This document shows, one piece after another, positions 1 through 64,000 of a stretch of DNA of 64,000 nt. Position numbers and translations under genes: made by a program. How positions within the stretch are numbered: the first letter of the stretch is position 1; each line of letters starts with the position of its first letter. The stretch comes from a virus: positions 32,001 through 96,000 of IMG/VR virus record IMGVR_UViG_3300045988_131721. One strand, given 5' to 3'. The notes beneath the pieces are model-generated. The model was not told the DNA's origin, made no database searches, and saw nothing but the letters and a program-made list of their open reading frames with translations.

Positions 1-728
1 GTGAAATGGTTATAATAGAATACAAGAATGTACACGATATAGATGTATATTTTCCAGAATATGATTGGATTTTTAAAAGTGCAACATATCAATCTTTTAA
101 AAAAGGAAGTATTAAATGCCCTTATGATAGAAGTATATATGGTGTAGGATATATTGGTGAAGGTGAATATAAAATATGGGAAAATGATAAAACAACTAAG
201 GTTTATGATACTTGGCAAAGTATGCTAAAAAGATGTTATAACGAGAAATATCATAAGAAACGTCCAACATATATCGGTTGTGAAGTGTATAAAGATTGGT
301 TGAATTTTCAAAACTTTGCTAAATGGTATAAGGATAATTATTATGAGGTTGGTAATGAAAAGATGTGCTTGGATAAGGATATATTATTTAAAGGAAATAA
401 AATATATTCACCAGATACATGTATATTTGTACCAGAAACAATAAATAAATTATTTATTAAAAATGATAAAAATAGAGGAGAATCAGTTATAGGTGCAACA
501 CTTTGTAAAAATGGTAAATATCAAGCACAATGTAATATTATTAACCCAGAAACTGGAAAATCAAAACAAGAATATTTAGGTAGATACGATACTCAAGAAA
601 AAGCTTTTCAAGTTTATAAATACCACAAAGAACGTAACATAAAACAAATAGCTGATTATTATAAGATACATATTCCACAGAAATTATATGATGCAATGTA
701 TAATTATGAAGTTGAGATTGATGATTAA
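1..728 (+). CDS. Homing-endonuclease-like protein, family 1 (degenerate HNH-like core plus C-terminal AP2-like DNA-binding domain), copy 1 of 8; 5' end outside window
   Basis: Frame is open from base 1 (SEMVIIEY). Shares blocks DIDVYFPxYDW, CPYxR, GVGYxGEGxYK, WxxMLxRCY, FQNFxxW, LDKDILxKxNKIYSPxTCxxVPxTIN and YLGxYDTQEKAFxxYKYYKExNIKxxADY with seven other ORFs in the window. Confidence 0.65.
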   Translation, partial: EMVIIEYKNVHDIDVYFPEYDWIFKSATYQSFKKGSIKCPYDRSIYGVGYIGEGEYKIWENDKTTKVYDTWQSMLKRCYNEKYHKKRPTYIGCEVYKDWLNFQNFAKWYKDNYYEVGNEKMCLDKDILFKGNKIYSPDTCIFVPETINKLFIKNDKNRGESVIGATLCKNGKYQAQCNIINPETGKSKQEYLGRYDTQEKAFQVYKYHKERNIKQIADYYKIHIPQKLYDAMYNYEVEIDD

Positions 729-790
729 AAATAATTAATAAAAGCATTGACAAATAATTTTATTATGATATAATTATTAATATAAGGTGG
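727..790 (+). promoter_or_regulatory. Class I sigma-A-type promoter with upstream AAAATAATTAATAAA element
   Basis: TTGACA 747-752, 16-nt spacer, TGaTATAAT with TATAAT at 769-774, then TAT-TAATATAAGGTGGTGAT leader. AATAATTAATAAA at 730-742 sits at UP-element position. Confidence 0.7.
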
Positions 791-797
791 TGATTAG

Positions 798-907
798 ATG
801 ATTGAAAATGGGAAGATTTAAATTATTCTAGAGAAAATGTGAAATTATTAATTGATATTTGTAATGATTACAAGCCAAGTATTCAAATCAATATGTTTGA
901 GGATTAA
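798..907 (+). pseudogene. Small ORF broken by a 1-nt shift in an A-run just after the start codon
   Basis: ATG 798 reads MIENGKI-stop. The adjacent frame reads KWEDLNYSRENVKLLIDICNDYKPSIQINMFED-stop. One extra A in GAAAATGGG would join them. Further start-less coding-like fragments follow up to about 1000. Confidence 0.3.
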
Positions 908-1077
908 TTACTCCTTTAACTAATGCAGAACCCCTTAAACAAGCATTTACAAGATATTTTGGATATTTCAATAAGAGTAGAGAACAGCTTATATAAATAA
1001 AAATTTTACAATATTTGTGAAGATATGTAACATATTTTTTGTAAATACATAATATATATTAAAAAGGGGTTGATATT

Positions 1078-1989
1078 ATGAATAAAAATACAAGTGTAGC
1101 GATAGATATAGGTAATATTACATCTATTGGTGTGTCAAATGAAAAAGAAGTTGTTATCGAATCAAGAATAAAAGAATATTATGGAGGTATCGATGATTTA
1201 ACATCACATGAAATTTTTGAATTTGACGGTAAAAAATATATAATTAACGAAGGAAAATTTGAATTTGATATTTTGAAATTTAAAAAAGATAATTATTTAA
1301 TGTTACTTTATTATTGTATTAGTAAATGTACTAATTTAAATAATATTAATCTTGTTACTTGTATCCCTGCTAGTAGATATAAATCTCGTAAAGACGAAAT
1401 GAAAGAATTTATAAAAAGTAATAGTAAAAAAACTGTAGTAATTGAAGGAAAGAAAAGAATAATAAACATTGAAAATATAGAAGTCTTTCCAGAGGGGTAT
1501 GCATTCAAAACAGATAAAAATATAATAAATAAAATATCAAAAAATGCCGATACAACATTTATAGACCTTGGAGGATTGACCAATGATATTGTAGAATTTG
1601 ATTCTGATATGAGATTAAAAAATGCTAACAGTATAAATATCGGATTGTTAACATTATATAATTCTGTAAAAGAATATATTAATACAACATATGATTTAGA
1701 TTTATCTATTGAAGAATGTAAAGCAATATTTAATAATGAACAAACATTATTAGTTGATAGTAAATTTGAATATAAAAATGAATTAGTTAAAAGATTTATA
1801 GTTAATTTAATAAATGAAATTAAAGCTGTTTGTCCTAATTTAAAAAATTCAAATATATTCTGTCTAGGTGGTGGAAGTAATATAATAGGTAGTACAATAA
1901 AAAAACTTTATCCACAGACAATTGTTTGTAATGATATAAAATTACAAACAAGATGTTTATTAAATATAGCTAATAAGTTATATAAGTAG
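1078..1989 (+). CDS. parM: Actin-like plasmid-segregation ATPase (ParM/StbA/Alp family)
   Basis: Actin-fold motifs AIDIGN (phosphate 1), VFPEGYA, FIDLGGLTNDIV (phosphate 2) and CLGGGSNIIG (adenosine). 303 aa, with RBS AAAGGGG upstream. Confidence 0.7.
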   Translation: MNKNTSVAIDIGNITSIGVSNEKEVVIESRIKEYYGGIDDLTSHEIFEFDGKKYIINEGKFEFDILKFKKDNYLMLLYYCISKCTNLNNINLVTCIPASRYKSRKDEMKEFIKSNSKKTVVIEGKKRIINIENIEVFPEGYAFKTDKNIINKISKNADTTFIDLGGLTNDIVEFDSDMRLKNANSINIGLLTLYNSVKEYINTTYDLDLSIEECKAIFNNEQTLLVDSKFEYKNELVKRFIVNLINEIKAVCPNLKNSNIFCLGGGSNIIGSTIKKLYPQTIVCNDIKLQTRCLLNIANKLYK

Positions 1990-1999
1990 GTGAGTAATT

Positions 2000-2248
2000 A
2001 TGACAAAGACGATTAGAGAGGTTAGATTGACTTTTAATGAAAAAGATAAAGATATATCTGAATGGTTAAAAGGAAAATCAAGTCAAACAGCTTACATTAA
2101 AGACATTCTTCGATTACACATGCAGATTGAACAATCGTATTTAGCTAATGGCATGAATATAGAACAAAGTGTTTCACGTGAAACTGTAAATGTAGAAGAA
2201 AAGAAACAAGATGAGTTTGATTTTGATTTGAGTGATTTGAATTTATAA
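2000..2248 (+). CDS. Small ribbon-helix-helix-like DNA-binding protein, candidate ParR-type adaptor
   Basis: 82 aa, 10 nt downstream of the ParM-like gene. N-terminus REVRLTFNEKDKDISEWL...AYIKDILRLH fits a beta-strand plus two helices. Acidic tail. Confidence 0.45.
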   Translation: MTKTIREVRLTFNEKDKDISEWLKGKSSQTAYIKDILRLHMQIEQSYLANGMNIEQSVSRETVNVEEKKQDEFDFDLSDLNL

Positions 2249-2275
2249 GGGGATTAATTTCCCCTCTAATTTTTA
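2248..2275 (+). terminator. Rho-independent terminator
   Basis: AGGGGA-TTAATT-TCCCCT hairpin followed by CTAATTTTT. Confidence 0.7.
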
Positions 2276-2309
2276 AAAAGGGAGGATATAAATAATATAA
2301 AATAATAAT

Positions 2310-2362
2310 CATAGGTAATTTTTATAAAGCTTATGTTAATACAGTAATATAAGGTGGTAAAT
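2310..2362 (+). promoter_or_regulatory. Class II phage promoter cassette, copy 1
   Basis: CATAGGTAATTTT, 12 nt, GTTAATA, CAG, TAATATAAGGTGG. Same geometry as 11 other copies. Confidence 0.55.
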
Positions 2363-2450
2363 ATGAAAAACTTAAAGTTTAGGGCATGGGATAAAGAATA
2401 AAAAGAATGGATGGAACAAAAAATTATTATTAATGAAAAGGAGAGAAAGA
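2363..2450 (+). pseudogene. Relic of a YopX-like gene (N-terminus only)
   Basis: MKNLKFRAWDKE-stop. KFRAWDK is the characteristic YopX-family N-terminus. The remainder is out of frame and truncated. Confidence 0.4.
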
Positions 2451-2451
2451 T

Positions 2452-3333
2452 ATGAAAGGATATAAAGTATTTAATTCAGATTGGACTTGCAGAGGTTTCC
2501 AATATAAAGTAGGAGAAACATATAAATATGAAGGAAAAATAAGTATATGTGAAACAGGATTCCATTTTTGTAAAAAACTAATTGATTGTTTTAATTATTA
2601 CACTTTTGACCCAGAAAACAAAGTAGCTATAATAGAAGCTACTGGTGAAGTTAAAGAAAGTAATTATTCAAATAATAAATGTGTAACAAATGAAATAAAA
2701 ATAATAAGAGAATTAAACTGGCATGAAGTATTAGATATGGTTAATTTTAATAAAGGTAACACAGGTATTAAAAACACAGGTAGTTATAATTCTGGTAATT
2801 ACAATACTGGTATTAAAAACACAGGCGATTATAATTCTGGAGATTATAATACTGGTGACTTTAATTCTGGTGATTACAATACTGGTAAATTTAATTCTGG
2901 TAGATTTAATACTGGTAAGTTCAATGCAGGAAATTATAACAGAGGCAGTTTTAACATTGGAGATTGTAATTTAGGCAATAAAAAAGCAGGATGCTTTTGT
3001 ACTGATGATAAATATGAAACAATTAAATTATTTAATAAAGAGAGTGATTGGACATTAAACACATGGAAGGATAGTCATGCATTCAGAATAATGAATAATT
3101 ATTTTGAATTAACTTTATGGATTAATGAATATAAAATGACAGATGAAGAAAAAGAAAAACATCCAGATTATAAAGTTGCTAGAGGTTATTTAAAAGAATT
3201 AAGTTATGCAGAGGCATGGAAAAATATGTGGAATCATATAAATGATAAAGAAAAAGAGGTATTTACTTTATTACCTAACTTCGATAAAGATATCTTTAAA
3301 GAAATAACTGGAATAGATATAGAAGAAAATTAA
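2452..3333 (+). CDS. Pentapeptide-repeat protein with conserved N-terminal KVF..DW.CRGFQY..G..Y...CE.GFHFC domain
   Basis: About 13 consecutive 5-residue units (GSYNS GNYNT GIKNT GDYNS GDYNT GDFNS GDYNT GKFNS GRFNT GKFNA GNYNR GSFNI GDCNL). The N-terminal domain resembles one I recall as DUF7666; this needs verification. Confidence 0.6.
   Translation: MKGYKVFNSDWTCRGFQYKVGETYKYEGKISICETGFHFCKKLIDCFNYYTFDPENKVAIIEATGEVKESNYSNNKCVTNEIKIIRELNWHEVLDMVNFNKGNTGIKNTGSYNSGNYNTGIKNTGDYNSGDYNTGDFNSGDYNTGKFNSGRFNTGKFNAGNYNRGSFNIGDCNLGNKKAGCFCTDDKYETIKLFNKESDWTLNTWKDSHAFRIMNNYFELTLWINEYKMTDEEKEKHPDYKVARGYLKELSYAEAWKNMWNHINDKEKEVFTLLPNFDKDIFKEITGIDIEEN
2752..2979 (+). repeat. 15-nt-period coding tandem repeat (pentapeptide repeats)
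   Basis: Repeated AAYWSYGGTRAYTWY-like units encoding residues 101-176 of the 2452-3333 ORF. Confidence 0.8.
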
Positions 3334-3417
3334 AGGATTAAGAAAAGTTAATAAAAATAATTAATAAAAAGTATTGACAATATAAATAAAAGTAAAAACG
3401 AAATATTCACAAATAAA

Positions 3418-3882
3418 TTGGAAGAGTTGATATTGGAGGAAGTAAAGGAAAAAGTTGAAAAATTAAAAGGACTTGATGTATTAGAGGTTACTTTGAAATT
3501 AACATCTGAAAAACTATATGAATATATAGATACGAATATAGGAGATGCTAAACATTTTACATTATTAGCTAAGTTAGATGGAAATTATAATATATCAATA
3601 CTGTATTATTACAAAAATAAGATTATACAAGCAGTGACTACAGAAAAAAATACTGGAGCAATTGACATTTATACTCTATTAAGAATATGTCTCTTACAAA
3701 ATACTAATACACCTTCAGTTGAATTTACAATTCATAAATGTGAACTTCATGGAAAAGAGACATTAGACCCATCTGAACTTTCTGAATTGAACAGCTTATT
3801 AAGTTGCGAACACGAATCTTGCGAATCATGTGATTATTATGATATTGAAGAAGTTAATTTATTAGATGATAAAAATAATTAA
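3418..3882 (+). CDS. Hypothetical protein with C-terminal Cys motif (CEHESCESCDYYD)
   Basis: Long ORF. The start is uncertain: TTG with no clear RBS. A TTGACA at 3374 has no good -10. Confidence 0.45.
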   Translation: MEELILEEVKEKVEKLKGLDVLEVTLKLTSEKLYEYIDTNIGDAKHFTLLAKLDGNYNISILYYYKNKIIQAVTTEKNTGAIDIYTLLRICLLQNTNTPSVEFTIHKCELHGKETLDPSELSELNSLLSCEHESCESCDYYDIEEVNLLDDKNN

Positions 3883-3947
3883 TAAGGGTTATTTTTAATT
3901 AGTTTATGTTAATATATAAGTATAAATTAATAAAGGAGGAATATAAT

Positions 3948-4304
3948 ATGAATAAATATTTAATTGAAATGGCAGACGGAGGTATAATAGATATATGCGA
4001 CGATATAGAATGCGATGATTACGGTTGTCCTACTTGTGGATTTAATGGACACTATACAAATCATATGAAAATAACATTAGAAAAGAATATTTTAGAAATA
4101 GAATTTGGAGGAATGTATACATTTGATATACCAGATTACTTGGATATAATGAAGATATTTACTCAAAATAATGACAATATCAAAAATATGACAGAAGAAG
4201 AGTTTATAGACTTTCTTAAAGAAGAGTTAGATAATTTAACTTGTTATGAAGTAGAAATGAGTAGAAAAGAAAAAATATATAAAAAAGATAAAGAAATATG
4301 GTAA
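3948..4304 (+). CDS. Hypothetical protein with N-terminal Cys cluster (CDDIECDDYGCPTCG)
   Basis: ATG 8 nt after AAGGAGGA. A degenerate class II-like box lies upstream (AGGGTTATTTTT...ATGTTAATATATAAG). Confidence 0.6.
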   Translation: MNKYLIEMADGGIIDICDDIECDDYGCPTCGFNGHYTNHMKITLEKNILEIEFGGMYTFDIPDYLDIMKIFTQNNDNIKNMTEEEFIDFLKEELDNLTCYEVEMSRKEKIYKKDKEIW

Positions 4305-4333
4305 TGTATAAGTATAAATAAAGAGGTATAAAT

Positions 4334-4558
4334 ATGAATAAAGCTATTGATTATTTAAAGAGAGAGCTTGAGGTTGAATTAATAGAAGATGGATTTTTCT
4401 ATTCGATATTTGAAAGTGATAAATATAGAGTGAAACTTATATTTAGAGATAGAACATTCAAAAGGGATGGTTATCAAATACACATAAATGATTATTTTGT
4501 TAAATTTACTAAATGGAGTGATTTATACGGAATTGTTGATTTATTTAAAAATAATTAA
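4334..4558 (+). CDS. Hypothetical protein
   Basis: 74-aa ORF with RBS AAGAGG. Ends in the NN-stop junction motif. Confidence 0.55.
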   Translation: MNKAIDYLKRELEVELIEDGFFYSIFESDKYRVKLIFRDRTFKRDGYQIHINDYFVKFTKWSDLYGIVDLFKNN

Positions 4559-4574
4559 TAAAGGAGGAATTATT

Positions 4575-5282
4575 ATGGATGAAGTTTACAAACCAACAAT
4601 TAAGAAATTTTTAGGGAAAGAAGTGAGAGTGATTACGGTTGGATTAAAACAATATATAATTTTAAAAGATATGTTTGATGTTTTAGGTAGAGTTAAAGCT
4701 GATGGTACTTGGACTAATGAGAAAAATAAATTATTAACCTTCTTAAATGAATTAAATAAAATAGAGTACCACCAAACTTTAGTGGCACAATTAAAACAAG
4801 GTAAATCAAAAGTAGAAAAAGAGGTAGATTGTTTATTAATAGATGCTACACCATTGATATTAACTCAATTTAAACCTACAGCTAGAAAAGGAGAGCAAGC
4901 GTTAAATGAATGGATAGAATTTATGAAATGGGTAGATAACTTACTTAGAGAACATGAGGCTTATAAAGTTATATTAAAAGACAAAGAAGAACAAAAATCA
5001 ATATCTAAGGCGATAAGTGAAGAAACAAATGGGAAAATGGTTGTTATAAATACTCAAATAAGCATAATAATGGCAAAATTAATCGGAGTATACGAACAAG
5101 GAATAAAGAAAATAAATAAAGACGAATTAAAAATATATCAACCTCAAGTAACTATAGATTTGATAGAAGTTAGACAAGAGGCATTAAAAATATTTGAACA
5201 ACAATATCTAGTATTAGAAGATTATAAACAAGCTAGTGATTTTACTGTTGCTTATATGAAAAAGAAATATCATTTAGATTAA
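4575..5282 (+). CDS. BRO-N domain protein (antirepressor-like regulator)
   Basis: N-terminus FLGKEVRVITVGLKQYIILKDMFDVLG matches the BRO-N pattern (F.g..vRv....g...f.akDv...LG). ATG follows AAAGGAGGA. Confidence 0.6.
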   Translation: MDEVYKPTIKKFLGKEVRVITVGLKQYIILKDMFDVLGRVKADGTWTNEKNKLLTFLNELNKIEYHQTLVAQLKQGKSKVEKEVDCLLIDATPLILTQFKPTARKGEQALNEWIEFMKWVDNLLREHEAYKVILKDKEEQKSISKAISEETNGKMVVINTQISIIMAKLIGVYEQGIKKINKDELKIYQPQVTIDLIEVRQEALKIFEQQYLVLEDYKQASDFTVAYMKKKYHLD

Positions 5283-5345
5283 AAATAATTAATAAAATAC
5301 ATTGACAAATAATTTAGTTATGATATAATTATTAGTATAAGGAGG
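5281..5345 (+). promoter_or_regulatory. Class I sigma-A-type promoter
   Basis: AATAATTAATAAA 5284-5296, TTGACA 5302-5307, 16-nt spacer, TGATATAAT with TATAAT at 5324-5329, TAT-TAGTATAAGGAGG leader. Confidence 0.75.
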
Positions 5346-5352
5346 AATAAAT

Positions 5353-5424
5353 ATGAGTGGTATAGCAATATTACTAATAGTAATATTGCTTTTAACGATT
5401 ATAGATTGTATGTTGAGAGGATAG
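5353..5424 (+). CDS. 23-aa hydrophobic peptide (MSGIAILLIVILLLTIIDCMLRG)
   Basis: First ORF after a class I promoter and strong RBS. Single predicted membrane helix. Below the ORF-track size cutoff. Confidence 0.45.
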   Translation: MSGIAILLIVILLLTIIDCMLRG

Positions 5425-5436
5425 GAGGATTAAAAT

Positions 5437-5901
5437 ATGAATAAAATTAATGAATATCTTGATATGAAAATCAATAGAGAATTCTATAAAGGAAATTTTT
5501 ATGAAGATTTAATTTTAGATTTGGCTTACACAGTTAAACGTCCATATGCTAGTATAAGAGTTTTAACGAATGACCTTAATAGATTGATAAAAAATGCATA
5601 TCATAATATAAAAAATGAAAAAATTATAAAAATAAAATTTAAAAAATACGGAGATAGAATATATATTACTTATAATGTTTTACTTAATAACGAAGAAAAG
5701 AAAATTGTACTAACTGGAATTAATATAGAGAAAGATAATAATTGGAAACACGAAAGAGGAAATAGAGATGATTCATGGGTTATTGACTTAGATAAGAAAG
5801 GGGATATAGAGAATATAAAAGACGAAGATTTTTATAGAGAGTTTGTAAAGATAGGACTACATAGCGACAATAAAGCAAAGTATTCTTTTTTATATAATTA
5901 A
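5437..5901 (+). CDS. Hypothetical protein
   Basis: 154-aa ORF with RBS TAGGAGGA. Confidence 0.6.
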   Translation: MNKINEYLDMKINREFYKGNFYEDLILDLAYTVKRPYASIRVLTNDLNRLIKNAYHNIKNEKIIKIKFKKYGDRIYITYNVLLNNEEKKIVLTGINIEKDNNWKHERGNRDDSWVIDLDKKGDIENIKDEDFYREFVKIGLHSDNKAKYSFLYN

Positions 5902-5915
5902 GGAGGTATATTAAT

Positions 5916-6485
5916 ATGAATAAAAATGATTTAAAAAATGGAATGTTTTTTGAAATGAGAAATAAAAGTAGATTTCTAATATTAAATAATGAAATATATC
6001 TTGAGGGTATAAATCTTTATGAATATTCCTCAAATTTGCATTATTTTTTAGTAAGTTATAACGATGACATGTGCAGTATGAATGACAATGAATATGACAT
6101 AATGATTGTAAAAGATGTCGACGATAATGTTATATGGGAAAGAAGAGAAATAGATTGGAGCAAAATATCTGTTGACACTAAAGTATTAGTTAGAAATTCT
6201 AAATACGGAGAATGGCATAGAAGATATTTTGCTAAATATAAAGATGGATGTGTATATTGTTTTGATAACGGAGCAAATTCATGGAATAGTAATGAAATAT
6301 CACTTTGGAAATATTGTAAACTAGCAGAAGAACCTAGCGACAAAGTGACTATAGAAGAATTAGATAATCAATTTAAAAAGAGTTGTGGAAGACAAAATTG
6401 TTGTAATTGTGATTATGAATCTATAGATAGAGAGTGTGAGTTTCTATGGTTAATGGATAATTATAATGTAACTAGAAAGGAATAA
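5916..6485 (+). CDS. Hypothetical protein with C-terminal Cys motif (CGRQNCCNCDYESIDREC)
   Basis: 189-aa ORF with RBS AAGGAGG. Confidence 0.6.
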   Translation: MNKNDLKNGMFFEMRNKSRFLILNNEIYLEGINLYEYSSNLHYFLVSYNDDMCSMNDNEYDIMIVKDVDDNVIWERREIDWSKISVDTKVLVRNSKYGEWHRRYFAKYKDGCVYCFDNGANSWNSNEISLWKYCKLAEEPSDKVTIEELDNQFKKSCGRQNCCNCDYESIDRECEFLWLMDNYNVTRKE

Positions 6486-6488
6486 CAT

Positions 6489-6647
6489 ATGAAAATTAAA
6501 TGTAGTTTAGGGGAGTTTATAACATTTTATGACGAATCAGATAAAGAAATAATAACAATACAAAGTGACGATATTAAAAATACATTAAAAGATATTTTTA
6601 TCTTATTAGATTATTGTGATATAAAATATATTTATGAGGAGGATTAA
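6489..6647 (+). CDS. Hypothetical small protein (52 aa)
   Basis: Fills the gap between flanking genes. Weak RBS AAAGGAA. Its stop lies just before the ligase start. Confidence 0.4.
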   Translation: MKIKCSLGEFITFYDESDKEIITIQSDDIKNTLKDIFILLDYCDIKYIYEED

Positions 6648-6650
6648 TAC

Positions 6651-7952
6651 ATGGGAGAATTATTTATTAAATTAGAAAAATTACAAAATATAAGTGGAAC
6701 AAACAAAAAAAAGAAATTCATAAAAGAAAATCGAGACGACCAATTATTCTTAGATACTTTAGATTTTTTATTAAATCCATATAAAATTACGAACATATCT
6801 AAGAAAAAAATTAATAAAAAAGTGCAAATTATAGATAATCAATTAAAAGACTTAAATGAATTTTACGATTATCTAATTGACAAATCGACAGGAAAAGATA
6901 AAGATATAGCAATTATACAAGCATTTATAAGAGAACATGAAGAATTTAGAGAGCAATTAGAAGAATTAGCTTGTAAAAGTATGAGATTAGGAGTACAAGG
7001 TAAATTAGTTAACCAAGCATTGGGATATGAGCTTATACCTTTATTTAGTCCAATGTTAGGTGATTCATACTTTAAAAATGAAAATAAAGTAAAGGGTAAA
7101 TTTATATTAACAACTAAGCTGGACGGCACAAGAATCTTATTATTGAAGGAAAATGGGAAGGTTAAAGCTATGTCACGACAAGGTCAAATTATAGAAGGAT
7201 TAGATGATATAATTCGAAATGTAGAAGAAATGAATTTCAATAATGGAGTGTTAGATGGTGAATTAATAGCTGAAGGTGATTTTATAGATAGTGCAGAAAT
7301 GTATAAAGAAACTATGAAACGCAGTAGAATTAAAGGTAGAAAAACGGGATTAAAAGTAATGGTATATGATTACATAAAAAATATAAATGATTTCCATCGA
7401 GGAGTAGATAATACTCCTTGTATAGAACGAAAATCAACCGTAGAAAATTTAATAAAACAATCAAATTGTAAACATATAGAATATTTAGAACCTTTGTATA
7501 TTGGTGACGATAAAGAAGAAATAATTGAACAATTAAAAATTGCTGAAAAAAATAATGATGAAGGAGTTATGCTAAACACTTATTATGGTAAATACGAATG
7601 TAAGAGAAGTAAAGAGTTATTAAAATGTAAATTATTTAAAGATGCAGATGTATTAGTAACTGATATATTAGAAGGGGAAGGTAGGCTTGAAGGCGTCTTA
7701 GGAAAAATAGAAATTAAATTTAAATACAAAGATAAAATTTATACTAATTACGTTGGGTCTGGGTTTGATGACGAAGAAAGAAGTTATTATTGGAAAAATA
7801 AAGATGAATTAATAGGTAAAGTAATAACTATAAATTATTTTGAAGTAACTAAAAACAAACAAGGTGACTATGGACTTAGATTTGGAACTTGGAAAGGAAA
7901 AGAATATATACGAAGTGATAAAACTGATATAGATGATACCAATATTGAATAG
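6651..7952 (+). CDS. lig: ATP-dependent DNA ligase
   Basis: Adenylation motif I LTTKLDGTR (KxDG), motif III LDGELI, motif IV EGVMLN, motif V LLKCK. An OB-like C-terminal region follows. Confidence 0.85.
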   Translation: MGELFIKLEKLQNISGTNKKKKFIKENRDDQLFLDTLDFLLNPYKITNISKKKINKKVQIIDNQLKDLNEFYDYLIDKSTGKDKDIAIIQAFIREHEEFREQLEELACKSMRLGVQGKLVNQALGYELIPLFSPMLGDSYFKNENKVKGKFILTTKLDGTRILLLKENGKVKAMSRQGQIIEGLDDIIRNVEEMNFNNGVLDGELIAEGDFIDSAEMYKETMKRSRIKGRKTGLKVMVYDYIKNINDFHRGVDNTPCIERKSTVENLIKQSNCKHIEYLEPLYIGDDKEEIIEQLKIAEKNNDEGVMLNTYYGKYECKRSKELLKCKLFKDADVLVTDILEGEGRLEGVLGKIEIKFKYKDKIYTNYVGSGFDDEERSYYWKNKDELIGKVITINYFEVTKNKQGDYGLRFGTWKGKEYIRSDKTDIDDTNIE

Positions 7953-8008
7953 GGGATAAATATAGAAAATGGAACGATATAAATTATATAAAAGGGGTGT
8001 TGAATAGT

Positions 8009-8170
8009 ATGGATAAAAAACAAATAAGTACAACAGGTGCAAATGTATTAACAATAGGTGGAGTTGGAGCTATGCTAGCCATAGCTGGATTAAGTTTACC
8101 AGTTAGTGGTGTTATAATGGCATATACAATAGCAGGTTGCTATCATTTATCTAAAAAGGATGTTAAATAG
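8009..8170 (+). CDS. Small membrane protein (53 aa)
   Basis: RBS AAAGGGG. Gly/Ala-rich hydrophobic segments LTIGGVGAMLAIAGLSLPVSGVIMAYTIAG. Confidence 0.45.
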   Translation: MDKKQISTTGANVLTIGGVGAMLAIAGLSLPVSGVIMAYTIAGCYHLSKKDVK

Positions 8171-8251
8171 TTGTCATATAAAACTTATACTTAGACACCA
8201 AAACCTTTGTATGAGTTTTATATACAATAATTTTATACAGGAGGAGATTAG

Positions 8252-9040
8252 ATGTTTGAAAATGAAAGATATAAATTATATCGAGGGGATTGTTTAGAAA
8301 TAATGGATGAATTAATTAGTTTAGGTATAAAATTTGATGCTATAATCACAGACCCTCCTTACGGAAAATTAAATAAAAACAAAACAAAATGGGATAATCC
8401 AATTCCTTATAATAAAATGTGGGAAAGACTTGAAAAGTTAACAAAAGAAACCACACCTATAATATTATTTGGAGCTGAACCATTTAGTAGTGAATTGAGA
8501 TTGAGCAATATTAAAGATTTTAAGTATGATTGGATATGGGAAAAAAGTAATCCTTCAAATATAGGTAATGCCAATAGACAACCATTAAATTATCATGAAA
8601 TTATAAGTGTATTTTATAAAAAGCAATGTAAATACAATAAACAAATGATTCCTAGAAAAAGTAAAAGAATAGAACAGGCACATAAAACAGGTTATGTATT
8701 TCATAATTCAACGAGTGAACAAAACGCATTGGGATATATAGAAGTTAATAGTAGTAAATATAATGCTAATTTAAAAAATCCTAGTACAATATTAAAGTTT
8801 AACTCTTTAAGACCTAATAGCAAAGAATTTGTTAAACATCCTACTCAAAAGCCAGTAACATTGCTTGAGTATCTTGTAAAAACTTATACTGATAAAGGGG
8901 ATTTGGTATTAGACTTTACTATGGGTAGTGGAAGTACAGGTGTAGCCTGTATGAATTTAAATAGAAGATTCGTAGGTATAGAACTTGATGAAAACTATTT
9001 TAACATAGCTAAAAATAGAATAGAAAATATTTCATTATAA
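8252..9040 (+). CDS. DNA methyltransferase, beta-class (N6-adenine or N4-cytosine), orphan
   Basis: Motif IV IITDPPYG is N-terminal. HPTQKPVTLLEYL and motif I LDFTMGSGSTGVA are C-terminal. No adjacent restriction gene. Confidence 0.8.
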   Translation: MFENERYKLYRGDCLEIMDELISLGIKFDAIITDPPYGKLNKNKTKWDNPIPYNKMWERLEKLTKETTPIILFGAEPFSSELRLSNIKDFKYDWIWEKSNPSNIGNANRQPLNYHEIISVFYKKQCKYNKQMIPRKSKRIEQAHKTGYVFHNSTSEQNALGYIEVNSSKYNANLKNPSTILKFNSLRPNSKEFVKHPTQKPVTLLEYLVKTYTDKGDLVLDFTMGSGSTGVACMNLNRRFVGIELDENYFNIAKNRIENISL

Positions 9041-9112
9041 TTTATTTATGCCATTTTAGAGTTTGTCGCAATTTAGTGATATTTTAATATATTTTTATTA
9101 GGAGGAGATATT

Positions 9113-9697
9113 ATGAAAAGATGTATTAAAATTACAGATAGTAATGAAGTGTGTGATAAAGATATAAAATCGGTAACATTCGTTTGTGAAAATTGTGAAG
9201 TTATTAAAATACCGATTGAAAATTTTACAAAATTAAATATATCAAAAGTAGATAATGAATATTATAATTTTGAATGTGTTATTAAGAAAATAGACAATAT
9301 TGAATATCGTTCACTTACAAATGACTTGAGTCCTTTTAATAGATTGTCTATGTCTGATGATATAGTGAGAATTGAATTAGAACTTATAGATGGCACAATA
9401 AAATTAATACGACCTGTTTGGGAAGGAACGGATTTTAATAATTATTGTCAAGAATCATGTTTATTAAAATTTAATAAAATAAAAATAAATATAAATGAAA
9501 AAGTTAAACAAGCTAAAATAAAAAGAAATATAGGAGAAAAAGCTATAAAAATATTAGATTACATTTACCAAGATACAGGTGTGAATTTTTGTAACGATTG
9601 TGTTTATCATGAGGACTGTAAAAAAATGAAACAAAATAAAGACATTGACGTATGTGATGTATTGTATTTTTTATCAAATTCATATGAAAATAATTAA
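9113..9697 (+). CDS. Hypothetical Cys-rich protein
   Basis: 194-aa ORF with RBS AGGAGGAG. C-terminal CNDCVYHEDC motif. Confidence 0.55.
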   Translation: MKRCIKITDSNEVCDKDIKSVTFVCENCEVIKIPIENFTKLNISKVDNEYYNFECVIKKIDNIEYRSLTNDLSPFNRLSMSDDIVRIELELIDGTIKLIRPVWEGTDFNNYCQESCLLKFNKIKININEKVKQAKIKRNIGEKAIKILDYIYQDTGVNFCNDCVYHEDCKKMKQNKDIDVCDVLYFLSNSYENN

Positions 9698-9750
9698 TAA
9701 AATGCATTGACAAATAACATAGCTGTGATATACTTATTTGTATAAGGAGG
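9687..9750 (+). promoter_or_regulatory. Class I sigma-A-type promoter
   Basis: AATAATTAATAAA 9689-9701, TTGACA 9707-9712, 16-nt spacer, TGATATACT with TATACT at 9729-9734. Followed by an RBS and a 5-codon ORF (9758-9775). Confidence 0.65.
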
Positions 9751-9777
9751 AGATAATATGAAATATAAATTTTAAAT

Positions 9778-9837
9778 CATAGGTAATTTTAACAACAGTT
9801 TTGATAATACTATAATAAGAAGGTGATTAAAATGTAA
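9778..9837 (+). promoter_or_regulatory. Class II phage promoter cassette, copy 2, with ATG-TAA start-stop
   Basis: CATAGGTAATTTT, 12 nt, GATAATA, TAATAAGAAGGTGATTAAA, ATG TAA (9832-9837). Confidence 0.55.
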
Positions 9838-9906
9838 ACTTATTGAAATACCTCGACAAAAATAGTAAGGGATTAAAAATAATTAATAAAAGGGAGAGTG
9901 AGAAAT

Positions 9907-10734
9907 ATGAGTAATATAATTGATATAAATAAAGGAAAGAAAGTTGAAACAATTCCCAGTTATGAAGTAGCTAAGATGATGGGAAAAGAACATAAGGAAA
10001 TAATGTGGATGATAGAAGGAAATGAAAAACGTGGGATAGTTGGTATAAAACCGACTATAGAGATAAGTGCAGAATTGCACCTATCTGATTACTTTATAAA
10101 ATCAAGTTACAAAGATAGTATGAATAGAGAAAAATCTTCTTATGAATGTACTAAAATGGGTTGTGAAATGTTAGCAAACAAAATGACAGGTGAAAAAGGT
10201 ATAATATTTACAGCAAAATATGTAAAAAGATTTAATGAGATGGAATCAGCACAAATGCAAACAATAGACACAACAGAATTATCACCTAATCTTCAGTCAT
10301 TCAAAATGTTATTTGATAGTATGGTTGAACAAGAATTAAAACAGAAACAAATGGAAAAAGATATAAAAGGACTTCAAAATTCATTGGATAATATACAAGA
10401 CTTAATATCATTGTCGAAAGATAATTGGAGAGCAGATGTGAAAAATATGGTAAATAAGATAACATATAAAACTGGTATAAATCATAAGGTTGTATATGAT
10501 GAAATATATAAAGAAATAGATAGTAGATTTGGAGTAAATTTAAATACTAGATTAAAAAATAGAAAAAATAATGCTATTAAAAATGGTGTAAGTAAAACAA
10601 AAGCAGATAAAATAAATAAATTAGACATAATAAACGAAGACAAGTTGTTAATTGAGGCAATATTAATCGTAATAAAAGATTTAGCGATTAAATACGGTTT
10701 ATATGAAGAAAATAATTTAATAATAAATATGTAA
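9907..10734 (+). CDS. Rha-family phage regulatory protein
   Basis: IPSYEVAKMMGKEHKEIMWMIEG...YECTKMGCEMLANKMTGEKGIIFTAKYVKRFNEME follows the Phage_pRha pattern. Confidence 0.6.
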   Translation: MSNIIDINKGKKVETIPSYEVAKMMGKEHKEIMWMIEGNEKRGIVGIKPTIEISAELHLSDYFIKSSYKDSMNREKSSYECTKMGCEMLANKMTGEKGIIFTAKYVKRFNEMESAQMQTIDTTELSPNLQSFKMLFDSMVEQELKQKQMEKDIKGLQNSLDNIQDLISLSKDNWRADVKNMVNKITYKTGINHKVVYDEIYKEIDSRFGVNLNTRLKNRKNNAIKNGVSKTKADKINKLDIINEDKLLIEAILIVIKDLAIKYGLYEENNLIINM

Positions 10735-10821
10735 TTAAAAATAATTAATAAAGGGGTTGATTGAAATGGGGTAAAAATAGATAGGATTGGTGAAACAGGA
10801 GTTAATACATTTGGAAGTAAA

Positions 10822-11544
10822 ATGGTGATAATAAGATATAGGACAAATAAAGATATGGATGTTTATTTTCCAAAATATAATTGGACTTTTTATAATACAA
10901 ATTATATTACTTTTAAAAAAGGTGAAATATTTTGCCCATATGAAAGAAGGTTTTGTAGAGTAGGTTATTTAGGAGAAGGAAAATATAAAATGAGTGAAAA
11001 AGGTAAACATACGAGAACTGGGTCTGTTTGGATGAGTATGTTAAATAGATGTTATAATGAAAAACTTCATATAAAACATCCAAGTTATAAAAAATGTCAT
11101 GTTAGTGAAGAATTTCATAATTTTCAAAACTTTGGTGATTGGGATAATGATAACTATTATGAAATTGAAGGTGAAAGAATGCATTTAGATAAAGATATAT
11201 TAATAAAGCATAACAAAATTTATTCACCAGAAACTTGTATATATGTACCACAAACTATAAATGGTTTATTTACCAAACGTGATAAAGGTAGAGGTGAGTC
11301 GTGTATCGGTACAAGTCCTCTTAAAAATGGTAAATATCAAGTGAACTGTTGTTTACTTAATCCAGAAACTGGTAAGTCTAAAAATGAATATTTGGGATTA
11401 TATGAAACGCAAGAAAAAGGATTTGAGATTTATAAATATTATAAAGAGAGAAATATTAAACAAGTTGCTGATTATTACAAAAATATAATTCCACAGGAAT
11501 TATATCAAGCTATGTATTTTTATGAAGTAGAAATTGATGATTAA
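10822..11544 (+). CDS. Homing-endonuclease-like protein, family 1, copy 2 (N-terminus disrupted)
   Basis: Full family-1 block set. The conserved N-terminal segment GVKIDRIGETGVNTFGSK is in frame upstream, but the ATG at 10766 is out of frame by 1 nt in a G4 run. Confidence 0.6.
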   Translation: MVIIRYRTNKDMDVYFPKYNWTFYNTNYITFKKGEIFCPYERRFCRVGYLGEGKYKMSEKGKHTRTGSVWMSMLNRCYNEKLHIKHPSYKKCHVSEEFHNFQNFGDWDNDNYYEIEGERMHLDKDILIKHNKIYSPETCIYVPQTINGLFTKRDKGRGESCIGTSPLKNGKYQVNCCLLNPETGKSKNEYLGLYETQEKGFEIYKYYKERNIKQVADYYKNIIPQELYQAMYFYEVEIDD

Positions 11545-11581
11545 TAAGAAAATAATTAATAAACTTAGGAGGGTGTGTATT

Positions 11582-12724
11582 ATGGAAAAAATAATAAAAT
11601 TCAATACAGAACTAACAGAAGAGTTAGGAGAATATGTTTTAGACGAATTGTTAGACGTATACAACAAAAATAAAGAAATAATAGCTTGTAATGAACGTTT
11701 AAAATACAAAGAAGATTATTTACCTATGTACGACAGGGTTACATTCCTTATAAATAGTCCAGGTGGAAGTTTATACTCTTTCATGCAGATAAAAGATTGG
11801 ATTGAGAAAATAAGAAATGAACAAGGCGTAATATTCGTAAGCCACACATCTTCGATAGCTTATAGTGCAGGATTTTATCTTATGATGTGTATGGATTATA
11901 GATATATGGGTGAATGGTCACAAGTATTATATCATGAATTAGGTATAGGTAATCAAATGAAATTATCAGATTGGAATGCTGAAACAAACAGGATGAATAA
12001 AATCCAAACTAAATTAGATAAATTAGTTACTGATAATTGTGATTTAACACAAGATATATTAGATAGTTATAAAGGGAAAGACCTTATAATGGATTATGAC
12101 GAAGCTTTAGAATATGGAATAGTCAAAGAAGAACCTAGCGAAGAGGAACGATTAGCAAAAGCATTAGAAGATATGGATAAAGAAGATATGACAGAATCAG
12201 AATGGAACGCTTTTATGGAAGAGATGAAATCGTATGTAAATATCATACCAGACGAACCTAAACCTTCAGAAAAAGAAATACAAGATAAAATAAAAGAAAT
12301 AGAGGGAGATACAGAGCCAGATATGACATTAGGGGAAGCTGTTAAAGAGGTATTAGGCGAAGACTTTAGATGTAATGAAGAAGTTGAATGTGATGAGTTT
12401 GAAAATAGATGTTGTTATATGTGTGAGAACTTTGATGAATGTGATAGATTATGCGGATATGCAGAAAGAGCAGAGATGTGTGAACATATGGAGAATAAAT
12501 TAGATGAATTAGATAATGAATGTAAATGTGAAGTACCTTGTGAAGAAAATAAACAAGAAGATATAAAAGAATGTGAGGAACCAACTGAATGTGGGTTACA
12601 TCGTGGAACTAATATTTGTTGCCATTTCTGTCCAGACTTTAATAAATGTACAGACTTTCATAAATGTGCAGGCACTGATGACGTCTTTGATTGTGAATAT
12701 TTTAGAGAAGAATCGGAGGATTAA
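11582..12724 (+). CDS. ClpP/S14-like serine protease domain fused to an acidic, Cys-rich C-terminal tail
   Basis: FLINSPGGSLYS, SIAYSAGFYL and VLYHELG resemble the ClpP Ser/His regions. The last ~115 aa carry 19 Cys, including the repeat CCYMCENFDEC / CCHFCPDFNKC. Confidence 0.6.
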   Translation: MEKIIKFNTELTEELGEYVLDELLDVYNKNKEIIACNERLKYKEDYLPMYDRVTFLINSPGGSLYSFMQIKDWIEKIRNEQGVIFVSHTSSIAYSAGFYLMMCMDYRYMGEWSQVLYHELGIGNQMKLSDWNAETNRMNKIQTKLDKLVTDNCDLTQDILDSYKGKDLIMDYDEALEYGIVKEEPSEEERLAKALEDMDKEDMTESEWNAFMEEMKSYVNIIPDEPKPSEKEIQDKIKEIEGDTEPDMTLGEAVKEVLGEDFRCNEEVECDEFENRCCYMCENFDECDRLCGYAERAEMCEHMENKLDELDNECKCEVPCEENKQEDIKECEEPTECGLHRGTNICCHFCPDFNKCTDFHKCAGTDDVFDCEYFREESED

Positions 12725-12726
12725 TA

Positions 12727-13143
12727 ATGAAAGTGCTAGGCGTAGATGGTGACGTAAATTTGATTATGGGGATTAGTTTAATTGAAGATGAAAAGTTAAT
12801 TAAATTTGAAATAGTGCAAGGTTTGGATGAAGTTATGAAATTAATAAATAAAGAGAATGTTGATTTGGTTAAAGTAAATACAGTAGGATTCTGGCAAGTG
12901 ATTTATAAAAAAATAACTTATGAAGTTGGAACGAATGCAATAGTAAAATGCGTAAAGATTAATAGAGAAGAAGAACATAAAGGAATTGAAAAAATAATAA
13001 AAATAGATTTGTGGGATTTAATACAAAATAATATTCAAATAGATTATTCTGGAAAATTTAAAATTAAAATAAATACCATGAATTATAAAGACGTAACTAA
13101 AATAATGAGTTTAATAACGGCATTATCGGAAAATTACTATTAA
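12727..13143 (+). CDS. Hypothetical protein
   Basis: 138-aa ORF with RBS GGAGGA. Only the N-terminus MKVLGVDGD is faintly RuvC/RNase-H-like, which is not enough for a call. Confidence 0.55.
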   Translation: MKVLGVDGDVNLIMGISLIEDEKLIKFEIVQGLDEVMKLINKENVDLVKVNTVGFWQVIYKKITYEVGTNAIVKCVKINREEEHKGIEKIIKIDLWDLIQNNIQIDYSGKFKIKINTMNYKDVTKIMSLITALSENYY

Positions 13144-13209
13144 AATAATTAATAAATTTTATAATACAAAGAGGGAGGAATCAATCCTCCTAGAAAGGAG
13201 AATAAAGAT

Positions 13210-13341
13210 ATGAGTAAATATTGTATTCATTGTGGAAAGAAATTAAAAAATGGAGAGCTAAGTTATTGCGAAAGTTGCTATGAAGAATTGAGAACTAAAG
13301 GAATGTTTACAACTGAAAAAGAAAAAATATCAAAGAAGTAG
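13210..13341 (+). CDS. Zinc-ribbon peptide (43 aa)
   Basis: CIHCG...CESC. RBS AAAGGAG. Preceded by a GGAGGA-ATCAA-TCCTCC hairpin. Confidence 0.45.
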   Translation: MSKYCIHCGKKLKNGELSYCESCYEELRTKGMFTTEKEKISKK

Positions 13342-13413
13342 TTATATACTATAAAGATAAAGTGTCAGAAAGATTTATTAATAGCATACAAAACTATAAA
13401 GGAGAGATAAAGC

Positions 13414-15300
13414 ATGAATAGACATTGCAAAGTTTGTGGTCGAAAGTTAACTGATGGAGATAATATAAAAAGGGAATTATGTAATAAGCATTATTTACAG
13501 ATAAAAAAGTATGGATTTAATTTAGATGATAATCAAAGAAACGAATATGATTTAAATGAATATGAAATAAAAGGCAACATGGCTTATTTGAAATTATATG
13601 ACAATTTTCAAGAGGAATTAAATGAGAAAGCAATTATAGATGATTGTACAGTTGAATTAATAAATAAATATAGATGGGATAAAAATAGAACGTGTATAAC
13701 AACAAATATAAATGGTAAAATAATACCTCTTGAAAATTATATTCTTAATACTAATGAAAAGGTTAATTTTAAAAATGGAAATAATTTAGATTTTAGATTA
13801 AATAATTTAATGGTAATTCACAAAGATGTAAAAGATAAAAAAATAGACAAAAGAAAAAAAGGTAAAATTGATATAATAAGTTATGGATTTTCAAGTCAAC
13901 AAGTTACAGGAAGTAGTTGGGGAGTTTATTATGATAATATTAAAGAAAATAAAAGAGATATGTTACTTATTGAATGTGGGTTAGTACAAGGTAAAGATGT
14001 AGTTACCGATTATAACAATAATAAAAAAATGATTTCTAATATACCGTTTGAAAGATGTGGGCAAATGATATTTTCACACTGTCATCTTGACCACTTAATG
14101 AATGCTGTAGCATCAATAAAAAAAGGATTTAATGGTATAGTATATATGACTAAAACTCAAAGAATATTAGCTGAAAAATTATTGTTAGATGGTGCTTATA
14201 TTCATGAAAGAAATGTAAAAGAATTAAAAAATAAAGGTAAATCACCAGAATTATTTTATGATGAGTCTTCAGTATATTTATTTTTAAATAAAGTTAAAAT
14301 TGTAGAAATGAATGAAAAAATAAAAATCAATAATAATATTACATTTAGATTTAGAAATAACTCTCATGTATTAGGTGCTACTCAAATTGAATTATGGATT
14401 ACTAAGCCTAATAATCAAATAAAACATATTTTATATACAGGTGATTTAGGTACAAATCACAATTTTGAATTCCAACCTTTTCTAAAACAAAATGAGATAA
14501 TCAAGTCATGTGACTTAGCATTATTTGAAAGTACATACTCAGATATAAAAAGAAGTTTTACTAAAAAAGATTGTATAATAGAAAGAGAAGATTTTAAAAA
14601 TACATTATTAGAAACTATAAAAAACAAGTCAAGATGTTTAGTACCGACTTTCTCTTTTAGCAGAGGACAAATGTTAATGTGTTGGATTTATGATTGGTTT
14701 AAGGATTTAGAAGATAATTTTCAAGTTATAATAGATAGTAAACTTTTCCAAGAAATTAATAATGCATATACTCAAATATTAGAAGATGAAGAATTAGAAT
14801 ATTGGTCAACAGTTATTTCATGGGATAAATTTAAATTTGTTGGAGATTATGAAGAAACATTAGAATTATCTACTAAAAACGATGGTATACCAAGAATAAT
14901 TTTATCTTCTTCCGGATTTATGGAGGCTGGTAGGGTAAGAACTTGGGCAAGTAAAATACTAAATAATAAAGATGATACAATATGTTTTGTTGGTTATTCA
15001 TCGGCAAATAGTCTTGCAAATAAAATACAAAATCAAAAAGAAGACGTATTTATTATAGATGGTATAAAATGTATTAGGAGATGTAATATAAAAATATACA
15101 GAACATTTTCATCTCATATACAATATGATGAACTTTTAGATTATTTTTATAGATTAAAAACAAACAAAATAATACTTCATCATGGTGAATTAGATTCAAA
15201 AAATGAATTTAAAAAATATGCTACAAAATTATTAAGAGAAAAAGGAATAACTACTAAAATAATATGTACAGATAAAGATAATACTGAATTTAGTTTATAG
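13414..15300 (+). CDS. Metallo-beta-lactamase-fold nuclease (beta-CASP-like) with N-terminal zinc finger and degenerate HNH-like segment
   Basis: HxHxDH motif FSHCHLDH, later GDLG, ESTYSD, PTFSFSRGQ and LHHGE. N-terminus CKVCG...CNKH, and YILNTNEKVNFKNGNNLDFRLNNL resembling HNH_3 without the His. Confidence 0.65.
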   Translation: MNRHCKVCGRKLTDGDNIKRELCNKHYLQIKKYGFNLDDNQRNEYDLNEYEIKGNMAYLKLYDNFQEELNEKAIIDDCTVELINKYRWDKNRTCITTNINGKIIPLENYILNTNEKVNFKNGNNLDFRLNNLMVIHKDVKDKKIDKRKKGKIDIISYGFSSQQVTGSSWGVYYDNIKENKRDMLLIECGLVQGKDVVTDYNNNKKMISNIPFERCGQMIFSHCHLDHLMNAVASIKKGFNGIVYMTKTQRILAEKLLLDGAYIHERNVKELKNKGKSPELFYDESSVYLFLNKVKIVEMNEKIKINNNITFRFRNNSHVLGATQIELWITKPNNQIKHILYTGDLGTNHNFEFQPFLKQNEIIKSCDLALFESTYSDIKRSFTKKDCIIEREDFKNTLLETIKNKSRCLVPTFSFSRGQMLMCWIYDWFKDLEDNFQVIIDSKLFQEINNAYTQILEDEELEYWSTVISWDKFKFVGDYEETLELSTKNDGIPRIILSSSGFMEAGRVRTWASKILNNKDDTICFVGYSSANSLANKIQNQKEDVFIIDGIKCIRRCNIKIYRTFSSHIQYDELLDYFYRLKTNKIILHHGELDSKNEFKKYATKLLREKGITTKIICTDKDNTEFSL

Positions 15301-15328
15301 GTAATAATTGTGGAGGACGTGGTAATAT

Positions 15329-16804
15329 ATGTATTATAATGAGGAACATAAAAATATTGTAGAGAAAAGAGGTGATGGTTATACCTATATCGGGAGTTAT
15401 AAATGTAACGAAGTAACATTAGATGGCAAAAATAAAAATGGCAAACAAAATTATATAAGAGTAAAATGTCCGTATTGTGGTAGTGAGTATGACATAAAGT
15501 TAAGTAGTTTTAAATCGGGTAGTCAATGTGCTAATTGTTGTAATAAATATGAAAACTCGTTTGCTTATCATATTCAAATTGAATTAGAAGAATCCCTTAA
15601 TAAATATTGGGATTGGAGCAATAATGAAGAAAATCCATATTTAATATATAAAAATAGTACTAAAAAAGTTAATATAAAATGTACTAAAATTAATTATCAT
15701 GGTGATTATATTATCACACCTAATAGTTTTTATAGAGGCACAAGATGTCCGTATTGTGTTGGTAAAAAAGTTCATCCTAAAGATTCATTTGGTCAATGGT
15801 TGATTGCCACTTATGGAGATAATGCAATAGAAAAATATTGGTCACCTAAAAATATAGTTGACCCATTTGAAATTTCACCACAAAGTAATAAAAAAGTTTG
15901 GATATTATGTCAAGAAAAAGACTATCATAATGATAATGGTGGATATTTGGTAATCCCGTATAGTTTTTATAGAGGCACAAGATGTCCTTATTGTAGTCGT
16001 ACAAATGGTAAAGTGCATCCAAAAGATAGTTTCGGGCAATGGTTGATAAATGTATTCGGCGAAGATGCGATAGATAAATATTGGTCATCTAAAAATAATG
16101 TTAACCCATTTGAAATAGCTCCAAATACTCATAGAAAAATTTGGATACTGTGTCAAGATAAAAATTATCATAATAATGAAGGAGGTTATAAAACGACAGC
16201 CGAAAAATTTCATCATGGTAGAAGATGTCCATATTGCAATAAAAATAGTGGTAAAGTACATCATAAAGATAGTTTTGGTTCGCTATATCCAGAAAAGGCT
16301 AAGTATTGGAGTAAGAATAATAAAAAGTCATCTTTTGAGATAAGTCCTAAAAGCAATCGAAAACATAAATTCATATGTGAAAAATGTGGTGAAGAATTTG
16401 AAAGAAGTTTAGATAATTTAAATGTAAAAGATTTAGGTGTAGTTTGCAATGATTGTAGAAGTTCACAATTAGAGCAGTTAACAAAAGAAATATTAGACAA
16501 ATACTACATAAAATATTACAGAGAATATAGTTATTCGGACTTAATAGGTGTAGGTAATGGATATTTGAGATTTGACTTCTATTTACCAGATTATAATACT
16601 CTAATTGAATGTCAAGGACAGCAACATGAAGAATGGATAGAGACATGGATAACAAAAGATAATTTTGAGTTGATAAAAATACATGACCAACGTAAGAAGG
16701 ATTATTGTAAAAGGAATGGAATAAAACTAATAGAAATATGGTATTATGAAATAAATGATGTAGAAGAAATTATAAAGAAAGAATTAAATCTAGAAAATAA
16801 TTAA
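15329..16804 (+). CDS. Homing-endonuclease-like protein, family 2 (repeated treble-clef zinc ribbons plus C-terminal Vsr/PD-(D/E)XK-like nuclease)
   Basis: Four or more repeats of KDSFG...YWS.KN...PFEISP.S..K.W..C....YH.....RCPYC. C-terminus LRFDFYLPDYNTLIECQGQQH. Paralog of 19999-21252. Confidence 0.6.
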   Translation: MYYNEEHKNIVEKRGDGYTYIGSYKCNEVTLDGKNKNGKQNYIRVKCPYCGSEYDIKLSSFKSGSQCANCCNKYENSFAYHIQIELEESLNKYWDWSNNEENPYLIYKNSTKKVNIKCTKINYHGDYIITPNSFYRGTRCPYCVGKKVHPKDSFGQWLIATYGDNAIEKYWSPKNIVDPFEISPQSNKKVWILCQEKDYHNDNGGYLVIPYSFYRGTRCPYCSRTNGKVHPKDSFGQWLINVFGEDAIDKYWSSKNNVNPFEIAPNTHRKIWILCQDKNYHNNEGGYKTTAEKFHHGRRCPYCNKNSGKVHHKDSFGSLYPEKAKYWSKNNKKSSFEISPKSNRKHKFICEKCGEEFERSLDNLNVKDLGVVCNDCRSSQLEQLTKEILDKYYIKYYREYSYSDLIGVGNGYLRFDFYLPDYNTLIECQGQQHEEWIETWITKDNFELIKIHDQRKKDYCKRNGIKLIEIWYYEINDVEEIIKKELNLENN

Positions 16805-16856
16805 TAAACCTATTGACAAATAATTTGGTTATGATATAATGTATTTATAGGAAGGT
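16794..16856 (+). promoter_or_regulatory. Class I sigma-A-type promoter
   Basis: AATAATTAATAAA 16796-16808, TTGACA 16813-16818, 16-nt spacer, TGATATAAT with TATAAT at 16835-16840. Confidence 0.75.
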
Positions 16857-16863
16857 GATAAAA

Positions 16864-17025
16864 ATGAAAAAGATAAAATTTACATTGAAAGGCGAAGAAT
16901 TCAATAAAGTAGGTAAAATAGAGAACATACATGAACATCTACAAGAAGTTAAAAGAGGCACTGGAATAAAGAAAAGTAAAAAAACTTATACTAGAAAAGA
17001 TAAACATAAAAAGAAATTATATTAA
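16864..17025 (+). CDS. Small basic protein (53 aa)
   Basis: RBS GGAAGGTGA. Lys-rich C-terminus. Confidence 0.45.
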   Translation: MKKIKFTLKGEEFNKVGKIENIHEHLQEVKRGTGIKKSKKTYTRKDKHKKKLY

Positions 17026-17037
17026 GGAAGTGTTGAT

Positions 17038-17205
17038 ATGAGTATAGAAGAATTAAAAGATTTATTACATAAGTTAGACTCTAATGAAGTATGTGAGTTA
17101 TTATCTAATAAACAATGTGAGAAGTGCTTTTGTTACACCAAAGAAAAAGAATGTATCATTAAAATATTTAGCGAGGGAATGTTAAATGAAATAGGAAGTA
17201 AATAA
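17038..17205 (+). CDS. Small Cys-motif protein (55 aa)
   Basis: RBS AAGGAAG. Contains CEKCFCYTKEKEC. Confidence 0.45.
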   Translation: MSIEELKDLLHKLDSNEVCELLSNKQCEKCFCYTKEKECIIKIFSEGMLNEIGSK

Positions 17206-17235
17206 AAATAATTAATAAAAAGGAGAAATATTAAT

Positions 17236-17412
17236 ATGATAAAATTAATAACTAATGGTAGTTTAAAAGTAGTGAAAGTTTATAACACAATGTACTCTGC
17301 AAGAATGGATTTGAGACAAAGAAATGCAGAAAAATACTTAGTTGAATATTGTGATAAAATATATGGTATCAATAGATTCTTAGCATTAATAGAAGGAGGT
17401 GAAGAGAAATGA
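17236..17412 (+). CDS. Hypothetical small protein (58 aa)
   Basis: RBS AAAGGAGAA. Its stop overlaps the next start (ATGA). Confidence 0.45.
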   Translation: MIKLITNGSLKVVKVYNTMYSARMDLRQRNAEKYLVEYCDKIYGINRFLALIEGGEEK

Positions 17413-17558
17413 ATTTAAAAGATTTGATTATAAGATGTATTATTATAATCTTATCTCTAGTATTAATTTTTCGAGTAGAATTTGTAACTCCTTATGTAGT
17501 AGTTTTAGTATCATTAATAATAGGAGAGATAATATATAGTTTAAGATATAAAAAATAA
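17409..17558 (+). CDS. Small membrane protein (49 aa)
   Basis: Two hydrophobic segments. Translationally coupled to the upstream ORF. Confidence 0.4.
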   Translation: MNLKDLIIRCIIIILSLVLIFRVEFVTPYVVVLVSLIIGEIIYSLRYKK

Positions 17559-17563
17559 TAATT

Positions 17564-17624
17564 CATAGGTAATTTTATATGTGGTTATGTTAATATACTA
17601 ATATAAGAGGTGATTAAAATGTAA
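17564..17624 (+). promoter_or_regulatory. Class II phage promoter cassette, copy 3, with ATG-TAA start-stop
   Basis: CATAGGTAATTTT, 12 nt, GTTAATA, TAC, TAATATAAGAGGTGATTAAA, ATG TAA (17619-17624). Confidence 0.55.
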
Positions 17625-17684
17625 AATATATGAAGTGCCAAAATAAAATATTAATAAAAATAATTAATAAAGGTGGTGGTGATT

Positions 17685-18389
17685 ATGAATTTTGAAGATT
17701 TTATAATTGATAAGAATATAGAAATGAAATCAAATGAGCTAAATGAATTATTAAATACCTGGAGGACTGAAGAAGGCAAAAAATCTAAAGAACATAAAGA
17801 ATTCATGAGAGATATAAGAAAAGAAATGAAATTATTAGAATCGTTAGGTTTTGAGGTTGGTGGAAATTTTCCACCGACTACTTATATAGATAAACAAGGA
17901 AAAGAAAGAGGTTGCTATCTATTAAATAAAGAAGGAATATTACAAATGAGTACAAAGGAATCAGCTTATGTTAGAGCAAAAGTAATAGACTATATTAGAA
18001 CCCTTGAAACTTATATAGAAGAAACTGGACAGTCTGAAGAATTTAAATATTACAGAAGAACAGGTAAGATTATAAGACGTGGATTAACCGATACAATTAA
18101 AAAGGTATATAGAAATACGGATAAATTTATATATGCAAAATATACTAATTTAGTTTATACAATAGTATTCGATAAATCAGCTAGTGAAATAAGACTTGGG
18201 AAAGGTTTAAAGAAAAACCAAGCATTAAGAGATAATTTCACATCAGAAGAATTAGATGAAATATTGGAAGTTGAAAATAAATTAAAATCATTAATTGAAG
18301 TGTATGAAATGGAAGGTGTATGTTTAGACTTAATATATGAGAGAGCTAAAAATACTATATTAAGAGTATATCATAAAATAGCAATATAA
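17685..18389 (+). CDS. Rha-family phage regulatory protein
   Basis: HKEFMRDIRKEM...GGNF...TYIDKQGKERGCYLLNKEGILQMSTKES..VRAKVIDYIRTLE matches the Phage_pRha pattern. Confidence 0.6.
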   Translation: MNFEDFIIDKNIEMKSNELNELLNTWRTEEGKKSKEHKEFMRDIRKEMKLLESLGFEVGGNFPPTTYIDKQGKERGCYLLNKEGILQMSTKESAYVRAKVIDYIRTLETYIEETGQSEEFKYYRRTGKIIRRGLTDTIKKVYRNTDKFIYAKYTNLVYTIVFDKSASEIRLGKGLKKNQALRDNFTSEELDEILEVENKLKSLIEVYEMEGVCLDLIYERAKNTILRVYHKIAI

Positions 18390-18428
18390 AATATTAATAA
18401 AAATAATTAATAAAGGAGAGATGTGTAT

Positions 18429-19571
18429 ATGAGTAATTTAAATTTCGTTATGATTGGAAAATTATCAATAGCACCAGATAGACCAAATAAACCAGCATTT
18501 AGTGATAAGTTATTAGATAGTGGGTGCAATATCCGAGAGTTAAACCTACAAATGAAATGCGACAAAGATAATTTTAATCTTCAAATAAAATCTTTTATGA
18601 GTAATGCAAAGAAAAACAGTGATGGAAGCATAAATGTAGATAATAGTATAATATATACTATATTAGACAAAGGTGATAAAAAGTTTGAATCTGTTAACTT
18701 TAAATATAAAGATAAAGAAAAATATGAAGACGATATTGCAAACTTCAAGAGATATGTATTCGTAGACGGAGACGATAGATTAGAATGTTCTAACACCTTC
18801 GATTATGCTACTGCTGTATATACAACATTAAAATCAGATGCTTATAAAGATAAAGTATTTAGAGTTGATGGTGAAATAGAATATTCAAATTATAAGAATC
18901 CTAAAACTGGAATAGAAAATACATATACCAATTATAATGTTGAACGTATATATTTAGTTAATGACGATACAGAACAAAAAGCAACTTGTACGCTAGATGT
19001 ATATATGACAGCAGATTGTATAGACGATACCGATATAGAGGAAACAGGTAGTTTTAAACTTATGTGTTATATACCTCAATATATGAGTAAGAAAAAAGGA
19101 GAGTTTGGATATTATCAAGTATTAGATTATCCTTTAAATATTGATAAAGATAAACAATCTAAAAAATTCAATGCATTACAAAAATTATTAACAAGTAATT
19201 TTGAAGATAATGAGTTGTGTAAAATGGGATTCAAATGTAATTTAATAAATAGGATTAAGGAAGTCGATTTTGATATAAAAACAATGATAACCGATGAAGA
19301 GCGAGAACTATTAGAATTTAAAATAATTACAGAAAGTGAATTAGAAGCAAAATATGGTAAAGGACAAGGTGGCAGAGAAACCAAAATGGAAGTTGAAGGT
19401 ATAACTCGTGGATACACTACAGGAGCAATACCAGTACCTCTAACATTAAGTCAGTTATTAAGTAAAGGTGATGAAGAATTAAAAGAAAATAAGATATTAA
19501 CAAGTGATGAAAACGATGACTTAGATTTATTCTCAAACGATGATGACGAGGACGAATTATTCGATTTTTAG
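18429..19571 (+). CDS. Putative single-stranded DNA-binding protein
   Basis: SSB-like N-terminus MSNLNFVMIGKLSIAPDRP and acidic C-terminal tail DDDEDELFDF. Longer (380 aa) than bacterial SSB. Confidence 0.5.
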   Translation: MSNLNFVMIGKLSIAPDRPNKPAFSDKLLDSGCNIRELNLQMKCDKDNFNLQIKSFMSNAKKNSDGSINVDNSIIYTILDKGDKKFESVNFKYKDKEKYEDDIANFKRYVFVDGDDRLECSNTFDYATAVYTTLKSDAYKDKVFRVDGEIEYSNYKNPKTGIENTYTNYNVERIYLVNDDTEQKATCTLDVYMTADCIDDTDIEETGSFKLMCYIPQYMSKKKGEFGYYQVLDYPLNIDKDKQSKKFNALQKLLTSNFEDNELCKMGFKCNLINRIKEVDFDIKTMITDEERELLEFKIITESELEAKYGKGQGGRETKMEVEGITRGYTTGAIPVPLTLSQLLSKGDEELKENKILTSDENDDLDLFSNDDDEDELFDF

Positions 19572-19633
19572 ATTGAAAATAATTAATAAAATTATAAAGA
19601 GGGATTAATTCCCTCTAGGAAGGAGTTGGTAAT

Positions 19634-19861
19634 GTGGAAGAGTTGAAGTTATATGTTGATTATATCAATACAAAAGATTTATATTTGATTCAATTATATA
19701 AAATAGATGAGAATGAGGAAGTTTTAGAATACTTAGAAAGATATACAACTCATAATGTATACGGTGCTGTAAATAAAGTAAAAGAAATAACAAATAGATA
19801 TCCTAATGTCACAATAATAAGTGAAGATATAAGTTTTAATACATATTGTATGAATAAATAA
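19634..19861 (+). CDS. Hypothetical protein
   Basis: GTG start 8 nt after GGAAGGAG. Preceded by an AGAGGGA-TTAAT-TCCCTCT hairpin. Confidence 0.45.
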   Translation: MEELKLYVDYINTKDLYLIQLYKIDENEEVLEYLERYTTHNVYGAVNKVKEITNRYPNVTIISEDISFNTYCMNK

Positions 19862-19870
19862 ATTTTAAAT

Positions 19871-19931
19871 CATAGGTAATTTTTTATAAGGAATTGTTAA
19901 TACGATAATATAAGAGGTGATTAAAATGTAG
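19871..19931 (+). promoter_or_regulatory. Class II phage promoter cassette, copy 4, with ATG-TAG start-stop
   Basis: CATAGGTAATTTT, 12 nt, GTTAATA, CGA, TAATATAAGAGGTGATTAAA, ATG TAG (19926-19931). Confidence 0.55.
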
Positions 19932-19998
19932 AATATATTAGTTATAAGATATAAATAAAAATAACAAATTAAAAATAATTAATAAAAAGGTGATTGAG

Positions 19999-21252
19999 AT
20001 GTATCAGAATGAGGAACATAAGAGAGGAGTAATTGAAAGGGGAGATGGTTACGAATATATAGGAAGTTATAAATTAAATGAAGTGACTATAGATGGTAAG
20101 AATAAAAAACATAATGCTACTTATATTAGAGTTAAATGTCCATATTGCAGAAGTGAATATGACGTGGCTTTGAGCAGTTTTGTAGGAAAATTAAAAACAA
20201 AATGTACCAATTGTTGCAATACTTATGAAAATTCTTTTGCTTATTATATTGAAAAAGAATTAAATGAAAAATTAGAGGATTATTGGGACTTTGAGGAGAA
20301 TGGAAGAAGAGGTATAAATCCTTATTGTGTAACTAAACATAATAGCAGTATTAAAATTTCAATTTGGTGTAAAAATAAGTGGTATCATGGTAGTTATTTT
20401 ACTACCACATCACATTTTACAGAAAATAAAAGATGCCCTTACTGTGCTAATCAAAAGGTTCACCCGTTAGATAGTTTTGGACAATATTTAATTAATACCT
20501 ATGGAAAAGATGCCATAAAAAAATATTGGAGTGATAAAAATATAAATTCCCCTTTTAAAATAAGCAAAGGAAGTGGAAAACCAATATATTTATATTGTCA
20601 AGATAAAGATTATCATAATGATTATGGAGGTTATTCTGTAGTTCCATATCAATTTATGAGAGGGGATAGATGTCCATATTGTACACATAAATCGGGAAAA
20701 GTTCATCCTAAAGATTCATTTGGAAACCTGTATCCCGAAAAGGCTAAATATTGGTCACCCAATAATAAAAAATCACCTTTTGAAGTAACTTCTAGAAGTG
20801 GTAAAAAATATAAATTTATTTGTGAAAAATGTGGTGAAGAGTTTGAAAGAGATTTAGCGAATCTAAATAGAAATAATATTGGAATTGTGTGTAAAAAATG
20901 TAATTCTTCACAATTAGAAACAAAAACTAAAAATATATTAGAAAAACATAATATTAAATATGAAATAGAAAAATCATTTTTTAATTTATATGGTGTAGGT
21001 GGTAAATTATTGAGATTTGATTTTTATTTATCAGATTATAATTTACTAATTGAATGTCAAGGAACTCAACATAAATCATGGCAGAAAACTTGGGTGACAA
21101 AAGAAGATTTTGAAAGACAATTAGAACATGACAAAAGAAAGAAACAATATGCTAAAGAAAATAATATCGATTTATTAGAAATTTGGTATTATGATATAGA
21201 TAATATAGAAAATATATTGATGCATAGATTGAATTTAAATAAAAATAATTAA
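19999..21252 (+). CDS. Homing-endonuclease-like protein, family 2 (zinc-ribbon repeats plus Vsr/PD-(D/E)XK-like nuclease)
   Basis: N-terminus MYQNEEHKRGVIERGDGYEYIGSY, zinc-ribbon repeats, C-terminus LRFDFYLSDYNLLIECQGTQH. Collinear with 15329-16804. Confidence 0.6.
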   Translation: MYQNEEHKRGVIERGDGYEYIGSYKLNEVTIDGKNKKHNATYIRVKCPYCRSEYDVALSSFVGKLKTKCTNCCNTYENSFAYYIEKELNEKLEDYWDFEENGRRGINPYCVTKHNSSIKISIWCKNKWYHGSYFTTTSHFTENKRCPYCANQKVHPLDSFGQYLINTYGKDAIKKYWSDKNINSPFKISKGSGKPIYLYCQDKDYHNDYGGYSVVPYQFMRGDRCPYCTHKSGKVHPKDSFGNLYPEKAKYWSPNNKKSPFEVTSRSGKKYKFICEKCGEEFERDLANLNRNNIGIVCKKCNSSQLETKTKNILEKHNIKYEIEKSFFNLYGVGGKLLRFDFYLSDYNLLIECQGTQHKSWQKTWVTKEDFERQLEHDKRKKQYAKENNIDLLEIWYYDIDNIENILMHRLNLNKNN

Positions 21253-21270
21253 TAAAAGGAGAGATGTGTA

Positions 21271-22359
21271 ATGATTAAAATACAAATGAATGAAACAAAA
21301 AAAGGGATGGAACAACTTAGAATTTATTTAAGAGGCGAAAGCAAGACTGGCAAAAGCACGTTATTCAGAGATATGATACTAGAAAAATATAATGGAGATG
21401 CTAGTAAAGGATTGCTTTGTCAAATTGGAAATGAAACAGGTGCGAATTTTCTAAGCGATTTACAAACAACACATATAGATAATTACAAAGATTTAATTGA
21501 ATTACAAAAACTCCTAATAACTGGTAAAGGCAAGGAACATAATATAGAAATGGTATGTTTCGATACAATTGACGAAATAACTGAAATATTTGAAAAGGAA
21601 GTTTGCAGACTTTCACAAATAGAAACAGGTAAGGTTTGTAAAACAATCAATAGTGCGTATTCGGGCTATGGTATGGGAATGGAAAAGACTAAATCATTAA
21701 TGAAATCTTATTTCACTAAACTTCATCGTGCTGGATTTGGAATTTTTTGTATCAGCCACAGTAAGGTAAAAAATATAAAACCAAAAGGCTGTAATGAAGA
21801 TGAGAGTTATATGGTGTTATCTTCATCATTATCTAATGCTTATAATAGTGTATTTGAAGATATATTTGATGCAATATTAACTATAACAGTTGAAAGAAAT
21901 GTAGTTGATGGAAAAATAGAAAACACTGAAAGAAGATTATATTTCAGAAGTGATGGATATGTTATGGGAGGTTGTAGATTTAATAATAAGGTAATACCTC
22001 AATACATAACTATCAATGACGACTCAAGACAATTTGCAAGAGATTTTATCAATACATTAGAAGATGCTATGAGAAATTCTTCTTCTACACCATTAACACA
22101 AGAACAATTTAAAGAATTACAAAAAGAAGAAAAGAAACAAGCTGAAAAAGATTTAAAACAAGTACAACAAGAAGTTGAACAACAAGAAAAGGAAGAACAA
22201 CAAAAATCAGTAGATGAATTAAAATCTCAATTAAAAGACAAACTTAAAGATACAAATGCTAAGAATATAGTAAAAGAATTCATGAAAGAAAAAGGTGTCA
22301 AAAGTGTTGCATCATTAGATGCTGAACAATTACAAGAAATATTAGCTAAATTACAATAA
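21271..22359 (+). CDS. RecA-like NTPase of the AAA_24/Sak4 type (recombination mediator candidate)
   Basis: Walker A LRGESKTGKST, Walker B MVCFDTIDE. Long Glu/Lys/Gln-rich C-terminal tail. Confidence 0.5.
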   Translation: MIKIQMNETKKGMEQLRIYLRGESKTGKSTLFRDMILEKYNGDASKGLLCQIGNETGANFLSDLQTTHIDNYKDLIELQKLLITGKGKEHNIEMVCFDTIDEITEIFEKEVCRLSQIETGKVCKTINSAYSGYGMGMEKTKSLMKSYFTKLHRAGFGIFCISHSKVKNIKPKGCNEDESYMVLSSSLSNAYNSVFEDIFDAILTITVERNVVDGKIENTERRLYFRSDGYVMGGCRFNNKVIPQYITINDDSRQFARDFINTLEDAMRNSSSTPLTQEQFKELQKEEKKQAEKDLKQVQQEVEQQEKEEQQKSVDELKSQLKDKLKDTNAKNIVKEFMKEKGVKSVASLDAEQLQEILAKLQ

Positions 22360-22467
22360 TAAATAGTGGAGAAATTAATCTCCACTCCCCTGTGGGAGTG
22401 ATTAAATGTTTGGAGCGTGTAATAGAAAACCTAAACAAATTATAGATTTAAAGAGGAGGATTAATAT

Positions 22468-23388
22468 ATGATTAAATTAATAACACATAACGATTTAGAT
22501 GGGATAGGATGCGAAGTAGTATTTAAGCTTTTATATGGTGATAAAGTGGATGTCTTTTCAGTAGGAAATAATGAAGTCAATAACATCGTAGAGCAATCAT
22601 TGGAAGAACTAAGATTTGGAATTTACGAGCAATTATTTATAACAGATTTATCTATAAATGAAGAATTGGCAGAGATAATAAATAAAGAAGGTTTAAAAGT
22701 ACAATTATTAGACCATCATCCGTCAGCAACTCATTTAAATAAATATTCATTTGCAAATGTAACAACACACATGTTAGATGGATTAAAAGATAGTGGTACA
22801 CATCTATCTTTTATTTATTTGTTAGATAAATTACTAAATAAAGGATTGTATAATGAATCTCTTGAAGATTTTGTTGAATTAGTAAGACAATATGACACTT
22901 GGGAATGGAAAGAAATATTTAGAAACGAAGAAGCTAAACAGTTAAGTGATTTGCTTTATATATTAGGTAGAGAAAAATTCGTTAATGATATGGTGCATAG
23001 AATAAAAAATAATGAAGAATTATTTAGTAGAACAGATAAAGCAATATTAAAAATAAAACAAAAAGAAATAGATAATTACATTAATATAAAAGAAAAAGAA
23101 CTTATAATTAAAGATTTTAAACTTTATAAAATAGGTATAGTTATGGCTGACTCTTACACAAGTGAATTAGGAAATATATTATGTGAAAGACATGAAGAAT
23201 TAGATTTTGTAGCTATAATTAAAAAAGAAACGGTATCATTAAGAACTGTTAAAGATGATGTTAATTTAACAGATATAGCTAAACAATTTGGTGGAGGAGG
23301 TCATCCAAAAGCTAGTGGTTTTCCATTAAGCAATGTTAAATTAAATAATTTTATAAATGATATTTTTGATATAAAGGAAGGAGAATAA
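22468..23388 (+). CDS. DHH/DHHA1 family phosphoesterase (NrnA/RecJ-like)
   Basis: Motifs THNDLDGIG, ITDLS, LLDHHPS and GGGGHPKASGF. Confidence 0.75.
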   Translation: MIKLITHNDLDGIGCEVVFKLLYGDKVDVFSVGNNEVNNIVEQSLEELRFGIYEQLFITDLSINEELAEIINKEGLKVQLLDHHPSATHLNKYSFANVTTHMLDGLKDSGTHLSFIYLLDKLLNKGLYNESLEDFVELVRQYDTWEWKEIFRNEEAKQLSDLLYILGREKFVNDMVHRIKNNEELFSRTDKAILKIKQKEIDNYINIKEKELIIKDFKLYKIGIVMADSYTSELGNILCERHEELDFVAIIKKETVSLRTVKDDVNLTDIAKQFGGGGHPKASGFPLSNVKLNNFINDIFDIKEGE

Positions 23389-23390
23389 AT

Positions 23391-23660
23391 ATGAAAAGAT
23401 TAATTAGTAATTATATTGATAAAAAATTTTACAAATTAGGATGGGTGAAAAGAGAAGAAAATAAATATATAATAGCTTATGAAAAACATATTAAAAAGTA
23501 TGATTATATGCATCATATAGATATAATACATAAACGAAATGGTAATCATCTAATTCAATCATATTGTGATACAGAGACAAATAACCTATTTAGTTATATG
23601 GTAGGGTTAAATTTTAAAGAAATATTATTATCGATTTTAAAAATGAAATTAATATTTTAG
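23391..23660 (+). CDS. Hypothetical protein
   Basis: 89-aa ORF with RBS GGAAGGAG. Confidence 0.5.
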   Translation: MKRLISNYIDKKFYKLGWVKREENKYIIAYEKHIKKYDYMHHIDIIHKRNGNHLIQSYCDTETNNLFSYMVGLNFKEILLSILKMKLIF

Positions 23661-23668
23661 GAGGTATT

Positions 23669-24016
23669 ATGTGTAAATTTTGTGAAGGATTATTCAACGA
23701 TAAGCGTGAAGTAGAATGGTATATGAGAAGTGAATATGCTGACGATAATTTTTGTGAAAAGGTCTTTAATAATTCATGTGATAATTGTAAAAAATGTAGT
23801 AATCAATATATATTAAAAGGTTATTTATTTGACAATAGAGCATATATTGTATGTGATTATAAATTTACGAACGGGGATATATTAATGTGGAATTCTACAG
23901 AACCATTACCTGTAAATTATTGTCCTTATTGTGGGAGAAAATTAAGCAAAAGTATCATTGATTTCAATAATATAGGTTGTAATATAATAAATATGTTAGA
24001 TAAGGAAGGTGATTAA
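23669..24016 (+). CDS. Zinc-ribbon protein
   Basis: MCKFCEG...CDNCKKC...YCPYCGRKL. Ends KEGD-stop like the next ORF, to which it is paralogous. Confidence 0.5.
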   Translation: MCKFCEGLFNDKREVEWYMRSEYADDNFCEKVFNNSCDNCKKCSNQYILKGYLFDNRAYIVCDYKFTNGDILMWNSTEPLPVNYCPYCGRKLSKSIIDFNNIGCNIINMLDKEGD

Positions 24017-24214
24017 ATGTGCATTTATTGTGAGCAAGGTAAGGGCATATGTGACAATAGAAAAGAATTAGGAATAGAATTACATTCGGGTACAAGTGAA
24101 TTAGTAGCATATGGATTAGATGATAATAATTGGGATATAAGTGTTAAGTGTGAAATAAATTTCTGTCCTATGTGTGGTAAAAAAATAAGAAAAGAAAATA
24201 AAGAAGGTGATTAA
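24017..24214 (+). CDS. Zinc-ribbon protein (paralog of 23669-24016)
   Basis: MCIYCEQG...FCPMCGKKI...KEGD-stop. Abuts the upstream stop (TAA 24014-24016, ATG 24017). Confidence 0.5.
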   Translation: MCIYCEQGKGICDNRKELGIELHSGTSELVAYGLDDNNWDISVKCEINFCPMCGKKIRKENKEGD

Positions 24215-24775
24215 ATGGCAAAACCTAAAATGGTCATTTGCAAATACTGCAAGACTAAGATAGATAAAAATACAGCATTTAGAGAAGAGTATCTTAATGA
24301 CAATGGTGAAATAAAAAATAGATACTTTTGTAGCGAGAAATGTTATGACAAAAAACAAAATGAGATTAAGAAAAAAGAATGGGAGAAAGAAATAAAAAAA
24401 GAAAATAGGGAGAAAATAAGAAGTATATGTAATTTAAATGAGAAAGAAAAGAATATATATTTTCAAAGTACTTATAAAAGTATTACTGATAATTTTTCAC
24501 AAGAAGATATATATGAATTTATTAATAAATATGAGAAAGATATGTTAGATATATTAAACAATATAGATTTTAAAACTGTTAATTCAAGAATTAAATATTG
24601 TTTATCAATGTTAGAAAATCAATTACAACATTATATAGCCGAGAATCAATTAGATAAACAAGAATCTAAAGAAAAAATAGAAGAAGTAGAACCAAGTTTT
24701 GTAGATGATTTCGATATAGTAGTTAATGTAAAGAAAAAAGCGCCTAGGGATATTGACGACATATTAGGATTATAA
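24215..24775 (+). CDS. Hypothetical protein with N-terminal zinc finger
   Basis: CKYCKTKI...FCSEKC, followed by a Lys/Glu-rich region. Confidence 0.5.
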   Translation: MAKPKMVICKYCKTKIDKNTAFREEYLNDNGEIKNRYFCSEKCYDKKQNEIKKKEWEKEIKKENREKIRSICNLNEKEKNIYFQSTYKSITDNFSQEDIYEFINKYEKDMLDILNNIDFKTVNSRIKYCLSMLENQLQHYIAENQLDKQESKEKIEEVEPSFVDDFDIVVNVKKKAPRDIDDILGL

Positions 24776-24790
24776 GGAGGTAATAATCTT

Positions 24791-25087
24791 ATGAATGAAA
24801 TATATAAAAAGGAAATTAAAGAATTATTCGATGAATATTATAGACTTTCACCAATAACTAACGACGACTTCAAAAGAGTTATAAAGAAACAAGCTGAAGA
24901 TATGAATATTGAAAATTTGGAAAATCTAGATGAAATAAGCAAAGCGTGTTGTAATAATTTTAAAAATAATATAGATATGTTAAAAGACATATATAACAGT
25001 ATATGGGGATTCACTTTAAATAATGAGGAAGAACTAATTTATTATATAAGTTTAATTAGAGGTATATTGAATATGTTAAAACAATAA
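24791..25087 (+). CDS. Hypothetical protein
   Basis: 98-aa ORF with RBS AAGGAGG. Confidence 0.5.
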   Translation: MNEIYKKEIKELFDEYYRLSPITNDDFKRVIKKQAEDMNIENLENLDEISKACCNNFKNNIDMLKDIYNSIWGFTLNNEEELIYYISLIRGILNMLKQ

Positions 25088-25100
25088 GGAGGTCTAATTT

Positions 25101-25322
25101 ATGGAAAATATATTAGAGTTTCAAATGAGAAAAGAGCAGGAATATTTAAATAATTTGTTAGATAGTATAAATAATTTATTAAATAATGAATTTGAATTTA
25201 GCGAAGATACTAAGGCGCAATTAGAAATTGAGAAAAAAATAATATTGGCAAAATTAAGCGTATGGAAAACAGTAGAGAGGGCTGTAGAAGAATTAAAGAA
25301 CGATATTATATTTGAAAAATAA
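25101..25322 (+). CDS. Hypothetical protein
   Basis: 73-aa ORF with RBS AAGGAGG. Confidence 0.5.
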   Translation: MENILEFQMRKEQEYLNNLLDSINNLLNNEFEFSEDTKAQLEIEKKIILAKLSVWKTVERAVEELKNDIIFEK

Positions 25323-25348
25323 TTAATAACAAAATAGGAGTTGATATT

Positions 25349-26473
25349 ATGGATGAAAAAAATAGAAAGAGATATTTTCTTGCAAACGAGGATTTATATC
25401 AATTAACGGTAGATTTTGAATGTTTATTATTTGCTTTTGAAAAATTAGACCTTCTAACTTCTACAAAACTAAAACCAGACATTGAAGAATGTATCTTAAT
25501 TAGTGATTTTAGTGCTTATCAATTCATAGATTATGAAGAATTAGAAAATTCCAATAAAGATACCTTAACAAGAATAGCAATATTATTATGTAAACAAATA
25601 TTAAAATTTAAATATGGAGAATCAATGAGTATACCTATTATTGAAGATTATGAAAAAGCTTATGATAGATGGAAGTTGAATAACATAAGTAAAAAAGAAA
25701 CAAAAGAATGTAAATTAGACGATGTAATACTTGACAAAGAAATAAAAGCAGATGTGCTTAGTACAATAAACTTTGTAAAAAATATGGAAAAATATAAAGA
25801 GATTGGATGTGAATTACCAAGTGGTATATTACTAGAAGGGTCACCAGGTACTGGAAAAACATTACTTGCTAAATCAATAGCTAGCGAATCTAATATGAAT
25901 TTTAAATCAATAGTAGCATCAGATTTTGCCGAAAAATACGTAGGGGAGTCAAGTAAAAAGGTGCAAAAAATATTTGATGACTTAAAAAATAAAGGTGGAG
26001 GAATTCTTTTTATAGATGAAATTGACGCTATAGGTGTAAATCGTGAAGGTGACGATAACAAGGAATATAGAAGTGCAATGAACAAACTATTATCTTGTAT
26101 GAATGAAGCAAGTGATAATAAGATTATAGTTATAGGAGCAACGAATTTAGTAGAACAATTAGACCCAGCATTAATTAGAGAAGGGAGATTTGATAAGGTT
26201 ATAACTATTCCATTGCCTTCTTACGAATTAAGAATTGAACTATTTAAATTATATGTTAACAAACTTAAACATGAGGACGATATAGATTACGAATTATTGG
26301 CTAAAATAACAGAAGGACAAACTGGAGCATTTATTCATACAGTTTGTAATCATAGTGGTATATATGCCGTAGATAAAGGTTTACATAAAATTAATCAAAG
26401 TTGTTTATTACATACAATAGAAAGAATGGTTAGAGATAAAAAAGTAAAAAAATCAACTATTGGATTTAAATAA
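25349..26473 (+). CDS. AAA+ ATPase, classic clade (FtsH/CDC48-like ATPase module, no protease domain)
   Basis: Walker A LEGSPGTGKTLLAK, Walker B GILFIDEIDAIG, second region of homology ATNLVEQLDPALIREGRFD. Confidence 0.8.
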   Translation: MDEKNRKRYFLANEDLYQLTVDFECLLFAFEKLDLLTSTKLKPDIEECILISDFSAYQFIDYEELENSNKDTLTRIAILLCKQILKFKYGESMSIPIIEDYEKAYDRWKLNNISKKETKECKLDDVILDKEIKADVLSTINFVKNMEKYKEIGCELPSGILLEGSPGTGKTLLAKSIASESNMNFKSIVASDFAEKYVGESSKKVQKIFDDLKNKGGGILFIDEIDAIGVNREGDDNKEYRSAMNKLLSCMNEASDNKIIVIGATNLVEQLDPALIREGRFDKVITIPLPSYELRIELFKLYVNKLKHEDDIDYELLAKITEGQTGAFIHTVCNHSGIYAVDKGLHKINQSCLLHTIERMVRDKKVKKSTIGFK

Positions 26474-26499
26474 CATTAGGAATAAAATAAATATAAGAG

Positions 26500-27558
26500 G
26501 TGATTATTATAAAAAGTAAAAGAAGAATAATTTATGAAATATATTTTCCTGCCTTCTGTAAAGACTTAAAGGATTTAACAAATAAAACATCATATTTCAA
26601 GGAACTAGGAGTAACAACCTTATGGCTGACTCCTATATTTCCTTCTTGTAACCAACATGGATACGATATAATAGATTACACAGATATTAAAAAAGAATAC
26701 GGAACATTAGAAGATTTCGATAGATTTGTAGAAGTAGCACATGAAAATAACTTAGAAGTTTTATTAGATTTAGTATTATGTCATACAAGTACACAAAATG
26801 AATTATTTAAAGAAAGTATAAAAGGGCAAAATGATTGTTACTTCTGGAGTGATAAACAACAAAATAATCAATGGAGAATATGTCATGATAATCAGAAATA
26901 TTATTTAGCAAAATGGAGTTATGACATGCCACAGTTAAACAATCAATCTGAAACAGTAAGAGATATGATAAAGGACATAATAAAGTTTTGGTTAATAGAC
27001 CATAATATAGACGGATTTAGACTGGATGCCATAATCTATGCATCTGGTAATTCAATTGAATTTTGGAAATGGTTTTGTGACGAAGTTTATAAAATAAAAC
27101 CAAACGCTTATATAGTTGGAGAAGCTTGGGATACATATGAAATAAGTAATAAATATGCCAAAGAAACAGGAATGAAAAGTTTCAATTTTGAGCAAGCAGG
27201 GTGGATAAAACATTCCTTAAACACAGGAAATCCATTAGTAATTAAAAATGACCCAAAATATGATGTTAACTTCTTGTGTAATCATGATATGAGCAGAATT
27301 AGCAATTCTGTAGGACATGATATGAATAAGTTATTTAAAGCCGTTGATATGTTATTTTCATTAGATGGTGATGTTTGTATATATTACGGTGATGAAATAA
27401 ATATGGGATTAAACCAAGATTGTCATGTTGAACAAGGAGGATACGGCGACTGGAAAGTTAGAGGAAAAATGGACTGGCATGAAGCAAAAAGACAAAGAAA
27501 AGACCCTAATAGCTTGTTTAATTATTATAAAAAGAAAATAAAGGAATATAAAAAATAA
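26500..27558 (+). CDS. GH13 (alpha-amylase family) glycoside hydrolase, catalytic barrel only
   Basis: IIYEIYFPAF, LGVTTLWLTPIF, region I DLVLCHTS, region II IDGFRLDAI, region III VGEAWD, region IV FLCNHDMSR. Domain C is absent. The start codon is uncertain because the GTG lies inside the SD. Confidence 0.75.
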   Translation: MIIIKSKRRIIYEIYFPAFCKDLKDLTNKTSYFKELGVTTLWLTPIFPSCNQHGYDIIDYTDIKKEYGTLEDFDRFVEVAHENNLEVLLDLVLCHTSTQNELFKESIKGQNDCYFWSDKQQNNQWRICHDNQKYYLAKWSYDMPQLNNQSETVRDMIKDIIKFWLIDHNIDGFRLDAIIYASGNSIEFWKWFCDEVYKIKPNAYIVGEAWDTYEISNKYAKETGMKSFNFEQAGWIKHSLNTGNPLVIKNDPKYDVNFLCNHDMSRISNSVGHDMNKLFKAVDMLFSLDGDVCIYYGDEINMGLNQDCHVEQGGYGDWKVRGKMDWHEAKRQRKDPNSLFNYYKKKIKEYKK

Positions 27559-27566
27559 TTAATAAA

Positions 27567-27600
27567 TAGCTCAAGTTAAATCGACTTGAGCTATATTTGT
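27567..27600 (+). terminator. Rho-independent terminator
   Basis: 10-bp stem TAGCTCAAGT / ACTTGAGCTA with a 7-nt loop, followed by TATTTGT. Confidence 0.6.
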
Positions 27601-27656
27601 AGGTATAAATTATCAATGAATAAATTAAAAGGGCTTAGAATGGCATTTAAAAGGTC
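27598..27656. repeat. Terminator-adjacent repeat element, copy A
   Basis: TGTAGGTATAAATTATCAATGAATAAATTAAAAGGGCTTAGAATGGCATTTAAAAGGTC. About 80 percent identical to 52053-52111 and shares its core with 32170-32195. Confidence 0.6.
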
Positions 27657-27671
27657 AAAATTTTTATCAAT

Positions 27672-27731
27672 CATAGGTAATTTTTGGTGAATTAATGTTA
27701 ATACGGTAATATAAGAGAGGAGTGATAGAAA
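27672..27731 (+). promoter_or_regulatory. Class II phage promoter cassette, copy 5
   Basis: CATAGGTAATTTT, 12 nt, GTTAATA, CGG, TAATATAAGAGAGGAGTGA. Confidence 0.55.
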
Positions 27732-27810
27732 ATGTATTATAATGAGGAACATAAAAAAAAGAGTAATTGAAAGTGGGGATGGTAATTATTGAATATAGAA
27801 AAAGTACAGA
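27732..27810 (+). pseudogene. Chimeric relic: family-2 endonuclease N-terminus joined to a family-1 fragment
   Basis: MYYNEEHK then an A8 run and frameshift, (R)VIESGDG matching family 2, then VIIEYRKSTD-stop matching the family-1 MVIIEYKNVHD segment. Confidence 0.55.
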
Positions 27811-27840
27811 TTGAAAATAATTAATAAAGGGGTGATAAAT

Positions 27841-29400
27841 ATGAAAATATTATACGAAGAATTGCCAGACTATCTACAAAAAAATAGAAAAAGCATTGAA
27901 GGAACTGTTTTGGGAGTTTTATTCCAAGACATAATGAGTGTTAAAGAATATAACTTAGACGATATATTTATAACACATGAAGGAATGGTATTATATAGAA
28001 TCGTTAAAACGCTTTCAGATAATAATGTATTGAAAGTTAGTGATTTAGATATTAAACTTCAATGTGAACCTTCTCTAGTTAAAGAGTATACTGACTTAGG
28101 TGGTTTTAAAATGGTAGAAATATTAATGAGAACAACAGAATTAGAAAATGCCAATTCATACATTGATTCGTTGCTTAAACATAATATGTTAATATCATTT
28201 TGGGAAGATGGGTTGGATTTAACAAAAGAGATAACTATAACAACTAAAAAAGGTGAAACTCAAATTAGTTGGTTAAATTTGGCTGATAAAATGACTACGG
28301 ATGAATTATTAAATTTTAAAGAAAGTAGAGACACTTCTTATCTGCCAATTAGTATTAATTCGGATGTAAAGGAACACGTTGGTGAAATAAGCATGGACTT
28401 TATAGAAAACTTAGAAAATGGTAATGAAGTTGGATTTTTATTTGAAAATGTCTTATCTTCTAAGTTTTTACCAACTATAAGTAAAGAAATACTAGGATTA
28501 AGAAAGAGAACATTGAATTTTATTGCCAGTTCTATAAATATTGGGAAAAGTACATTATTATCTAATCTAGCCTTATCTTTAGCATCTAATGGGTATAGAA
28601 CGTTGTTGATGACAAACGAGGAAGACATAAGTGCTTTCAAGATTAAATTCCTAACTTATTTGGTAAATAATGAGGTAGGATATAAAAAAATAAATCAAAA
28701 GAAAATTAAATCTGGTGGATTAACTGACGAAGATAAACTAGCACTTAGGGAGGCAAGAAATATATATAATGAAAAAATAGCAGACAATTTAATAATTGTA
28801 AGTACTAATACAATGAACATGGGTAGTATGAAAAAAATAATTAGGAAATATTCATTAAGTAGTAAAGGTTTAGATGTGTTTCTATTTGATACATTCAAAA
28901 TGAGTAACGGCACAGATGATGATTGGAAAGCCTTAGTAAAACAATCTCGTGAAATCCATGAATTAACAAAGATTTATGATATATGTGCTGTAATGACTTA
29001 TCAATTAGCAATGAGTAATCAAGGAGCTTTATTTCTAGATATCTCAATGATGGCGAATAGTAAACAAATTGGGGAAGTGGCTAGTGAAATTTTTTTAATG
29101 AGAACTTTATATAAAGAAGAGTTAGATAAGGATTCTAAAGCATATTGTAAACCTTTTAAAAGAGTAAAGAAAGGCGATAGATGGGTCGAAGAAGAGGTTG
29201 AGTTGAGTCCAGATTCAAATTATAGGATATTTTTTATAGGAAAATCGAGAAGTACAACTGTGTCAAGCGATAGTAATACAGCTTTCATATTACATATGAA
29301 TACATATAGCACAAAGATTAGTGAAGTATGTTTTTGCCACCCACAACGAATGAATATAAACAATATTAATCAACAAAATAATAAATTTGGTAAAAAGTAG
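27841..29400 (+). CDS. dnaB: DnaB-like replicative DNA helicase
   Basis: N-terminal SIEGTVLGVLFQD resembles the DnaB N-domain. RecA-like C-domain with FIASSINIGKSTLLSNLALSLA and later DVFLFDT. Confidence 0.65.
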   Translation: MKILYEELPDYLQKNRKSIEGTVLGVLFQDIMSVKEYNLDDIFITHEGMVLYRIVKTLSDNNVLKVSDLDIKLQCEPSLVKEYTDLGGFKMVEILMRTTELENANSYIDSLLKHNMLISFWEDGLDLTKEITITTKKGETQISWLNLADKMTTDELLNFKESRDTSYLPISINSDVKEHVGEISMDFIENLENGNEVGFLFENVLSSKFLPTISKEILGLRKRTLNFIASSINIGKSTLLSNLALSLASNGYRTLLMTNEEDISAFKIKFLTYLVNNEVGYKKINQKKIKSGGLTDEDKLALREARNIYNEKIADNLIIVSTNTMNMGSMKKIIRKYSLSSKGLDVFLFDTFKMSNGTDDDWKALVKQSREIHELTKIYDICAVMTYQLAMSNQGALFLDISMMANSKQIGEVASEIFLMRTLYKEELDKDSKAYCKPFKRVKKGDRWVEEEVELSPDSNYRIFFIGKSRSTTVSSDSNTAFILHMNTYSTKISEVCFCHPQRMNINNINQQNNKFGKK

Positions 29401-29413
29401 GTGACAAACCTAT

Positions 29414-30442
29414 ATGAAAGAGTATTTAAAAAATAATCCAGAACAAATTGAAAAAATATTAAGTTATTACAATTATCATAGTATTAATATAACAGATAAA
29501 GAGATTAGGTGTGCAAAAGTAGGAGGAGATAACCCTAGTGGCTGGAGAATCAAATTAAATGATAATTTATCAGCTACAGACTTTACAACGTCTTATAACG
29601 GTGACCTATTCGGTTTAATAGCTACTCATACAGGTTTGACTTATAGAGAAGTTATCAAAACAATTACAATAATGTTAGGTAAGAAAATAGAAGGTAATTA
29701 TCAACCAGAGGAAGAGGTACTATTTGATGGTTTCTTCGATGACTTATATATTCCATATGAAGATGAAGAAAAGGAAGTGACTTATGACGAAAGTGTTTTA
29801 GATAAATATAATAATGGTTATAAATGGTTTAAACGTTTTGCAGATGATGGTATATTACCTTCAAGTCAGCTGAAATTCCAAATAGGATTCGATAAGGGGA
29901 GTAATAGGCTTATTATTCCTTGGAGGAATGAAAATGGAAAGCTAGTGGGGACTATGGGCCGTATAGATTCGGATGAGCCTACGAATTATAAATACCTTCC
30001 ACTTGTAGCATTCTCTAAGCACAAATTTCTATACGGCTTGTACCAAAACAGGACATACATCAAAGAAAGTAAGGAAGTGTTTATATTTGAAAGTGAGAAG
30101 AGTGTGATGCAATGTGATAGCTTTGGAGTGCATAATGCAGTCGCATTAGGCGGTAATAGTATTTCTACTACTCAAGTTGAAAAGTTATTAAAAATAGGAG
30201 TTGAACATTTTATAATCGCATTAGATGAAGGATTAGACACAGAAATAATTAAAAAAAATATTAAAACTATCAAATCATGTTGTTTTATGAGAGATATTAA
30301 AATAGGGTTTATTTTAGATAAAGACAATAAATATATGATGAAAGGTAGTAAGGTCTCGCCTACAGACCAAGGAGGGGAAATATTTAAAAAATTGATAAAA
30401 GAATGTTTAATAATTAATAAAGGGATGATGAAATATGAGTAG
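29414..30442 (+). CDS. TOPRIM-domain DNA primase
   Basis: TOPRIM motifs VFIFESEKSVMQ, ALGGNS and HFIIALDEGLD. The 3' end reads through a junction motif and overlaps the next gene by 8 nt. Confidence 0.6.
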   Translation: MKEYLKNNPEQIEKILSYYNYHSINITDKEIRCAKVGGDNPSGWRIKLNDNLSATDFTTSYNGDLFGLIATHTGLTYREVIKTITIMLGKKIEGNYQPEEEVLFDGFFDDLYIPYEDEEKEVTYDESVLDKYNNGYKWFKRFADDGILPSSQLKFQIGFDKGSNRLIIPWRNENGKLVGTMGRIDSDEPTNYKYLPLVAFSKHKFLYGLYQNRTYIKESKEVFIFESEKSVMQCDSFGVHNAVALGGNSISTTQVEKLLKIGVEHFIIALDEGLDTEIIKKNIKTIKSCCFMRDIKIGFILDKDNKYMMKGSKVSPTDQGGEIFKKLIKECLIINKGMMKYE

Positions 30443-31214
30443 AAAAACAACAGATAGAACTGGTGAGAAAAGATTAAACAACTTCGGGAGTGAAATGGTT
30501 ATCGTAGATTATAGAGGATGTATGGACGTTGATGTATACTTTCCAGAATACGATTGGGTTTATAAAAGTGTAACATATCAAAAGTTTAAAGACGGAGGTG
30601 TAAAATGTCCATATGAAAGAAGTGTATATGGGGTTGGCTATTTTGGGAATGGTGAATATAAAGCGTGGGAAAATGGTAAAAATACTAGAATTTATAATAC
30701 GTGGTATGACATGTTGAAAAGATGTTACGATAAAGAATATCATAAAAAACAACCTACATATAAAAATTGTACAGTTTGCGATGAATGGTTAAACTTCCAA
30801 AATTTTGCTAGGTGGTATGAAGAGAATTATTATGAAATAGAAGGTGAAGTAATGTGTTTAGATAAAGATATTTTATTTAAAGGTAATAAAATTTACAGTC
30901 CTGAAACTTGCGTAATTGTACCACAAGCTATTAATAAATTATTCACTAAGAGACAAAATGATAGAGGTGATTCGGCTATAGGTACGAGTCCTGTAGATGG
31001 TAAATATATGGTAAGATGTCACATGATTAATCCTAAAACTGGTAAATCTAAAAGAAAATATTTAGGAATTTATGATACTCAAGAGAAAGCATTTAAAATA
31101 TACAAGTATTACAAAGAAAAGAATATAAAAATGGTAGCAGATTATTTCAGAGAACAGATACCAGACAAATTATATGATGCACTATATAATTATGAAGTAG
31201 AGATAGATGATTAA
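30435..31214 (+). CDS. Homing-endonuclease-like protein, family 1, copy 3
   Basis: Full family-1 block set including N-terminal DRTGEKRLNNFGSEMVIVDY. Confidence 0.65.
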   Translation: MSRKTTDRTGEKRLNNFGSEMVIVDYRGCMDVDVYFPEYDWVYKSVTYQKFKDGGVKCPYERSVYGVGYFGNGEYKAWENGKNTRIYNTWYDMLKRCYDKEYHKKQPTYKNCTVCDEWLNFQNFARWYEENYYEIEGEVMCLDKDILFKGNKIYSPETCVIVPQAINKLFTKRQNDRGDSAIGTSPVDGKYMVRCHMINPKTGKSKRKYLGIYDTQEKAFKIYKYYKEKNIKMVADYFREQIPDKLYDALYNYEVEIDD

Positions 31215-31238
31215 AAATAATTAATAAGGAGTGATTTT

Positions 31239-32102
31239 ATGAGTGAAAATAAAAAAGAGAAATATAGTTTTAGTAAACTTAGTTGTTATGGGAATTGTCC
31301 TAAAAATTATTATTTAACTTATATAGAACATGTTAAAAGAAGTCAAAATATTTATGGGAGTGCAGGTGGTGATGCTCACGAACTGGTACAAGCCCTAGAA
31401 ATAGGAGAAATGACAAATGAACAAGCCGTTGAAGAATGGGAATCAAAAATGGATATATATGAATTCTGTGGTGAAGCTAATTTTCCAACAATTAATGCTA
31501 AGAAAAATTATATAACAGATGTAACGGCTTATTTCAGAAATTTTAAACCAATACCTATAAATGGTAGGGAAGTATTAATAGAGAAGGAGTTTGAAGTTGA
31601 GATTGAAGGAATTATTATTCGTGGATTCGTCGATTTAACATTGATTGACCACAACAAAAAAGAGATTGAAGTGATTGATTATAAAACATCAAGCAAGAGT
31701 GGATTTACAAATAAAAATCTAATTAAAAAATGTTATCAATTGATTTTATATTCATTAGCATTACAAAAGTTATATCCAAATTATAAAATAGTTAGAAATG
31801 CCTTTGATATGTTGAAGTATGGAAAACATAAAGAGACAGGTAGAGTTAAGGAAAGAAAAGATATTCCACCAGGAAAAGAAAAAGAGTATGAACGTTATTT
31901 TATTGAAATACCATTTAATCAAGAAAATATAGACTTATTTAAAAAATTTGTAAATAAATCTATGGATGATATTAATAAGGCTAAAGAAGAAGATTTATGG
32001 GATGTTAATAAAACTAATTTCAGTTTCTTTTGTAAATTCTTATGTTCTACAGCAGAATATTGTCAAGAATATCAAAAATATAATAAAACTAAAAGGAAAT
32101 AA
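31239..32102 (+). CDS. PD-(D/E)XK nuclease, Cas4/RecB-exonuclease-like with Cys cluster
   Basis: N-terminal CYGNCP. FVDLTLID...EVIDYKTS (D...D/ExK), QLILYSLAL (QxxxY), C-terminal FFCKFLCSTAEYC. Confidence 0.7.
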   Translation: MSENKKEKYSFSKLSCYGNCPKNYYLTYIEHVKRSQNIYGSAGGDAHELVQALEIGEMTNEQAVEEWESKMDIYEFCGEANFPTINAKKNYITDVTAYFRNFKPIPINGREVLIEKEFEVEIEGIIIRGFVDLTLIDHNKKEIEVIDYKTSSKSGFTNKNLIKKCYQLILYSLALQKLYPNYKIVRNAFDMLKYGKHKETGRVKERKDIPPGKEKEYERYFIEIPFNQENIDLFKKFVNKSMDDINKAKEEDLWDVNKTNFSFFCKFLCSTAEYCQEYQKYNKTKRK

Positions 32103-32169
32103 AAACTTTTGTAAAAGAAATTGTAAATATTATAAACAAGTACAATATAGAAATTAATACCTTGTTATA

Positions 32170-32195
32170 GCCTTAGAATGGCGTTCTAAAAGGTG
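32170..32195. repeat. Terminator-adjacent repeat element, copy B (core only)
   Basis: GCCTTAGAATGGCGTTCTAAAAGGTG, preceded by an imperfect hairpin AACAAGTA...TACCTTGTT. Confidence 0.45.
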
Positions 32196-32262
32196 TATTA
32201 AAAATATAAAGATAAAATTGTAATTTTATTTTAAAAGAAGATAAATGATTGGAGGAATAATT

Positions 32263-32598
32263 ATGGCAAATTTAAATTGGGAATATAAAAATAAATTTAA
32301 AGCAAGAGCAAGAAATGATATTAAAACAAGAGATGAAAGTAAAGTTTTATATAAAGCAGGAGAAACATTTGAATTTATAGTGACTGGTTATGGTGGTGAC
32401 CATTTTGGAATTGATGAATGTGAAGGCGAAAAAGTTTATTGTAACATTTATTTTAAAGATATAGAATTTGCTTTAAATATGGATAAAGGTACTTATAGAA
32501 CATATGATGATAATGGTAAGGTAATTGAAAATACTGTACCTAAAACATATGATTACATTTATTCATCAATATATGACGAAGAATATTCAGCTCATTAA
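32263..32598 (+). CDS. Hypothetical protein
   Basis: ATG after TGGAGGA. 111 aa. Confidence 0.55.
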   Translation: MANLNWEYKNKFKARARNDIKTRDESKVLYKAGETFEFIVTGYGGDHFGIDECEGEKVYCNIYFKDIEFALNMDKGTYRTYDDNGKVIENTVPKTYDYIYSSIYDEEYSAH

Positions 32599-32649
32599 AG
32601 GACTAATTGTTAAGTAATTATATACGTAGAAATATGTATTCAAACATAA

Positions 32650-32844
32650 TTAAACATTAAAAGATTAGGGTTAAAACTAACAAAAGAGGAGTCTAAATTA
32701 TTAAAAGAATATAGCAAATATAAAGTAGAGGATTTGATAGGAATAGAAACTGAAATACAAGTTGTAACGGATATTATAGAGTTTATACTGCTTGGATTTC
32801 CATTAGAATATTCTATTAAATTTTTATTGGAAGAAAATAATTAA
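32650..32844 (+). pseudogene. Start-less coding remnant (64 codons ending LLEENN-stop)
   Basis: Open frame LNIKRLGLKLTKEESKLLKEYSKYKVEDLIGIETEIQVVTDIIEFILLGFPLEYSIKFLLEENN. No ATG or GTG and no RBS. Ends in the junction motif. Confidence 0.3.
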
Positions 32845-32849
32845 TAAAC

Positions 32850-32907
32850 TATAGGTAATTTTGAAAGTAAAATTGTTAATACGATAATATAGGAAGGAGA
32901 TGATATT
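32850..32907 (+). promoter_or_regulatory. Class II phage promoter cassette, copy 6 (drives a family-1 endonuclease gene)
   Basis: TATAGGTAATTTT, 12 nt, GTTAATA, CGA, TAATATAGGAAGGAGATGATATT, ATG. Confidence 0.55.
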
Positions 32908-33690
32908 ATGGGAAGAGATAAAGTTGATAGAACAGGGGAAAGGAGTTGTAATAATTTCGGTAGTGAAATGATAATTGTTAAATGTAATAATGCACGTGAC
33001 ATAGATGTATATTTTCCTCAATATGATTGGATTGCTAGGAATAAACAATATAATCATTTTAAAAATGGTAAAATTAGTTGTCCATATGAACCTAGAGTAT
33101 TTGGAGTAGGATATATTGGTGAAGGTGAATATAAGGTATGGGAAAATTGTAAGTCTACTAGAGCCTATAAAAGTTGGAATCATATGTTAGAAAGGTGTTA
33201 TTCTGATAAATTTCATAAAAGAAATCCTACTTATGAAGATTGTGAGATTGATGAATCATTTCATAATTTTCAAAATTTTGGATATTGGGATGAAAACAAT
33301 TACTATCAAATCGAAGGAGAAAGAATGCATTTAGATAAGGATATACTCCACAAAGGAAACAAAATATATAGTCCCGAAACTTGTATTTATGTACCACAAA
33401 CTATAAATTCATTATTTATTAAAAGACAAAATGATAGAGGAGAATCAGCTATTGGTACAAGTCCTCATAAATGTGGGAAATATACAGTGTATTGTAGTTT
33501 AATCAATCCAGAAACAGGTAAATCAAAGAGTGAATATTTAGGTTTATATGACACACAAGAAAAAGGATTTGAGATTTATAAATACTATAAAGAAAGGAAT
33601 ATAAAACAAGTTGCAGATTATTATAAAGGACAGATACCCGAAAAGTTATATATAGCTTTATATAATTACGAAGTTGAAATAGACGATTAA
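32908..33690 (+). CDS. Homing-endonuclease-like protein, family 1, copy 4
   Basis: Full family-1 block set. Lies immediately upstream of the DNA polymerase gene. Confidence 0.65.
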   Translation: MGRDKVDRTGERSCNNFGSEMIIVKCNNARDIDVYFPQYDWIARNKQYNHFKNGKISCPYEPRVFGVGYIGEGEYKVWENCKSTRAYKSWNHMLERCYSDKFHKRNPTYEDCEIDESFHNFQNFGYWDENNYYQIEGERMHLDKDILHKGNKIYSPETCIYVPQTINSLFIKRQNDRGESAIGTSPHKCGKYTVYCSLINPETGKSKSEYLGLYDTQEKGFEIYKYYKERNIKQVADYYKGQIPEKLYIALYNYEVEIDD

Positions 33691-33708
33691 TATAGGAGGT
33701 GGTAATGG

Positions 33709-35505
33709 ATGTCAAAAAAAACCAGATTAATATTTTATGACTTTGAAGTATTTAAAGAGGATTGGTTAGTTTGTTTAACCGATTATTCTACAAAACAAGA
33801 ATGTGTTATTGTAAATGACAGAAATAAATTAATAAGGCTTTATAATAAATTCAAAGACAATACTATATTTATTGGATTTAACAATAGACATTATGACGAC
33901 GTGATATTTAAAGGTATATTAATGAATATGAATCCAAAAGAAATCAATGATAAATTAATAGAAGGGAAAAAACCTCACGAAATATCTAGAACGTTTAATA
34001 AAATTAAACTATATAGTTATGACACTTTAATTTTAAATAAAAGTTTAAAACAACTTGAATTATTTATGGGTAGTAATATAAAAGAAACAGATGTGCCATT
34101 TGATATAGATAGAAAACTAACAATGAAAGAAATAGAAGAAACAATTAAATATTGTAAACATGACGTTAGTGAGACAATAAAAGTATTTGAAGCTACAATA
34201 AATGATTTTAAAGCACATAAATCTTTAATTGAAAAATTTAATTTACCTATCAATTCATTTTCCAAAACTAAAGCTAAACTTAGTGCTGAAATATTAGAAG
34301 CTGAAAGACAACATGGAGTTACGGATGGGTTAGAATATGAATTTTTACCAACTATAAAATTGAATAAATATAAATATATTCAAGATTGGTTTGATACTCA
34401 TAGAGAATATACTTATGTAAATGAAAAAGGAACTAATAAAAAAATGCAACTGGAAACTGAAGTATTTGGTATAAATACAATATATGGCTTTGGAGGATTA
34501 CATTCTGCTAGAAAAAAATATTTTCACAAAGTAGAAGAAAATGAATTAATAGTTCACAGTGATGTTGCAAGTTTTTACCCTTCCATAATGCGTAATTATA
34601 AATTATTAAGTAGAGCAGTACATAAACCCGAAAAATTTAATGAAATTATGGATGAACGTCTACGCTTAAAAGCTTTAGGTGACAAAAAAGGACAAGCACC
34701 CCTAAAAATAGTCATCAACGCTACATACGGAATATGCAAAGATAAATGGAGTAAAATGTTTGATGAAAAAAGAGCAAATGAAATATGTATAAATTGTCAG
34801 TTATTTTTGACAGATTTACTTGAGAAATTAGAAACAAGTAATCTTGATTTAGAACTTATACAGGCAAATACAGATGGTATAATCGTTTTATTAAGAAACA
34901 AAAATGAATTTGAACAATATAAAGCAATTTGTCAAGAATGGGAAATACGTACTGGATTTAAACTAGAACATGATTTAATTAAAAACATAATGCAAAAAGA
35001 TGTAAACAATTATATATTTGAATTTGAAAATGGTAAACTTGAAAGAAAAGGAGCATATGTGAAAGAATATTCACTTATAGATAATAATTTATCTATAATC
35101 ACAGATGCTGTGGTAGAATATTTATTACATGAAACTCCTGTAGAAGAAACAATTAATAATTGTGACGAACTCATAAAATTCCAAATGTGTTGTAAGATAG
35201 GAAGTACATACAATTACATGATGTGGGGTGATAAAATATTAAATACAAAATGTAATAGAGTATTCGCAACAACGAAAGATTTACCAGGATTATCAAAAGT
35301 AAAATGTAATTTTAAAAATAAAAAAGGTGAAGTAGCAGATAAAATAGAAAAAGTAGCTAGCACACCAGAAAAAGTTATGATATACAATGAAGAAGTAATA
35401 GATAAATCAGTGTTAGAAGTTTTACCAGAATTAGATAAACAATTTTATATTGATTTGGCTAAAAAAAGACTTAAAGATTTTGGTATAAAATTTATTAAAT
35501 CATAG
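33709..35505 (+). CDS. Family B DNA polymerase with 3'-5' exonuclease domain
   Basis: Exo I FYDFEVF, Exo II GFNNRHYDD, Exo III YCKHDV. Pol motif A SDVASFYPSIM, motif B KIVINATYG, motif C ANTDGI. Confidence 0.8.
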   Translation: MSKKTRLIFYDFEVFKEDWLVCLTDYSTKQECVIVNDRNKLIRLYNKFKDNTIFIGFNNRHYDDVIFKGILMNMNPKEINDKLIEGKKPHEISRTFNKIKLYSYDTLILNKSLKQLELFMGSNIKETDVPFDIDRKLTMKEIEETIKYCKHDVSETIKVFEATINDFKAHKSLIEKFNLPINSFSKTKAKLSAEILEAERQHGVTDGLEYEFLPTIKLNKYKYIQDWFDTHREYTYVNEKGTNKKMQLETEVFGINTIYGFGGLHSARKKYFHKVEENELIVHSDVASFYPSIMRNYKLLSRAVHKPEKFNEIMDERLRLKALGDKKGQAPLKIVINATYGICKDKWSKMFDEKRANEICINCQLFLTDLLEKLETSNLDLELIQANTDGIIVLLRNKNEFEQYKAICQEWEIRTGFKLEHDLIKNIMQKDVNNYIFEFENGKLERKGAYVKEYSLIDNNLSIITDAVVEYLLHETPVEETINNCDELIKFQMCCKIGSTYNYMMWGDKILNTKCNRVFATTKDLPGLSKVKCNFKNKKGEVADKIEKVASTPEKVMIYNEEVIDKSVLEVLPELDKQFYIDLAKKRLKDFGIKFIKS

Positions 35506-35569
35506 GTAATTTTTAAATAACTTTAGTTAATATAGTAATATAAGGAGGCGATAAAAATGTAAAATGTAA
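35501..35569 (+). promoter_or_regulatory. Class II phage promoter cassette, copy 7, with duplicated ATG-TAA start-stop
   Basis: CATAGGTAATTTT overlaps the polymerase TAG stop. AGTTAATA, TAG, TAATATAAGGAGGCGATAAAA, ATG TAA A ATG TAA (35557-35569). Confidence 0.55.
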
Positions 35570-35610
35570 ATAAAATATTAATAAAAATAACAAATAAGGA
35601 GGAGAATAAT

Positions 35611-35964
35611 ATGTATTGTATTAAAAATATAGACCATATAAAAATAAATGACTTATATTTAAGGACTATAAATGGTTATAAAATTTATAAAAAAGGAAAA
35701 GATGTATTATTATATATAGATAATGAAGTATTTACAAACGAAATAAGAAAATTTTTATTAAGTGTTATCACCAATAGTAATAATTTGTATAATATATCTA
35801 TAGTAGAAACAACAATAGACGATATGGGTGTTACAAATAAATTAAAAACAATTTTTCTATGCGAAATAGCAGAAGGTACAATATATGAAAAAAAATATGA
35901 TGAAATATCAAATACAATACCGATATTTAAAGTAATAAATGTTTATGAAAGCGAGGTAGAATAA
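35611..35964 (+). CDS. Hypothetical protein (paralog of 36569-36925)
   Basis: Shares NGYxIxKK...LYLDINNEVFT(N/D)E...(C)(E/K)I(A/T)EGT(I/L)(Y/F)...P(I/L)FK(V/I)I with 36569-36925. Confidence 0.55.
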   Translation: MYCIKNIDHIKINDLYLRTINGYKIYKKGKDVLLYIDNEVFTNEIRKFLLSVITNSNNLYNISIVETTIDDMGVTNKLKTIFLCEIAEGTIYEKKYDEISNTIPIFKVINVYESEVE

Positions 35965-36267
35965 ATGTTATTAAAAATATATGGAGCGATTACAATACTA
36001 AATATAATATTAGGAGAAAAACTTAGATTTGATTTAAAGAAAAATACAAAATTTGTTGAAGAGTTGGTAACACATCAATTAGGAAGAGTAATATATAACA
36101 GATATATCAAACGAAGCAAATTAATAATAAATTCTATATTACCTATTTATAATTTATTTTCTGTATTTGAAAGCAACATGTTTTTTATATTCAATATATT
36201 TAGTACCAAGGAAGGTAATGACGCAATGTTAAAAGTATTAAAAGATTCTGAAAATGAAAATAATTAA
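35965..36267 (+). CDS. Hypothetical protein, partly hydrophobic
   Basis: 100-aa ORF coupled to the upstream stop (TAAATG). Confidence 0.45.
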   Translation: MLLKIYGAITILNIILGEKLRFDLKKNTKFVEELVTHQLGRVIYNRYIKRSKLIINSILPIYNLFSVFESNMFFIFNIFSTKEGNDAMLKVLKDSENENN

Positions 36268-36283
36268 TAAAGGAGGATTTATT

Positions 36284-36535
36284 ATGGATAAATTAGAATA
36301 CGAAATAAACGTATTAAAACCAAAAGAAGGAGATATAGTTTTATTTAGATATAAAACAATTGACGGAGAACCAATAGCTACGGACGAAGAACTTTCAGAT
36401 TTTCATAATCGTGCTAGAAAAATATTCAATGGTGACGTAATTACTTTACCAGATTATATAAACGTAGATTTGGTAGATAAAAAATTCTTAGAAGATTCAA
36501 TAAAAGCTATGCAAGAAATATTAGATAGAATATAA
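36284..36535 (+). CDS. Hypothetical protein
   Basis: ATG after AAAGGAGGA. 83 aa. Confidence 0.5.
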   Translation: MDKLEYEINVLKPKEGDIVLFRYKTIDGEPIATDEELSDFHNRARKIFNGDVITLPDYINVDLVDKKFLEDSIKAMQEILDRI

Positions 36536-36568
36536 TAAAAATAATTAATAAAAAAGGAGAATGATAAT

Positions 36569-36925
36569 ATGATGTTTATAATTGATAAAAATAAAAAAGC
36601 CATAATAAAAGGTGTTGAAATAGACACAGTAAATGGTTATGAAATAATCAAAAAAGATGATGGTTTATACTTAGATATAAATAATGAGGTATTTACAGAT
36701 GAATCTTATAAGTTATTCCTTGAAATGATTAGAGCAGAAATAAAGAAAGGTGATTTATATGAAATAATATTAGAAGATGAAATTGTAGATACTGAAAGAA
36801 AAAAAGATATTGTGAAAACACATTATATTTGCAAGATAACAGAAGGAACATTATTTAAAGTAAATTATAAAAACCCAGGTGTAACACTCCCTTTATTTAA
36901 AATAATCGACATGCATTATGAGTAA
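36569..36925 (+). CDS. Hypothetical protein (paralog of 35611-35964)
   Basis: See 35611-35964. Its leader is almost identical to the thyX leader. Confidence 0.55.
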   Translation: MMFIIDKNKKAIIKGVEIDTVNGYEIIKKDDGLYLDINNEVFTDESYKLFLEMIRAEIKKGDLYEIILEDEIVDTERKKDIVKTHYICKITEGTLFKVNYKNPGVTLPLFKIIDMHYE

Positions 36926-36960
36926 TACAAAATAATTAATAAAAAAAGGAGAATGATAAT

Positions 36961-37698
36961 ATGATGAAAGTAAAATTAATTGGGAAATATGGAAATGTAG
37001 AAGAAGTTATAGCTATGGCAGGTAAATTATGTTATAGTCCTGTAGGTATAGACGAATTAGAAGAAGGTTTAACAGAAGATAAAATACAAGGTTTTATAAA
37101 AAGATTAATAGATATGGGGCATGAGTCTCCATTAGAACATTGTAGTTTTTCATTTGCAGTGGAAGGTGTTAGTAGAGCTTTAACTCATCAATTAGTAAGA
37201 CATAGAATAGCATCTTACAGTCAACAATCTCAAAGATATGTTAAGGAAGAAGAAGGTAAATTTGAATTTATAACTCCTAGTATAATTAAAGAAATGGGAG
37301 AAGATTATGTTAAAGAATACGAAAATGATATGCACTCAATTCATGCTATGTATTTAAAATGGCAAAAAAATATAAAACAATATGTTGAAGAAAATGATTA
37401 TCCTACTTATGGTATGAATTCAACTAAAGTGGCTAATGAAAATGCAAGATATGTTTTACCTAATGCTTCAGAAACTAAAATAATAGTTACAATGAATGTT
37501 AGAAGTTTATATAATTTCTTTAATAAAAGATGTTGCAATAGAGCACAAGAAGAAATTAGAGAACTTGCAGAGAAAATGTTAGAAATATGCAGAGAAGAAG
37601 CACCATTATTATTTAGTAAAATAGGTGCGCCTTGTCAATATGGGTCTTGTCCAGAAGGTAAAATGAATTGTGGAAGTCCAAAAGAGAGATTAATATAA
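36961..37698 (+). CDS. thyX: Flavin-dependent thymidylate synthase ThyX
   Basis: ThyX signature LVRHRIASYSQQSQRY (RHRxxSxxxxSxR), plus SPLEH and the NARYVLPNA region. Confidence 0.9.
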   Translation: MMKVKLIGKYGNVEEVIAMAGKLCYSPVGIDELEEGLTEDKIQGFIKRLIDMGHESPLEHCSFSFAVEGVSRALTHQLVRHRIASYSQQSQRYVKEEEGKFEFITPSIIKEMGEDYVKEYENDMHSIHAMYLKWQKNIKQYVEENDYPTYGMNSTKVANENARYVLPNASETKIIVTMNVRSLYNFFNKRCCNRAQEEIRELAEKMLEICREEAPLLFSKIGAPCQYGSCPEGKMNCGSPKERLI

Positions 37699-37714
37699 AT
37701 GGAGATGAAGTAGT

Positions 37715-38456
37715 ATGATTGAAAAAAATGTAATATATAATACAGACTGTTTTTCCTTAATGGAACAAATGGTTGAAGAAAATTTTAAAGTGGATGTTAT
37801 ACTGACTCAAAGTCCTCCCTAGCCTATCTAAGGAGGACTACATAAATCTATTTCAACACTTTAATAAAATATTAATTGATAATGGAACAGTGTTAATTGA
37901 AATCCCATATAATAGAAAAAAACCAAGTTATGTGTTTCAAATAATAAATGAAATAGAAATGAATACGGAATTTATGTTAGGTGACATTATATATTGGAAT
38001 AAAACTGACATTCTTCCAGATAATATGAGTTGTAATCAATCAACAAAAAATATATCACAAATACATTTATTTTGCAGAAAGAATGAATTTAAAACTTACA
38101 AGACTAATAAAATAGTTAAAAGCCACAGAGAGAACGGACAAAGAACATATACTAATATATCTAATATAATTAATGCACCAGTTAGAGATAAAGGTGTTAA
38201 AACATTCAATCATAAAGTATTTTCAACTGAATTAGTTAAAGAATTGTTATATAAATATGTGAAAAAAAGAGGAATTGTCTTTGATTGTTTTCTTGGGACT
38301 GGAACTGTGGCAGTAGCAACAATTAATAAAAATATTTATTATATTGCAAGTGAAATAGACAAGGAGCAAGTAGAGTATGCTAGAATAAGAGTGTTGAAAA
38401 GAAAGAAAGAAATAAAGAAGGAGTATTATAAAAATTATAAAAGAAAGAAGGAATGA
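37715..38456 (+). pseudogene. Beta-class DNA methyltransferase split by a +1 frame change at CCC TAG (pseudogene or recoded gene)
   Basis: N-terminal part MIEKNVIYNTDCFSLMEQM..VDVILTQSPP-stop (TAG 37820-37822). The +1 frame continues SLSKEDYINLFQHFNKILIDNGTVLIEI...FDCFLGTGTVAVA (motif I). Confidence 0.6.
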
Positions 38457-38460
38457 TATT

Positions 38461-39237
38461 ATGGGGAGTAAAATTGACAGAACTGGTGAGAAAAATATTA
38501 ATAATTTTGGAAGTGAAATGGTTATTGTTGAATACAAAAAATACTCTGATATAGATGTTTATTTCCCAGAATATGACTGGACAACTAAAAATAATACATA
38601 CCAAAATTTTAAAAATGGTAAAATCAAATCACCTTATGATAAAAGCGTATTTGGTGTTGGATATTTAGGGGAGGGAGAATATGAGAGTAGAGAAAATGGT
38701 AAGCTTACTAAAGTTTATGCTACTTGGTGTCATATGTTAGAAAGGTGTTATTATGAAAAATATCACAAAAGGTATCCTACATATATAGATTGCAAAGTAA
38801 GTGAAGAATGGCATAACTTTCAAAATTTTGCTAAATGGTATGAAAACAATTATTATGAAGTTGAAGGAGAAATAATGTGTTTAGATAAGGATATTTTGAT
38901 AAAACATAATAAAATATATAGTCCAGAAACTTGTATTTTTGTGCCACAAACAATTAATACTTTATTTGTTAAAAATAATAAAAATCGAGGCAATTCAGTT
39001 ATAGGTACAAGTCCTATGAATGGTAAATATATGGTGACTTGTAGTATGTTCGACTTTAAAACTGGTAAGTCTAAAAATGAATATTTAGGAAGGTATAAAA
39101 CACAAGAAAAAGCATTTGAAGTATACAAATATTATAAAGAAAAGAATATTAAACAAATAGCAGATTATTTTAAAGAACAAATACCTATTCAACTATATAA
39201 TACTTTATATAATTATATAGTTGAAATTACAGATTAG
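38461..39237 (+). CDS. Homing-endonuclease-like protein, family 1, copy 5
   Basis: Full family-1 block set. Starts 4 nt after the methyltransferase stop. Confidence 0.65.
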   Translation: MGSKIDRTGEKNINNFGSEMVIVEYKKYSDIDVYFPEYDWTTKNNTYQNFKNGKIKSPYDKSVFGVGYLGEGEYESRENGKLTKVYATWCHMLERCYYEKYHKRYPTYIDCKVSEEWHNFQNFAKWYENNYYEVEGEIMCLDKDILIKHNKIYSPETCIFVPQTINTLFVKNNKNRGNSVIGTSPMNGKYMVTCSMFDFKTGKSKNEYLGRYKTQEKAFEVYKYYKEKNIKQIADYFKEQIPIQLYNTLYNYIVEITD

Positions 39238-39300
39238 AAATAATTAATAAATTAAAAAAACTATTGACATTAATCACCTCATGTGTTATTATCTATATAA
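39238..39300 (+). promoter_or_regulatory. Class I sigma-A-type promoter
   Basis: AATAATTAATAAA 39239-39251, TTGACA 39263-39268, 17-nt spacer, TGTTATTAT with TATTAT at 39286-39291. Confidence 0.6.
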
Positions 39301-39303
39301 GAG

Positions 39304-40428
39304 GTGATTAATGTGAAAATAATAAATAAAAATAATATTTATAAAGAAAATGAAAAAGAATTTTTCGTACTTAAAACTTTTAAAGACGTAATAGATTTAG
39401 GAAATAACAAATATCTCACACACCTATCGGCAGAAGAGATTGGTAGAATGTGGGATAAGGAGGAATTGACATATTATACTCCTACTCAACGTGGAGTGAA
39501 ATATAAGAAAATTAATAATAAAATAAAAGAAGAAACAATAACAAAACAATCAAACATATTAGAAATGCAGAATTTAATATTAAAAGGACAACTAGGAACT
39601 ACTCAATTAACATTCAATGTGCTTGATAATGGTAAAGGATTAATTAATTATAATAAAGATAAAAGAGAACTTTTTATTAAAGGAAGTATAGCTTTATTAG
39701 ACGGAAATCATAGGGTTAAAGCATGTTACCGAGCTTATAAATCTTCTCAAATACTTGGCGATGAAGAGTTAATTAAGAATGTGAAAAATACTATATTCCC
39801 CGTTATAATTTTACATTATGAAGATTCAAAAGCCAAGATTGTATTTTCTCAAATGTCTAAAGGATTAAAAATAAGTAAATCTTTAGCTGAATCATTCGAT
39901 AGTACAAAAGCTAGCAATCGAATCATATTAAGATTAAATGAACATTCTGTTCTTAAAGGTATGATTGACGTAAGAAAAAATAGCGTAAGCAAAGATGACA
40001 TGGAACATATAGTAACTTTTAATACCCTAAAAATGGCTATCGATACTTCGTTCCCCTCAATTAAAAATGAATCGGAAGAGAAGGAAATATATATGTTTTT
40101 ATCTTCATTTTTCAATGAACTATTTTGTTTATTCCCCCACATGAAAGATGGAGAAGGACGTATATTAATTAGAAAAGAATCATTAGAATGTGAAGATATT
40201 ATGTTCCATGCTTATATATCACTAGCAGAAGATTTATACATGAAGCGAAAATCTGGCAAGTGGAAAGAAGAGTTAAAAGCTTTAGAAGAAATAGATTTTT
40301 CAAAATCTAATAGTATTTGGGATTGCATAATTAAAGAAGGGAAAGAATCTTACATCACAATTAACACTAAACAATCAAGAGCATTAATGATAAGAGTGTT
40401 TAAACAAGAATTCTATAGTAATTTATAA
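39304..40428 (+). CDS. DGQHR-domain protein (DndB-like, ParB/Srx fold)
   Basis: PTQRGV, ALLDGNHRVKA (DGQHR-type motif), FPVIIL and FSQMSKGLKISKSLAESFD parallel the DndB-family layout. About 370 aa. The exact start is uncertain (GTG). Confidence 0.55.
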   Translation: MINVKIINKNNIYKENEKEFFVLKTFKDVIDLGNNKYLTHLSAEEIGRMWDKEELTYYTPTQRGVKYKKINNKIKEETITKQSNILEMQNLILKGQLGTTQLTFNVLDNGKGLINYNKDKRELFIKGSIALLDGNHRVKACYRAYKSSQILGDEELIKNVKNTIFPVIILHYEDSKAKIVFSQMSKGLKISKSLAESFDSTKASNRIILRLNEHSVLKGMIDVRKNSVSKDDMEHIVTFNTLKMAIDTSFPSIKNESEEKEIYMFLSSFFNELFCLFPHMKDGEGRILIRKESLECEDIMFHAYISLAEDLYMKRKSGKWKEELKALEEIDFSKSNSIWDCIIKEGKESYITINTKQSRALMIRVFKQEFYSNL

Positions 40429-40433
40429 TTTCA

Positions 40434-40465
40434 TCACCATCTTTACAGATGGTGAATTTTTATTA
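40434..40465 (+). terminator. Rho-independent terminator
   Basis: TCACCATCT-TTAC-AGATGGTGA followed by ATTTTTATT. Confidence 0.8.
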
Positions 40466-40467
40466 TT

Positions 40468-40522
40468 CATAGGTAATTTTAGACTAACAATTGTTAATAC
40501 TGTAATATAAGGAAGGAGGTAG
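40468..40522 (+). promoter_or_regulatory. Class II phage promoter cassette, copy 8
   Basis: CATAGGTAATTTT, 12 nt, GTTAATA, CTG, TAATATAAGGAAGGAGG. Confidence 0.55.
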
Positions 40523-40528
40523 TTGATT

Positions 40529-41464
40529 ATGGATAATCAATGTAAATATAAAAGGATATACGAGGAAAAAGCCAATGGAGAGCTAGAATGTGTAGGATTA
40601 ATAAAAAAAGGAGAAACAATAAAGGTTGTAAAAGAAATTACACCACAACAAAAGTTATTCCTTAGTAATAAGAATGAATTAACTCAACATAATAAACAGT
40701 TAGGAGGTTTTGTTCAAGTGTGCTATGTTAAAAACCAATTATTATTTAATGATTTAAATTTGAATCAAGCAACTATAAGTAGATTTTTGTATTTAGCAAC
40801 ATATATAGATTACAACGACAGAGAAGAAAATGTATTGGTTAAATATACTAAAAATAATAAAATAGAATATATGAATAAAAGAGACGTGAAATATTTATTA
40901 AATTTAGGAGACACGGCGTTTAAGTCTTTTTATAAAGAAATAAAAGAAAAAGAATTATTATTTGAAGCTAATGGTAAGATATATTTAAACCCAGTATACG
41001 TGAATAAAGGTAAAAGTAATTTTAAAGATAAAGAATATGCAAGAATGTTTATAGATACGACAAGAGAGTTATATGAAAATTGTAAGCCAAGACAACACAA
41101 ACATTTAAGTTATGTTTATCAATTATTACCATTTTTACATTATGAAACTAATATATTATGCAAGAATCCAGAAGAAATAGATATTAATAAATTAGATAAA
41201 TTACATTTCACTGATATATGTAGAATGTTAAATTTAAGTAATGATAAAAAAACAATGGATAAATTAAAAAGAGATTTGTTTAAATTTTATATAACTAGAG
41301 ATGATGAGAAATATTATTTTTTATCATATGTCACTATAAGACAAGAAATTGGAACAAGAAGTTATTATGTTGTGAATCCTTATGTTGTATGGAAAGGTAA
41401 AAATTTACAAGTAGCTAAAGATATAATAGGTTTTTTAACATTAGAACATATGAAAGGTAGATAA
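40529..41464 (+). CDS. Putative winged-helix replication-initiator-like / origin-binding protein
   Basis: No catalytic motif. The pattern LNLNQATISRFLYLATYID...MNKRDVKYLLNLGDTAFKSFYKEIKEKELL resembles plasmid/phage Rep wHTH domains. Iteron-like repeats lie directly downstream. Confidence 0.35.
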   Translation: MDNQCKYKRIYEEKANGELECVGLIKKGETIKVVKEITPQQKLFLSNKNELTQHNKQLGGFVQVCYVKNQLLFNDLNLNQATISRFLYLATYIDYNDREENVLVKYTKNNKIEYMNKRDVKYLLNLGDTAFKSFYKEIKEKELLFEANGKIYLNPVYVNKGKSNFKDKEYARMFIDTTRELYENCKPRQHKHLSYVYQLLPFLHYETNILCKNPEEIDINKLDKLHFTDICRMLNLSNDKKTMDKLKRDLFKFYITRDDEKYYFLSYVTIRQEIGTRSYYVVNPYVVWKGKNLQVAKDIIGFLTLEHMKGR

Positions 41465-41466
41465 AT

Positions 41467-41521
41467 TCAAAGTTAGGTATTCTACGACTAAAATCCAAAT
41501 CAAAGTTAGGTATTCTGCGAC
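41467..41521 (+). repeat. Two 22-nt direct repeats (iteron-like), 33-nt period
   Basis: TCAAAGTTAGGTATTCTACGAC (41467-41488) and TCAAAGTTAGGTATTCTGCGAC (41500-41521). Followed by about 55 nt of almost pure A/T. Confidence 0.75.
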
Positions 41522-41663
41522 CATATTTATTTTCAAAATAATATATAATTAATATAATATTTGTTATAAAATAGCCTTTTAACTCTTCTATATTCTATAG
41601 CACTAGATTAGATATAAGATATAGTTGAGATACAGTATAGAAAACTAAAATTAATTAATATTT

Positions 41664-41677
41664 ACCCCTAGAGGGGT
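41664..41677. repeat. 14-bp perfect GC-rich palindrome
   Basis: ACCCCTAGAGGGGT within the longest non-coding stretch of the plus arm (41465-41795). Confidence 0.7.
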
Positions 41678-41795
41678 ATAGTTTGAAAAAATAATTGCTC
41701 TTTGATTATTTTAGAAAACGAAAAAGGGTGGTGGAATTTTAATAAAATTTTCATTCATTAAATATTAATATACTAATATAAGGAAAGGAATTGAT

Positions 41796-42578
41796 GTGAA
41801 AATGGTAGCAAAAATTAATAGAAAAGGAGAAAAGAATTATAACACTTTCGGAAGTGAAATGATAATTACAGAATATAGAGAACGTATGGACATTGATATA
41901 TATTTTCCAGAATATGATTGGACTTTTAAAGGAGCAACATATCAATCTTTCAAAAACGGTAGAATTGCATGTCCTTATGAAAGAAGATATTATGGAGTTG
42001 GTTGTATTGGAGATGGAGAATACAAAGTAAGTGAAAACGGTAAACTAACTAAGGTTTATAACACTTGGCATCATATGTTGAGAAGATGTTATGATGAAAA
42101 ATACCACAAAAAACATCCTACGTATATTACTTGTGAAGCATCTGAGGAATGGTATAATTTTCAAAACTTTGCAGAATGGTACGAGGAAAATTATTATGAG
42201 GTAGATGGTGAAAGAATGGAATTAGATAAAGATATAATAATTAAGCATAACAAAATATATAGTCCAGAAACTTGTATTTTTGTACCTCAAACAATAAATT
42301 TATTATTTGTTAAATGCGATAGGAGTAGAGGGGAATCAGTTATTGGAACAAGCCCATATCGAGATAAATATAGAGTAAATTGTTGTTTAATCAATCCTCG
42401 AACTGGTAAATCAAAGAGTGAATATTTAGGGTTATACGACACTCAAGAGAAAGCGTTTGAAGTGTATAAATATTACAAAGAAAAGAATATAAAAGAAGTA
42501 GCTGACTACTTCAAAAGACAAATACCAAGGGAATTGTATTATAGTATGTGTACTTATGAAGTAGAAATAGATGATTAA
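41796..42578 (+). CDS. Homing-endonuclease-like protein, family 1, copy 6
   Basis: GTG start. Full family-1 block set. Preceded by a partial class II leader (ATTAATATACTAATATAAGGAAAGG). Confidence 0.65.
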   Translation: MKMVAKINRKGEKNYNTFGSEMIITEYRERMDIDIYFPEYDWTFKGATYQSFKNGRIACPYERRYYGVGCIGDGEYKVSENGKLTKVYNTWHHMLRRCYDEKYHKKHPTYITCEASEEWYNFQNFAEWYEENYYEVDGERMELDKDIIIKHNKIYSPETCIFVPQTINLLFVKCDRSRGESVIGTSPYRDKYRVNCCLINPRTGKSKSEYLGLYDTQEKAFEVYKYYKEKNIKEVADYFKRQIPRELYYSMCTYEVEIDD

Positions 42579-42602
42579 AAATAATTAATAAAAATTTTAA
42601 TT

Positions 42603-42660
42603 CATAGGTAAATTTTACTCATTAATTGTTAATATATTAAATATAAGGGGAGTGATGTAA
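42603..42660 (+). promoter_or_regulatory. Class II phage promoter cassette, copy 9, with ATG-TAA start-stop
   Basis: CATAGGTAAATTT, 12 nt, GTTAATA, AAATATAAGGGGAGTG, ATG TAA (42655-42660). Confidence 0.5.
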
Positions 42661-42661
42661 A

Positions 42662-43126
42662 TTGGATGTAATACAAAGGAATAAAACAGAAACGATAGAT
42701 ACAATACATGATTTGTTAAATTGTTGGAAATTTAATATAGAAAGTGAATATTCTAATCTAATAGACTTAACTAATATAATTCTAATTGTATCAGATAGAG
42801 ATGTGGATATTATGTTAGATAAGTTATTGACTGTTATTAATACATTTGAAACATCATTATCGTATGATAAAATTAAATGTAAAGATTTTTATTTAGTTGT
42901 GTTGAAATTTTATTTTGATAATTTAGATATTAATATACATCTACAATTTAGAGTAATATCATATGAGAAATATTTAGAATTAACATATCACTTGAAATAT
43001 AGTCTTCTATTATTTGATATGAATTATAATAAATTCAAAGAAATTGATTTAGATAAGGCAAAGAAAATAATTAACAAAGAACCAGAGAATATGTTTATAG
43101 ATTATGGTATTATTAATTTATATTAA
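42662..43126 (+). CDS. Hypothetical protein
   Basis: 154-aa ORF. TTG start directly after the start-stop, so the start is uncertain. Confidence 0.45.
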   Translation: MDVIQRNKTETIDTIHDLLNCWKFNIESEYSNLIDLTNIILIVSDRDVDIMLDKLLTVINTFETSLSYDKIKCKDFYLVVLKFYFDNLDINIHLQFRVISYEKYLELTYHLKYSLLLFDMNYNKFKEIDLDKAKKIINKEPENMFIDYGIINLY

Positions 43127-43139
43127 AGGAGGAGATATT

Positions 43140-43520
43140 ATGGAGAAAACATTTCAAGAGGTAATGAATACAATTAAAGAAGGTGAAACATGGATTAATA
43201 AATATGATGATAGAAGATTGGCAAAAATAGAAAAATCTTCAAATGTTATACATTTTAAATTTAATGGTGAGTTTGAAAAAATTGGTGTCATGTTAGATGA
43301 CATATTTGTATTAGACAAGAAAAAATATACTTTTGAGGAGGCTATGAAAGCCTTAAAAGAAGGTAAAGAAATAGAAAGCTGTTATAGTGAAATAAAGTAT
43401 GTAATGTCCCCTAAAGGGAATGAAAATGTACATTATTTTGATACAGAATATAATAAATGGAATGAGTGTAGTATGTTTAGTCTTAAAGAAATATTCGGTG
43501 TTTGGTATATAAATAATTAA
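43140..43520 (+). CDS. Hypothetical protein with two F(Q/E)E(V/A)M..(I/L)KEG(E/K) motifs, possibly DUF2829-like
   Basis: MEKTFQEVMNTIKEGETW and YTFEEAMKALKEGKEIES resemble the N-terminal signature I recall for DUF2829 proteins. The match is weak and made by eye only. Confidence 0.5.
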   Translation: MEKTFQEVMNTIKEGETWINKYDDRRLAKIEKSSNVIHFKFNGEFEKIGVMLDDIFVLDKKKYTFEEAMKALKEGKEIESCYSEIKYVMSPKGNENVHYFDTEYNKWNECSMFSLKEIFGVWYINN

Positions 43521-43523
43521 ATT

Positions 43524-43583
43524 CATAGGTAATTTTTATAAAAGTTTTGTTAATATAGTAATATGAAGGAGGTGATAATGTGA
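43524..43583 (+). promoter_or_regulatory. Class II phage promoter cassette, copy 10, with ATG-TGA start-stop
   Basis: CATAGGTAATTTT, 12 nt, GTTAATA, TAG, TAATATGAAGGAGGTGATA, ATG TGA (43578-43583). Confidence 0.55.
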
Positions 43584-43669
43584 ATGATAGAGTACATAAA
43601 TGGTTTTACATAGGTTTTTGTTGTTCACTACTTAGTATTTTATTCTTTGTATTAGAAATAATTTTATAA
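43580..43669 (+). CDS. Possible 29-aa hydrophobic peptide (GTG start)
   Basis: VNDRVHKWFYIGFCCSLLSILFFVLEIIL. The GTG overlaps the ATG-TGA start-stop. Confidence 0.25.
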   Translation: MNDRVHKWFYIGFCCSLLSILFFVLEIIL

Positions 43670-43696
43670 AAATAATTAATAAAAAGGAGCGATGTT

Positions 43697-45955
43697 ATGA
43701 TAGTTAAAAAAAGAAATGGAAATATGGTGGCATTTGATAAAAACAAAATAATAGTAGCTATTCAAAAAGCAATGTTAGAAGTAAATATAAATACAGATAG
43801 AGCTTATGATATAACTGAAAAGGTGTTAGATAAAATATCAGATAAAAATGAAATATCTATAGAAGAAATCCAAGATATTATTGAAGAAACTTTAATAGAA
43901 AAAAATTATCCTACAGTAGCTAAAGCATATATACTTTATAGAGAAAAAAGAAAAAGAACTAGAGAGAACCAAGCTAGACTATATGAAGAATCTCAAAAAC
44001 AAATATCAGAAATTATGGCAATGAAAAACATAGAAAATTCAAACGCAAATGTGGATGAGGCTTCATTTAGTGGCAAAAATTCCAAGGTAACTTCTTATTT
44101 TTTAAAAGAATATGCTTTGAATAATTTAATGAGACCAGAGGTTGCAAAGGCACATAGAGATGGTTTATTATACACTCACGATTTAGATAATTATGCAAGT
44201 GGGATGCATAATTGTTTATTTATAGATTTTGAAGATTTATTTAATAATAAAGGTGGTTTTACAACTAGAAATGGTGATGTAAGAAAACCAAATGATATTA
44301 TGACATTTTTTCAATTAGTAGCAGTAACATTTCAATGTGCCTCTCAATGTCAATATGGTGGAATCGCTAGTAATAAAATAGATTATGATGCATCTCCTTA
44401 TGTAGCTATAACCTTTAGAAAAAGTTTTAGAAATGCTTTAATGGATATAGATGGAATAAGTAAAGAACACGCAGAATTAATAATGAAAAATATAGAAGAT
44501 ACCAACGGAGACATTATAAAATTAGAAAATGAAAAGCTTAAATTATTTTATCCTAAACATTACAAAGTTGCAGAAAGACATACTATAGAAAAAACCATGC
44601 AAGGAGCAGAGTCTTTATACCATAACCTTAATACTCTTGAGTCTAGAGCAGGAAGTCAAGTTCCTTTTACAAGTATAAATTTTGGGACAGACACATCACC
44701 AGAAGGAAGATTAGTATCTAAGGCGTTATTGACAGCTAGTATAAATGGTATTGGTAAATTTAATAAAACATCAATATTCCCAATAAGTATATTTAAATAT
44801 GCAAAAGGAATAAATGACAAAGAAGGAACTCCAAACTACGATTTAAAATTATTAGCTTTAGAATCTTTATCAAAAAGAATATATCCTAATTTTTGCAATG
44901 TTACAATAGAGGGTGAAGGTGATATAAATGACCCAGATACCCAATCAGCAACTATGGGATGTAGGACGAGATTAGGGTATGATGTAAATGGTATGGGTTG
45001 GCACAAATCTGGCAGAGGCAATATAACACCTGTAACATTGAATCTTGTTGATATGGGAATTAGACATGGTATCTGTTTAGGTAAAAGAGATGTTGCAGAT
45101 ATTGACGGATTTATGGATGAATTAGAAGAGAATCTAAAATTATCTGAAACAGCATTATTAGATAGATATGAATGGATTTGTTCTCAAAAATCTAAAAGTG
45201 GATTCTTTACTCATCACAACGGGTTAATGAAGAATCTCTTAGGAAGAACGCTGAAAGATGAAGAAGATGTAAAAGAATCGATGAAACATGGCACATTAGC
45301 TTTAGGATATATAGGAATTGCAGAATGTATGTATGCTATGTTTGGTGAAACTCATACATATAATAAAAATGTTTATAATTTTGCATTAAAAATAGTACAA
45401 AGAATCAATTCATTTGCAAAAGAGTGTGTAGAAAGAAATCATCTAAATTTTAGTTGTTATGCTACTCCAGCGGAGGGTAGTTGTTTTACATTAAGAAATA
45501 AATTAGTTGAAAAATATGGTATTATAAAAGGTGTTACAGATAGAGAATACATAACTAACTCACACCATATACCTGTGTATGAAAAAATATCTATTAAAAA
45601 CAAAATAGATTTAGAAGCACCTTTCAGTAAATTAGCGACTGGTGGATATATTTTATATGTTGAATTAGAATCATCTTTTATGAATAATATAACTGCTGTT
45701 GAAAAAATAATAGATTATGCAATGAGTAAAGATGTTTATTATTTTGCATTAAATTTTCCAATAGATACTTGTATGAATTGTGGATATTCTTCAGAAATAA
45801 AAGAAAACTGCCCAAAATGTGGCAGTAATAAAATTGAAAGACTTAGACGTGTCACAGGTTATTTAACTACTGATTATTCTAAATTTAACAATGGTAAAAT
45901 AGCTGAAGTAGAAGATAGAGTTAAACATTCTGTTGGTGATATTAATGAATATTAG
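43697..45955 (+). CDS. nrdD: Anaerobic ribonucleoside-triphosphate reductase (class III)
   Basis: N-terminal ATP-cone (VKKRNGNMVAFDKNKI), C-terminal zinc ribbon CMNCGY...CPKCGS, glycyl-radical motif RRVTGYL. Confidence 0.9.
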   Translation: MIVKKRNGNMVAFDKNKIIVAIQKAMLEVNINTDRAYDITEKVLDKISDKNEISIEEIQDIIEETLIEKNYPTVAKAYILYREKRKRTRENQARLYEESQKQISEIMAMKNIENSNANVDEASFSGKNSKVTSYFLKEYALNNLMRPEVAKAHRDGLLYTHDLDNYASGMHNCLFIDFEDLFNNKGGFTTRNGDVRKPNDIMTFFQLVAVTFQCASQCQYGGIASNKIDYDASPYVAITFRKSFRNALMDIDGISKEHAELIMKNIEDTNGDIIKLENEKLKLFYPKHYKVAERHTIEKTMQGAESLYHNLNTLESRAGSQVPFTSINFGTDTSPEGRLVSKALLTASINGIGKFNKTSIFPISIFKYAKGINDKEGTPNYDLKLLALESLSKRIYPNFCNVTIEGEGDINDPDTQSATMGCRTRLGYDVNGMGWHKSGRGNITPVTLNLVDMGIRHGICLGKRDVADIDGFMDELEENLKLSETALLDRYEWICSQKSKSGFFTHHNGLMKNLLGRTLKDEEDVKESMKHGTLALGYIGIAECMYAMFGETHTYNKNVYNFALKIVQRINSFAKECVERNHLNFSCYATPAEGSCFTLRNKLVEKYGIIKGVTDREYITNSHHIPVYEKISIKNKIDLEAPFSKLATGGYILYVELESSFMNNITAVEKIIDYAMSKDVYYFALNFPIDTCMNCGYSSEIKENCPKCGSNKIERLRRVTGYLTTDYSKFNNGKIAEVEDRVKHSVGDINEY

Positions 45956-46433
45956 TGGAATAGTGTATGATTCAGTTGTTGATGGAGAAGGTTTAAGAAA
46001 TACAATATTTGTATCGGGCTGTTTTCATTTTTGTAAAAACTGCCATAATCCACAAACATGGGACTTTAATTATGGTTATGAGTTTACAGAAGATTTACAA
46101 GATGAATTTATAGAAAAATGCAAAGAAAATATTTTATTAAATGGAATAACTATAAGTGGGGGAGACCCTATTTATAGTTATCGAGAATTAATTCCTTTTT
46201 TAAAGAAGTATAAAAAGAAAAATCCCACACACGATATTTGGTTATATACTGGATTCAAATATGAGGGTATAAAAAACAATGAAATATTAAAATTAATAGA
46301 TGTTTTAGTTGACGGAGAATATATAGAAGAATTAAAGGATTCAACATTGTCTTTTAGAGGTAGTAGTAATCAAAGAATTATAGACGTGCAAAAAAGTTTA
46401 AAAGAAAATAAAGTAATATTATTGAATATATAA
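45945..46433 (+). CDS. nrdG: Anaerobic ribonucleotide reductase activating protein (radical SAM)
   Basis: DGEGLRNTIFVSGCFHFCKNCHN (CxxxCxxC). Overlaps the nrdD 3' end. Confidence 0.85.
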   Translation: MNISGIVYDSVVDGEGLRNTIFVSGCFHFCKNCHNPQTWDFNYGYEFTEDLQDEFIEKCKENILLNGITISGGDPIYSYRELIPFLKKYKKKNPTHDIWLYTGFKYEGIKNNEILKLIDVLVDGEYIEELKDSTLSFRGSSNQRIIDVQKSLKENKVILLNI

Positions 46434-46452
46434 ATTAAAAATAATTAATAAA

Positions 46453-46519
46453 CATAGGTAATTTTTATATCAGTTTTGTTAATACACTACTATAAGAAAA
46501 GGAGGTGATAATATTGTAA
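46453..46519 (+). promoter_or_regulatory. Class II phage promoter cassette, copy 11 (start-stop position reads TTG-TAA)
   Basis: CATAGGTAATTTT, 12 nt, GTTAATA, CAC, TACTATAAGAAAAGGAGGTGATAATA, TTG TAA. Confidence 0.5.
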
Positions 46520-46578
46520 GATGAAATCATTCTAAATAAAACATTAATAAAAATAACAAATTTTAAGGAGATGATGTT

Positions 46579-46815
46579 ATGGTAATGATTTTTATAGATT
46601 CAAAAATAGAACATCTGCAAGAAATCGTAGGGCAAAGAGTTAGTTTGGATTTTGATAGTATGACAGGTGAATTATATATTAATGCATTACAAACAGGAAA
46701 ATATATCAAATTATCATCTAATATAAATATAAATAATGAAGGTAGATATGTAATAATTTCAGATAATGATAATAATAGTTTATTTATAATGAAAGATTTA
46801 AATGAGGAGGAGTAA
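46579..46815 (+). CDS. Hypothetical protein
   Basis: 78-aa ORF with RBS AAGGAGA. Confidence 0.5.
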   Translation: MVMIFIDSKIEHLQEIVGQRVSLDFDSMTGELYINALQTGKYIKLSSNININNEGRYVIISDNDNNSLFIMKDLNEEE

Positions 46816-46822
46816 ATATAAT

Positions 46823-47545
46823 ATGAATATAAAAGTAGGAGATAAAGTTAGAATAAAAGAAGATTTGAGTGAATGTGAATTTGGATATTGTGGTTATATG
46901 GAAGAGTTTGCAGGTAAAGAGACAACTGTAATAAGTACTTTTGGTAAAGGTGTGATAAAGTTAGATATAGATGAACAAGTCTGGGATTGGTCAGAAAATG
47001 TATTAGAATTAATAGAGGAAGGAAAAACAATGAAAATGAAAAGAATAGATTATATATTAAATGCCAGAGATAACATACAAGCGATACTAGATGAAACAGT
47101 ACTAGATTGCGATATATGTCCAGCTTCTTGTGAGAACTGTAATGGTAATTGCGAGTTTCATTATAAAAAATATCTAAATGAAGAAATAGAAGTAAATGAA
47201 TCAGATTTAAAAGACGTTGGGGTTAAAGAAGAATTAGATACAAAAGAGAATATAGTTAACGACACTGTAAATCCATTTATGGAAGAATATGAAAAAATAG
47301 TAATGGATACAATGGAATTGTGTAAACGTAAAAATAAAGATTATGGTAATGCAACAGATGAATCATTTAAACAATTCGGTGATGTAAGTTATTTGGTAAG
47401 ATGTTTTGATAAATGGAGTAGAATAAATACATTATTAAAAAATAGAAAAGCCGAGGTATCTGAATCCCTAGAGGACAGTTTATTAGACCTTAGTAACTAC
47501 TTATTCCTTTGGGTTACAAGTAGAAGATTAAAAGAAAATAATTAA
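46823..47545 (+). CDS. Two-domain protein: N-terminal GDKVRIKEDL module plus C-terminal DUF1599-like (nucleotide-modification-associated) domain
   Basis: C-terminus KNKDYGNATDESFKQFGDVSYLVRCFDKWSRINTLL...EDSLLDLSNYLFLW resembles DUF1599. The N-terminal module is shared with 49219 and 50426. Confidence 0.5.
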   Translation: MNIKVGDKVRIKEDLSECEFGYCGYMEEFAGKETTVISTFGKGVIKLDIDEQVWDWSENVLELIEEGKTMKMKRIDYILNARDNIQAILDETVLDCDICPASCENCNGNCEFHYKKYLNEEIEVNESDLKDVGVKEELDTKENIVNDTVNPFMEEYEKIVMDTMELCKRKNKDYGNATDESFKQFGDVSYLVRCFDKWSRINTLLKNRKAEVSESLEDSLLDLSNYLFLWVTSRRLKENN

Positions 47546-47619
47546 TCAATGCAAGGTGATGTTATGAGCAAAAAATTGATAGGATAGGAGAAAAAAGATT
47601 TAATAATTTTGGGAGCGAA

Positions 47620-48342
47620 ATGATTATAGTTAGATATAAAAAAGCAAAAAATATAGATGTTTATTTTCCTCAATACGATTGGATTGCCAAAAATAAAACT
47701 TATCAGAATTTTAAAAACGGTCAAATAAGTTGTCCATATGAGAAAAGATATTTTATGATTGGCTATTTAGGTGAAGGAGATTATAAATCAAGAGAAAATG
47801 GTAAAGATACTAGGGTTTATGATACTTGGGTTAATATGATGCAGAGATGTTATGATTCTAAATATCACGAAAAATATCCTACTTATAAAGATTGTGGTGC
47901 ATCTGATGAATTTCATAATTTTCAAAATTTTGGAATGTGGGATGGTGATAATTTCTATCAAGTTGAAGATGAAGTAATGTGTCTTGATAAAGATATTTTA
48001 ATTAAACATAACAAAATCTATTCACCCGATACTTGCATTTATGTGCCTAAAACAATTAATAGTTTATTTACTAAGAGACAAAATGATAGAGGTGTCTCGG
48101 CTATTGGAACAACTCCTACTGAAAATGGGAAATACGAGGTACAATGTTGTTTAATTAATCCTGAGACTGGAAAATCAAAACAAGAACACCTAGGTACTTA
48201 TGATACCGAGTTAGAAGCCTTTGAAGTTTACAAATATTATAAAGAAAAAAATATTAAAATGGTTGCAGACTATTATTTTGGAAAAATATCTGAAAGACTT
48301 TACAATGGTATGTATAATTATATAGTAGAAATAGACGATTAA
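47620..48342 (+). CDS. Homing-endonuclease-like protein, family 1, copy 7 (N-terminus disrupted)
   Basis: Full block set. The conserved IDRIGEKRFNNFGSE segment is in frame upstream, but the ATG at 47564 is out of frame by 1 nt in an A6 run. Confidence 0.6.
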   Translation: MIIVRYKKAKNIDVYFPQYDWIAKNKTYQNFKNGQISCPYEKRYFMIGYLGEGDYKSRENGKDTRVYDTWVNMMQRCYDSKYHEKYPTYKDCGASDEFHNFQNFGMWDGDNFYQVEDEVMCLDKDILIKHNKIYSPDTCIYVPKTINSLFTKRQNDRGVSAIGTTPTENGKYEVQCCLINPETGKSKQEHLGTYDTELEAFEVYKYYKEKNIKMVADYYFGKISERLYNGMYNYIVEIDD

Positions 48343-48375
48343 TAATTATAATGAATAAGGGAGGAGGAAATATGT

Positions 48376-48678
48376 ATGTTAAAAGAAAATAAAAATAAAC
48401 AAGTAAAAATATATGAACTTGCAGAAGATTTTTCTGTAATATTAATGAGAGAAGACGTGGATAGAGCTTATAATTGGACGCTTTATTATGACGAAGAAAA
48501 GCCCGATGAAAACAATATCATAGAAGGTATTCAATATGTTGAATGTTGTTGTGACACGAATAAAGAATTAACATTTAATACAGCGTTAGAATATTTAATG
48601 GATGTAACTAGATTTATAGACGTACATTTTGATAGGATAGTTGAAGGCGAGGAATACGACGACCCTTGGGAAGATTAA
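48376..48678 (+). CDS. Hypothetical acidic protein
   Basis: 100-aa ORF with RBS GGGAGGAGG. Confidence 0.5.
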   Translation: MLKENKNKQVKIYELAEDFSVILMREDVDRAYNWTLYYDEEKPDENNIIEGIQYVECCCDTNKELTFNTALEYLMDVTRFIDVHFDRIVEGEEYDDPWED

Positions 48679-48705
48679 ATCCTATTCATTTAATTAAAAA
48701 AGGAG

Positions 48706-49203
48706 GTGATTATTATACCAAATAAAAGTAATAAAATAGGTGCTAAATTTGAAAATAGATTAACAAAACAATTTGAAAAATATAGAAAAGAAGGAAAGGC
48801 TTATATATTTAAGATTCCAACTGAATTTATAGTATTAAGAAAAGGAGCTAAAATCGTATCGGCTTTTCCTAAAAAACAATCACCTTGTCTGGATTACATA
48901 GGTATATTACCTAATGGAAAAAGCATAGTATTTGAGGCTAAAACAACAGCTAACAAAACTTCTTTTCCTCTTTCAAATATAAAAGACTATCAATATGATT
49001 TAATTGATGAGATTCAAAACTATGCAAATAATGTATTCTTTATAATAGAATTTAGAGAATTTAAAGAAGTGTATTTAGTGAGTGGGCTAGCAATCAAAAA
49101 GTTTAAAGAAAATAACAAGCGTAAGAGTATACCATATAAAGAGTTTAAAAATATAGGTATATTAATGAACGATTTAGATGTATTAAAATATATAAATTAT
49201 TAA
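48706..49203 (+). CDS. recU: RecU-type Holliday junction resolvase
   Basis: GAKFENRLTKQFEKYRKEGKAYIFKIPTEF...CLDYIGILPNGKSIVFEAKTT matches the RecU pattern (fE..i......A.i.K.pT...DY.G...G..i.FeAK.T). The start codon context is unusual. Confidence 0.7.
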   Translation: MIIIPNKSNKIGAKFENRLTKQFEKYRKEGKAYIFKIPTEFIVLRKGAKIVSAFPKKQSPCLDYIGILPNGKSIVFEAKTTANKTSFPLSNIKDYQYDLIDEIQNYANNVFFIIEFREFKEVYLVSGLAIKKFKENNKRKSIPYKEFKNIGILMNDLDVLKYINY

Positions 49204-49218
49204 TAAAGGAGAGATGTA

Positions 49219-49959
49219 ATGAGTAAATTTAAGATTGGTGATAAAGTGAGAATAAGAGAAGATTTAAATGAATATAATTTCCATGATATAATACCAGAAA
49301 TGTTAAAATATGCAGGGAAGGAATTTGAAATAATAGATATACGTTATAATGCTATCTTTGGCGAATGTTATGTGTTAAACGATGTTAATTATTTTTGGTA
49401 TGGAGATGCGTTAGAATTAGTAAATGAATCAGAAATTAAAATATTAGGTGTTGATTATACAACAAGCACATTAAAAATAGAAGAAAGTGTCTCACAAAAA
49501 GTAAGGGGATTTGAAATTGTGTCTAATGAATTTAGAAAACATCCAAATGTAGATATAAGAATACCTACACGTGCCACTAGTGAATCAGCAGGATATGATA
49601 TATCTACTCCAATAGATATTAAAATACCACCTCATGGTATATCCGAAGCAATACAAACAGATATCAAAGCATATATGTTATATAATGAATATTTGGAAAT
49701 AGTACCTAGAAGTAGCATTGGATTTAAAAAAGGATTAATGTTAGTAAATACATGTGGAATTATAGATAGTGATTATTATGGTAATCCAGATAATGATGGG
49801 AATATAGGGTTTAAATTTAAAAATTTAACAGATAAAACAGTAGAAATAAAAGCAGGAGAAAGAATTTTGCAAGGGATATTCAAGAAATATTTATTAGCAG
49901 ATGAAGATAATTGTAATATAATTAGAAAGAGTGGGATTGGTTCGTCGGGTACTAAATAA
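49219..49959 (+). CDS. dut: dUTPase with ~100-aa N-terminal GDKVRIREDL extension
   Basis: dUTPase motifs ATSESAGYD, PRSSIG, GIIDSDYYG, RILQGIF, GSSG. Confidence 0.85.
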   Translation: MSKFKIGDKVRIREDLNEYNFHDIIPEMLKYAGKEFEIIDIRYNAIFGECYVLNDVNYFWYGDALELVNESEIKILGVDYTTSTLKIEESVSQKVRGFEIVSNEFRKHPNVDIRIPTRATSESAGYDISTPIDIKIPPHGISEAIQTDIKAYMLYNEYLEIVPRSSIGFKKGLMLVNTCGIIDSDYYGNPDNDGNIGFKFKNLTDKTVEIKAGERILQGIFKKYLLADEDNCNIIRKSGIGSSGTK

Positions 49960-49983
49960 AAATAATTAATAAATTTTATAACG

Positions 49984-50041
49984 GATAGGTAATTTCTTTA
50001 TGCTATCCGTTAATATATAAGTATAGAAAGGACGTGATAAA
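49984..50041 (+). promoter_or_regulatory. Class II phage promoter cassette, copy 12 (variant, box embedded in a hairpin)
   Basis: GATAGGTAATTTC, 12 nt, GTTAATA, TAT, AAGTATAGAAAGGACGTGA. AACGGATAG...CTATCCGTT form an inverted repeat. Confidence 0.45.
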
Positions 50042-50218
50042 ATGAATAGATATGAAATATTACACACATTAACATTAGAACAATTAGCAGAAGTATTAGG
50101 TAAATATAAATTATGTAATATATGTAAATACCAATCAGATAATAAATGTCTAAGTATTTCACATAAAGAAAGTAATTGTTATGAAGGCATAGAACTATTT
50201 TTAAGAGAGGAGTTTTAA
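50042..50218 (+). CDS. Small Cys-motif protein (58 aa)
   Basis: CNICKYQSDNKC...NCYEG. RBS AAAGGACGTGA. Confidence 0.45.
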   Translation: MNRYEILHTLTLEQLAEVLGKYKLCNICKYQSDNKCLSISHKESNCYEGIELFLREEF

Positions 50219-50220
50219 AT

Positions 50221-50424
50221 ATGAGAAACATAATAGATGTTTTAAAACCTATATTGGTCGGTGCTATTCCATTAGGATTTACTGTAGGACTTATTTTATT
50301 TGCTTTATATAATGAATATGGTTGGATTTTATTAAGCATTATTTTATTTTTAACAGTAAGTTTTATAATAGGTAAAACAATTATAGATGATTGGAATAAA
50401 TTTTATAAAAAGGAGGCTAAATAA
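50221..50424 (+). CDS. Small membrane protein (67 aa)
   Basis: Two hydrophobic helices. RBS GAGAGGAG. Confidence 0.5.
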   Translation: MRNIIDVLKPILVGAIPLGFTVGLILFALYNEYGWILLSIILFLTVSFIIGKTIIDDWNKFYKKEAK

Positions 50425-50425
50425 T

Positions 50426-50662
50426 ATGTTTAGTATAGGAGATAAAGTTAAATTAATAATAACAGAGGAAGAATTAAATGAAATTTTAAAAACCAATAAA
50501 GAATTAAAAGAAAGTATTTTAAAATGTTATAATCAACGAGTTGGCACAATAGTTGATAAATTCTTACCAAGCGAACTCATACCAGAAACTTATTATTGTT
50601 TAGATGTAAGTCCAGACGTTGCTTGGAAAGAAAGCGAATTAAAGTTAGTGAATGGAGAGTAA
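50426..50662 (+). CDS. Stand-alone GDKV-module protein (78 aa)
   Basis: MFSIGDKVKLII...WKESELKLV aligns with the N-termini of 46823 and 49219. RBS AAGGAGG. Confidence 0.5.
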   Translation: MFSIGDKVKLIITEEELNEILKTNKELKESILKCYNQRVGTIVDKFLPSELIPETYYCLDVSPDVAWKESELKLVNGE

Positions 50663-50666
50663 TCTT

Positions 50667-50822
50667 ATGAATCTTTTAATTAATTTTATATTATTAATTA
50701 TACTTAGTTATGTTTTAGAAGAATCTTTTAAGTTATTAAAACCGTATAGACATATAATAATTAGCATTGTGATACTATCAGTTGTGTTAATTATGTTTAA
50801 TTCGTTTGATTTATTATTCTAG
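50667..50822 (+). CDS. Small membrane protein (51 aa)
   Basis: Two hydrophobic segments. RBS TGGAGAG. Confidence 0.35.
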   Translation: MNLLINFILLIILSYVLEESFKLLKPYRHIIISIVILSVVLIMFNSFDLLF

Positions 50823-50834
50823 GGAGGATATATT

Positions 50835-51185
50835 ATGAAAATGAACAAAAAAGAATTACAACAGTTTGATGCTTATGTAGAAGAATTAGGAAGAGGACTT
50901 AAAAATACAATATTATGGGAATCTACGGATGAATACTTGAGATTACAATGTGAATATAAGTATGACAGTTTTCTTGTTAATTATATTGAAAGGTATATGG
51001 GGATACAATACGAAGATGTCAAAGACGATATGAGATTGAAATCAAGATTTGATAAAATTTTATTTCCAGTATTAAAAGATATGAGAGAAGAGTTAAAGAT
51101 TGAACACGAAGAAAGAATAAAAGAAGAAAGAAAAAGAGCAAGAGAAAAAGAAATGAAAAAAGGACATAAAAGAAAGATAAAATGA
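50835..51185 (+). CDS. Hypothetical protein with basic C-terminus
   Basis: 116-aa ORF with RBS GGGAGGA. Confidence 0.5.
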   Translation: MKMNKKELQQFDAYVEELGRGLKNTILWESTDEYLRLQCEYKYDSFLVNYIERYMGIQYEDVKDDMRLKSRFDKILFPVLKDMREELKIEHEERIKEERKRAREKEMKKGHKRKIK

Positions 51186-51204
51186 TTGATAAGGGGTGAA
51201 CAAT

Positions 51205-51984
51205 ATGGGAAGAAATAAAATTAATAGAACAGGAGAGAAGAATGTTAATAATTTTGGAAGTGAAATGGTAATTATTAAATATAATAATGCACATGATATA
51301 GATGTTTATTTTCCAAAATATAATTATACAGCTAGAAATAGAGAATATGGAAGTTTTAAAAAGGGGAATGTCAAATGCCCATATGATAGAACTGTGTTTG
51401 GAATAGGTTATGTTGGTGAAGGAAAATATAAAGTGAGTGAAAATTGTAAACTAACTAGAGCCTATAATACATGGATGCATATGTTAGAAAGATGTTATGA
51501 TAAAAAACTACATGAAAAACGTCCCACTTATATTGGATGTACAGTATCAGAAGAATGGCATAACTTTCAAAATTTTGCTAAATGGTATTATAATAGCTAT
51601 TATGAGATAGAAAGTCAAAAAATGCATTTAGATAAAGATATTTTAATTAAAGGAAATAAAATTTATAGTCCAAAAACTTGTATATTTGTACCAGAAAGAA
51701 TAAATACTTTATTTACTAAACGACAAAATAAGAGGGGAGAATCGGTTATTGGAACAAGTCCTAAAAATGGCAAATATGTAGTGCAATGTCATTTAATCAA
51801 TCCTAAAACAGGAGAATCTAAACAAGAACATTTAGGCTATTATAATACACAAGAGAAAGCTTTTGAAATATACAAATACTATAAAGAGAAAAACATTAAG
51901 GAAGTGGCAGATTATTATAAGGAACAGATACCTCAAATTCTTTATAACGCTTTATATAATTATGAAGTTGAAATATATGATTAG
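51205..51984 (+). CDS. Homing-endonuclease-like protein, family 1, copy 8
   Basis: MGRNKINRTGEKNVNNFGSEMVIIKY plus the full block set. Last gene of the plus-strand arm. Confidence 0.65.
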   Translation: MGRNKINRTGEKNVNNFGSEMVIIKYNNAHDIDVYFPKYNYTARNREYGSFKKGNVKCPYDRTVFGIGYVGEGKYKVSENCKLTRAYNTWMHMLERCYDKKLHEKRPTYIGCTVSEEWHNFQNFAKWYYNSYYEIESQKMHLDKDILIKGNKIYSPKTCIFVPERINTLFTKRQNKRGESVIGTSPKNGKYVVQCHLINPKTGESKQEHLGYYNTQEKAFEIYKYYKEKNIKEVADYYKEQIPQILYNALYNYEVEIYD

Positions 51985-52003
51985 TCCAAAAAATAAAAAA
52001 GTT

Positions 52004-52044
52004 GGGATAGATGTTAATTTAAAACACCTATCCCTTTATTTATG
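52004..52044. terminator. Bidirectional terminator at the convergence point of the two arms
   Basis: GGGATAG...CTATCCC, with an inner TGTT/AACA extension. Flanked by an A-run on the left (T-run for the minus strand) and TTTATTT on the right. Confidence 0.6.
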
Positions 52045-52052
52045 TCTGTTTT

Positions 52053-52111
52053 TACAGGTATAAACTATCAATGAAGAAATTTAAACGCCTTAGAATCGAT
52101 TTTACAGCGTC
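52053..52111. repeat. Terminator-adjacent repeat element, copy C
   Basis: TACAGGTATAAACTATCAATGAAGAAATTTAAACGCCTTAGAATCGATTTTACAGCGTC, homologous to 27598-27656. Confidence 0.6.
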
Positions 52112-52135
52112 ATTATTTCTGCAATACTCGGAAAT

Positions 52136-52975
52136 TTATATAATTTCTAAATATTTTTTATTGACAAACCCATAATCTGTATTTGTATAAACAGATACCC
52201 ATCCATTCAATGAATATCCTATAGTTACAATTTCACCTTTCTTTAATACAAATTTAACTTTACCTAAATTACCATTTTTATCTGGTCGTGTATCTCTAAC
52301 ATTTAAAGTTGTACAATTAATTACTCTTGCTTGAACATTATAAGCCTTCTTGTCTTCTATTGTCTTATCAACAACTTTTTCTTCTCCAATTACACTGTTA
52401 CCTTTTCCATTGGTACAATTTCTTATGTTTGATTCTTTTAATTTTCCTATCATATAGTTATAACAATCTAATTTAAATTGTTCCCATTGAGATTTATGAT
52501 TTACAAAGTATCTTGGACAAATTTTACCTGTAACATCGTAATGTCTTATAAAATCTTTTCTAGGGTCTAACCCGTATAATTTAGCTAACCAAGCACCTGT
52601 TTTAATCATTGAAACATATTCTTTGTCAGTGTAATGGTCGTCTGAACCTGTTGTTGCACATTCTACTCCTACACTATAAGCATTTGCACTATTTGTTGTA
52701 TAAGCTATTTCGTTAAATGGAATTATATGATATATTTCTCCTTCAAGTCCCATAACTAAATGAGAACTAGCGTATATATATCTACCATTTACTCTATATC
52801 CATTAGCTACAACGTTAGAAAAATAACTTACTGTATTTTTAGCAGAAACATCATGTTGTCCTGTAAAATGCCATGCTATTTTAGTTGTTCTTCTTCTTTT
52901 AGTTCCAGGTCTCCCATATTTATTGATTTTCATAAATTTTTCTATCATTTCTGGTTTTTGTACCATATTAATCAA
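52136..52975 (-). CDS. Endolysin: N-acetylmuramoyl-L-alanine amidase (Amidase_2/PGRP type) with C-terminal SH3-like wall-binding domain
   Basis: KIAWHFTGQ...SSHLVMGLEGEIYHIIP...NAYSVGVECA. C-terminus LNVRDTRPDKNGNLGKVKFVLKKGEIVTI...NGWVSVY. Confidence 0.8.
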   Translation of the reverse strand: MINMVQKPEMIEKFMKINKYGRPGTKRRRTTKIAWHFTGQHDVSAKNTVSYFSNVVANGYRVNGRYIYASSHLVMGLEGEIYHIIPFNEIAYTTNSANAYSVGVECATTGSDDHYTDKEYVSMIKTGAWLAKLYGLDPRKDFIRHYDVTGKICPRYFVNHKSQWEQFKLDCYNYMIGKLKESNIRNCTNGKGNSVIGEEKVVDKTIEDKKAYNVQARVINCTTLNVRDTRPDKNGNLGKVKFVLKKGEIVTIGYSLNGWVSVYTNTDYGFVNKKYLEII

Positions 52976-52982
52976 CTCCTTT

Positions 52983-53021
52983 ATAAAATAAAAAGAGAGC
53001 AGATAAAATCCACTCTCTTTT
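52983..53021 (-). terminator. Hairpin terminator/attenuator between the holin and endolysin genes
   Basis: AAAGAGAG, 13-nt loop, CTCTCTTT. On the minus strand it is followed by TTTTATTTTAT, just before the endolysin RBS. Confidence 0.5.
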
Positions 53022-53180
53022 GGCTTTGGTTTATATTTAAATTATAAGAAATTTATAAATTAATCTTACTTATAATTTAAATAGTAGTATTATAAAATAA
53101 TTAATAAAGTTTTTGGAATATAATTTTGACAAAATTTATCCTTACTTTATTATAACACTTCACATCTTATTTTACAATAA

Positions 53181-53447
53181 TTATTTTTCGTCTTTATTAA
53201 TTAAATTTCTATAAGCTTCATACAATCCTGTACTTGCTAATCCTGTAATTAAACCACTTAAAATTACATTAAAATCATAACTTTGAGCATTAACTATTGC
53301 AACAAGCATACCTACAATTCCCATAATTAAAGGTATATATCTATTTGGTATTTTAGGTATTGAAGTTTTAATTATATATCCAATCACCAAACAAAATAAC
53401 ATCACACCACCATTTATTAAACTCATGTATAAATCTAAATCAATCAT
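53181..53447 (-). CDS. Holin
   Basis: 88 aa, two or three membrane helices, charged C-terminus KDEK. Adjacent to the endolysin. Confidence 0.7.
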   Translation of the reverse strand: MIDLDLYMSLINGGVMLFCLVIGYIIKTSIPKIPNRYIPLIMGIVGMLVAIVNAQSYDFNVILSGLITGLASTGLYEAYRNLINKDEK

Positions 53448-53737
53448 TATTCATTTCCTCCTTTTTCATGTTGTTTCATATCTCTAATATCCATTTTTAA
53501 ATCACTCATATCATGTTTTAAGTCATCAATTTTTACATTTGTATCTCTTACTTCATTACTTATTTCTTTTATCGTTAATGAGAACTCATTTACAGTTTTA
53601 TGAAATTCTTCTACTGAAGTTTTATATAAGTCTCTATTTTGATTATCCTCATTTAAAACTTGTTGTATTAAAATCCATACCAATATTACAAAAACTCCCA
53701 TTGCACCATAATTACTCAACACCTCCAATAAATCCAT
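53447..53737 (-). CDS. Membrane-anchored coiled-coil protein of the lysis cassette
   Basis: N-terminal helix GAMGVFVILVWILIQQVL, then a heptad-like DLKHDMSDLKMDIRDMK. Preceded on its own strand by AATAATTAATAAA plus an RBS. Confidence 0.5.
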   Translation of the reverse strand: MDLLEVLSNYGAMGVFVILVWILIQQVLNEDNQNRDLYKTSVEEFHKTVNEFSLTIKEISNEVRDTNVKIDDLKHDMSDLKMDIRDMKQHEKGGNE

Positions 53738-54003
53738 TATTAGCACCACCTTTCTTTATTAATTATTTATTATGGGTATACAACTTTAAGTGTGGAAAGT
53801 CTAGAAACATTAGTTGCATGTCCCAAATCTGTCTAGCATTTAAATCCTCTTTGTTCCTCAGTAGCAAGAATCTATCTTTTTCAAAAACCCGTATTTTTTA
53901 TTAAATTTCTTCTGTGTCCTTTTCTTTTTACTTCTTCTTTTGGGAATATTTGTTTCACTTTCAAATGGATAATCCACTATTTTTACTTGCATTCCATTAA
54001 AAA

Positions 54004-54360
54004 TCAAGTTCTTTCTCCTTCCTCATAAAATTCATTCAACACTTTATTTATAGTAGCTACATTGGGTCTACATGAATCATATTTTTCAGTTCCATCACTA
54101 TACATTCTAAATATTTCTATTGTTTCCTCATCAATTAGTTCAAACTCTAAATAATCGCCATTATCTTTTTCATATTCAAATCGAATACTCTCGCATACAG
54201 TTGGAAATATTTCAGGTTGATATTTTAATCCATAAATTAAATTTCTCATTATATCAATTAAATCTTTACTAATAGGTTCTGCTCCATATAAGTCCCAATT
54301 ATATTTTAATTTTGAAATTAATTTAAGTTTTTCTAAATTAGTCGAATATTTTGCACACAA
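54004..54360 (-). CDS. Hypothetical protein
   Basis: 118-aa ORF. TTG start after GGGGGTG. Confidence 0.45.
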   Translation of the reverse strand: MCAKYSTNLEKLKLISKLKYNWDLYGAEPISKDLIDIMRNLIYGLKYQPEIFPTVCESIRFEYEKDNGDYLEFELIDEETIEIFRMYSDGTEKYDSCRPNVATINKVLNEFYEEGERT

Positions 54361-54443
54361 ACTTTACACCCCCTGTAATATTTTTACCTCATTATACCAC
54401 ACTTAAAGTTATATTTTCCACAGTTATAGTTTCATACCCTTTA

Positions 54444-55139
54444 TTATAAGGCTATAGTTATTTCAATATATGGTCGAGTACTACCCGTACCACTAAAATA
54501 TCCATAATCTGTAACTGCGAATCCAGTTGGTGCTAATAGTCTAAAACCATCAATAGTACCATTTTGGATAGATTGTATTGCTGTACTATTTAATGTTAAT
54601 GTTAAAGTTCCTCCTTTATTAAAATGAGTACTACTACAATATTGAGTAGAATTAACATTATTCATTGAAAAGCTTGTAGGTCTATAAGTATTCATATTAG
54701 TTGCTCCACTTATTATAGTGTCTAATCCTGCATAATAATACGAATGTAAATTAGTTAATTTTAATTTTACGCTTGTTATTGTTCCTAGCTGTCTAGCTTG
54801 TTCAAATAAACTTTTAAAACATATTATTCCTAAATAATTAAAATTAGGATAATAACCTTGATATATTCTATCTCTTCTATCGTCATTGAAATTATCTGTA
54901 AATGTTCCAGTTGTACTAGAGCCACGATAACTTCCACTCCAATCAGCATAACCTTTTACAATATATGGTGAAGATGGAGTTGAACCTCCACCTCCAGAAG
55001 AGCCATTGCCTAAATCTATTCTTTCCATACCATTAGAAGTTTTTTTATAAACAGGACAAATTTCCATACCATTAGAAGTTTTTCTATAGATAAGTATGTT
55101 ATTTAATGAACCATTTTTATTGATGTATATACCACTCAT
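54444..55139 (-). CDS. Tail/baseplate-associated protein with Gly/Ser linker
   Basis: Lies in the tail module. Contains an in-frame 13-aa duplication (KTSNGME...) and SSGGGGSTPSS. Confidence 0.45.
   Translation of the reverse strand: MSGIYINKNGSLNNILIYRKTSNGMEICPVYKKTSNGMERIDLGNGSSGGGGSTPSSPYIVKGYADWSGSYRGSSTTGTFTDNFNDDRRDRIYQGYYPNFNYLGIICFKSLFEQARQLGTITSVKLKLTNLHSYYYAGLDTIISGATNMNTYRPTSFSMNNVNSTQYCSSTHFNKGGTLTLTLNSTAIQSIQNGTIDGFRLLAPTGFAVTDYGYFSGTGSTRPYIEITIAL
55022..55083 (-). repeat. 39-nt-period in-frame direct duplication
   Basis: TTTCCATACCATTAGAAGTTTTT occurs at 55022 and 55061. Confidence 0.7.
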
Positions 55140-55149
55140 AAAATCCCTC

Positions 55150-57429
55150 CTAATTAATATTTGAAATTTGCGAATCTGTTAAAACCGAATCATATACTTT
55201 GATGTATTCATAATCAGAATAACTATTTGTAGCATTGTATAAGTATCTTAATGATGAGGCTCTTCTTGTATAAGTTCCTTCATATTTAGTGTCACCTACA
55301 TTTAAAGTTAATTGTTTCTTAGTAGAATCACATCTCATAACTAAAATTATTTCTCCTGTAGCAACTTTACCTGTTACATTATCACCATTAATTATAGCTT
55401 GGTAAACTGTGCTTGAAGGCATTATATTACAAGCCATATTATCAGTCCAATTTCCTGTTCCTGCTCCTAAAGTCACAATGTTATCACCAGAAGCTACTAC
55501 GCTTGCATTTGTAGGATTAACTAATATTTTAGCCACCACTGTATAACTATTTAAATTTAACGAACCAACATTGCATAAGAAATATTTATCTCCATTAAAT
55601 CTAACTCTACCATTAACTTTTTGCACAGTTCCATTAATTGTAGCTGATTTATCTCCTACTAAATCCACCCATTTATTTGCTCCACTTGTAAAATTAGATG
55701 CATTTAATTCAAACACAGGATTAGGAACAGTTGTAGTGGTTGTCAATGTAGCACTTGCTGTGATTATTACATTACCAGTAACTTTAGATATGTTAATTGT
55801 ATTATTTGCCACTGAAGTAGAAGTTATATTTGTTCCACCCATTGTAACTACTATAGAATTAATAGTATATCCATTATAAGCTGTTAATTTTGCACTATAT
55901 GATTTATTTTTTTCTATACTTGTCATATCATTGTTTGTAATTACATTAGTTAAGTTATTTGAAATAACATATTTATCAGTACTTGGAGTAGTACTTCCTC
56001 CACTAGAAATTCCTTCTATTTTTATTAATATATCATTTTCTCTAGCGTCTGAAGGGAATTCTGAACCTGTATAAATTCTGATTCCATTTATTTCAATACA
56101 ACCTAATGCTAATCTACTATTATTGATTTCTCCATTTCTCTTCATTTCAAATTGAGAATTGTCAACACTGTAATCTATTTTTCCTTCAACTGAAACATTT
56201 ATATCTCCGTTAACATCTAATCTATCTGTTACATTTTTTACCGAATTAACTTCATTTATATCAGCTTTATTAACATACGCTTTATCAAATCTATATTCTT
56301 CTGAACCTAAACTAGAACTTATTCCTCTTTCATAAGGTATTAAGCCTTCTTTAGTTGTACGAATAGCTCTAGTTTCATTACCATCTTCAGTAATCATACC
56401 TTTGTAACCGTCTATCTCTTTAACTAATAAACCTTTTGTTTCATCTATTTTTTCAATGTAATTATTATGTGTATGATTTATATCGGCATATTTTTTATCG
56501 CAATTATTTTTAAAATCTGCTAGAGTAGTTTTAACACTATCTTGTAAATCTTTTATATCTTTTTCACTAGCAAATCCATCAAAATCAATATTATTATTGT
56601 CCATAATTATTTCAACTAACCATGTACCTATATAACTTAATCTACACTTATAATAACCTCTAGCAAGTCTATAAACATAATCTTTTTCTGCACTTCTAAA
56701 TGTTGCATAAATCACTTCTAATGTATTTATGTATAGTATAAATTCATTATGAAAGTCTATACTAGGAAGTTTTATAACTAAATCATTATCTGTAGTTACA
56801 CTTTGATATCTATCTAAAGATAAACTTATTTCTCCATTTACAGGAAGTTTATTTACAACCAAATTGTCTAATGAATAATATAAAGCGTCCTCTATCTTAT
56901 TCATTTTTTGTGCTGTTATAGTGTCTTTGTCATACCATGTGGTTTTATTATATCTTTTATTTACATCAAATATATTTATAGGGTCTCCTATAGTTATATG
57001 AGAACTTCCTATACCACCTTGATTTACTCCACTTGAAGTATCCTCTGAATAATCAATTATAGGATTTACATGAAATTGATTATAAATTATAGGTAAATGG
57101 ATTTCACTGTTATCTTTACCAAATAATTTTATTTGAAAATTATAATCTCCTATTTCTACAACTTCATCAACTATATCTTCTGTAACTTTTAAAATTATTT
57201 CGTTAATATCTACTGCTGTTTTGGGAAGAACCACTTTGGTTTTATTAGGTTTTTCTAATGTTATTTGAGAATAACTAGCACCTTCTATACCTTCGCCATT
57301 AGAAAATTTATAAGGAAAACCATCAACAGTAAAATAAAGCACTATATCTTTATCTTTTTTGCTTAAAAATATATCTCTATCTAATGTTGCTTTACCACTT
57401 TTTATTTTTATATTAAATTTGCCGTACAT
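55150..57429 (-). CDS. Tail fibre / receptor-binding protein (BppU-N-like N-terminus, Ig-like and LamG-like C-terminal parts)
   Basis: 759 aa. The N-terminus is similar to that of 61576-62817. The C-terminal segment FTSGANKWVDLVGDKSATINGTVQKVNGRVRFNGDKYF is LamG-like. Confidence 0.55.
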   Translation of the reverse strand: MYGKFNIKIKSGKATLDRDIFLSKKDKDIVLYFTVDGFPYKFSNGEGIEGASYSQITLEKPNKTKVVLPKTAVDINEIILKVTEDIVDEVVEIGDYNFQIKLFGKDNSEIHLPIIYNQFHVNPIIDYSEDTSSGVNQGGIGSSHITIGDPINIFDVNKRYNKTTWYDKDTITAQKMNKIEDALYYSLDNLVVNKLPVNGEISLSLDRYQSVTTDNDLVIKLPSIDFHNEFILYINTLEVIYATFRSAEKDYVYRLARGYYKCRLSYIGTWLVEIIMDNNNIDFDGFASEKDIKDLQDSVKTTLADFKNNCDKKYADINHTHNNYIEKIDETKGLLVKEIDGYKGMITEDGNETRAIRTTKEGLIPYERGISSSLGSEEYRFDKAYVNKADINEVNSVKNVTDRLDVNGDINVSVEGKIDYSVDNSQFEMKRNGEINNSRLALGCIEINGIRIYTGSEFPSDARENDILIKIEGISSGGSTTPSTDKYVISNNLTNVITNNDMTSIEKNKSYSAKLTAYNGYTINSIVVTMGGTNITSTSVANNTINISKVTGNVIITASATLTTTTTVPNPVFELNASNFTSGANKWVDLVGDKSATINGTVQKVNGRVRFNGDKYFLCNVGSLNLNSYTVVAKILVNPTNASVVASGDNIVTLGAGTGNWTDNMACNIMPSSTVYQAIINGDNVTGKVATGEIILVMRCDSTKKQLTLNVGDTKYEGTYTRRASSLRYLYNATNSYSDYEYIKVYDSVLTDSQISNIN

Positions 57430-57440
57430 AAAATCACCTC

Positions 57441-57830
57441 CTATTTACCAAAACAAGTTAAAAATACTGTAAAACTACCTTCTAATTTTATATTTGAATC
57501 CAAATGTCTTAATCCTATCTTTACTTTATCTTTTCCAGATGGGATAGCTACAACATTTAAATTGCTATAAATGTATTTAGTAGACTCACAACTACAAGCT
57601 ACTGTAAGTATCACGTTAGGAAACGACTTCTTTAATGTAATTTCTTGTGTTATATTTTCCGAACTACCATCAGCAGTTAATGAAATAGTCATACATTCTA
57701 CTATCATTCCATTTATGTTATTGTAAATATAATCGTCACCTAATGTAACCGAACTTGAATTATCTCCAACTGTAGTTGTTCCTAATGATTGGAATGCACC
57801 ATCAATTTTGCCTAATATTGATAAATTCAT
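57441..57830 (-). CDS. Hypothetical tail-module protein
   Basis: 129-aa ORF with RBS AGGAGGTGG. Confidence 0.5.
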   Translation of the reverse strand: MNLSILGKIDGAFQSLGTTTVGDNSSSVTLGDDYIYNNINGMIVECMTISLTADGSSENITQEITLKKSFPNVILTVACSCESTKYIYSNLNVVAIPSGKDKVKIGLRHLDSNIKLEGSFTVFLTCFGK

Positions 57831-57841
57831 TAAACCACCTC

Positions 57842-59611
57842 CTAAAATCCATTTTTGTGATTAGCTCTTACATATGTTGGATAATCGAAATAGCAAGTAT
57901 CAAAATCTACGTCTACTCCACCGTAACCACTTAATTTCTTATATCCACCTTGCCATAATTTAACATCAGTTCTAGTCCAAGTACAAGCTGAACTCCATTG
58001 AGCCACCCATATGTGGTCAGTATATTTTACATTATTCCAATTTACATAATTTGTTGCCCATGAGTTATTAGTATAAATTCCTGCCATATATCCTGCATCA
58101 TTTATTATTTGACAAAAAGCGTTCATACAATTTGTCAATACGGTTTTGCCAGGATTCCCTAATTTATCAACTAAGTCATTTTCTTGGTCAAAGAATATTG
58201 GGAATTCAAATGTTTGAGAATACTTATTTAATTGTTGAACCACCCAATTTGCTTCTATTTTAACCTTTTCAACTGTATTTGCATATGAGAAAAAATACAC
58301 ACCTACAGGTATTTTGTTTTCAACACATCCTTTTAAATATTCTTCAAATTTAGGGTCTATTATAGGTTGTCCACCTTTTCTGCTACCATAACCTATTCTA
58401 AGTATTGCAAAGTTAGTTTCGCCATAAGTTTTAATTTTAGCGAAGTCAAGATTTCCTTGATATTTAGATATATCTACACCCATACAAGGCACTGTAAATC
58501 CTGTATTGCCACCTACTTCTCCCGTTCCTCCTGCATCAACTGTTATAGTGGATATAGTTACATATGAGGGATTAGCATTTATATACCCTATACTATTATT
58601 GTAACTTACTTTAACCCATGAAGTATTTGTATAGGTTTCAAGTATTGGTAATGTATATCCATTAGGTATAGCTCCTAATACTGGATATTTTACACCCATA
58701 CCACTTCTAACGTTTAAAGCATTACAAATTACTTTTGCAACTTTAGTAGTAGAAGATAATAATAATCCCACATACGCTTTACCTGTATTTTCTCCTATTG
58801 CAGTAGCAGTAGGTTGGTCTTTACAGTTTATAGCGAATACGGGAAGACTGTGTGAAGAACTTAATCCTAAAGCATCCTTACTTATTGTTCCTGTTATTTG
58901 GAATACCTTACCATCTATATCTTTTCCAGTGTCTGCAAATTTAACATATTGTCCAACATATCTTTGGTCGGTAGTTAAACATACATTTTTATCTGGATAT
59001 TTATCACTTGTAAATTCTGAATCTATATAATAACCCATTATAGTTGAGTCTAAAGTTAAATTAGATACCCATACAGTTTTATCTTCAGCAGGTGGTTTTA
59101 TAGGTGTTGGATTACTCGGAACATCTTTACCGTCGTCGTCATCGTCTTTAGGTTCTTCATAAATTCTTATCCATAATTTATATTTTGGGTCATTAGGAAT
59201 ATCACTACCAATATATATTTCTTCTTCTGTAAAATGTTCAAACATATATTTAAATATATCATTAAGAGAATCGAATTTAGTTCCTTCAATTAAACCTTCT
59301 TTATAACTGCATAATTCTTTTCTCATAGTTTCAATTAATTCATCTTTAGTCATATCGTTATTATCTAATAAAGCTCCTATGCCTTTTACTTCATACGCAA
59401 CTTTAATTTCCGTATCTAACTCTTCAAAAGAAGAAATTATCAAACATTCTCTTTCTTCGTCATATTCTGGTTTTACTCCGTTTATTTTTTTAAACCCATA
59501 TCTTTTCATTAAATCTTCATTTGTATTAAAATTAGTAATTAATATCCCATCCGAAGTTTTGTAATTTATCGGAGCAAATATTAATTTTCCGTTAATAATT
59601 TTACCGTACAT
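57842..59611 (-). CDS. Tail-associated lysin: SH3-like domain plus C-terminal GH25 muramidase
   Basis: CMGVDISKYQGNLDFAKIK...NFAILRIGYG...VGVYFFSYA (GH25). ALNVRSGMGVKYPVLGAIPNG...WVKVSY (SH3-like). Confidence 0.7.
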   Translation of the reverse strand: MYGKIINGKLIFAPINYKTSDGILITNFNTNEDLMKRYGFKKINGVKPEYDEERECLIISSFEELDTEIKVAYEVKGIGALLDNNDMTKDELIETMRKELCSYKEGLIEGTKFDSLNDIFKYMFEHFTEEEIYIGSDIPNDPKYKLWIRIYEEPKDDDDDGKDVPSNPTPIKPPAEDKTVWVSNLTLDSTIMGYYIDSEFTSDKYPDKNVCLTTDQRYVGQYVKFADTGKDIDGKVFQITGTISKDALGLSSSHSLPVFAINCKDQPTATAIGENTGKAYVGLLLSSTTKVAKVICNALNVRSGMGVKYPVLGAIPNGYTLPILETYTNTSWVKVSYNNSIGYINANPSYVTISTITVDAGGTGEVGGNTGFTVPCMGVDISKYQGNLDFAKIKTYGETNFAILRIGYGSRKGGQPIIDPKFEEYLKGCVENKIPVGVYFFSYANTVEKVKIEANWVVQQLNKYSQTFEFPIFFDQENDLVDKLGNPGKTVLTNCMNAFCQIINDAGYMAGIYTNNSWATNYVNWNNVKYTDHIWVAQWSSACTWTRTDVKLWQGGYKKLSGYGGVDVDFDTCYFDYPTYVRANHKNGF

Positions 59612-59631
59612 ATTATACCTCCTTTATTAAC

Positions 59632-59672
59632 TTTTAGCAAAAATAAAAGAAGAGGAAAATAATCCTCTTCTT
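59632..59672 (-). terminator. Rho-independent terminator
   Basis: AAGAAGAGGA-AAATAA-TCCTCTTCTT. On the minus strand it is followed by TTTTATTTTTGC. Confidence 0.75.
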
Positions 59673-59779
59673 AAAATAGAAATAATTAAATTTTTGAATA
59701 ACAACATGGTTGTTTTTATAGACATTAATATTATGTGTTTTTTATTTAATTTAGATACACAATATTTTTAAATTGTGTA

Positions 59780-61561
59780 TTACAAATTCTCTAAAAATTT
59801 CAAAATTTTCGGAGCTATTAGTTCTTGATGTGCTAAAGAGTTTGGATGAGTTTGGTCGTGAAAATATTTATCGGTGAAAGTTTTATTCCACACAAAAAGT
59901 CCACTTTCTCCATTTAAATCATAAACTTTTATAGAAAATCTCTTACCTATTTTTATCATTTCATCTGCAATTTTTCTAATATTATTATCATAATCATATC
60001 TATAAGTAGTGTTTGTTGGAGTTATAAGTGCTATCTTTGCGAATGGAAACTTTTTAGTTAGTTGTTCACAACAATAATGAATTGCCCCACAGACAGTATC
60101 TTTTGTAGTGTCACCACATTGACCTATACTAAAACTTCCACTATCATTTATACCTGCTAAAATTGTAATATAATCATATCCTTCATTTCCTGTCAAAGTG
60201 TCTATTCTATCACATATATTTTCACTTGCATTGTAAGTTTTTATAAATCCAGTACCAGCTTTTGCTTTATCAATAACGATTATCCCAGTTTCATCAGCAA
60301 TATAACTATGATACTTCCTTACACCCTCGCTCGAACTATCGCTTGTACTATCTCCTATTACGCACCACTTTTTGCCCTTTAATTTATTATCTACTCTTTT
60401 TAATTGTTCGGAAATATTTTTAGCATACTTTTCAGTTGAAAAATTTATACTTCCTTCTAAAGAATAAGAAACATATGATGTCGGTAATGTTCTACTCATT
60501 ATCATATAAGTATCTTTTAAATTCATGTTTAAAGACATTCTTAAAAATTTTGCTCTAGAAGGAGCAACCGCATTAGTAGTCCCGTATTCCTTTAATGAAA
60601 TATATTCTTTATTAGCATCGTACCATGCACCATTCCAATTATTTGTAAAGTAATAAGTTTTTCCACTCTCTACAGGAATGAAATCACTTATACAACCAAC
60701 ATCACTAGCTACAGGAGCACCATTAGTTTCAATTATATAATTATCGGTTGTTTTAGTTTTATCAAATAAGTTGTTATCATCTTCAATTTTCAGAAATGTT
60801 GTTTTATTCGGTGTAATATTATTATTTATAGTGTCTTTAATTTTTTCACTAAATTTAGTTGTAAACTCAATACTATATTCGCCAAAACCAACATAATTTT
60901 GTGGTAATACATTCCCTTCAACAAGCATTACTGTATCTATATTAAGCATATTAATATTTTGTCTATAAAATTTTGCATTTGCAGGTGATGTAAAAGTTGA
61001 TTCACCGTAAGGTTTATCTGATATATAAGTCTTTCCACTATCGAACCAAGCTCCACTCCAATTGCTAGAATAAGTATAAATTGTATTGCCTTTTACTGGT
61101 ATATAGTCGCTAATACAACCATTTGTATTTTCAACTAATTTATTTTTTTCTAAAATATAACCTTGATTTGAAATAGAATTTTTATTAAAAAGATTCATAA
61201 TTGATTTTTTAATAAATGTTAAATTGTTATAATCAACACAATCATTCATTAGTTTATCTTTTGAGATTGTATTATCTCCAACTATGGCATTTATGGACGC
61301 ATTACCGGCGATTTGTTGTAAAAATTCATCTGTCATATAAGTTTGGTCAAATTTGCCTAAATTCTTGTTAATTTGATATATTGAAATATCAGTTGTATTT
61401 TTATCAAGCTTTTCATTCGCAATATCTTTACATTGTGAATTTACCCCATCTAAATTTTCTCTTAATGTTTTACCATCTTCACATAATACATTATCATCAG
61501 TACTCCAAAACGAAACAATATTTCCATTCTCATCACTATATTTATTCTTCATATACTTCAT
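59780..61561 (-). CDS. Tail protein with duplicated carbohydrate-binding-like modules and C-terminal SGNH/GDSL esterase
   Basis: CVIGDSTSD (GDS block), ILAGINDS, DQTHPN (DxxH). Internal repeat GCISD(Y/F)IPV...NW(S/N)GAW(F/Y)D..K.YIS. Confidence 0.65.
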   Translation of the reverse strand: MKYMKNKYSDENGNIVSFWSTDDNVLCEDGKTLRENLDGVNSQCKDIANEKLDKNTTDISIYQINKNLGKFDQTYMTDEFLQQIAGNASINAIVGDNTISKDKLMNDCVDYNNLTFIKKSIMNLFNKNSISNQGYILEKNKLVENTNGCISDYIPVKGNTIYTYSSNWSGAWFDSGKTYISDKPYGESTFTSPANAKFYRQNINMLNIDTVMLVEGNVLPQNYVGFGEYSIEFTTKFSEKIKDTINNNITPNKTTFLKIEDDNNLFDKTKTTDNYIIETNGAPVASDVGCISDFIPVESGKTYYFTNNWNGAWYDANKEYISLKEYGTTNAVAPSRAKFLRMSLNMNLKDTYMIMSRTLPTSYVSYSLEGSINFSTEKYAKNISEQLKRVDNKLKGKKWCVIGDSTSDSSSEGVRKYHSYIADETGIIVIDKAKAGTGFIKTYNASENICDRIDTLTGNEGYDYITILAGINDSGSFSIGQCGDTTKDTVCGAIHYCCEQLTKKFPFAKIALITPTNTTYRYDYDNNIRKIADEMIKIGKRFSIKVYDLNGESGLFVWNKTFTDKYFHDQTHPNSLAHQELIAPKILKFLENL

Positions 61562-61575
61562 TACTTCATACCTCC

Positions 61576-62817
61576 CTAATTTATATAACCCTCTTCAGAA
61601 GAAATTTTATTAAAAGGAATTTTTGTGATAGTTCCCGTTGTTCCTCCCGATGTGTCACCTTTAATCACAGGCACATTTTCATCATGTATTAAAGTATCTC
61701 CATACCAAACTTCATTTAAATAACTTAATTTTATTTGACATAATACATCTTTTTTTAATATTGGTTGAGTTCTCCATGCTATACTTGGAAATATTAGAAT
61801 TAAATTATCCACTGTCGGTCTAATAAATAAATTTAATTCCACAAATTCATCCATTTCTGGTAACACAATAGTTGATAATGTTTCTGTTTTTAAATATTGA
61901 TATTTATCACCTGTTAAATTTAATTTATCTTCATCATCGGTAATAACTACATTTAAATAATCTACTATTTGTTCTTTTTTATTTTTTATTTTATTGAATT
62001 TATATAATTTGAAATAATCTTCATTAAAACAACATAAACCATATGTATAAGTATCTGTATTACTTGTTATATATGTATAATTTCTATTACCATCTAAATA
62101 TATTATTTCAGTACTAGAATTAAAATCTTTTGCCCAACCCTTTAATATATAAGAACCTTTACTTAATTCTGATATTATTATAGGTGTATCTTCTGTACCC
62201 TTTTTAATTGTATAGCCTTTACTTTCTTCTAATTCTATTAATTTTGTTTTATGTTGTAATATTTCATCTCTGATTTCGCTAGTTGCTTGTTCTAATTTAT
62301 TCAATTTAGAATCGGTAATTACATCTCCAGATATCCAAATAGTTCTATTATAAGACCCATCGTCATTGAAAGTTTTTAATTCTTTTCCATATTTAGCAAC
62401 TTTTGTGTTATCTATTGCTGTTCCGTCAACTGTTCCATAAGATAAATCGTCGTCATCCACTTCACATTCTTCAACCGACATTATAAAATAAGGTAGCTTT
62501 ATTCTTCCACCTTTATCATCATAAATTCTAATATGAACATGATAATTTCCTATTTCGTCAATTTGATTCATTATTTCATTATTGATTGTAAATAATATTT
62601 TATTATCTATAATAGGTACTATATCTGATTTTATTTGTTTTTTTAGAGGGCTAACTAATACTATATCAGATAACAAATAATTAGAACTTAAATCTAAATA
62701 ATCAGTATCCATTAATTTAAAATATATGTCTACGCCTTTATCGTGTTGAAATATTGACAACTGACGATTTAAAATACTCTTTTGTTTATTGATAATTATT
62801 GAATATTCTTTTTTCAA
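61576..62817 (-). CDS. Baseplate/tail fibre protein (BppU-N-like N-terminus)
   Basis: TTG start after AAAGGAGG. The N-terminus SIIINKQKSILNRQLSIFQHDKGVDIYFKL parallels that of 55150-57429. Confidence 0.45.
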   Translation of the reverse strand: MKKEYSIIINKQKSILNRQLSIFQHDKGVDIYFKLMDTDYLDLSSNYLLSDIVLVSPLKKQIKSDIVPIIDNKILFTINNEIMNQIDEIGNYHVHIRIYDDKGGRIKLPYFIMSVEECEVDDDDLSYGTVDGTAIDNTKVAKYGKELKTFNDDGSYNRTIWISGDVITDSKLNKLEQATSEIRDEILQHKTKLIELEESKGYTIKKGTEDTPIIISELSKGSYILKGWAKDFNSSTEIIYLDGNRNYTYITSNTDTYTYGLCCFNEDYFKLYKFNKIKNKKEQIVDYLNVVITDDEDKLNLTGDKYQYLKTETLSTIVLPEMDEFVELNLFIRPTVDNLILIFPSIAWRTQPILKKDVLCQIKLSYLNEVWYGDTLIHDENVPVIKGDTSGGTTGTITKIPFNKISSEEGYIN

Positions 62818-62840
62818 AATTTTATACCTCCTTTTAATTA

Positions 62841-63086
62841 TTAAATATCTACTTCTAAATCATATTTAATCCAATTTATAAAATTTGATACATCCTCAAT
62901 ACCATATCCTTGTTCTAATGAATTTTCAGATAAAAATTCTTCCCTAATTAATCTACTTAGAAATAATCTAAATTCATCCTCTGATAAATTTAATAAATAT
63001 TTTTTAATATCTTCTTTTGAATGATTTATTCCACTATCTGTTGCTCCAGTATCATAAGCAAATTTTTCTAATATTTTATCTTTCAT
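62841..63086 (-). CDS. Hypothetical small protein
   Basis: 81-aa ORF with RBS GGAAGGAG. Confidence 0.5.
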   Translation of the reverse strand: MKDKILEKFAYDTGATDSGINHSKEDIKKYLLNLSEDEFRLFLSRLIREEFLSENSLEQGYGIEDVSNFINWIKYDLEVDI

Positions 63087-63101
63087 AATATAATCTCCTT
63101 C

Positions 63102-64000
63102 CTAAACATTTGTATTATTTTCAAGAGCATCTAATCTTGATTCTATGTTAGATAATCTTGAATTTATATTTCCTATTTTAGAATTTAAATCATTAACTTG
63201 ATTTTGAACTTCTAAGATTTTATCATTTAATCTTTTTTCAATTTGTTGTAAATTAACTTCACTTGTTGCTGAATTAATTAAATTTATACAGTTTAACATT
63301 TGTGAATTTAATTTATTTCTAGCTTCCCTATATAATGCTAATCTTATATTGAATTCTTTTCTCTCGTCTTTATTAAAAATTAAATCTTTCATATCTACTC
63401 GTATTGAATTAATGAAATTTGTATGTTTTGCTTTAAAATCATCAAAATATTCTTTTAATAGTTGTTTATTATTATCTCCTAATTTTTCATTATTATAGTA
63501 AGATTGATAACTAGCTTCTATTTTAGAAACATAATTAACCATTCCATTTGCTAAAGCGTCCAATGAATTATATTGTGCTACCGTTAATTTCCCATCCGTA
63601 TTCAACAATGACTTAGTTATAGGCAACATATCATTTGAGTACTTTTGATTTGCATCAAAGTATCCTTGAATAGTTTGTTGTTCTTTAGCAAATGAATTAA
63701 TTAGTGAAGCTTGTAATTCATTCATATTGTTAGATAAATCGTCTATTCTAGTATTTGTATTATAAACTTCATCTGATATAGTACTTGAAGCTCCTAATGT
63801 TTTTTCGCCTTCTGTAGAAATGGATAGAGTTGTACTACATGAATCTTTAAAAGAAGATAATGTTATCAATATCGTAGTTATATTAGATGTTATAGACGAA
63901 ATATCTACTAATGTTATATTTTCTCTATCATCTTCTGTGACGATTTTAATTTCTACAATTAAATCAGCCAGCATTTTTTGCAAAGATAGTTGATATTCTA
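63102..64000 (-). CDS. Coiled-coil tail structural protein (probably partial; frame stays open to the window edge)
   Basis: The frame has no stop between 63983 and 64000. The C-terminus has heptad repeats (LNDKILEVQNQVNDLNSKIGNINSRLSNIESRLDALE). Confidence 0.5.
   Translation of the reverse strand, partial: EYQLSLQKMLADLIVEIKIVTEDDRENITLVDISSITSNITTILITLSSFKDSCSTTLSISTEGEKTLGASSTISDEVYNTNTRIDDLSNNMNELQASLINSFAKEQQTIQGYFDANQKYSNDMLPITKSLLNTDGKLTVAQYNSLDALANGMVNYVSKIEASYQSYYNNEKLGDNNKQLLKEYFDDFKAKHTNFINSIRVDMKDLIFNKDERKEFNIRLALYREARNKLNSQMLNCINLINSATSEVNLQQIEKRLNDKILEVQNQVNDLNSKIGNINSRLSNIESRLDALENNTNV

Follow-up and report, generated by a model that had tools for sequence, protein, structure and literature searches.

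The 64,000-nucleotide window analyzed here (positions 32,001 to 96,000 of IMG/VR record IMGVR_UViG_3300045988_131721) contains eight paralogous genes that are probably free-standing selfish genes of the homing endonuclease type (HEGs), belonging to the IPA-HNH/AP2 family and copied by cleavage of the HEG-less allele followed by repair. The source phage is uncultured, has a genome of ~131-142 kb with 25% GC, and stems from human gut metagenomes. All eight open reading frames of the original prediction are present, on the + strand and at intergenic positions in the early/replication block. They are collinear over 240-260 aa, with 61-69% amino acid identity to copy 1 and a mean column identity of 73%, a similarity far beyond chance. 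The motif LDKDI..K.NKIYSP.TC..VP..IN is identical in all eight, and the alignment agrees with the earlier reading that each copy has a lysine at the position that was compared with the catalytic histidine of HNH enzymes. Together with a decayed ninth copy, the density is eight copies and one remnant per 52 kb. No group I intron was detected in the window, consistent with the free-standing layout proposed before. The neighboring genes encode primase, DNA polymerase, ThyX/methylase, NrdD/NrdG and RecU/dUTPase, largely as had been described, except that the presumed ‘Rep-like gene’ is a DndB-like gene. What the data show directly is that the genes are paralogs with a common domain architecture and an AP2 fold, that they are under purifying selection, that related phages differ in whether a copy is present, absent, replaced or decayed, and that mosaic breakpoints fall at the HEG edges.

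Copy 1 (1-728) has lost its 5' end at the window edge, although bases 1-5 still code for the conserved ...SE ahead of the Met; the junction motif AATAATTAATAAA lies just downstream (730-742). Copies 2 (10766-11544) and 7 (47564-48342) have shortened open reading frames, because 1-nt indels put ~20 homologous N-terminal codons, still present upstream, out of frame. In copy 2 the frameshift follows the original ATG at 10766, and the open frame resumes at a conserved internal Met (10822-11544, 240 aa), with junction motifs upstream (10740-10752) and downstream (11551-11563); the frameshift is identical in L028, an independent contig. The original ATG of copy 7 (47564) is followed by a frameshift in an A run, with the open frame resuming at an internal Met (47620-48342) and a motif variant located at 47537-47549. 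Copy 3 (30435-31214) has primase on one side and a PD-(D/E)XK exonuclease gene on the other. Copy 4 (32908-33690) separates a promoter-like element (32851-32881) from the DNA polymerase gene and its ribosome-binding site, and copy 5 (38461-39237) is inserted where the methylase gene has its stop codon, directly 5' of a junction motif (39239-39251). Downstream of copy 6 (41796-42578, with a likely ATG at 41802) there is a junction motif (42580-42592) and then a promoter-like element starting at 42604. Copy 8 (51196-51984) closes the + strand block; its insertion point coincides exactly with the stop codon of the preceding gene, and a terminator-like hairpin comes after it. The mechanical open reading frame begins with GTG at 51196, and the previously assigned ATG at 51205 is most likely the correct start. 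The ninth copy (13317-13412, + strand) consists only of the last ~31 codons (KNIKEVVIYYKDKVSERFINSIQNYKGEIKH) and is found directly upstream of a beta-CASP gene; in tblastn searches with the eight paralogs as queries, it was matched with E-values of 0.002-0.07 by six of them, 0.19 by copy 6 and 0.69 by copy 2.

From the N- to the C-terminus, the proteins comprise a beta module, a conserved central domain ("RCY...EEW...LDKD...NKIYSP...N") and an AP2 fold. In copy 5, which we modelled, the small beta module comprises residues 1-60 (38461-38640) and is a putative DNA-binding module; modules of this type occur 1-13 times per family member. Residues 139-169 (38875-38967) make up the most conserved core, the presumed active site, in the order beta(LDK)-loop(N150 K151 Y153)-beta(IFVP)-helix(N166), with Lys143 where HNH_3 has His. 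Residues 176-220 (38986-39120) adopt an AP2/ERF-like arrangement of a three-stranded sheet and a helix. The AP2 assignment made previously is well founded: profile searches matched WRI1 (E 0.0085) and ERF1, and Foldseek matched 1gcc (probability 0.99, TM 0.62, rmsd 2.3) and 7wq5 (0.97). The Pfam AP2 model gave no match to the window copies at E<1, and neither did Pfam detect CapR/DUF4379 in them, a domain that we saw only in certain distant members of the family (P0128). The core is the region of lowest entropy, and alternating positions in the AP2 strands are hypervariable. Elsewhere, the LDKD...Y.P..C core is joined to I-HmuI-NUMOD-like, HTH-like (assigned from weak, sub-threshold Pfam matches), CapR/DUF4379 or AP2 modules, and it also lies within DNA polymerase and terminase genes that are split. 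The central core appears to be the constant, nuclease-like part of modular proteins, which we count in favor of homing endonucleases.

Judged by sequence, the window genes belong to the already described IPA-HNH/AP2 family. In tblastn the central domain matches ICP1 ORF59 (gp59; NC_015157) with an E-value of 5e-16 and 40% identity, and residues R95, C96, E115, E116, W117, L141, D142, K143, D144, N150, Y153, P155, C158 and N166 are common to the copies and gp59. The domain also matches Barba phages, as well as phrog_953 (1e-54 to 1e-61) and phrog_2081 (about 1e-36), both of which are named ‘HNH endonuclease’. Homologues are present in 1451 phage records, and public data yield 14,260 clusters of them at 50% identity. 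The IPA-HNH HEGs include gp59 as founding member, gp115/116 and gp209 of ICP1, and genes of Barbaviruses and Flaumdraviruses (Barth et al. 2023, PMC10448857); their divergent HNH domain is missed by Pfam HNH_3, and was linked to HNH by HHsearch (PMC10448857). Apart from homology to gp59, the window genes share with them the module order with a C-terminal AP2 domain, the absence of a Pfam HNH_3 match, the free-standing position beside polymerase/RNR genes, multiple copies in some lineages, frameshifted members, and a location at the boundaries of genetic exchange. The host lineage, an uncultured gut phage of low GC content, is new, and the copy density is high.

Two other groups of proteins have a similar build. 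In the canonical HNH(HNN)-AP2 proteins (Magnani et al. 2004; Xanthomonas phages Xp10/OP1/Xop411, PMC2248197; T4-like RB49) a nuclease-like module also precedes AP2, and 6-8 dispersed copies per genome occupy positions that vary between relatives and decay progressively to AP2 stubs. However, these proteins keep Asp-His and an HNH_3 match, whereas the window family has Asp-Lys (distantly Asp-Arg), no HNH_3 signal, and an additional helical RCY...EEW region and N-terminal beta module. The phrog_2081 endonucleases from polymerase introns of Bastillevirinae (for example Bacillus phage Bubs gp163; PMC11878797) contain the same RCY...EEW...LDKD...GNKLYSPETC domain, and InterPro finds DNA-binding domains only, as in the window family. 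They differ in being intron-encoded, listed as such in DNA polymerase genes (PMC11878797), and in having an I-HmuI-NUMOD-like C-terminal module in place of AP2.

The resemblance of the central domain to HNH_3, which the original prediction had put forward, could not be reproduced. The domain had no match in Pfam at E<1, HNH_3 included, none in NCBIfam, and none in a sequence profile search of the PDB (hmmsearch); Foldseek did not match a nuclease fold with either the full model or the domain model (pLDDT 93), and hhalign against one HNH_3 subfamily profile (27 sequences) returned a probability of only 0.1-0.3. In the AF2 models (pLDDT 93-96), residues 139-142 and 159-162 form strands and residues 163-169 a helix that contains the invariant N166. 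This predicted beta-loop-beta-helix is reminiscent of I-HmuI/HNH_3 (PF13392), with an Asp before the ‘His’ position, one Asn in the loop, another in the first helical turn and similar spacing, and in relatives NUMOD-like modules are associated with both. In contrast to I-HmuI, the window family lacks the catalytic His, and similarity in sequence, profile and Foldseek searches is absent. All eight copies, like at least 90% of 41 diverse members, have Lys143 at the His position; Enterococcus phage ZJGS3 has Arg there. The link to HNH_3 rests on the resemblance in motif and topology and on the HHsearch statement in PMC10448857, which our hhalign comparison did not reproduce.

Counting against the homing endonuclease reading, besides the lack of a recognizable nuclease fold and of the canonical His, is a survey of His-Me nucleases in which the two groups that have neither the His nor a Tyr in its place were regarded as inactive (PMC5714182). 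We found no biochemical test of any family member in the literature searched. We tentatively propose, rating the chance somewhat below even, that the central RCY...EEW...LD[K/R]D...Y.P..C...N domain cleaves DNA even though the canonical His general base is missing. A variant His-Me finger that relies on Lys/Arg143, or on the invariant Tyr153 of the loop in the manner of PacI, is one possibility; a fold so far absent from the PDB is another. If the proposal is correct, a major class of phage homing endonucleases operates by an undescribed chemistry.

Related metagenomic phages differ at these sites, where a copy may be present, missing, replaced by another lineage or decayed; in the refutation test proposed earlier, this outcome favors mobility. 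Presence/absence with precise boundaries was observed at sites 3, 4, 5 and 8 and at 43.5 kb. Site 3 is empty in two relatives (L009 and L011) and contains a remnant in L007; site 4 is empty in L001; site 5 is empty in five relatives (L008, L010, L011, L017 and L021) and contains a stub in L025; and site 8 is empty in 10, including L014, L015, L018-L022, L024 and L027. At least five further sites are occupied in relatives only. At site 4 of L007 the flanks are 99-100% identical to the window, with the HEG only 69% identical, and in L002 a classical PF01844 HNH gene takes the slot of copy 6. L001 has no AP2-type HEG at the copy 6 site, where the empty junction is not alignable because the left flank is not homologous. 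In the comparison with L001, the 5' edge of HEG5 is precisely where identity rises, from 86% to 100%, a level maintained over ~1.8 kb, and the HEG5 allele of L007 is chimeric, with 96% identity followed by 77-82%. Presence/absence, lineage replacement, decay and the identity breaks at HEG edges therefore point to a mobile element, and not to a fixed regulator family.

The pairwise dS values of the paralogs are ~0.9-2.1 and star-like. The copies are therefore old lineages, probably separate arrivals, and the recent intragenomic spread that had been envisaged is not supported. Because the paralogs are old (dS ~1), some of them may have lost activity. The dN/dS ratio is ~0.21 overall and 0.20 in the core, with purifying selection on all domains.

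The mobile unit is probably a cassette of ~0.8 kb, made up of the open reading frame, a short leader that supplies a ribosome-binding site and, in some cases, a copy of the promoter-like element. It lies where genes of the early/replication operons adjoin and would be co-transcribed with its neighbors. The N-terminal beta module and the AP2 domain, both of which carry hypervariable surface positions, may read a long, lineage-specific DNA site, and the invariant core (D142-K143-D144...N150-K151-Y153...N166) would nick or cut the allele that lacks the HEG in a relative infecting the same cell. Repair by recombination with the HEG-bearing genome would then copy the cassette along with flanking markers. 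Copies would later gain frameshifts, shrink to C-terminal stubs, and then be lost or replaced. In this scheme, it is inferred that the proteins are active nucleases, as are the chemistry they use and the sites they target.

The cassettes abut AATAATTAATAAA and a second, promoter-like repeat. As noted before, AATAATTAATAAA (allowing up to one mismatch) frequently borders the HEGs, following five of the eight copies and preceding four of seven, but specificity for HEGs did not hold up. The motif occurs 43 times in the window (7.2 expected), 41 times on the + strand, and also follows 20 of 64 other + strand genes, so that enrichment at HEGs is not significant (5/8 vs 20/64, p=0.09). It is a general gene-end/junction signal of this genome block. 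A fixed ‘stop + A + motif’ spacing, on the other hand, is enriched (4/8 HEGs vs 3/64 other genes, p=0.002), as might be expected if the proteins had stopped cutting DNA, or had never done so, and passive cassettes were shuffled by general or phage-encoded recombination, via short intergenic repeats and paralog homology. Further observations agree with such shuffling, which we nevertheless consider unlikely. At 43.5 kb the window allele is empty with one promoter-like element, and in L018 and L024 the HEG is bracketed by two; at site 3 the empty allele of L009 and L011 has a single junction motif, against one on either side of the HEG in the occupied allele (30409-30421 and 31216-31228); the copy 4 insert is flanked by a TATAGGA repeat; and both the chimeric HEG5 allele and the lack of a detectable nuclease fold would fit. 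However, the repeats are merely 7-60 bp long, and site 8 has neither repeat yet an equally precise insertion. If the proteins had no enzymatic role, it would be difficult to account for the strong family-wide conservation of the Asp/Lys/Asn constellation and for the same core lying within group I introns and in essential genes that are split (PMC11878797), and a dN/dS near 0.2 is not expected of passive DNA.

Selection on all domains, together with the absence of the catalytic His, would also suit domesticated, nuclease-dead DNA binders that serve the phage as sequence-specific regulators or anti-host/anti-competitor factors, like CapR or the CapR+AP2 CasPR anti-CRISPR repressors. Possible binding sites of such proteins are the repeated junction and promoter-like elements, and several copies do adjoin promoter-like repeats; moreover, AP2/HEG DNA-binding modules have repeatedly been co-opted as repressors (bioRxiv 10.64898/2026.02.23.707548; PMC10448857). 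The likeness to CasPR/CapR extends to the AP2 domain and, in some distant members (P0128), to CapR/DUF4379 fingers, but CasPRs lack the central LDKD domain and are stable in acr loci, whereas the window copies have the LDKD domain and no CapR. Site occupancy is highly unstable among near-identical genomes, lineages replace one another, two of the eight copies are frameshifted and others are reduced to stubs. These features therefore indicate the life cycle of a selfish element rather than a needed regulator, and make domestication very unlikely. We give hardly any credence to the idea that the nucleases chiefly damage competing related phage genomes, with homing as a by-product, because, despite insertion sites adjoining essential replication genes, many relatives co-circulating in the same metagenomes and the precedent of the PhiPA3 intron HNH (PMC11878797/PMC11620839), it depends on a nuclease activity that is itself unproven, and the sequence offers nothing to tell it from ordinary homing, with which it is not mutually exclusive.

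The homing endonuclease genes proposed here resemble the T4 seg/mob genes in forming intergenic cassettes beside core genes, in their presence/absence between relatives and in the co-conversion of flanks. The seg/mob enzymes, for which cleavage and homing have been demonstrated, are from unrelated nuclease families (GIY-YIG and canonical HNH). Among the related phages, L001 and L003 contain a bona fide HNH_3 HEG, which is of a clearly different family.

The eight paralogous genes in the window probably constitute an active or recently active family of free-standing homing endonuclease genes (HEGs), with nuclease activity predicted for their products. The window is phage-like, has a GC content of 25%, and carries its genes on the + strand in 1-52 kb and on the - strand in 52-64 kb. 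All eight HEG ORFs lie on the + strand: copy 1 (6-728, its 5' part cut off by the window edge), copy 2 (10822-11544), copy 3 (30435-31214), copy 4 (32908-33690), copy 5 (38461-39237), copy 6 (41796-42578), copy 7 (47620-48342) and copy 8 (51196-51984). They align collinearly, with 61-69% identity to copy 1 and a mean column identity of 73%, and the block LDKDI..K.NKIYSP.TC..VP..IN is invariant, so that the coordinates and motifs of the original prediction were correct. Upstream of copies 2 and 7, homologous stretches of ~20 N-terminal codons persist (from ATG 10766 and ATG 47564, respectively), but 1-nt indels have put them out of frame, and protein would be produced only by translation from an invariant internal Met. 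The frameshift of copy 2 recurs unchanged in L028, an independent IMG/VR contig, and is thus not a sequencing error of this assembly alone. The last ~31 codons of a decayed ninth copy are left at 13317-13412 (+), directly upstream of a beta-CASP/RMMBL gene (13414-15300); a 43-aa CxxC...CxxC ORF at 13211-13342 overlaps this remnant. In tblastn searches, matches to the 628-aa beta-CASP gene were confined to distant human-faecal and Clostridium phage c-st sequences, and megablast of the core genes of the window against cultured phages gave no match. We rejected an intron-encoded status of the HEGs in the window, because there was no Rfam match and the flanking ORFs are complete.

We mapped the 600-bp flanks of each copy onto 29 related loci; the related contigs are 131-142 kb long and come from human gut metagenomes, and the exact copy 5 protein is present on 15 contigs. 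The original prediction had named insertion polymorphism in relatives as the mark of mobility, and the same sites are indeed found empty, replaced or decayed among these loci. The junction of copy 5 (site 5) is occupied in L001-L005, L007, L012 and L018 and empty in L008, L010, L011, L017 and L021, with a clean difference of ~792 bp, and in L025 the last ~20 codons of the HEG are all that is present. An HEG is present at site 8 in the window, L016 and L026, and ten loci lack it there; at site 3, L009 and L011 are empty and L007 has a remnant; and site 4 is empty in L001. The slot of copy 6 holds a classical PF01844 HNH gene in L002 and no AP2-type HEG in L001, where the left flank is non-homologous and the junction not alignable. 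At least five more junctions, near 17.07, 25.37, 27.6, 43.52 and 46.6 kb, are occupied by HEGs in relatives and empty in the window. Replacement is apparent at site 4 of L007, where the flanks are 99-100% identical to those of the window and the encoded HEG protein is 69% identical, and alleles at site 5 show 100, 86, 71 and 65% identity. At sites 5 and 8, the ORF and a ~15 nt leader that includes a GGAG-like ribosome-binding site make up the cassette, which is placed precisely at the stop codon of the gene before it. The cassette at site 4 lies between a promoter-like element and the ribosome-binding site of the polymerase gene, with TATAGGA repeat flanks. The gene upstream of copy 5, an N6/N4 DNA methylase ORF of 188 aa (37890-38456, +) that covers positions 53-219 only of the PF01555 profile, ends in ...NYKRK* in empty alleles and in ...NYKRKKE* in occupied ones.

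Identity profiles between relatives break at the edges of the HEGs. The window and L001 are 86% identical to the left of copy 5, and 100% identical over copy 5 and ~1.8 kb rightward; the copy 5 allele of L007 is chimeric. The paralogs in the window are old and related in a star-like manner, with dS values of 0.9-2.1 over all pairs, and we therefore rejected recent intragenomic duplication as their origin. Their median dN/dS is 0.21 (0.20 for the core). Over 23 alleles, the least variable segment is the LDKDIL/NKIYSP/VP..IN core, and hypervariability is seen at alternating positions in the AP2 strands and in the N-terminal module loops, as expected if diversifying recognition surfaces surround a fixed, putatively catalytic centre.

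The junctions themselves contain repeated sequences. The motif AATAATTAATAAA (≤1 mismatch) occurs 43 times in the window, compared with 7.2 expected, and 41 of these occurrences are on the + strand (for example at 730-742, 9689-9701, 16796-16808 and 21244-21256). The preceding gene often has its stop codon within the motif, and a ribosome-binding site or a sigma70-like promoter comes next. The idea that the HEGs spread by targeting this motif did not hold: it follows 20 of the 64 non-HEG genes versus five of the eight HEGs (p=0.09), and a sequence found behind a third of the genes in the block, with ~35 occurrences expected in the phage's own genome, is implausible as a target and not HEG-specific. 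Since it stands behind many non-HEG genes and is rare in the - strand block (two copies, both at 53-54 kb, of which one is oriented like the genes there), AATAATTAATAAA is a signal of gene junctions in general within the early/replication block, for which translational coupling, RNA processing and a regulator site are candidate roles. What did stand is a fixed spacing and a doubling: the arrangement ‘stop + A + motif’ is found at four of the eight HEGs and at 3/64 other genes (p=0.002), and at site 3 occupied alleles have the motif on either side of the HEG, compared with a single copy in empty alleles. A second repeat, ATAGGTAATTTT-N12-TGTTAATA(yAsTAATAT), has nine exact copies and three variants, all on the + strand (2311, 9779, 17565, 19872, 27673, 32851, 35502, 40469, 42604, 43525, 46454 and 49985), versus none expected. 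It is located ~20-40 nt upstream of ribosome-binding sites and is probably a promoter, apparently of a phage-specific class. It also adjoins copies 4 and 6, and brackets the HEG at 43.5 kb in L018 and L024, where the empty allele of the window has a single copy. Such short repeated junction sequences may provide homology through which cassettes become established ectopically; alternatively, the cassettes may bring their own promoter copy. The HEGs could also be passive cassettes, moved by recombination via the junction repeats, which we consider unlikely.

Precise junctions, presence and absence, replacement, identity breaks and the pattern of divergence indicate mobility, and the occupancy, breakpoint and divergence results together argue against a stable regulator family. 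That the copies are domesticated, nuclease-dead DNA binders is accordingly quite improbable, given the presence or absence, replacement and decay at the same sites in relatives. A primary role as interference weapons, which is compatible with homing, has a very slim chance of being correct. In the homing model that we favor, the AP2 domain and the N-terminal beta module would recognize the site, the LDKD core, if active as predicted, would cleave HEG-less alleles of co-infecting relatives, recombinational repair would copy the cassette together with adjacent markers, and decay of HEG copies would close the cycle.

Scanned against Pfam and NCBIfam, the eight copies yielded no significant match to HNH_3, AP2 or any other family. 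In PHROGs the copies fall into phrog_953 (E 1e-54 to 1e-61), phrog_374 and phrog_2081, all three named ‘HNH endonuclease’. Homologues are present in 1451 phage records (the best, at ~50% identity, in Bacillus Herelleviridae, labelled ‘HNH endonuclease’ or ‘AP2 domain protein’); clustering at 90% identity gives 6688 clusters, and at 50% identity there are 14,260 representatives. An AlphaFold2 model of copy 5, with 41 diverse sequences as input (pLDDT 95.7, pTM 0.88), has a small beta module (aa 1-60), a middle part with a helical region, a strand (139-142, ..LDK), a loop, a second strand (159-162) and a helix (163-169), and a three-stranded sheet with a long helix (aa 183-236), which is the AP2 fold. 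The predicted C-terminal AP2 domain was borne out by Foldseek matches of this part of the model to 1gcc (probability 0.99, TM 0.62, rmsd 2.3 Å) and WRI1 (7wq5, probability 0.97), and by matches of the family profile to WRI1/ERF AP2 domains in sequence (E 0.0085 to 3). With the full model, Foldseek searches of the PDB returned AP2 only, besides weak Tudor/PWWP-like matches for the N-terminal module. The latter occurs in up to 13 copies in some family members, and CapR/DUF4379 zinc fingers are added in others; in this it behaves like a DNA-binding module of homing endonucleases. Three proteins of 770-964 aa (P0197, P0230 and P0263) consist of 11-13 tandem copies of the ~55-aa module, and two of them have a central segment that appears Vsr/MTES_1575-like (P0263 by a weak Pfam match, P0197 by sequence inspection only). 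The module also weakly matches the T4 Gp30.7 Pfam family.

The central domain matches ORF59 (gp59) of phage ICP1 at E 5e-16, and also proteins of Rheinheimera Barba phages. Gp59 is one of the founding members of the ‘IPA-HNH’ HEGs (Barth et al. 2023, PMC10448857), a family in which a domain too divergent for Pfam HNH_3 is followed C-terminally by AP2, and whose genes stand free, occur in multiple copies in some lineages and lie at recombination boundaries (PMC10448857). The family in the window is alike in its homology to gp59, in the AP2 domain after the core and in the silence of Pfam HNH_3.

The searches did not confirm the core as an HNH nuclease. The resemblance to HNH_3 in the original prediction persists in the modelled beta-loop-beta-helix topology and in the residue pattern, namely an Asp preceding the ‘His’ position, an Asn seven residues further on and another Asn at the first turn of the helix, but was not recovered by Pfam, PDB, Foldseek or hhalign searches. 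For the central domain modelled on its own (pLDDT 93.4), Foldseek found no PDB neighbor better than E 5.7. Three profiles (A1, A2, A8) searched against PDB sequences gave weak AP2 matches only and none for the central domain, and a broader 17-sequence central-domain profile had no match in the PDB. Aligned by hhalign with a genuine HNH_3 HEG from a related phage, with a canonical HNH_3 profile (27 sequences, built from a genuine HNH_3/NUMOD HEG of related phages) or as trimmed beta-beta-alpha segments, the family profile reached probabilities of 0.1-0.3 and showed no similarity. An HHsearch statement in PMC10448857 favors the HNH identity of the IPA-HNH domain. The catalytic His is replaced by Lys in all eight copies, as had been noticed, and in at least 90% of 41 diverse family members; a distant Enterococcus-phage relative has Arg (..SIDRIDNDKGYSPDNCRW..), and a search of weak phage homologues for His-bearing intermediates found Lys or Arg only at that position. 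A survey of His-Me nucleases lists three His-less groups only, of which one (PacI) relies on a loop Tyr and the remaining two are regarded as inactive (PMC5714182). The invariant loop Tyr of our family (Y153 in copy 5) might, by analogy, be used as in PacI, which is speculation. The core is constant across the family and its partners vary, comprising AP2, I-HmuI-NUMOD-like and weakly matching HTH-like modules and CapR fingers. It is also found between fragments of a DNA polymerase (Bacillus phage Bubs), a terminase (Yersinia phage fPS-86) and a replication protein (Staphylococcus phage PBSA08), and phrog_2081 proteins are described as intron-encoded in Bastillevirinae DNA polymerase genes, without a recognisable nuclease domain (PMC11878797). 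Because the conserved core is the sole unassigned part of these intron-borne HEG-like proteins, it is most economically explained as a putative nuclease. We found no biochemical characterisation of IPA-HNH proteins in the literature searched, and tentatively suggest that the core of this very abundant HEG class might have a nuclease chemistry or fold not described so far.

Earlier publications cover the nuclease-plus-AP2 architecture (Magnani 2004, cited in PMC5714182 and PMC10448857), the dispersed and degenerating multiple copies of Xanthomonas phages (PMC2248197), and the IPA-HNH family with its association with recombination boundaries (PMC10448857). New are the host lineage, the copy density, the natural set of empty, occupied, replaced and decayed alleles, and the explicit absence of the catalytic His throughout the sampled family, with a core that the fold and profile methods used link to no known nuclease. 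An abundant group of uncultured human-gut phages is thus densely colonised by IPA-HNH/AP2 selfish genes, which mark the recombination mosaic of the replication module, and the natural alleles at more than a dozen sites are ready substrates for biochemistry of the family. At stake is the correctness of the very common annotation ‘HNH endonuclease’ for proteins with no catalytic histidine and no detectable likeness to solved nucleases. If active, they would offer a pool of long-site DNA-recognition modules (AP2 and the repeatable beta module) with natural specificity variants.

An HEG-like gene of another family at 15329-16804 (+) matches phrog_559 (E 4e-64), a group described as Vsr-like (PMC11878797), and encodes four DUF4379 treble-clef zinc fingers. 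A module swap distinguishes L001 (14614-18047) and L003 (8112-10487) from the window (43697-46433), to which these relatives are 98-100% identical up to ~43.7 kb. At this position L001 and L003 have a gene for the class I/II ribonucleotide reductase large subunit and, after it, a canonical HNH_3/NUMOD HEG, the reductase gene of L001 being interrupted by a LAGLIDADG gene, and the window and L002 have nrdD/nrdG. The nrdD gene is intronless in the window and split in L002 by a 302-bp ORF-less insertion (17696-17958, corresponding to 44955/44956 in the window), which matches the group I intron model RF00028 with 45.1 bits (E 4e-10), just below the gathering score of 50. The window also carries four genes that are unusual cargo for a phage replication block, encoding actin-like ALP/ParM (1078-1989), DUF7666 plus pentapeptide-repeat (2452-3333), alpha-amylase-family (26500-27558) and DndB-like (39304-40428) proteins.

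Follow-up and report, generated by a model that had tools for sequence, protein, structure and literature searches.

The 64,000-nt window analyzed here, that is, the whole stretch of DNA under study, derives from an uncultivated 135-kb phage found in human metagenomes. Recombination genes in the window encode a Sak4-type annealase, a PD-(D/E)XK exonuclease and a RecU resolvase, and 10 or more homing endonucleases are present. A 13-letter A/T motif, AATAATTAATAAA, is found at ca. 40% of the phage gene junctions and also at most junctions without tight coupling, and its orientation follows the direction of transcription. Thirty exact copies lie in the window, 29 on the plus strand and one on the minus strand (53755-53767), at precisely the coordinates given in an earlier note on this DNA. 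The near-copies that it reported at 3874, 31216 and 47537 are present as well, each with one mismatch. Copies are listed below; they are exact unless marked as one-mismatch. L numbers denote related loci, and SD denotes a Shine-Dalgarno ribosome-binding sequence.

730..742 (+): 1 nt past stop of HNH homing-endonuclease paralog 6-728; 4 nt to -35 of 12/12 sigma-A promoter 747-774
3356..3368 (+): 22 nt past stop of 2452-3333; TTGACA 5 nt on; 443-nt insert here in L129, flanked by a 39-nt repeat beginning with the motif
3874..3886 (+), one-mismatch: last A to G; overlaps stop of 3418-3882
4550..4562 (+): supplies stop 4556-4558 of ORF 4334-4558; GGAGG directly 3', before gene 4575-5282
5284..5296 (+): 1 nt past stop of 4575-5282; UP-consensus score 13/15; 5 nt to -35 of 12/12 sigma-A promoter 5302-5329
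9689..9701 (+): stop of 9113-9697; 5 nt to -35 of promoter 9707-9734
9878..9890 (+): after class-II-like promoter and ATG-TAA scar; SD, then Rha-family gene 9898-10734
10740..10752 (+): 5 nt past stop of 9898-10734; upstream of HNH paralog 10822-11544; L129 homology ends exactly at 10752
11551..11563 (+): 6 nt past stop of HNH paralog 10822-11544; SD next, then ClpP-like gene 11582-12724
13144..13156 (+): abuts stop of 12727-13143; hairpin 13174-13190 3', pairing SD-like GGAGG
16796..16808 (+): stop of family-2 HNH gene 15329-16804; 4 nt to -35 of 12/12 promoter 16813-16840; homology with L128 and L129 begins at 16787
17207..17219 (+): 1 nt past stop of 17038-17205; SD next; 231-nt insert just 5' of it in L129
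17659..17671 (+): after class II promoter and ATG-TAA scar; SD, then Rha-family gene 17673-18389; L129 homology ends at 17671
18402..18414 (+): 12 nt past stop of 17673-18389; GGAGAGATGTGTA leader, gene from ATG 18429
19578..19590 (+): 6 nt past TAG of 18423-19571; hairpin 19598-19616 3'
19974..19986 (+): after class II promoter and ATG-TAG scar; SD, then family-2 HNH gene 19990-21252
21244..21256 (+): stop of 19990-21252; SD, then Sak4-like annealase gene 21271-22359
25318..25330 (+), one-mismatch: last A to C; overlaps stop of 25101-25322; breakpoints at 25315-25334
27554..27566 (+): stop of amylase-domain gene 26500-27558; 11-bp hairpin 3'; in L126, HNH cassette inserted between two copies of window 27548-27566
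27816..27828 (+): after class II promoter and the two terminal remnants (N and C) of a family-2 HNH gene, deleted here but whole in L121 and L124; SD, then DnaB gene
30409..30421 (+): primase gene 29414-30442 reads through in open frame; SD, then HNH paralog 30435-31214, missing in L125 and L123, where a single motif copy is left
31216..31228 (+), one-mismatch: last A to G, creating AAGGAG; right border of HNH cassette 30435-31214
32836..32848 (+): stop of 64-codon ORF; class II promoter 2 nt on; upstream of HNH paralog 32908-33690
36259..36271 (+): stop of 35965-36267; SD next; 824-nt HNH insert immediately 5' of it in L130 and L132
36540..36552 (+): starts left member of 41-nt repeat (motif, RBS and ATGATG); gene between the repeats is 36569-36925, without counterpart in L130
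36931..36943 (+): starts right member of 41-nt repeat; SD, then ThyX gene 36961-37698
39239..39251 (+): 1 nt past TAG of HNH paralog 38461-39237; 12 nt before TTGACA of promoter 39264-39292; in L122 and L124, which lack this paralog, the upstream gene leads directly into the motif
42580..42592 (+): 1 nt past stop of HNH paralog 41796-42578; class II promoter 11 nt on; homology with 8 relatives begins at 42571-42586
43671..43683 (+): after class II promoter and ATG-TGA scar; SD, then NrdD gene 43697-45955
46440..46452 (+): 6 nt past stop of NrdG-like gene 45933-46433; class II promoter 1 nt on; in L131, L142 and L143, window 46430-46452 is present twice, on either side of a 782-nt HNH insert
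47537..47549 (+), one-mismatch: overlaps stop of 46802-47545; upstream of HNH paralog 47620-48342
49195..49207 (+), one-mismatch: overlaps stop of RecU gene 48706-49203; within 47-nt repeat bounding an insert in L133
49961..49973 (+): 1 nt past stop of dUTPase-like gene 49219-49959; class II promoter 11 nt on
53096..53108 (+): orientation wrong for the surrounding minus-strand block; 17 nt before plus-strand 11/12 sigma-A promoter 53126-53153; segment 53007-53176 containing it missing in most relatives
53755..53767 (-): SD, then minus-strand gene 53749-53447; homology with 7 relatives ends at 53773

Frequency and anatomy of the junction element

Compared with the 30 copies observed, 0.19 were expected from dinucleotide shuffles of the window and 0.17-0.40 from Markov models of order 1, 3 and 5 trained on it. 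Models trained only on the ca. 5.4 kb of junction DNA, where 23 copies were observed, predicted 0.05-0.19. The enrichment, for which the earlier note had proposed shuffled controls, thus holds against every null model tried, including the intergenic-only one. On the plus strand of the window, 29 copies had no mismatch, 11 had one (5-6.5 expected) and 46 had two (ca. 50 expected). This spectrum shows no decay tail of mutated copies, mismatched copies being barely in excess, which indicates that the motif is either exact or absent. As previously noted, the single minus-strand copy precedes a minus-strand gene. In the minus-strand late-gene block of relative L108, four of five copies are on the minus strand, and 145 of 147 distinct copies family-wide lie on the G-rich coding strand. 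Overall, ca. 150 distinct copies were found across ca. 20 related metagenomic loci, and the same A/T string is repeated ca. 60 times per genome.

With five further conserved nucleotides (W-T-R-A-A) on its 5' side, the motif makes up an 18-nt junction element, WTRAA-AATAATTAATAAA, of which it is the core. The upstream stop codon is either overlapped by the motif or located 0-6 nt before it, and most copies have a stop-to-motif distance of -9, -5 or 0 to +6 nt. The idea that the motif usually supplies this stop has to be abandoned, as only 7 of 30 window copies and 46 of 156 copies family-wide do so and the stop more often lies 0-6 nt upstream. A multi-frame stop is borne out in so far as TAA stops occur in two frames, but not in three, and a stop is supplied in only ca. 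29% of copies. Downstream, the motif is followed by an SD sequence (about half), a consensus sigma-A promoter, a promoter of a second, lineage-specific class or a hairpin (SD 75, sigma-A promoter 17, class II promoter 17, others 38). Instead of the 2-20 nt spacing proposed for the RBS, the SD starts 0-4 nt after the motif.

In sigma-A promoter contexts, the distance between motif and -35 hexamer is strictly 4-5 nt. The proposed UP (upstream promoter element) position ahead of promoters was correct, with 11-13 matches to the 15 positions that the UP consensus (PMC2425493) specifies. Scores of at least 11 are reached by 2% of window 22-mers and a score of 13 by 0.08%. All six of the best plus-strand sigma-A promoters have the motif upstream. 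Five window copies seem to be start-associated, each located behind a promoter and an ATG-stop leader; comparison with relatives identified the leaders at 27816 and 43671 as deletion scars of genes that the relatives keep. The duplicated leaders described earlier are real: 36540-36574 and 36931-36965 constitute a 41-nt direct repeat, the gene between them being missing from L130, and the GGAGAGATGTGTA leaders are also present.

Homology breakpoints and mobile cassettes

The earlier note had proposed checking whether gene gain and loss breakpoints between related genomes coincide with the motif, and such an association was found. Of 88 homology-breakpoint clusters, 21 are no more than 15 nt away from a copy, whereas this applies to 2.2% of positions, a ca. 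10-fold enrichment over position-random expectation. Breakpoints occurred at 18 of 21 motif junctions compared with 14 of 36 motif-less junctions (Fisher p = 0.0008). Junction length confounds this comparison; when the motif-less set was restricted to spaced junctions, the figures were 18 of 21 and 6 of 12 (p = 0.044). At 10752, 17671, 27566 and 46452, the final base of the motif is also exactly the final base of homology. In other cases homology starts 0-10 nt 5' of the first motif base, at 3356, 16787, 18393, 19572, 21235, 27548, 36257, 39238, 42571-86 and 46430.

Ordinary genes, homing-endonuclease genes and 60-nt promoter units vary in presence between close relatives, with edges at the motif. 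Gained or lost units often leave one motif copy on each side, and homing-endonuclease gene inserts are flanked by duplicated copies. Comparison of filled and empty sites revealed a motif-cassette-motif arrangement at 27548-66, 46430-52, 3356-94 and 36540/36931. Other junction repeats bound insertions equally well, namely RBS/start repeats of 12-47 nt at 43126-45, 43566-89, 25084-100 and 32890-902, and several HNH genes have been inserted without any motif (51177/51982, 32902/33689). Crossover thus occurs often at the motif but does not depend on it. Motif copies adjoining homing-endonuclease genes (11 of 30) showed no clear excess over the expectation from ca. 28% of junctions. Of the suggested recombination and homing hotspot that makes genes exchangeable cassettes, the breakpoints and cassette borders stand, but the motif is not a unique border and a role as homing-endonuclease target is unsupported.

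A sister lineage carries its own version of the linker, AATATAGA-AATTAATAA, with 14 and 8 copies in two contigs. Their sites are of the same kinds: copies flank a promoter cassette on both sides, for instance, and the same HNH family has the linker at its 3' end. Genome-wide, this lineage has replaced the 5' half of the linker.

Candidate roles of the motif

The earlier note offered four possible roles, chose none and is partly supported overall. The best reading, which we put forward tentatively, is that the 13-mer is the invariant core of an intercistronic linker of ca. 18 nt, lineage-specific and constrained, which bounds mobile cassettes in a PeSL-like manner and is kept as expression punctuation. 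Recombination alone does not explain the rarity of mutated copies, which counts against this reading and calls for some sequence-specific selection. At orthologous junctions, the core mismatched at 8 of 494 positions (1.6%), compared with 10.4% and 10.1% in the 20-nt flanks, even though RBS and promoter sequence lies in the right one; at 10% divergence, ca. 75% of neutral 13-mers would be expected to carry a change.

The motif is also more exact than the adjacent SD sequences, beyond the normal demand of alpha-CTD or ribosome contacts, which points to a specific reader and favors other explanations. The motif could be bound by a protein in the manner of a stoperator or act as a signal at the RNA level, and a phage-specific promoter is a further candidate reading. 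Mycobacteriophage stoperators, start-associated sequences and the PeSL cassettes of T4-type phages are all close anatomical parallels. Phage-specific promoter, stoperator, start-associated sequence and PeSL readings were all absent from the earlier note; the translational enhancer, RNase site and regulator site that it listed are possible roles. The linker reading is supported by the position of the motif and the variety of what follows it, the tight conservation of its core and the lack of excess two-mismatch copies, the breakpoints and cassette borders, the recombination genes, the promoter link and the version in the sister lineage.

Under the linker reading, the element would close the 3' side of a gene unit, with the next SD and gene, promoter cassette or hairpin joined directly on. 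Because the same A/T string recurs ca. 60 times per genome, we infer that crossovers take place at the linker through short homology. The enzymes acting there would be those of the phage itself, the Sak4-type annealase, PD-(D/E)XK exonuclease and RecU resolvase, and breaks made by its homing endonucleases would add to these crossovers. An additional function as expression punctuation would preserve the linker: it offers the upstream ORF a TAA stop in each of two frames, abuts the next SD and places a near-consensus UP element 4-5 nt from the -35 of the strongest promoters. PeSL-mediated shuffling has been described (PMC2839356); the motif would work like the PeSL cassettes of T4-type phages, but reduced to a promoter-independent core. 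Crossover at linkers would thus allow cassettes to be inserted, deleted and swapped without harm to neighbouring genes, and the motif of this phage may be a linker of the same kind as that of the modular theory of phage evolution.

Occurrence of the motif in the window and its phage

The 13-nt motif is a constrained, lineage-specific junction element that is tied to and co-oriented with the 3' ends of genes and where several kinds of cassette meet. All 30 exact copies claimed in the earlier note, as well as its three near-copies, were confirmed in place. Enrichment, which the note had wished to see compared with null models, held under every model run: dinucleotide shuffles yielded 0.19 expected copies compared with 30 observed, Markov models of orders 1, 3 and 5 yielded 0.17-0.40, and models trained on junction DNA alone 0.05-0.19 compared with 23 observed in 5.4 kb. 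On the plus strand, 29 copies are exact, 11 carry one mismatch (5-6.5 expected) and 46 carry two (ca. 50 expected), and since two-mismatch copies are not in excess, the motif has no tail of decaying copies. The core is extended on its 5' side to an element of ca. 18 nt by W-T-R-A-A at positions -5 to -1, with A at -1 in 29 of 30 copies, while the position most frequently altered in junction near-copies is the final A of the 13-mer. With 29 copies in 52 kb, the motif is found at ca. 40% of junctions.

Orientation is nearly uniform, as 145 of the 147 distinct copies from the window and related loci lie on the coding, G-rich strand. L108, in which a relative's late genes run on the minus strand, has four of its five copies on that strand, at junctions of minus-strand genes. 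The misoriented window copy at 53096 belongs to an inverted unit of motif and promoter (53096-53153), located in a segment that is missing from most relatives. Inspection of the extended motif against its reverse complement revealed no dyad symmetry, and no RNA self-pairing was found (folding energy 0.0 kcal/mol). The unpaired probability was 0.57 for the motif region and 0.52 for random 13-nt windows, and the whole window gave no Rfam hit at the gathering threshold. A structured RNA, terminator or RNase III-type site was rejected on these grounds: no self-pairing, no Rfam hit and a region no more open than random windows.

A compositional accident, or a by-product of stop codons and A-rich RBS flanks, might be expected in a genome of 25% G+C, given that the motif is pure A/T, contains three TAA and lies where the genome is richest in A/T. 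Chance and composition are ruled out, however, as dinucleotide, Markov (orders 1-5) and intergenic-only models each predict at most 0.4 copies (0.05-0.4) compared with the 30 seen. Two-mismatch copies are not in excess, and relatives of like G+C whose proteins are 44-71% identical carry no copy. Among the bacterial matches listed, no genome has the motif plus a Shine-Dalgarno sequence (SD) more than once; with one occurrence per bacterial stretch listed, a general host feature was not seen. The probability that we leave to a compositional origin is practically negligible.

The window has a G+C content of 25%, with genes on the plus strand up to ca. 52.1 kb and on the minus strand beyond, and the sign of the G-C skew flips at the same point. 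The plus-strand block encodes functions in replication (ATP-dependent ligase, DnaB-like helicase, primase, DNA polymerase), recombination (Sak4-like annealase, PD-(D/E)XK exonuclease, RecU) and nucleotide metabolism (ThyX, NrdD, NrdG, dUTPase), together with DNA methyltransferases, a DndB-like protein, a CPSF73-like beta-CASP nuclease, an actin-like ParM/Alp protein and two Rha-family regulators; the genes of the minus-strand block are lysis and tail-fibre-like genes. Two N6/N4 DNA methyltransferases, the DndB-like protein and an alpha-amylase-domain protein within the replication block (8252-9040, 37890-38456, 39304-40428, 26500-27558) may serve in DNA modification or anti-restriction.

Genes of the plus-strand block referred to below
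1078-1989, actin-like ParM/Alp segregation protein
9898-10734, Rha-family regulator
13414-15300, beta-CASP/RMMBL nuclease of 628 aa
17673-18389, Rha-family regulator

Megablast against GenBank phages returned no match, and the DNA polymerase is at most 44% identical to that of any GenBank phage. Several metagenome assemblies in ENA and Logan, of human origin to judge by their sample names, contain the same polymerase protein on contigs that reach 113 kb, and IMG/VR has at least nine related contigs of 133-140 kb. GGAGG-type SDs, promoters of the TTGACA/TATAAT consensus, a GH25-SH3 endolysin and the anaerobic NrdD point to a low-G+C Gram-positive anaerobe as the likely host. Based on the ParM/Alp gene, the two Rha-family regulators and an ORF in the related locus L016 (1-650) that resembles a tyrosine recombinase on a by-eye reading only, this 135-kb phage with its full replication module may be able to persist as a plasmid-prophage; no integrated copy was found, nor any repressor homologue among the scanned window proteins.

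Sequences on either side of the motif

Distinct contexts were collected from the window and related loci, 147 in one count and 156 in the other. On the 5' side, a long ORF terminates within the motif in 46 of 156 contexts, via TAA at motif positions 7-9 or 3-5, and in ca. 50 contexts an ORF ends 0-6 nt ahead of it. Only two copies are located deep inside genes. The multi-frame stop considered in the earlier note has to be abandoned in its three-frame version, because one frame of the motif is open and is read through by ten ORFs. The 3' side varies. An SD begins 0-4 nt past the motif in 75 of 147 contexts, a sigma-A -35 hexamer follows at exactly 4 or 5 nt in all 17 sigma-A contexts, a second, lineage-specific promoter-like unit (class II; tcATAGGTAAtttt-N12-13-GTTAATA) follows in 17, and hairpins and variant promoters account for 38. 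For half of the copies, the nearest start codon is more than 25 nt away. Hairpins stand downstream of three of the 30 window copies.

Hairpins directly 3' of the motif
13174-13190, hairpin
19598-19616, hairpin
27567-27594, hairpin

In two of these three hairpins, an SD-like GAGGGA is paired with TCCCTC just 5' of the true SD. Read on the opposite strand, hairpin and T-rich motif complement together score as an intrinsic terminator, and the three junctions may thus stop antisense transcription.

The motif stands upstream of all six best plus-strand sigma-A promoters, three of which match the consensus at 12 of 12 positions with an extended -10 and three at 11 of 12 with TTGACA. Conversely, a sigma-A promoter follows seven of the 30 window copies and, strictly defined, 17 of 147 contexts (ca. 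20% with variants). Relative to these promoters, the motif spans about -41 to -53, ending 4-5 nt before the -35 hexamer, and motif plus 5' extension span about -59 to -38. The earlier note's placement of the motif at the UP-element (upstream promoter element) position was borne out: in the five window promoters scored, motif and extension agree with the UP consensus (NNAAAWWTWTTTTNNAAAANNN, as cited by PMC2425493) at 11-13 of its 15 specified positions, a score of at least 11 being reached by 2% and of at least 13 by 0.08% of window 22-mers. The sigma-A promoters are paralogous 60-nt cassettes, so the fixed spacing of 4-5 nt, seen in 17 of 17 sigma-A contexts, may have been inherited and not separately selected. 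Unlike the motif, UP elements are degenerate and found only with promoters, which they stimulate through alpha-CTD, whereas ca. 80% of motif copies have no sigma-A promoter behind them.

The class II repeat, in which tcATAGGTAAtttt-N12-13-GTTAATA is followed by taatATAAGAGGTGAT and a start codon, is restricted to the window lineage, with 4-11 copies per locus and none in the sister lineage (contigs 3300045988_132453 and _149468) or in more distant relatives. Its use probably requires a sigma factor encoded by the phage. In one case (35503-35505), the upstream stop codon TAG forms part of ATAGGTAA. L061 (IMGVR_UViG_3300025030_000039, 429 kb), an unrelated jumbo phage, has a repeated motif of its own, ATAGGAAATTTAAC, whose 12-mers occur in 6-7 copies in 13 kb and which is similar to the -35-like part of the class II promoter.

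Class II promoter-like repeats on the plus strand (at least 11, these and others)
17563-17595, plus strand, class II repeat
19872-19903, plus strand, class II repeat
27672-27703, plus strand, class II repeat
32850-32880, plus strand, class II repeat
35500-35535, plus strand, class II repeat
42602-42635, plus strand, class II repeat
43523-43555, plus strand, class II repeat
46453-46485, plus strand, class II repeat
49983-50015, plus strand, class II repeat

Five window copies (9878, 17659, 19974, 27816 and 43671) seemed to be tied to a downstream start and not to an upstream stop. Each of them is located behind a class II promoter, an RBS and then an ATG-stop or very short ORF. Mini-ORFs of this kind take the forms ATG-TAA, ATG-TAG, ATG-TGA and TTG-TAA.

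Start-stop mini-ORFs with a strong RBS behind class II promoters
9845-9850, mini-ORF
17619-17624, mini-ORF
19927-19932, mini-ORF
35559-35564, mini-ORF
42652-42657, mini-ORF
43577-43582, mini-ORF
46503-46508, mini-ORF

At 27567-27816, the first 12 and the last codons are left of a family-2 HNH (homing-endonuclease) gene that is intact in the related loci L121 and L124. At 43566-43589, the window has lost a gene of ca. 1.3 kb that L121 and L125 retain; the loss took place between two copies of AAGGAGGTGATAATGTGAATGATAGA. From this comparison, at least two of the five leaders are seen to be deletion scars, left by recombination between repeated RBS/start sequences. The mini-ORFs might also be ribosome-binding stabilisers of the 5' end. 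Since at least two of the copies that look start-associated sit behind such scars, the simplest rule places the motif behind the 3' end of a present or former gene.

Conservation among relatives and mosaicism at the junctions

At orthologous junctions of relatives that are 80-99% identical, the 13-mer differs at 8 of 494 positions (1.6%) compared with 10.4% and 10.1% for the two 20-nt flanks, the right one of which contains the RBS and promoter elements. This conservation holds whether an SD, a promoter or a hairpin comes next. Further, the HNH paralogs beside many copies are only 70-76% identical to each other, yet the adjoining motifs are identical, which excludes neutral inheritance from old duplications.

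Loci of the window lineage carry one copy per 1.4-4.4 kb, almost all on the gene strand, while neither copies nor a comparable repeat were found in distant relatives (L127, polymerase 44% identical; L134-L141, NrdD 71%). The two contigs of the sister lineage (NrdD 92% identical) contain 0 and 1 copies of the window motif. They carry an element of their own, AATATAGA-AATTAATAA(GG), whose 13-mer ATAGAAATTAATA is present in 14 and 8 copies in 61 and 35 kb. Compared with each other (AATAATTAATAAA in the window, ATATAGAAATTAATAA in the sister lineage), the two versions have AATTAATAA in common and differ in the 5' half. The sister version follows gene ends (among them the 3' end of the same HNH family), abuts SDs and precedes a terminator, and at one junction it stands on both sides of a promoter cassette; its copies mostly stand 3' of the sigma-A promoter, within the 5' UTR. 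After the window gene at 31239-32102, positions 32145-32160 read ATATAGAAATTAATA, a relic copy of the sister junction motif and the counterpart of an intact sister-type copy at L144 2491-2506. A literature search for the exact 13-mer returned no relevant paper. Two kinds of element are known precedents, 13-mers at phage junctions that are oriented and lineage-specific, and repeats at junctions through which modules are shuffled; new here are a pure A/T, near-invariant element at ca. 40% of junctions that is indifferent to the downstream feature, and its sister-lineage allele.

Compared with its relatives, the window is a dense mosaic of differences. The coincidence of breakpoints with the motif, another point that the earlier note had put forward for checking, was found: 21 of 88 breakpoint clusters lie within 15 nt of an exact copy, a zone comprising 2.2% of positions. 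As breakpoints favour gene boundaries anyway, junctions were scored separately. Motif junctions were breakpoints in at least one relative in 18 of 21 cases and motif-less junctions in 14 of 36 (p = 0.0008). Junction length is a confounder here: when only motif-less junctions longer than 22 nt are taken for comparison, the counts are 18 of 21 and 6 of 12 (p = 0.044). In these counts the relatives are non-independent samples that cover parts of each related genome, and BLAST homology edges are precise to a few bases. The edges frequently end at the final motif base or begin a few bases ahead of the first.

Several alleles illustrate this arrangement. Window 27548-27566 is duplicated in L126, where its two copies enclose an HNH cassette that has its own promoter, and in L131, L142 and L143 an HNH cassette is flanked by two copies of 46430-46452. 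At the 3356 site, a small gene is enclosed by 39-nt repeats that start with the motif. The gene at 36569-36925, missing from L130, lies between 41-nt repeats comprising motif, RBS and ATGATG. HNH insertions directly 5' of the motif are located at 36257 and 38447-39237. Other insertions are bounded by repeated RBS/start regions of 12-47 nt (43126-45, 43566-89, 25084-100, 32890-902), the near-copy repeat 49182-49228 also borders an insertion, and HNH insertions without any repeat are seen as well (51177/51982). Because insertions are also bounded by non-motif repeats or by none, the general process is recombination between any short repeated junction signal, of which the motif is the commonest. 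Genes for an exonuclease, a Sak4-type annealase and RecU are present in the window.

Free-standing homing endonucleases of two families make up ca. 17% of the plus-strand block, and their presence differs between close relatives. The eight paralogs of family 1 share 70-76% nucleotide identity and all end in ...YNYEVEIDD. An additional GIY-YIG gene is present in L280.

Homing-endonuclease genes of the window
6-728, HNH family 1 (eight paralogs of 240-260 aa)
10822-11544, HNH family 1
30435-31214, HNH family 1
32908-33690, HNH family 1
38461-39237, HNH family 1
41796-42578, HNH family 1
47620-48342, HNH family 1
51196-51984, HNH family 1
15329-16804, DUF4379 treble-clef HNH family (two members)
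19990-21252, DUF4379 treble-clef HNH family

The motif was not supported as a target or private property of these endonucleases: 11 of 30 copies touch an HNH gene, which is near expectation, no motif follows three of the eight paralogs of family 1, two HNH insertions are motif-free at both edges, and the site persists in occupied alleles. Relatives also carry insertions at precise points inside genes, of 1.2-1.75 kb in the DNA polymerase gene (window 34715/34717) and of 302 bp in nrdD (window 44955/44956). One or both are found in L124, L126, L125, L142, L143 and L145, with the window allele uninterrupted at both points. Probably they represent group I introns, which may or may not contain an endonuclease gene.

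The motif as a proposed linker, and other readings

The explanation that we rank first, with a confidence somewhat short of even, is that the motif is a linker in the sense of the modular theory, similar to the promoter-early stem-loops (PeSLs) of T4-type phages (Arbiol et al. 2010, PMC2839356; Comeau et al. 2014, PMC4122927) and reduced to a promoter-independent A/T core. Such a linker would be retained since it also supplies stop codons, an SD-adjacent spacer and an UP element. PeSL cassettes likewise have a repeated, conserved junction sequence with the upstream stop codon in an A/T-rich stretch leading to the SD/ATG of the next gene; here, the stop is 0-6 nt before or inside the motif and the SD 0-4 nt after it in 75 of 147 contexts. 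In both systems, small variable genes are flanked, and indel or replacement edges between close relatives fall within the repeats, as repeat-gene-repeat in one allele and a single repeat in the other (motif-cassette-motif and single-motif alleles here, with differences at 18 of 21 motif junctions). PeSLs have been proposed as linkers for short-homology recombination, and units of motif and sigma-A promoter act likewise, including the one inverted unit at 53096-53153. In contrast, PeSLs are composites of ca. 50-100 bp with a sigma-70 promoter and a G/C-rich stem-loop, whereas the constant part here is a pure A/T string of 13-18 nt without stem-loop. A strong sigma-70-type early promoter follows only seven of 30 window copies (ca. 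20% of all copies have a sigma-A promoter, and about half are joined to an SD within operons), and no stable terminator or attenuator is formed (0.0 kcal/mol; hairpin after 3 of 30). The host type also differs, probably Gram-positive here and enterobacterial for PeSLs. Circular cassette DNA is a described product of recombination between PeSL repeats. The weak point of the linker reading is that the motif is better conserved than the adjoining SDs, which suggests a sequence-specific reader.

Integron attC sites are also associated with recombination and stand at the 3' end of each of a series of variably present cassettes, in one orientation. They are imperfect inverted repeats of 57-141 bp that are recombined by an adjacent IntI as folded single strands. 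The motif, in contrast, has neither dyad symmetry nor self-complementarity, cassettes often have their own promoters, and unrelated repeats, among them RBS/start repeats, serve equally well as borders. Integron-like, site-specific cassette insertion is unlikely for these reasons.

The sequence-specific reader could be a DNA-binding protein, and we consider it improbable, though not to be neglected, that the motif is a stoperator-like site for a putative phage-encoded repressor or regulator. Bound to the asymmetric 13-mer, the protein would block transcription in an orientation-dependent manner at dozens of junctions and occlude the UP/-35 region of strong early promoters, resulting in prophage silencing or in timing of the lytic programme. 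The anatomical match to the stoperators of Cluster A phages (L5 gp71, Bxb1 gp69; PMC3029335, PMC9283540, PMC6550527) is close to point for point. These are asymmetric sites of 13 bp with 24-34 copies per ca. 50 kb (ca. 25-35 in round terms), mostly in short intergenic spaces or overlapping stop/start codons, in a single orientation relative to transcription and with a subcluster-specific consensus that differs in one half-site between sister groups. The motif occurs in 30 copies in 64 kb (29 of them in 52 kb), 145 of 147 copies are co-oriented on the coding strand, two lie deep in genes and the sister version differs in its 5' half only. Conservation that is independent of context and above that of the neighbouring SD is also in line with a bound site, as are the temperate or plasmid hints, i.e. 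the L016 tyrosine recombinase read by eye, the ParM/Alp gene (1078-1989) and the two Rha-family regulators. However, no repressor candidate was found in the window. Some stoperators overlap the core of the early lytic promoter, whereas the motif ends 4-5 nt 5' of the -35 hexamer (-41 to -53). Real stoperator sets tolerate 1-2 deviations and contain G/C, with repressor binding and elongation block proven; the motif is pure A/T and almost invariant. Further, a DNA site explains neither the abutment of the SD at 0-4 nt nor the tight proximity to stop codons, and own replication and nucleotide-metabolism genes along with many homing endonucleases are more typical of virulent phages. Among elements whose function is equally unexplained, the nearest are the start-associated sequences (SAS) of Cluster K mycobacteriophages (Pope et al. 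2011, PMC3203893; PMC12699233), for which no function had been explained by 2025. Both are asymmetric 13-bp repeats of one lineage that occur in one orientation at gene junctions, are mostly exact (60-88% for SAS), sometimes include the upstream stop codon and are concentrated in the non-structural part of the genome. SAS, however, include the SD itself (GGGATAGGAGCCC), 3-7 bp from the start codon, and number 11-19 per genome with no link made to mosaic breakpoints, whereas the SD follows the pure A/T motif and half of the motif copies precede a promoter or hairpin.

A signal in RNA is considered just as improbable, and again not to be neglected. Here, AAUAAUUAAUAAA would mark cistron boundaries in polycistronic mRNA, either as an endonucleolytic processing or gene-end site that leaves the SD near the 5' end or as a ribosome standby or enhancer element 5' of the SD. 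Strict orientation with transcription and the SD 0-4 nt after the motif in 75 of 147 contexts are as expected, and the core shared with the sister lineage, AATTAATAA, abuts the SD even in 5' UTRs after sigma-A promoters. Terminators, where present, usually follow the motif, which is therefore transcribed, and the scarcity of plus-strand terminators lets long transcripts be expected. Promoter-proximal leaders extend only ca. 4-6 nt before the SD on a by-eye reading, which cleavage at the motif would mimic internally. RNase E-type enzymes prefer RAUUW, which the motif centre AAUUA fits, and the phage itself encodes a CPSF73/aCPSF-type beta-CASP RNase. Nevertheless, half of the copies have no adjacent SD, copies 5' of promoters could act on read-through RNA only, one L016 copy lies just past a strong terminator, and no Rfam match supports the signal. 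The motif region differs little in structure from random 13-nt windows (0.57 and 0.52 unpaired), and 13 exact bases exceed the needs of known bacterial RNases and ribosome contacts. An antisense RNA as reader was rejected, because only two reverse copies exist (53096; L108 10274) and neither is conserved among relatives. A special form of the RNA reading, which we regard as a long shot, takes up two features of the motif, its 3'-terminal AAUAAA and its place behind almost all independently expressed genes. Polycistronic transcripts would be cut at each motif by the phage nuclease, or by a host RNase that a phage factor directs there, yielding monocistronic mRNAs with the SD at the 5' end. Transcripts are cut at gene ends by CPSF73, Ysh1, Integrator-11 and FttA. 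Apart from three top entries, unnamed or labelled Cas14, the closest solved structures to the phage nuclease are archaeal and human CPSF73, Ysh1, Integrator-11, TTHA0252 and FttA, with neither RNase J nor the DNA-repair enzymes SNM1/Artemis named among the matches listed; a search for KH or other RNA-binding domains in its N-terminus (180 aa) gave only weak zinc-ribbon and HNH_3 hints. Both this form and the RNA reading as a whole are weakened by the nuclease allele at the same position in L128 and L129, which is just 37-38% identical in relatives with an identical motif. Very improbable, too, is a promoter for a phage-directed RNA polymerase or sigma factor in T4 late or T7 style, with the recognition element in the extended motif and transcription starting at the 3' A residues of the motif just before the SD. 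Exact, oriented, lineage-specific intergenic motifs directly 5' of genes are usually phage promoters, a pattern that the motif fits in its exactness, orientation and lineage restriction; the other promoters of this phage have a -10 just ca. 11 nt before the SD, and a tandem arrangement with sigma-A promoters is common in large phages. The position of the motif, however, is set by the upstream stop codon and not by the start, copies precede terminators and hairpins, a 0-nt spacing to the SD would force the start site inside the motif, and the sole -10-like hexamers (AAAAAT, TAAAAA) are poor ones. The 64-kb window yielded no gene for an RNA polymerase or sigma factor, and together with nine sigma-A and at least 11 class II promoters the total would exceed 50 for 72 genes.

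If the motif were a protein-binding or RNA-processing site, stoperator-like or gene-end signalling would be extended to phages of apparent low-G+C Gram-positive hosts, and the gene-end reading, if true, would represent a bacterial-virus analogue of 3'-end formation defined by cleavage sites. In annotation, gene boundaries and sites of earlier gene insertion can be read reliably from the motif, and its contexts suggest compact promoter, UP-element and SD parts able to function in very A/T-rich hosts. How phage mosaics swap modules without wrecking the neighbours is an old question. In this lineage, recurrent in human metagenomes, cassettes of genes, homing endonucleases and promoters have their edges at one natural, standardised connector, and the genome-wide swap of one half of the element in the sister lineage makes both its concerted evolution and the mechanism of exchange testable.

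Follow-up and report, generated by a model that had tools for sequence, protein, structure and literature searches.

A probable second, phage-specific promoter class, most likely read by phage-encoded sigma factors, in an uncultivated 136-kb gut phage

What is the function of twelve repeated cassettes that lie between the genes of an uncultivated gut phage with a 136-kb genome, and which protein reads them? The cassettes were analyzed in a stretch of 64,000 nucleotides of this genome (the window) and in related phage genomes. As judged from sequence comparison, they most likely constitute a second, phage-specific promoter class, here called M, that is read by phage-encoded sigma factors.

The pattern ATAGGTAA-N16-G(T/A)TAATA is matched exactly 12 times in the window, on the + strand in 12/12 cases, and 0 times in 100 shuffles. 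A first-pass annotation had reported twelve plus-strand copies with a fixed geometry; all 12 coordinates are correct, and the A of box 1 lies exactly 24 nt upstream of the box-2 G in 12/12 copies. With a weight matrix built from the 12 sites, the sites score 26-48 bits and the rest of the window, on both strands, scores ≤8, leaving no weaker copies and none in the late block on the - strand. The refined M consensus is CATAGGTAATTTTT-N10-TGTTAATAY-N3-TAATATAAG, in which box 1 (CATAGGTAATTTTT) is 14 nt long. Box 1 alone, with two mismatches allowed, has 15 matches in the window compared with 8.8 expected, which is not significant, and it is thus the bipartite geometry that carries the signal. 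All 12 copies contain AGGTAA-17-TTAATA (or GGTAAT-17-TAATAY), which fits the 16-18 bp spacing between the -35 and -10 elements of sigma-70-family promoters. Every copy is found in a gap between + strand ORFs and is co-oriented with the genes, and in the 12 copies a start codon with a ribosome-binding site follows box 2 at a distance of 20-29 nt. From the observed motif, geometry and placement, we infer that transcription starts at the cassettes.

The genes behind M serve replication and nucleotide metabolism (helicase-primase, DNA polymerase, NrdDG, ThyX, RecU and dUTPase). Terminator-like hairpins are present directly upstream of two of the 12 copies, the first of which (2310-2342; CATAGGTAATTTT-N12-GTTAATAC) has its hairpin at 2248-2265, a Shine-Dalgarno (SD) sequence at 2352 and an ATG at 2363 that starts a mini-ORF of 12 codons; a DUF7666/pentapeptide protein is encoded by the first real gene after it, at 2452. 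The core at 9778-9810, with GATAATAC as box 2, stands in tandem 71 nt downstream of a host-type promoter at 9707, and its SD sequence is followed by a start-stop ATG-TAA (9832-9837) and a gene for a Rha-family protein (9898/9907). A start-stop also separates the core at 17564-17596 from a Rha-like protein gene at 17673/17685 (ATG-TAA, 17619-17624) and the core at 19871-19903 from genes for an HNH/DUF4379 endonuclease (19990), an AAA_24 protein (21271) and a DHH phosphoesterase (22468) (ATG-TAG, 19926-19931). Downstream of 27672-27704, the 12 codons that begin with an ATG at 27732 are a frameshifted remnant of the N-terminus of a DUF4379 endonuclease, and genes for a DnaB-like helicase (27811/27841) and a primase (29414) follow. 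The TATAGG variant at 32850-32882 leads directly into an HNH endonuclease gene (32908) and then DNA polymerase (33709). At 35501-35533, the polymerase gene ends with the TAG of CATAGG as its stop codon, and a start-stop ATG-TAA (35557-35562), small genes and then ThyX (36961) are located downstream. The second hairpin, which resembles an intrinsic terminator (40434-40455), lies directly 5' of the core at 40468-40500, which leads directly into the gene at 40523 for a 313-aa protein (phrog_9501, unknown function). The core at 42603-42635 is an AAATTT variant with a leader one base longer, followed by ATG-TAA (42655-42660) and a gene with a TTG start (42662). The core at 43524-43556 precedes a start-stop ATG-TGA (43578-43583), NrdD (43697) and NrdG (45933), and that at 46453-46485 precedes a start-stop TTG-TAA (46514-46519) and the genes from 46579 to RecU (48706) and dUTPase (49219). 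The weakest copy, GATAGGTAATTTC ... CGTTAATAT at 49984-50016, leads directly into small genes (50042-51185).

The cassettes are clearly paralogous, with copies that exceed the length of a promoter, and several are alike over ~100 nt, including the SD sequence, start-stop and spacer. Since the region is also crowded with HNH endonuclease genes, the cassettes could be a signal of another kind, such as an operator bound by a repressor, a site used in replication or packaging, a structured RNA leader or merely the conserved end of a mobile endonuclease cassette. However, only 2/12 (19871 and 32850) are directly upstream of an endonuclease gene, and the cassettes lack dyad symmetry, have no match in Rfam and fold no better than shuffles (z-scores -1.25 to +1.5). 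A promoter would fit their location between genes, their strictly uniform orientation and the fixed distance at which an SD sequence and start codon follow them; with promoter function, spread by duplication is compatible. A non-promoter signal is therefore very unlikely.

All five sigma-A-type promoters to which the cassettes had been compared are present on the + strand. Those at 747-774, 5302-5329 and 16813-16840 read TTGACA-16-TGaTATAAT (12/12 + TG), that at 9707-9734 reads TTGACA-16-TGaTATACT (11/12), and the fifth, upstream of a DndB-like gene at 39304, reads TTGACA-17-TGtTATTAT (11/12) and occupies 39264-39292, starting one base after the position first given (39263). The proposed base-for-base correspondence of TTAATA with TATAAT agrees with the distance to the leader, but the TG of M is one base closer than in TGnTATAAT, which makes TGnTAATAY an equally good register. 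In the register TGnTAATAY, T is found at -7 in 48% and C in 48% of unique sites, and the register TTAATA is without A at -11. The M leader, which begins about where that of a host-type promoter begins, consists of a conserved TAATATAAG and a variable SD sequence; the longer shared leader described at first, TAATATAAGGWGGTGAT, is looser, with 5 window matches within two mismatches, 3 of them in M cassettes, and it is the TAATATAAG part that is conserved.

Because the TG and TAATAY of box 2 partly resemble the extended -10 element of sigma-A promoters, host sigma-A might act here together with an activator. As in MotA/AsiA-type appropriation by T4, sigma-A would use TGnTAATAY of box 2 as its extended -10, and an activator on box 1 would replace the -35 contact. 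In keeping with this, box 2 has a TG and a TAnnnT-like hexamer at about half of the sites, the M leader is the same, at the same distance, as in sigma-A promoters, box 1 is long for a -35 element, and boxes 1 and 2 have in common a G(G/T)TAAT core that recurs at an interval of 21 nt, an arrangement that might be recognized by a DNA-binding protein. However, the last base is C in half of the sites, whereas sigma-A needs T at -7. Furthermore, Pfam found no MotA or AsiA family member in the window or the 7.5 kb preceding it, and the phage has sigma-70-family proteins, with regions 2 and 4, behind an early-type promoter, so that direct recognition is simpler. Appropriation of sigma-A is thus unlikely.

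At least 10 related phage genomes of ~135 kb also contain M, with 9-15 copies detected per genome, and all 10 relatives contain an M-free stretch of 51-58 kb, the sampled parts of which carry tail, lysis and terminase genes. Across related genomes, 64 quasi-independent sites show almost no variation in boxes 1 and 2, with no constraint on the 10-nt spacer. Orthologous sites are least conserved in the spacer (identity 0.746, compared with 0.945 in box 1 and 0.93 in box 2), although the boxes look more conserved than they are because an exact motif match was used to collect the related loci. Among 185,579 bacterial species genomes, the exact M pattern occurs in only three stretches, two of which are single chance matches and one a 2.8-kb phage-like MAG contig. 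M is not a host signal, being essentially absent from these genomes. It is accordingly very unlikely that M is read by an alternative sigma of a Firmicute host, such as one for sporulation or stress. A -10-like GTTAAT does occur in clostridial promoters that have been assigned to alternative sigmas, but the phage has its own sigmas, and to our knowledge M matches none of the consensus sequences of SigH, F, G, E, K, B, D or TcdR.

The first-pass annotation had recognized no regulator in the window, and our Pfam scan of most window ORFs (HNH-endonuclease paralogues scanned once) likewise detected no sigma, MotA or AsiA. DNA that overlaps window positions 1-3391 at 100% identity runs on upstream of the window. 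This flank encodes two tandem paralogous small sigma-70-family genes (183 and 188 aa) located 3.7-4.8 kb before window position 1. In Pfam, the first (L107:2746-3297) matches Sigma70_r2 with 32.7 bits (cutoff 24) and the second (L107:3326-3892) matches Sigma70_ECF with 25.6 bits (cutoff 21.1). Each of the two also matches phrog_1740 'RNA polymerase sigma factor' (~1e-11), and a full-length match to TIGR02937 (7e-10) and profile matches to PDB sigma factors were also obtained. For the AlphaFold2 model of a small sigma, 50/50 of the PDB fold matches listed are sigma factors or sigma-RNAP complexes, each with E > 0.001 and TM <0.35. The SRQ signature of region 4.2 is absent in 8/8 aligned small sigmas, in which region 4 reads ...ISK(M/T)L.VSS.(T/N)(V/I)N(K/R)K(V/I)N..., and no TcdR-family match was obtained. 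A host-type promoter, TTGACT-17-TATAAT, is present ~45 nt upstream of the first small sigma gene in 9/9 genomes examined. The 7.5-kb upstream region contains seven sigma-A-type promoters, with the sigma genes among them, and no M copies.

These observations suggest that M promoters are probably read by one or both small phage sigmas on host core RNA polymerase, in a cascade from host sigma-A to M. Host sigma-A would first transcribe the early region, sigma genes included. The small sigma(s) would then switch on the M promoters, recognizing CATAGGTAATTTTT on the -35 side and, beyond ~10 unconstrained bp, TGTTAATAY on the -10 side. M would in turn drive genes for replication, recombination and nucleotide metabolism. 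In relatives, its targets would include a sigma-like protein of 395 aa, and late genes would follow with that protein as candidate regulator; we infer this temporal order from the layout. The original proposal of a second promoter class read by a phage sigma or activator is thus supported, circumstantially, by the sigma genes, the replication targets and the M-free early region. The pairing of sigmas and promoters is based on co-occurrence and genome layout only, and box 1, at 14 nt, exceeds the usual -35 element, which speaks against a sigma.

The 395-aa sigma-like/LuxR-type protein could itself be the reader of M, with the small sigmas serving another class. It has a sigma region-4/GerE-type HTH (TIGR02937, 5e-7), matches phrog_5767 'sigma factor' at 1e-76 and is kept in phiCD211-like phages. 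However, its gene, which in relatives lies outside the window and adjoins terminase, is behind an M promoter and has no host-type promoter of its own, so the protein could not start M transcription. In addition, the HTH recognition helix is strongly divergent (45% identity overall) between genomes with an identical M consensus, and in PDB searches the HTH alone finds matches. That it reads M is a remote prospect; it is instead the best candidate for a late-gene regulator. With two sigma paralogues, a third sigma-like protein and one new motif class, at least one factor is without an assigned target, which weighs against the proposed cascade.

Several known systems share features with M. Promoters that have been assigned to clostridial sigmas of the TcdR/BotR type reportedly carry GTTAAT or GTTATA as the -10 element (PMC4031146). 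These group-5 sigmas (TcdR/BotR/TetR/UviA) occur in low-GC Clostridia, some being phage- or plasmid-borne, and use TTTACA as -35 (PMC4031146). Their -10 is almost the same as GTTAATA of M box 2, but M has AGGTAATTTT in place of TTTACA, and the small phage sigmas differ from them in region 4.2 and family, as described above. C. difficile siphophages of the phiCD211/phiCDIF1296T/LIBA2945 type (Clostridioides, ~131-134 kb) have a similar genome size, a DnaB-like helicase ~25% identical and a 395-aa regulator 33-35% identical; in contrast, they show no nucleotide similarity and have no homologue of the two small sigmas. We know of no promoter class described for phages of this type.

T4 middle promoters combine a MotA box with AsiA-remodelled sigma-70. 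M shares with them a non-host box at -35 and a downstream part similar to the host -10 and leader. In both phages, early promoters are mixed with middle promoters along the genome, and there are many homing endonuclease genes. Unlike T4, the phage has true sigma-family proteins, with no MotA/AsiA homologues found in the window plus 7.5 kb upstream, and M box 2 is distinctive and invariant (TGTTAATAY) rather than a generic TAnnnT. Of the first interpretation, the second class and the phage factor are supported, and the T4 analogy is the weaker part. Given the phage sigmas, a closer model is provided by SPO1, in which gp28 replaces the host sigma.

In the Bacillus phage SPO1, early promoters are read by sigma-A, the early small phage sigma gp28 redirects core RNA polymerase to distinct bipartite promoters of middle (replication) genes, and a further phage factor (gp33/gp34) acts on late genes (PMC13401047). 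The layout here matches: sigma genes are behind a host-type promoter, M precedes replication genes and is missing from the early region, and the M-free late stretch in 10 relatives has structural, lysis and terminase genes in its sampled parts. However, there are two tandem paralogous sigmas here, and by tblastn these have no match in 50,697 phage records. The SPO1 middle consensus is AGGAGA/TTTnTTT, to which the M consensus is unrelated. On these comparisons, the M system is an analogue of that of SPO1, not a homologue, and would represent a new sequence version of a type of timing circuit already known from phages. A text search of a paper library for the M motif returned nothing relevant, and SPO1 provides a closer parallel than T4 for its proposed mode of action.

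Twelve promoter-like cassettes, here called M sites, start at window positions 2310, 9778, 17564, 19871, 27672, 32850, 35501, 40468, 42603, 43524, 46453 and 49984, and each consists of box 1 on the -35 side, a spacer of ~10 nt, box 2 (TGTTAATAY) on the -10 side, and a leader with a Shine-Dalgarno (SD) sequence. The window has a GC content of 25% and two gene blocks, one on the plus strand from 1 to ~52000 and one on the minus strand from 52000 to 64000. Every one of the twelve sites listed in the first-pass annotation was found: the pattern ATAGGTAA-N16-G(T/A)TAATA matches at exactly these places, all on the plus strand, and has no match in 100 dinucleotide-preserving shuffles. With a weight matrix derived from the sites, the M sites score 26–48 bits while everything else on both strands scores at most 8 bits, indicating that the class is sharply bounded. 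All copies lie in gaps between plus-strand ORFs, and each is followed by an SD and a start codon, the latter 20–29 nt past box 2. No M site occurs on the minus-strand block, which encodes tail proteins, two lysins and one holin.

The five sigma-A-type (host-type) promoters described alongside the cassettes are real and near-consensus (747, 5302, 9707, 16813 and 39264), with the correction that the fifth begins at 39264 rather than at the position first assigned. A generic sigma-70 scan of this AT-rich window showed no enrichment over shuffles. The pairing of TTAATA with TATAAT, by which the two classes had been aligned, is one of two registers: the TG of box 2 lies one base nearer to TTAATA than does the TG of TGnTATAAT, so that the -10 can be read just as well in the register TGnTAATAY. 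The 17-nt leader attributed to the cassettes is looser than originally stated.

When 20 kb was compared by megablast with 50,697 phage records, no close cultured phage was recovered, and similarity to known phages is limited to distant protein matches. A locus retrieved through a late protein is 100% identical to window 64000-51576 and assigns the window to the contig ena:ERZ502024:NODE_13 (136,547 bp). At the other end, window 1-3391 has a 100% match in a second locus, L107, which comes from a human gut sample and runs 7.5 kb further upstream. Scanning IMG/VR for the exact M pattern gave 95 stretches, nearly all from ~12 contigs of 114–140 kb that are 73–99% identical to parts of the window. 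Two loci with a single match were set aside as chance, namely L073, with 37% GC and an unrelated context, and L058, which bears the same 33-mer core. Built from 101 unique 33-mers and 64 quasi-independent sites of the window and its relatives, the consensus reads CATAGGTAATTTTT, ~10 free positions, TGTTAATAY, 3 nt, TAATATAAG and then the SD. Compared with the window, orthologous sites are most alike in the leader (identity 0.96), box 1 (0.945) and box 2 (0.93) and least alike in the spacer (0.746), for loci fetched by exact match, a procedure that favours conservation of the boxes; this profile is as would be expected for two protein-contacted boxes. Ten relatives carry 9–15 detected copies per genome, and all ten have an M-free stretch of 51–58 kb, the sampled parts of which contain tail, lysis and terminase genes.

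Among 185,579 bacterial species genomes (GTDB), the exact M pattern is as good as missing, which makes a host promoter class very unlikely. A structured RNA element was also considered; an Rfam search returned no family, and the folding of six cassettes plus leaders does not surpass that of shuffled sequences (z-scores -1.25 to +1.5), which argues against it. The window has no tRNA genes, and a literature search gave nothing relevant on the motif. We consider it very likely that M is a promoter of some kind with a -35 other than that of sigma-A. The genes behind the M sites encode two Rha-family proteins, an AAA_24 ATPase, a DHH phosphoesterase, a DnaB-like helicase, a primase, a DNA polymerase (phrog_1252), ThyX, NrdD, NrdG, RecU and a dUTPase, which is a typical middle or delayed-early set.

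A phage-encoded sigma or activator had been proposed as the reader of these promoters, with no regulator recognized inside the window. Pfam analysis agrees: it covered most ORFs of the window, with a single scan for the HNH-endonuclease paralogues, and gave no sigma, MotA or AsiA. In L107, the upstream DNA of the same genome, HMM searches identified two sigma-70-family genes and no MotA-like or AsiA-like protein. The first (L107:2746-3297, 183 aa) matches Pfam Sigma70_r2 at 32.7 bits (threshold 24) and the second (L107:3326-3892, 188 aa) matches Sigma70_ECF at 25.6 bits (threshold 21.1); they are tandem and paralogous, and lie 4.8–3.7 kb before window position 1. Against phrog_1740, 'RNA polymerase sigma factor', the two proteins give matches at 6e-11 and 4e-12, and the copy of a relative matches TIGR02937 end to end (7e-10). 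When the family profile was compared with the PDB, the sigma factors 8x6g_H (3.8e-6) and 3mzy (5e-4) were matched. An AlphaFold2 model (mean pLDDT 76) gave 50 listed PDB fold matches, all of them sigma factors or sigma-RNAP complexes, although these matches are weak (best E 0.0096, TM below 0.35). High-scoring members of the family occur in this phage clade alone, and no relatives were found among the 50,697 phage records. Like the motif and its placement, the sigma genes are a direct observation.

TTGACT-17-TATAAT precedes the first sigma gene in nine genomes. The 7.5-kb region around the sigma genes contains seven host-type promoters and no M site, the nearest downstream being that at window 2310. 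At the sigma-gene promoter (L107 2663-2690, ~4.9 kb upstream of window position 1), the -35 hexamer lies inside the 9-nt loop GGT(A/G)TTGAC of a 9–11-bp inverted repeat. An inverted repeat of this kind is also present at L031, L077 and L099-L102, and its arms are wholly unlike between genomes yet remain complementary (CTTGCCAAA/TTTGGCAAG, TTTACTAGAA/TTCTAGTAAA, TTCTCATTAGA/TCTAATGAGAA), which makes it a covarying hairpin around a promoter.

We favour a cascade that would begin with transcription of the early region, where both small sigma genes lie, by the host sigma-A holoenzyme. One or both small sigmas would then take the place of sigma-A on the core enzyme and bring it to the M promoters, with region 4 touching the AGGTAAT portion of box 1 and region 2 touching GTTAATA. 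M transcripts would start within the TAATATAAG leader, like those of sigma-A promoters, and would carry a strong ribosome-binding site ~10 nt from their 5' end. The start sites, the sigma-promoter pairing and the timing are those that we infer from sequence, and we judge the cascade as a whole to be reasonably likely. The first-pass annotation had drawn an analogy with T4 middle promoters. This MotA/AsiA model is a poorer fit, given the presence of true sigma proteins and the lack of any MotA or AsiA match in most window ORFs and the 7.5 kb upstream; it keeps a low probability because box 2 resembles an extended -10 in part.

A larger sigma-like protein of 395 aa, encoded by relatives, was also considered as the M reader. 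It has an HTH of the sigma region-4/GerE type, matches phrog_5767 'sigma factor' (1e-76) and is 33–35% identical to one protein of phiCD211, phiCDIF1296T and LIBA2945. Its gene lies behind an M site, directly before terminase and head genes, and its recognition helix varies between genomes sharing one M consensus. A protein that depends on M and whose recognition helix diverges is a poor candidate for reading M, and it was rejected in that role; for late control it would be a reasonable candidate. In the window and 245 upstream regions without M or sigma-A-type promoters, k-mer enrichment for a third (late) motif yielded only SD words, and no shared late motif was found by eye in the remaining gaps. 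On the minus strand, extended -10-only sites that lack a -35 stand ahead of lysis and late genes at ~53140-53160 and 54390-54420 (GTGTTATAAT, TGTGGTATAAT) and are candidate late promoters. Outside the window, at the relative's locus L064 (2183-2533), the gene for the large terminase subunit appears to be split into ORFs of 171 aa and 424 aa by ~350 nt of GC-richer, non-coding-looking DNA, which may be an intron.

The leaders of the M cassettes show a further regularity. In 7 of the 12, the SD is followed by a start codon and an immediate stop (ATG-TAA, TAG or TGA; TTG-TAA), at 9832-9837, 17619-17624, 19926-19931, 35557-35562, 42655-42660, 43578-43583 and 46514-46519, and two further cassettes have 12-codon mini-ORFs (2363-2401 and 27732-27770). 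The real gene, with its own SD, follows 40–110 nt past the start-stop or mini-ORF. In relatives, start-stops occur in 48 of 138 unique cassette contexts, to be read against a chance expectation of ~10% and the paralogy of the M copies. They may be 5' mRNA stabilisers or relics of cassette duplication. The window also encodes a 628-aa beta-CASP/RMMBL protein (13414-15300) of the RNase J/CPSF-like metallo-nuclease type, with a possible bearing on mRNA turnover and on these leaders. At the final Y of box 2, C and T each account for 48% of unique sites (for example, C at 2342 and T at 43556), with no variation within orthologous groups: three groups have C in 14/14 sites, and others have T in 13/13, 8/8 and 7/7. 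Two promoter subclasses may be marked in this way, which is of note given two paralogous sigmas, although the closeness of the relatives makes this weak evidence.

These features would allow M to be read as a portable expression module in which the start-stop leader and two promoter subclasses are both under selection. A ribosome would be held at the 5' end by the start-stop, protecting the mRNA from 5'-exonuclease, and the subclasses TGTTAATAC and TGTTAATAT would each serve one of the paralogous sigmas. The two variants are unchanged at orthologous sites, and a finer temporal split would follow if the subclasses are true, but we consider this combined reading improbable. The start-stops, together with the repeats and endonucleases described next, point to joint movement of promoter, ribosome-binding site and start codon as one unit, and they leave the cascade reading unaltered.

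The 15-mer AAAATAATTAATAAA occurs 36 times against 1.3 expected, with 35 copies on the plus strand and 34 in the early/middle block (for example, 728, 5282, 9687, 9876, 17657, 19972, 27814, 36257, 43669, 46438 and 49959). It overlaps or adjoins stop codons and lies 9–20 nt ahead of start codons, just ahead of ribosome-binding sites; it is also found 4–12 nt (mostly 4–5) ahead of the -35 at the five sigma-A promoters and 0–10 nt ahead of four M promoters. Possible roles are those of an UP-like element, of a translational enhancer and of a linker for recombination. At 3374-3400, a TTGACA preceded by AAAATAATTAATAAA has lost its -10, where relatives keep TTGACAATATAAATAAAAGTATTATAAT, and is a decayed sixth sigma-A promoter. 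Endonuclease genes are spread through the replication module and crowd it: eight ~250-aa HNH paralogues (phrog_953; 6-728, 10822-11544, 30435-31214, 32908-33690, 38461-39237, 41796-42578, 47620-48342 and 51196-51984) and two DUF4379-type HNH/homing endonucleases (phrog_559; 15329-16804 and 19990-21252). A frameshifted N-terminal relic of a DUF4379 endonuclease lies just behind an M promoter (27732-27790). The HNH gene at 41796 is preceded by a decayed M-like cassette that lacks box 1 (TATTAATATACTAATATAAGGAAAGGA, ~41745-41795), and a 330-nt gap holds the direct repeat TCAAAGTTAGGTATTCT(A/G)CGAC (41467-41488 and 41500-41521, 11 nt apart), whose TAGGTA core resembles box 1. Short GC-rich hairpins with ATTAAT-type loops (such as GAGGGATTAATTCCCTC) lie between genes at 2248-2265, 13174-13190, 19598-19616 and 22365-22401, several directly ahead of an SD, and may be terminators or RNA processing/stability elements.

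Sigma cascades in phages are familiar from SPO1 and T4 onwards, and so no concept is overturned here. What is provided is a clean, testable promoter consensus with candidate cognate sigmas for a ~135-kb human-gut phage clade, widespread and uncultivated, whose members are phages of low-GC Firmicutes and which is distantly related to phiCD211-type C. difficile phages. Should the sigma-promoter pair be confirmed, AT-rich Gram-positive bacteria would gain a new orthogonal part for transcription, and the temporal programme of such phages would be readable from sequence alone.

Among known systems, GTTAAT has a precedent as the -10 element of promoters assigned to clostridial alternative sigmas (PMC4031146). 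M promoters have this -10 in common with TcdR/BotR promoters, whereas the -35 differs and the TcdR/BotR sigma signature is missing from the small phage sigmas; membership in the TcdR family was rejected on both counts. SPO1 uses gp28 for its middle genes and then gp33/34 (PMC13401047), which is the same logic as that of the proposed M cascade but without sequence relationship to it. The M system would be a further example of known phage sigma-cascade logic, with a sequence of its own.
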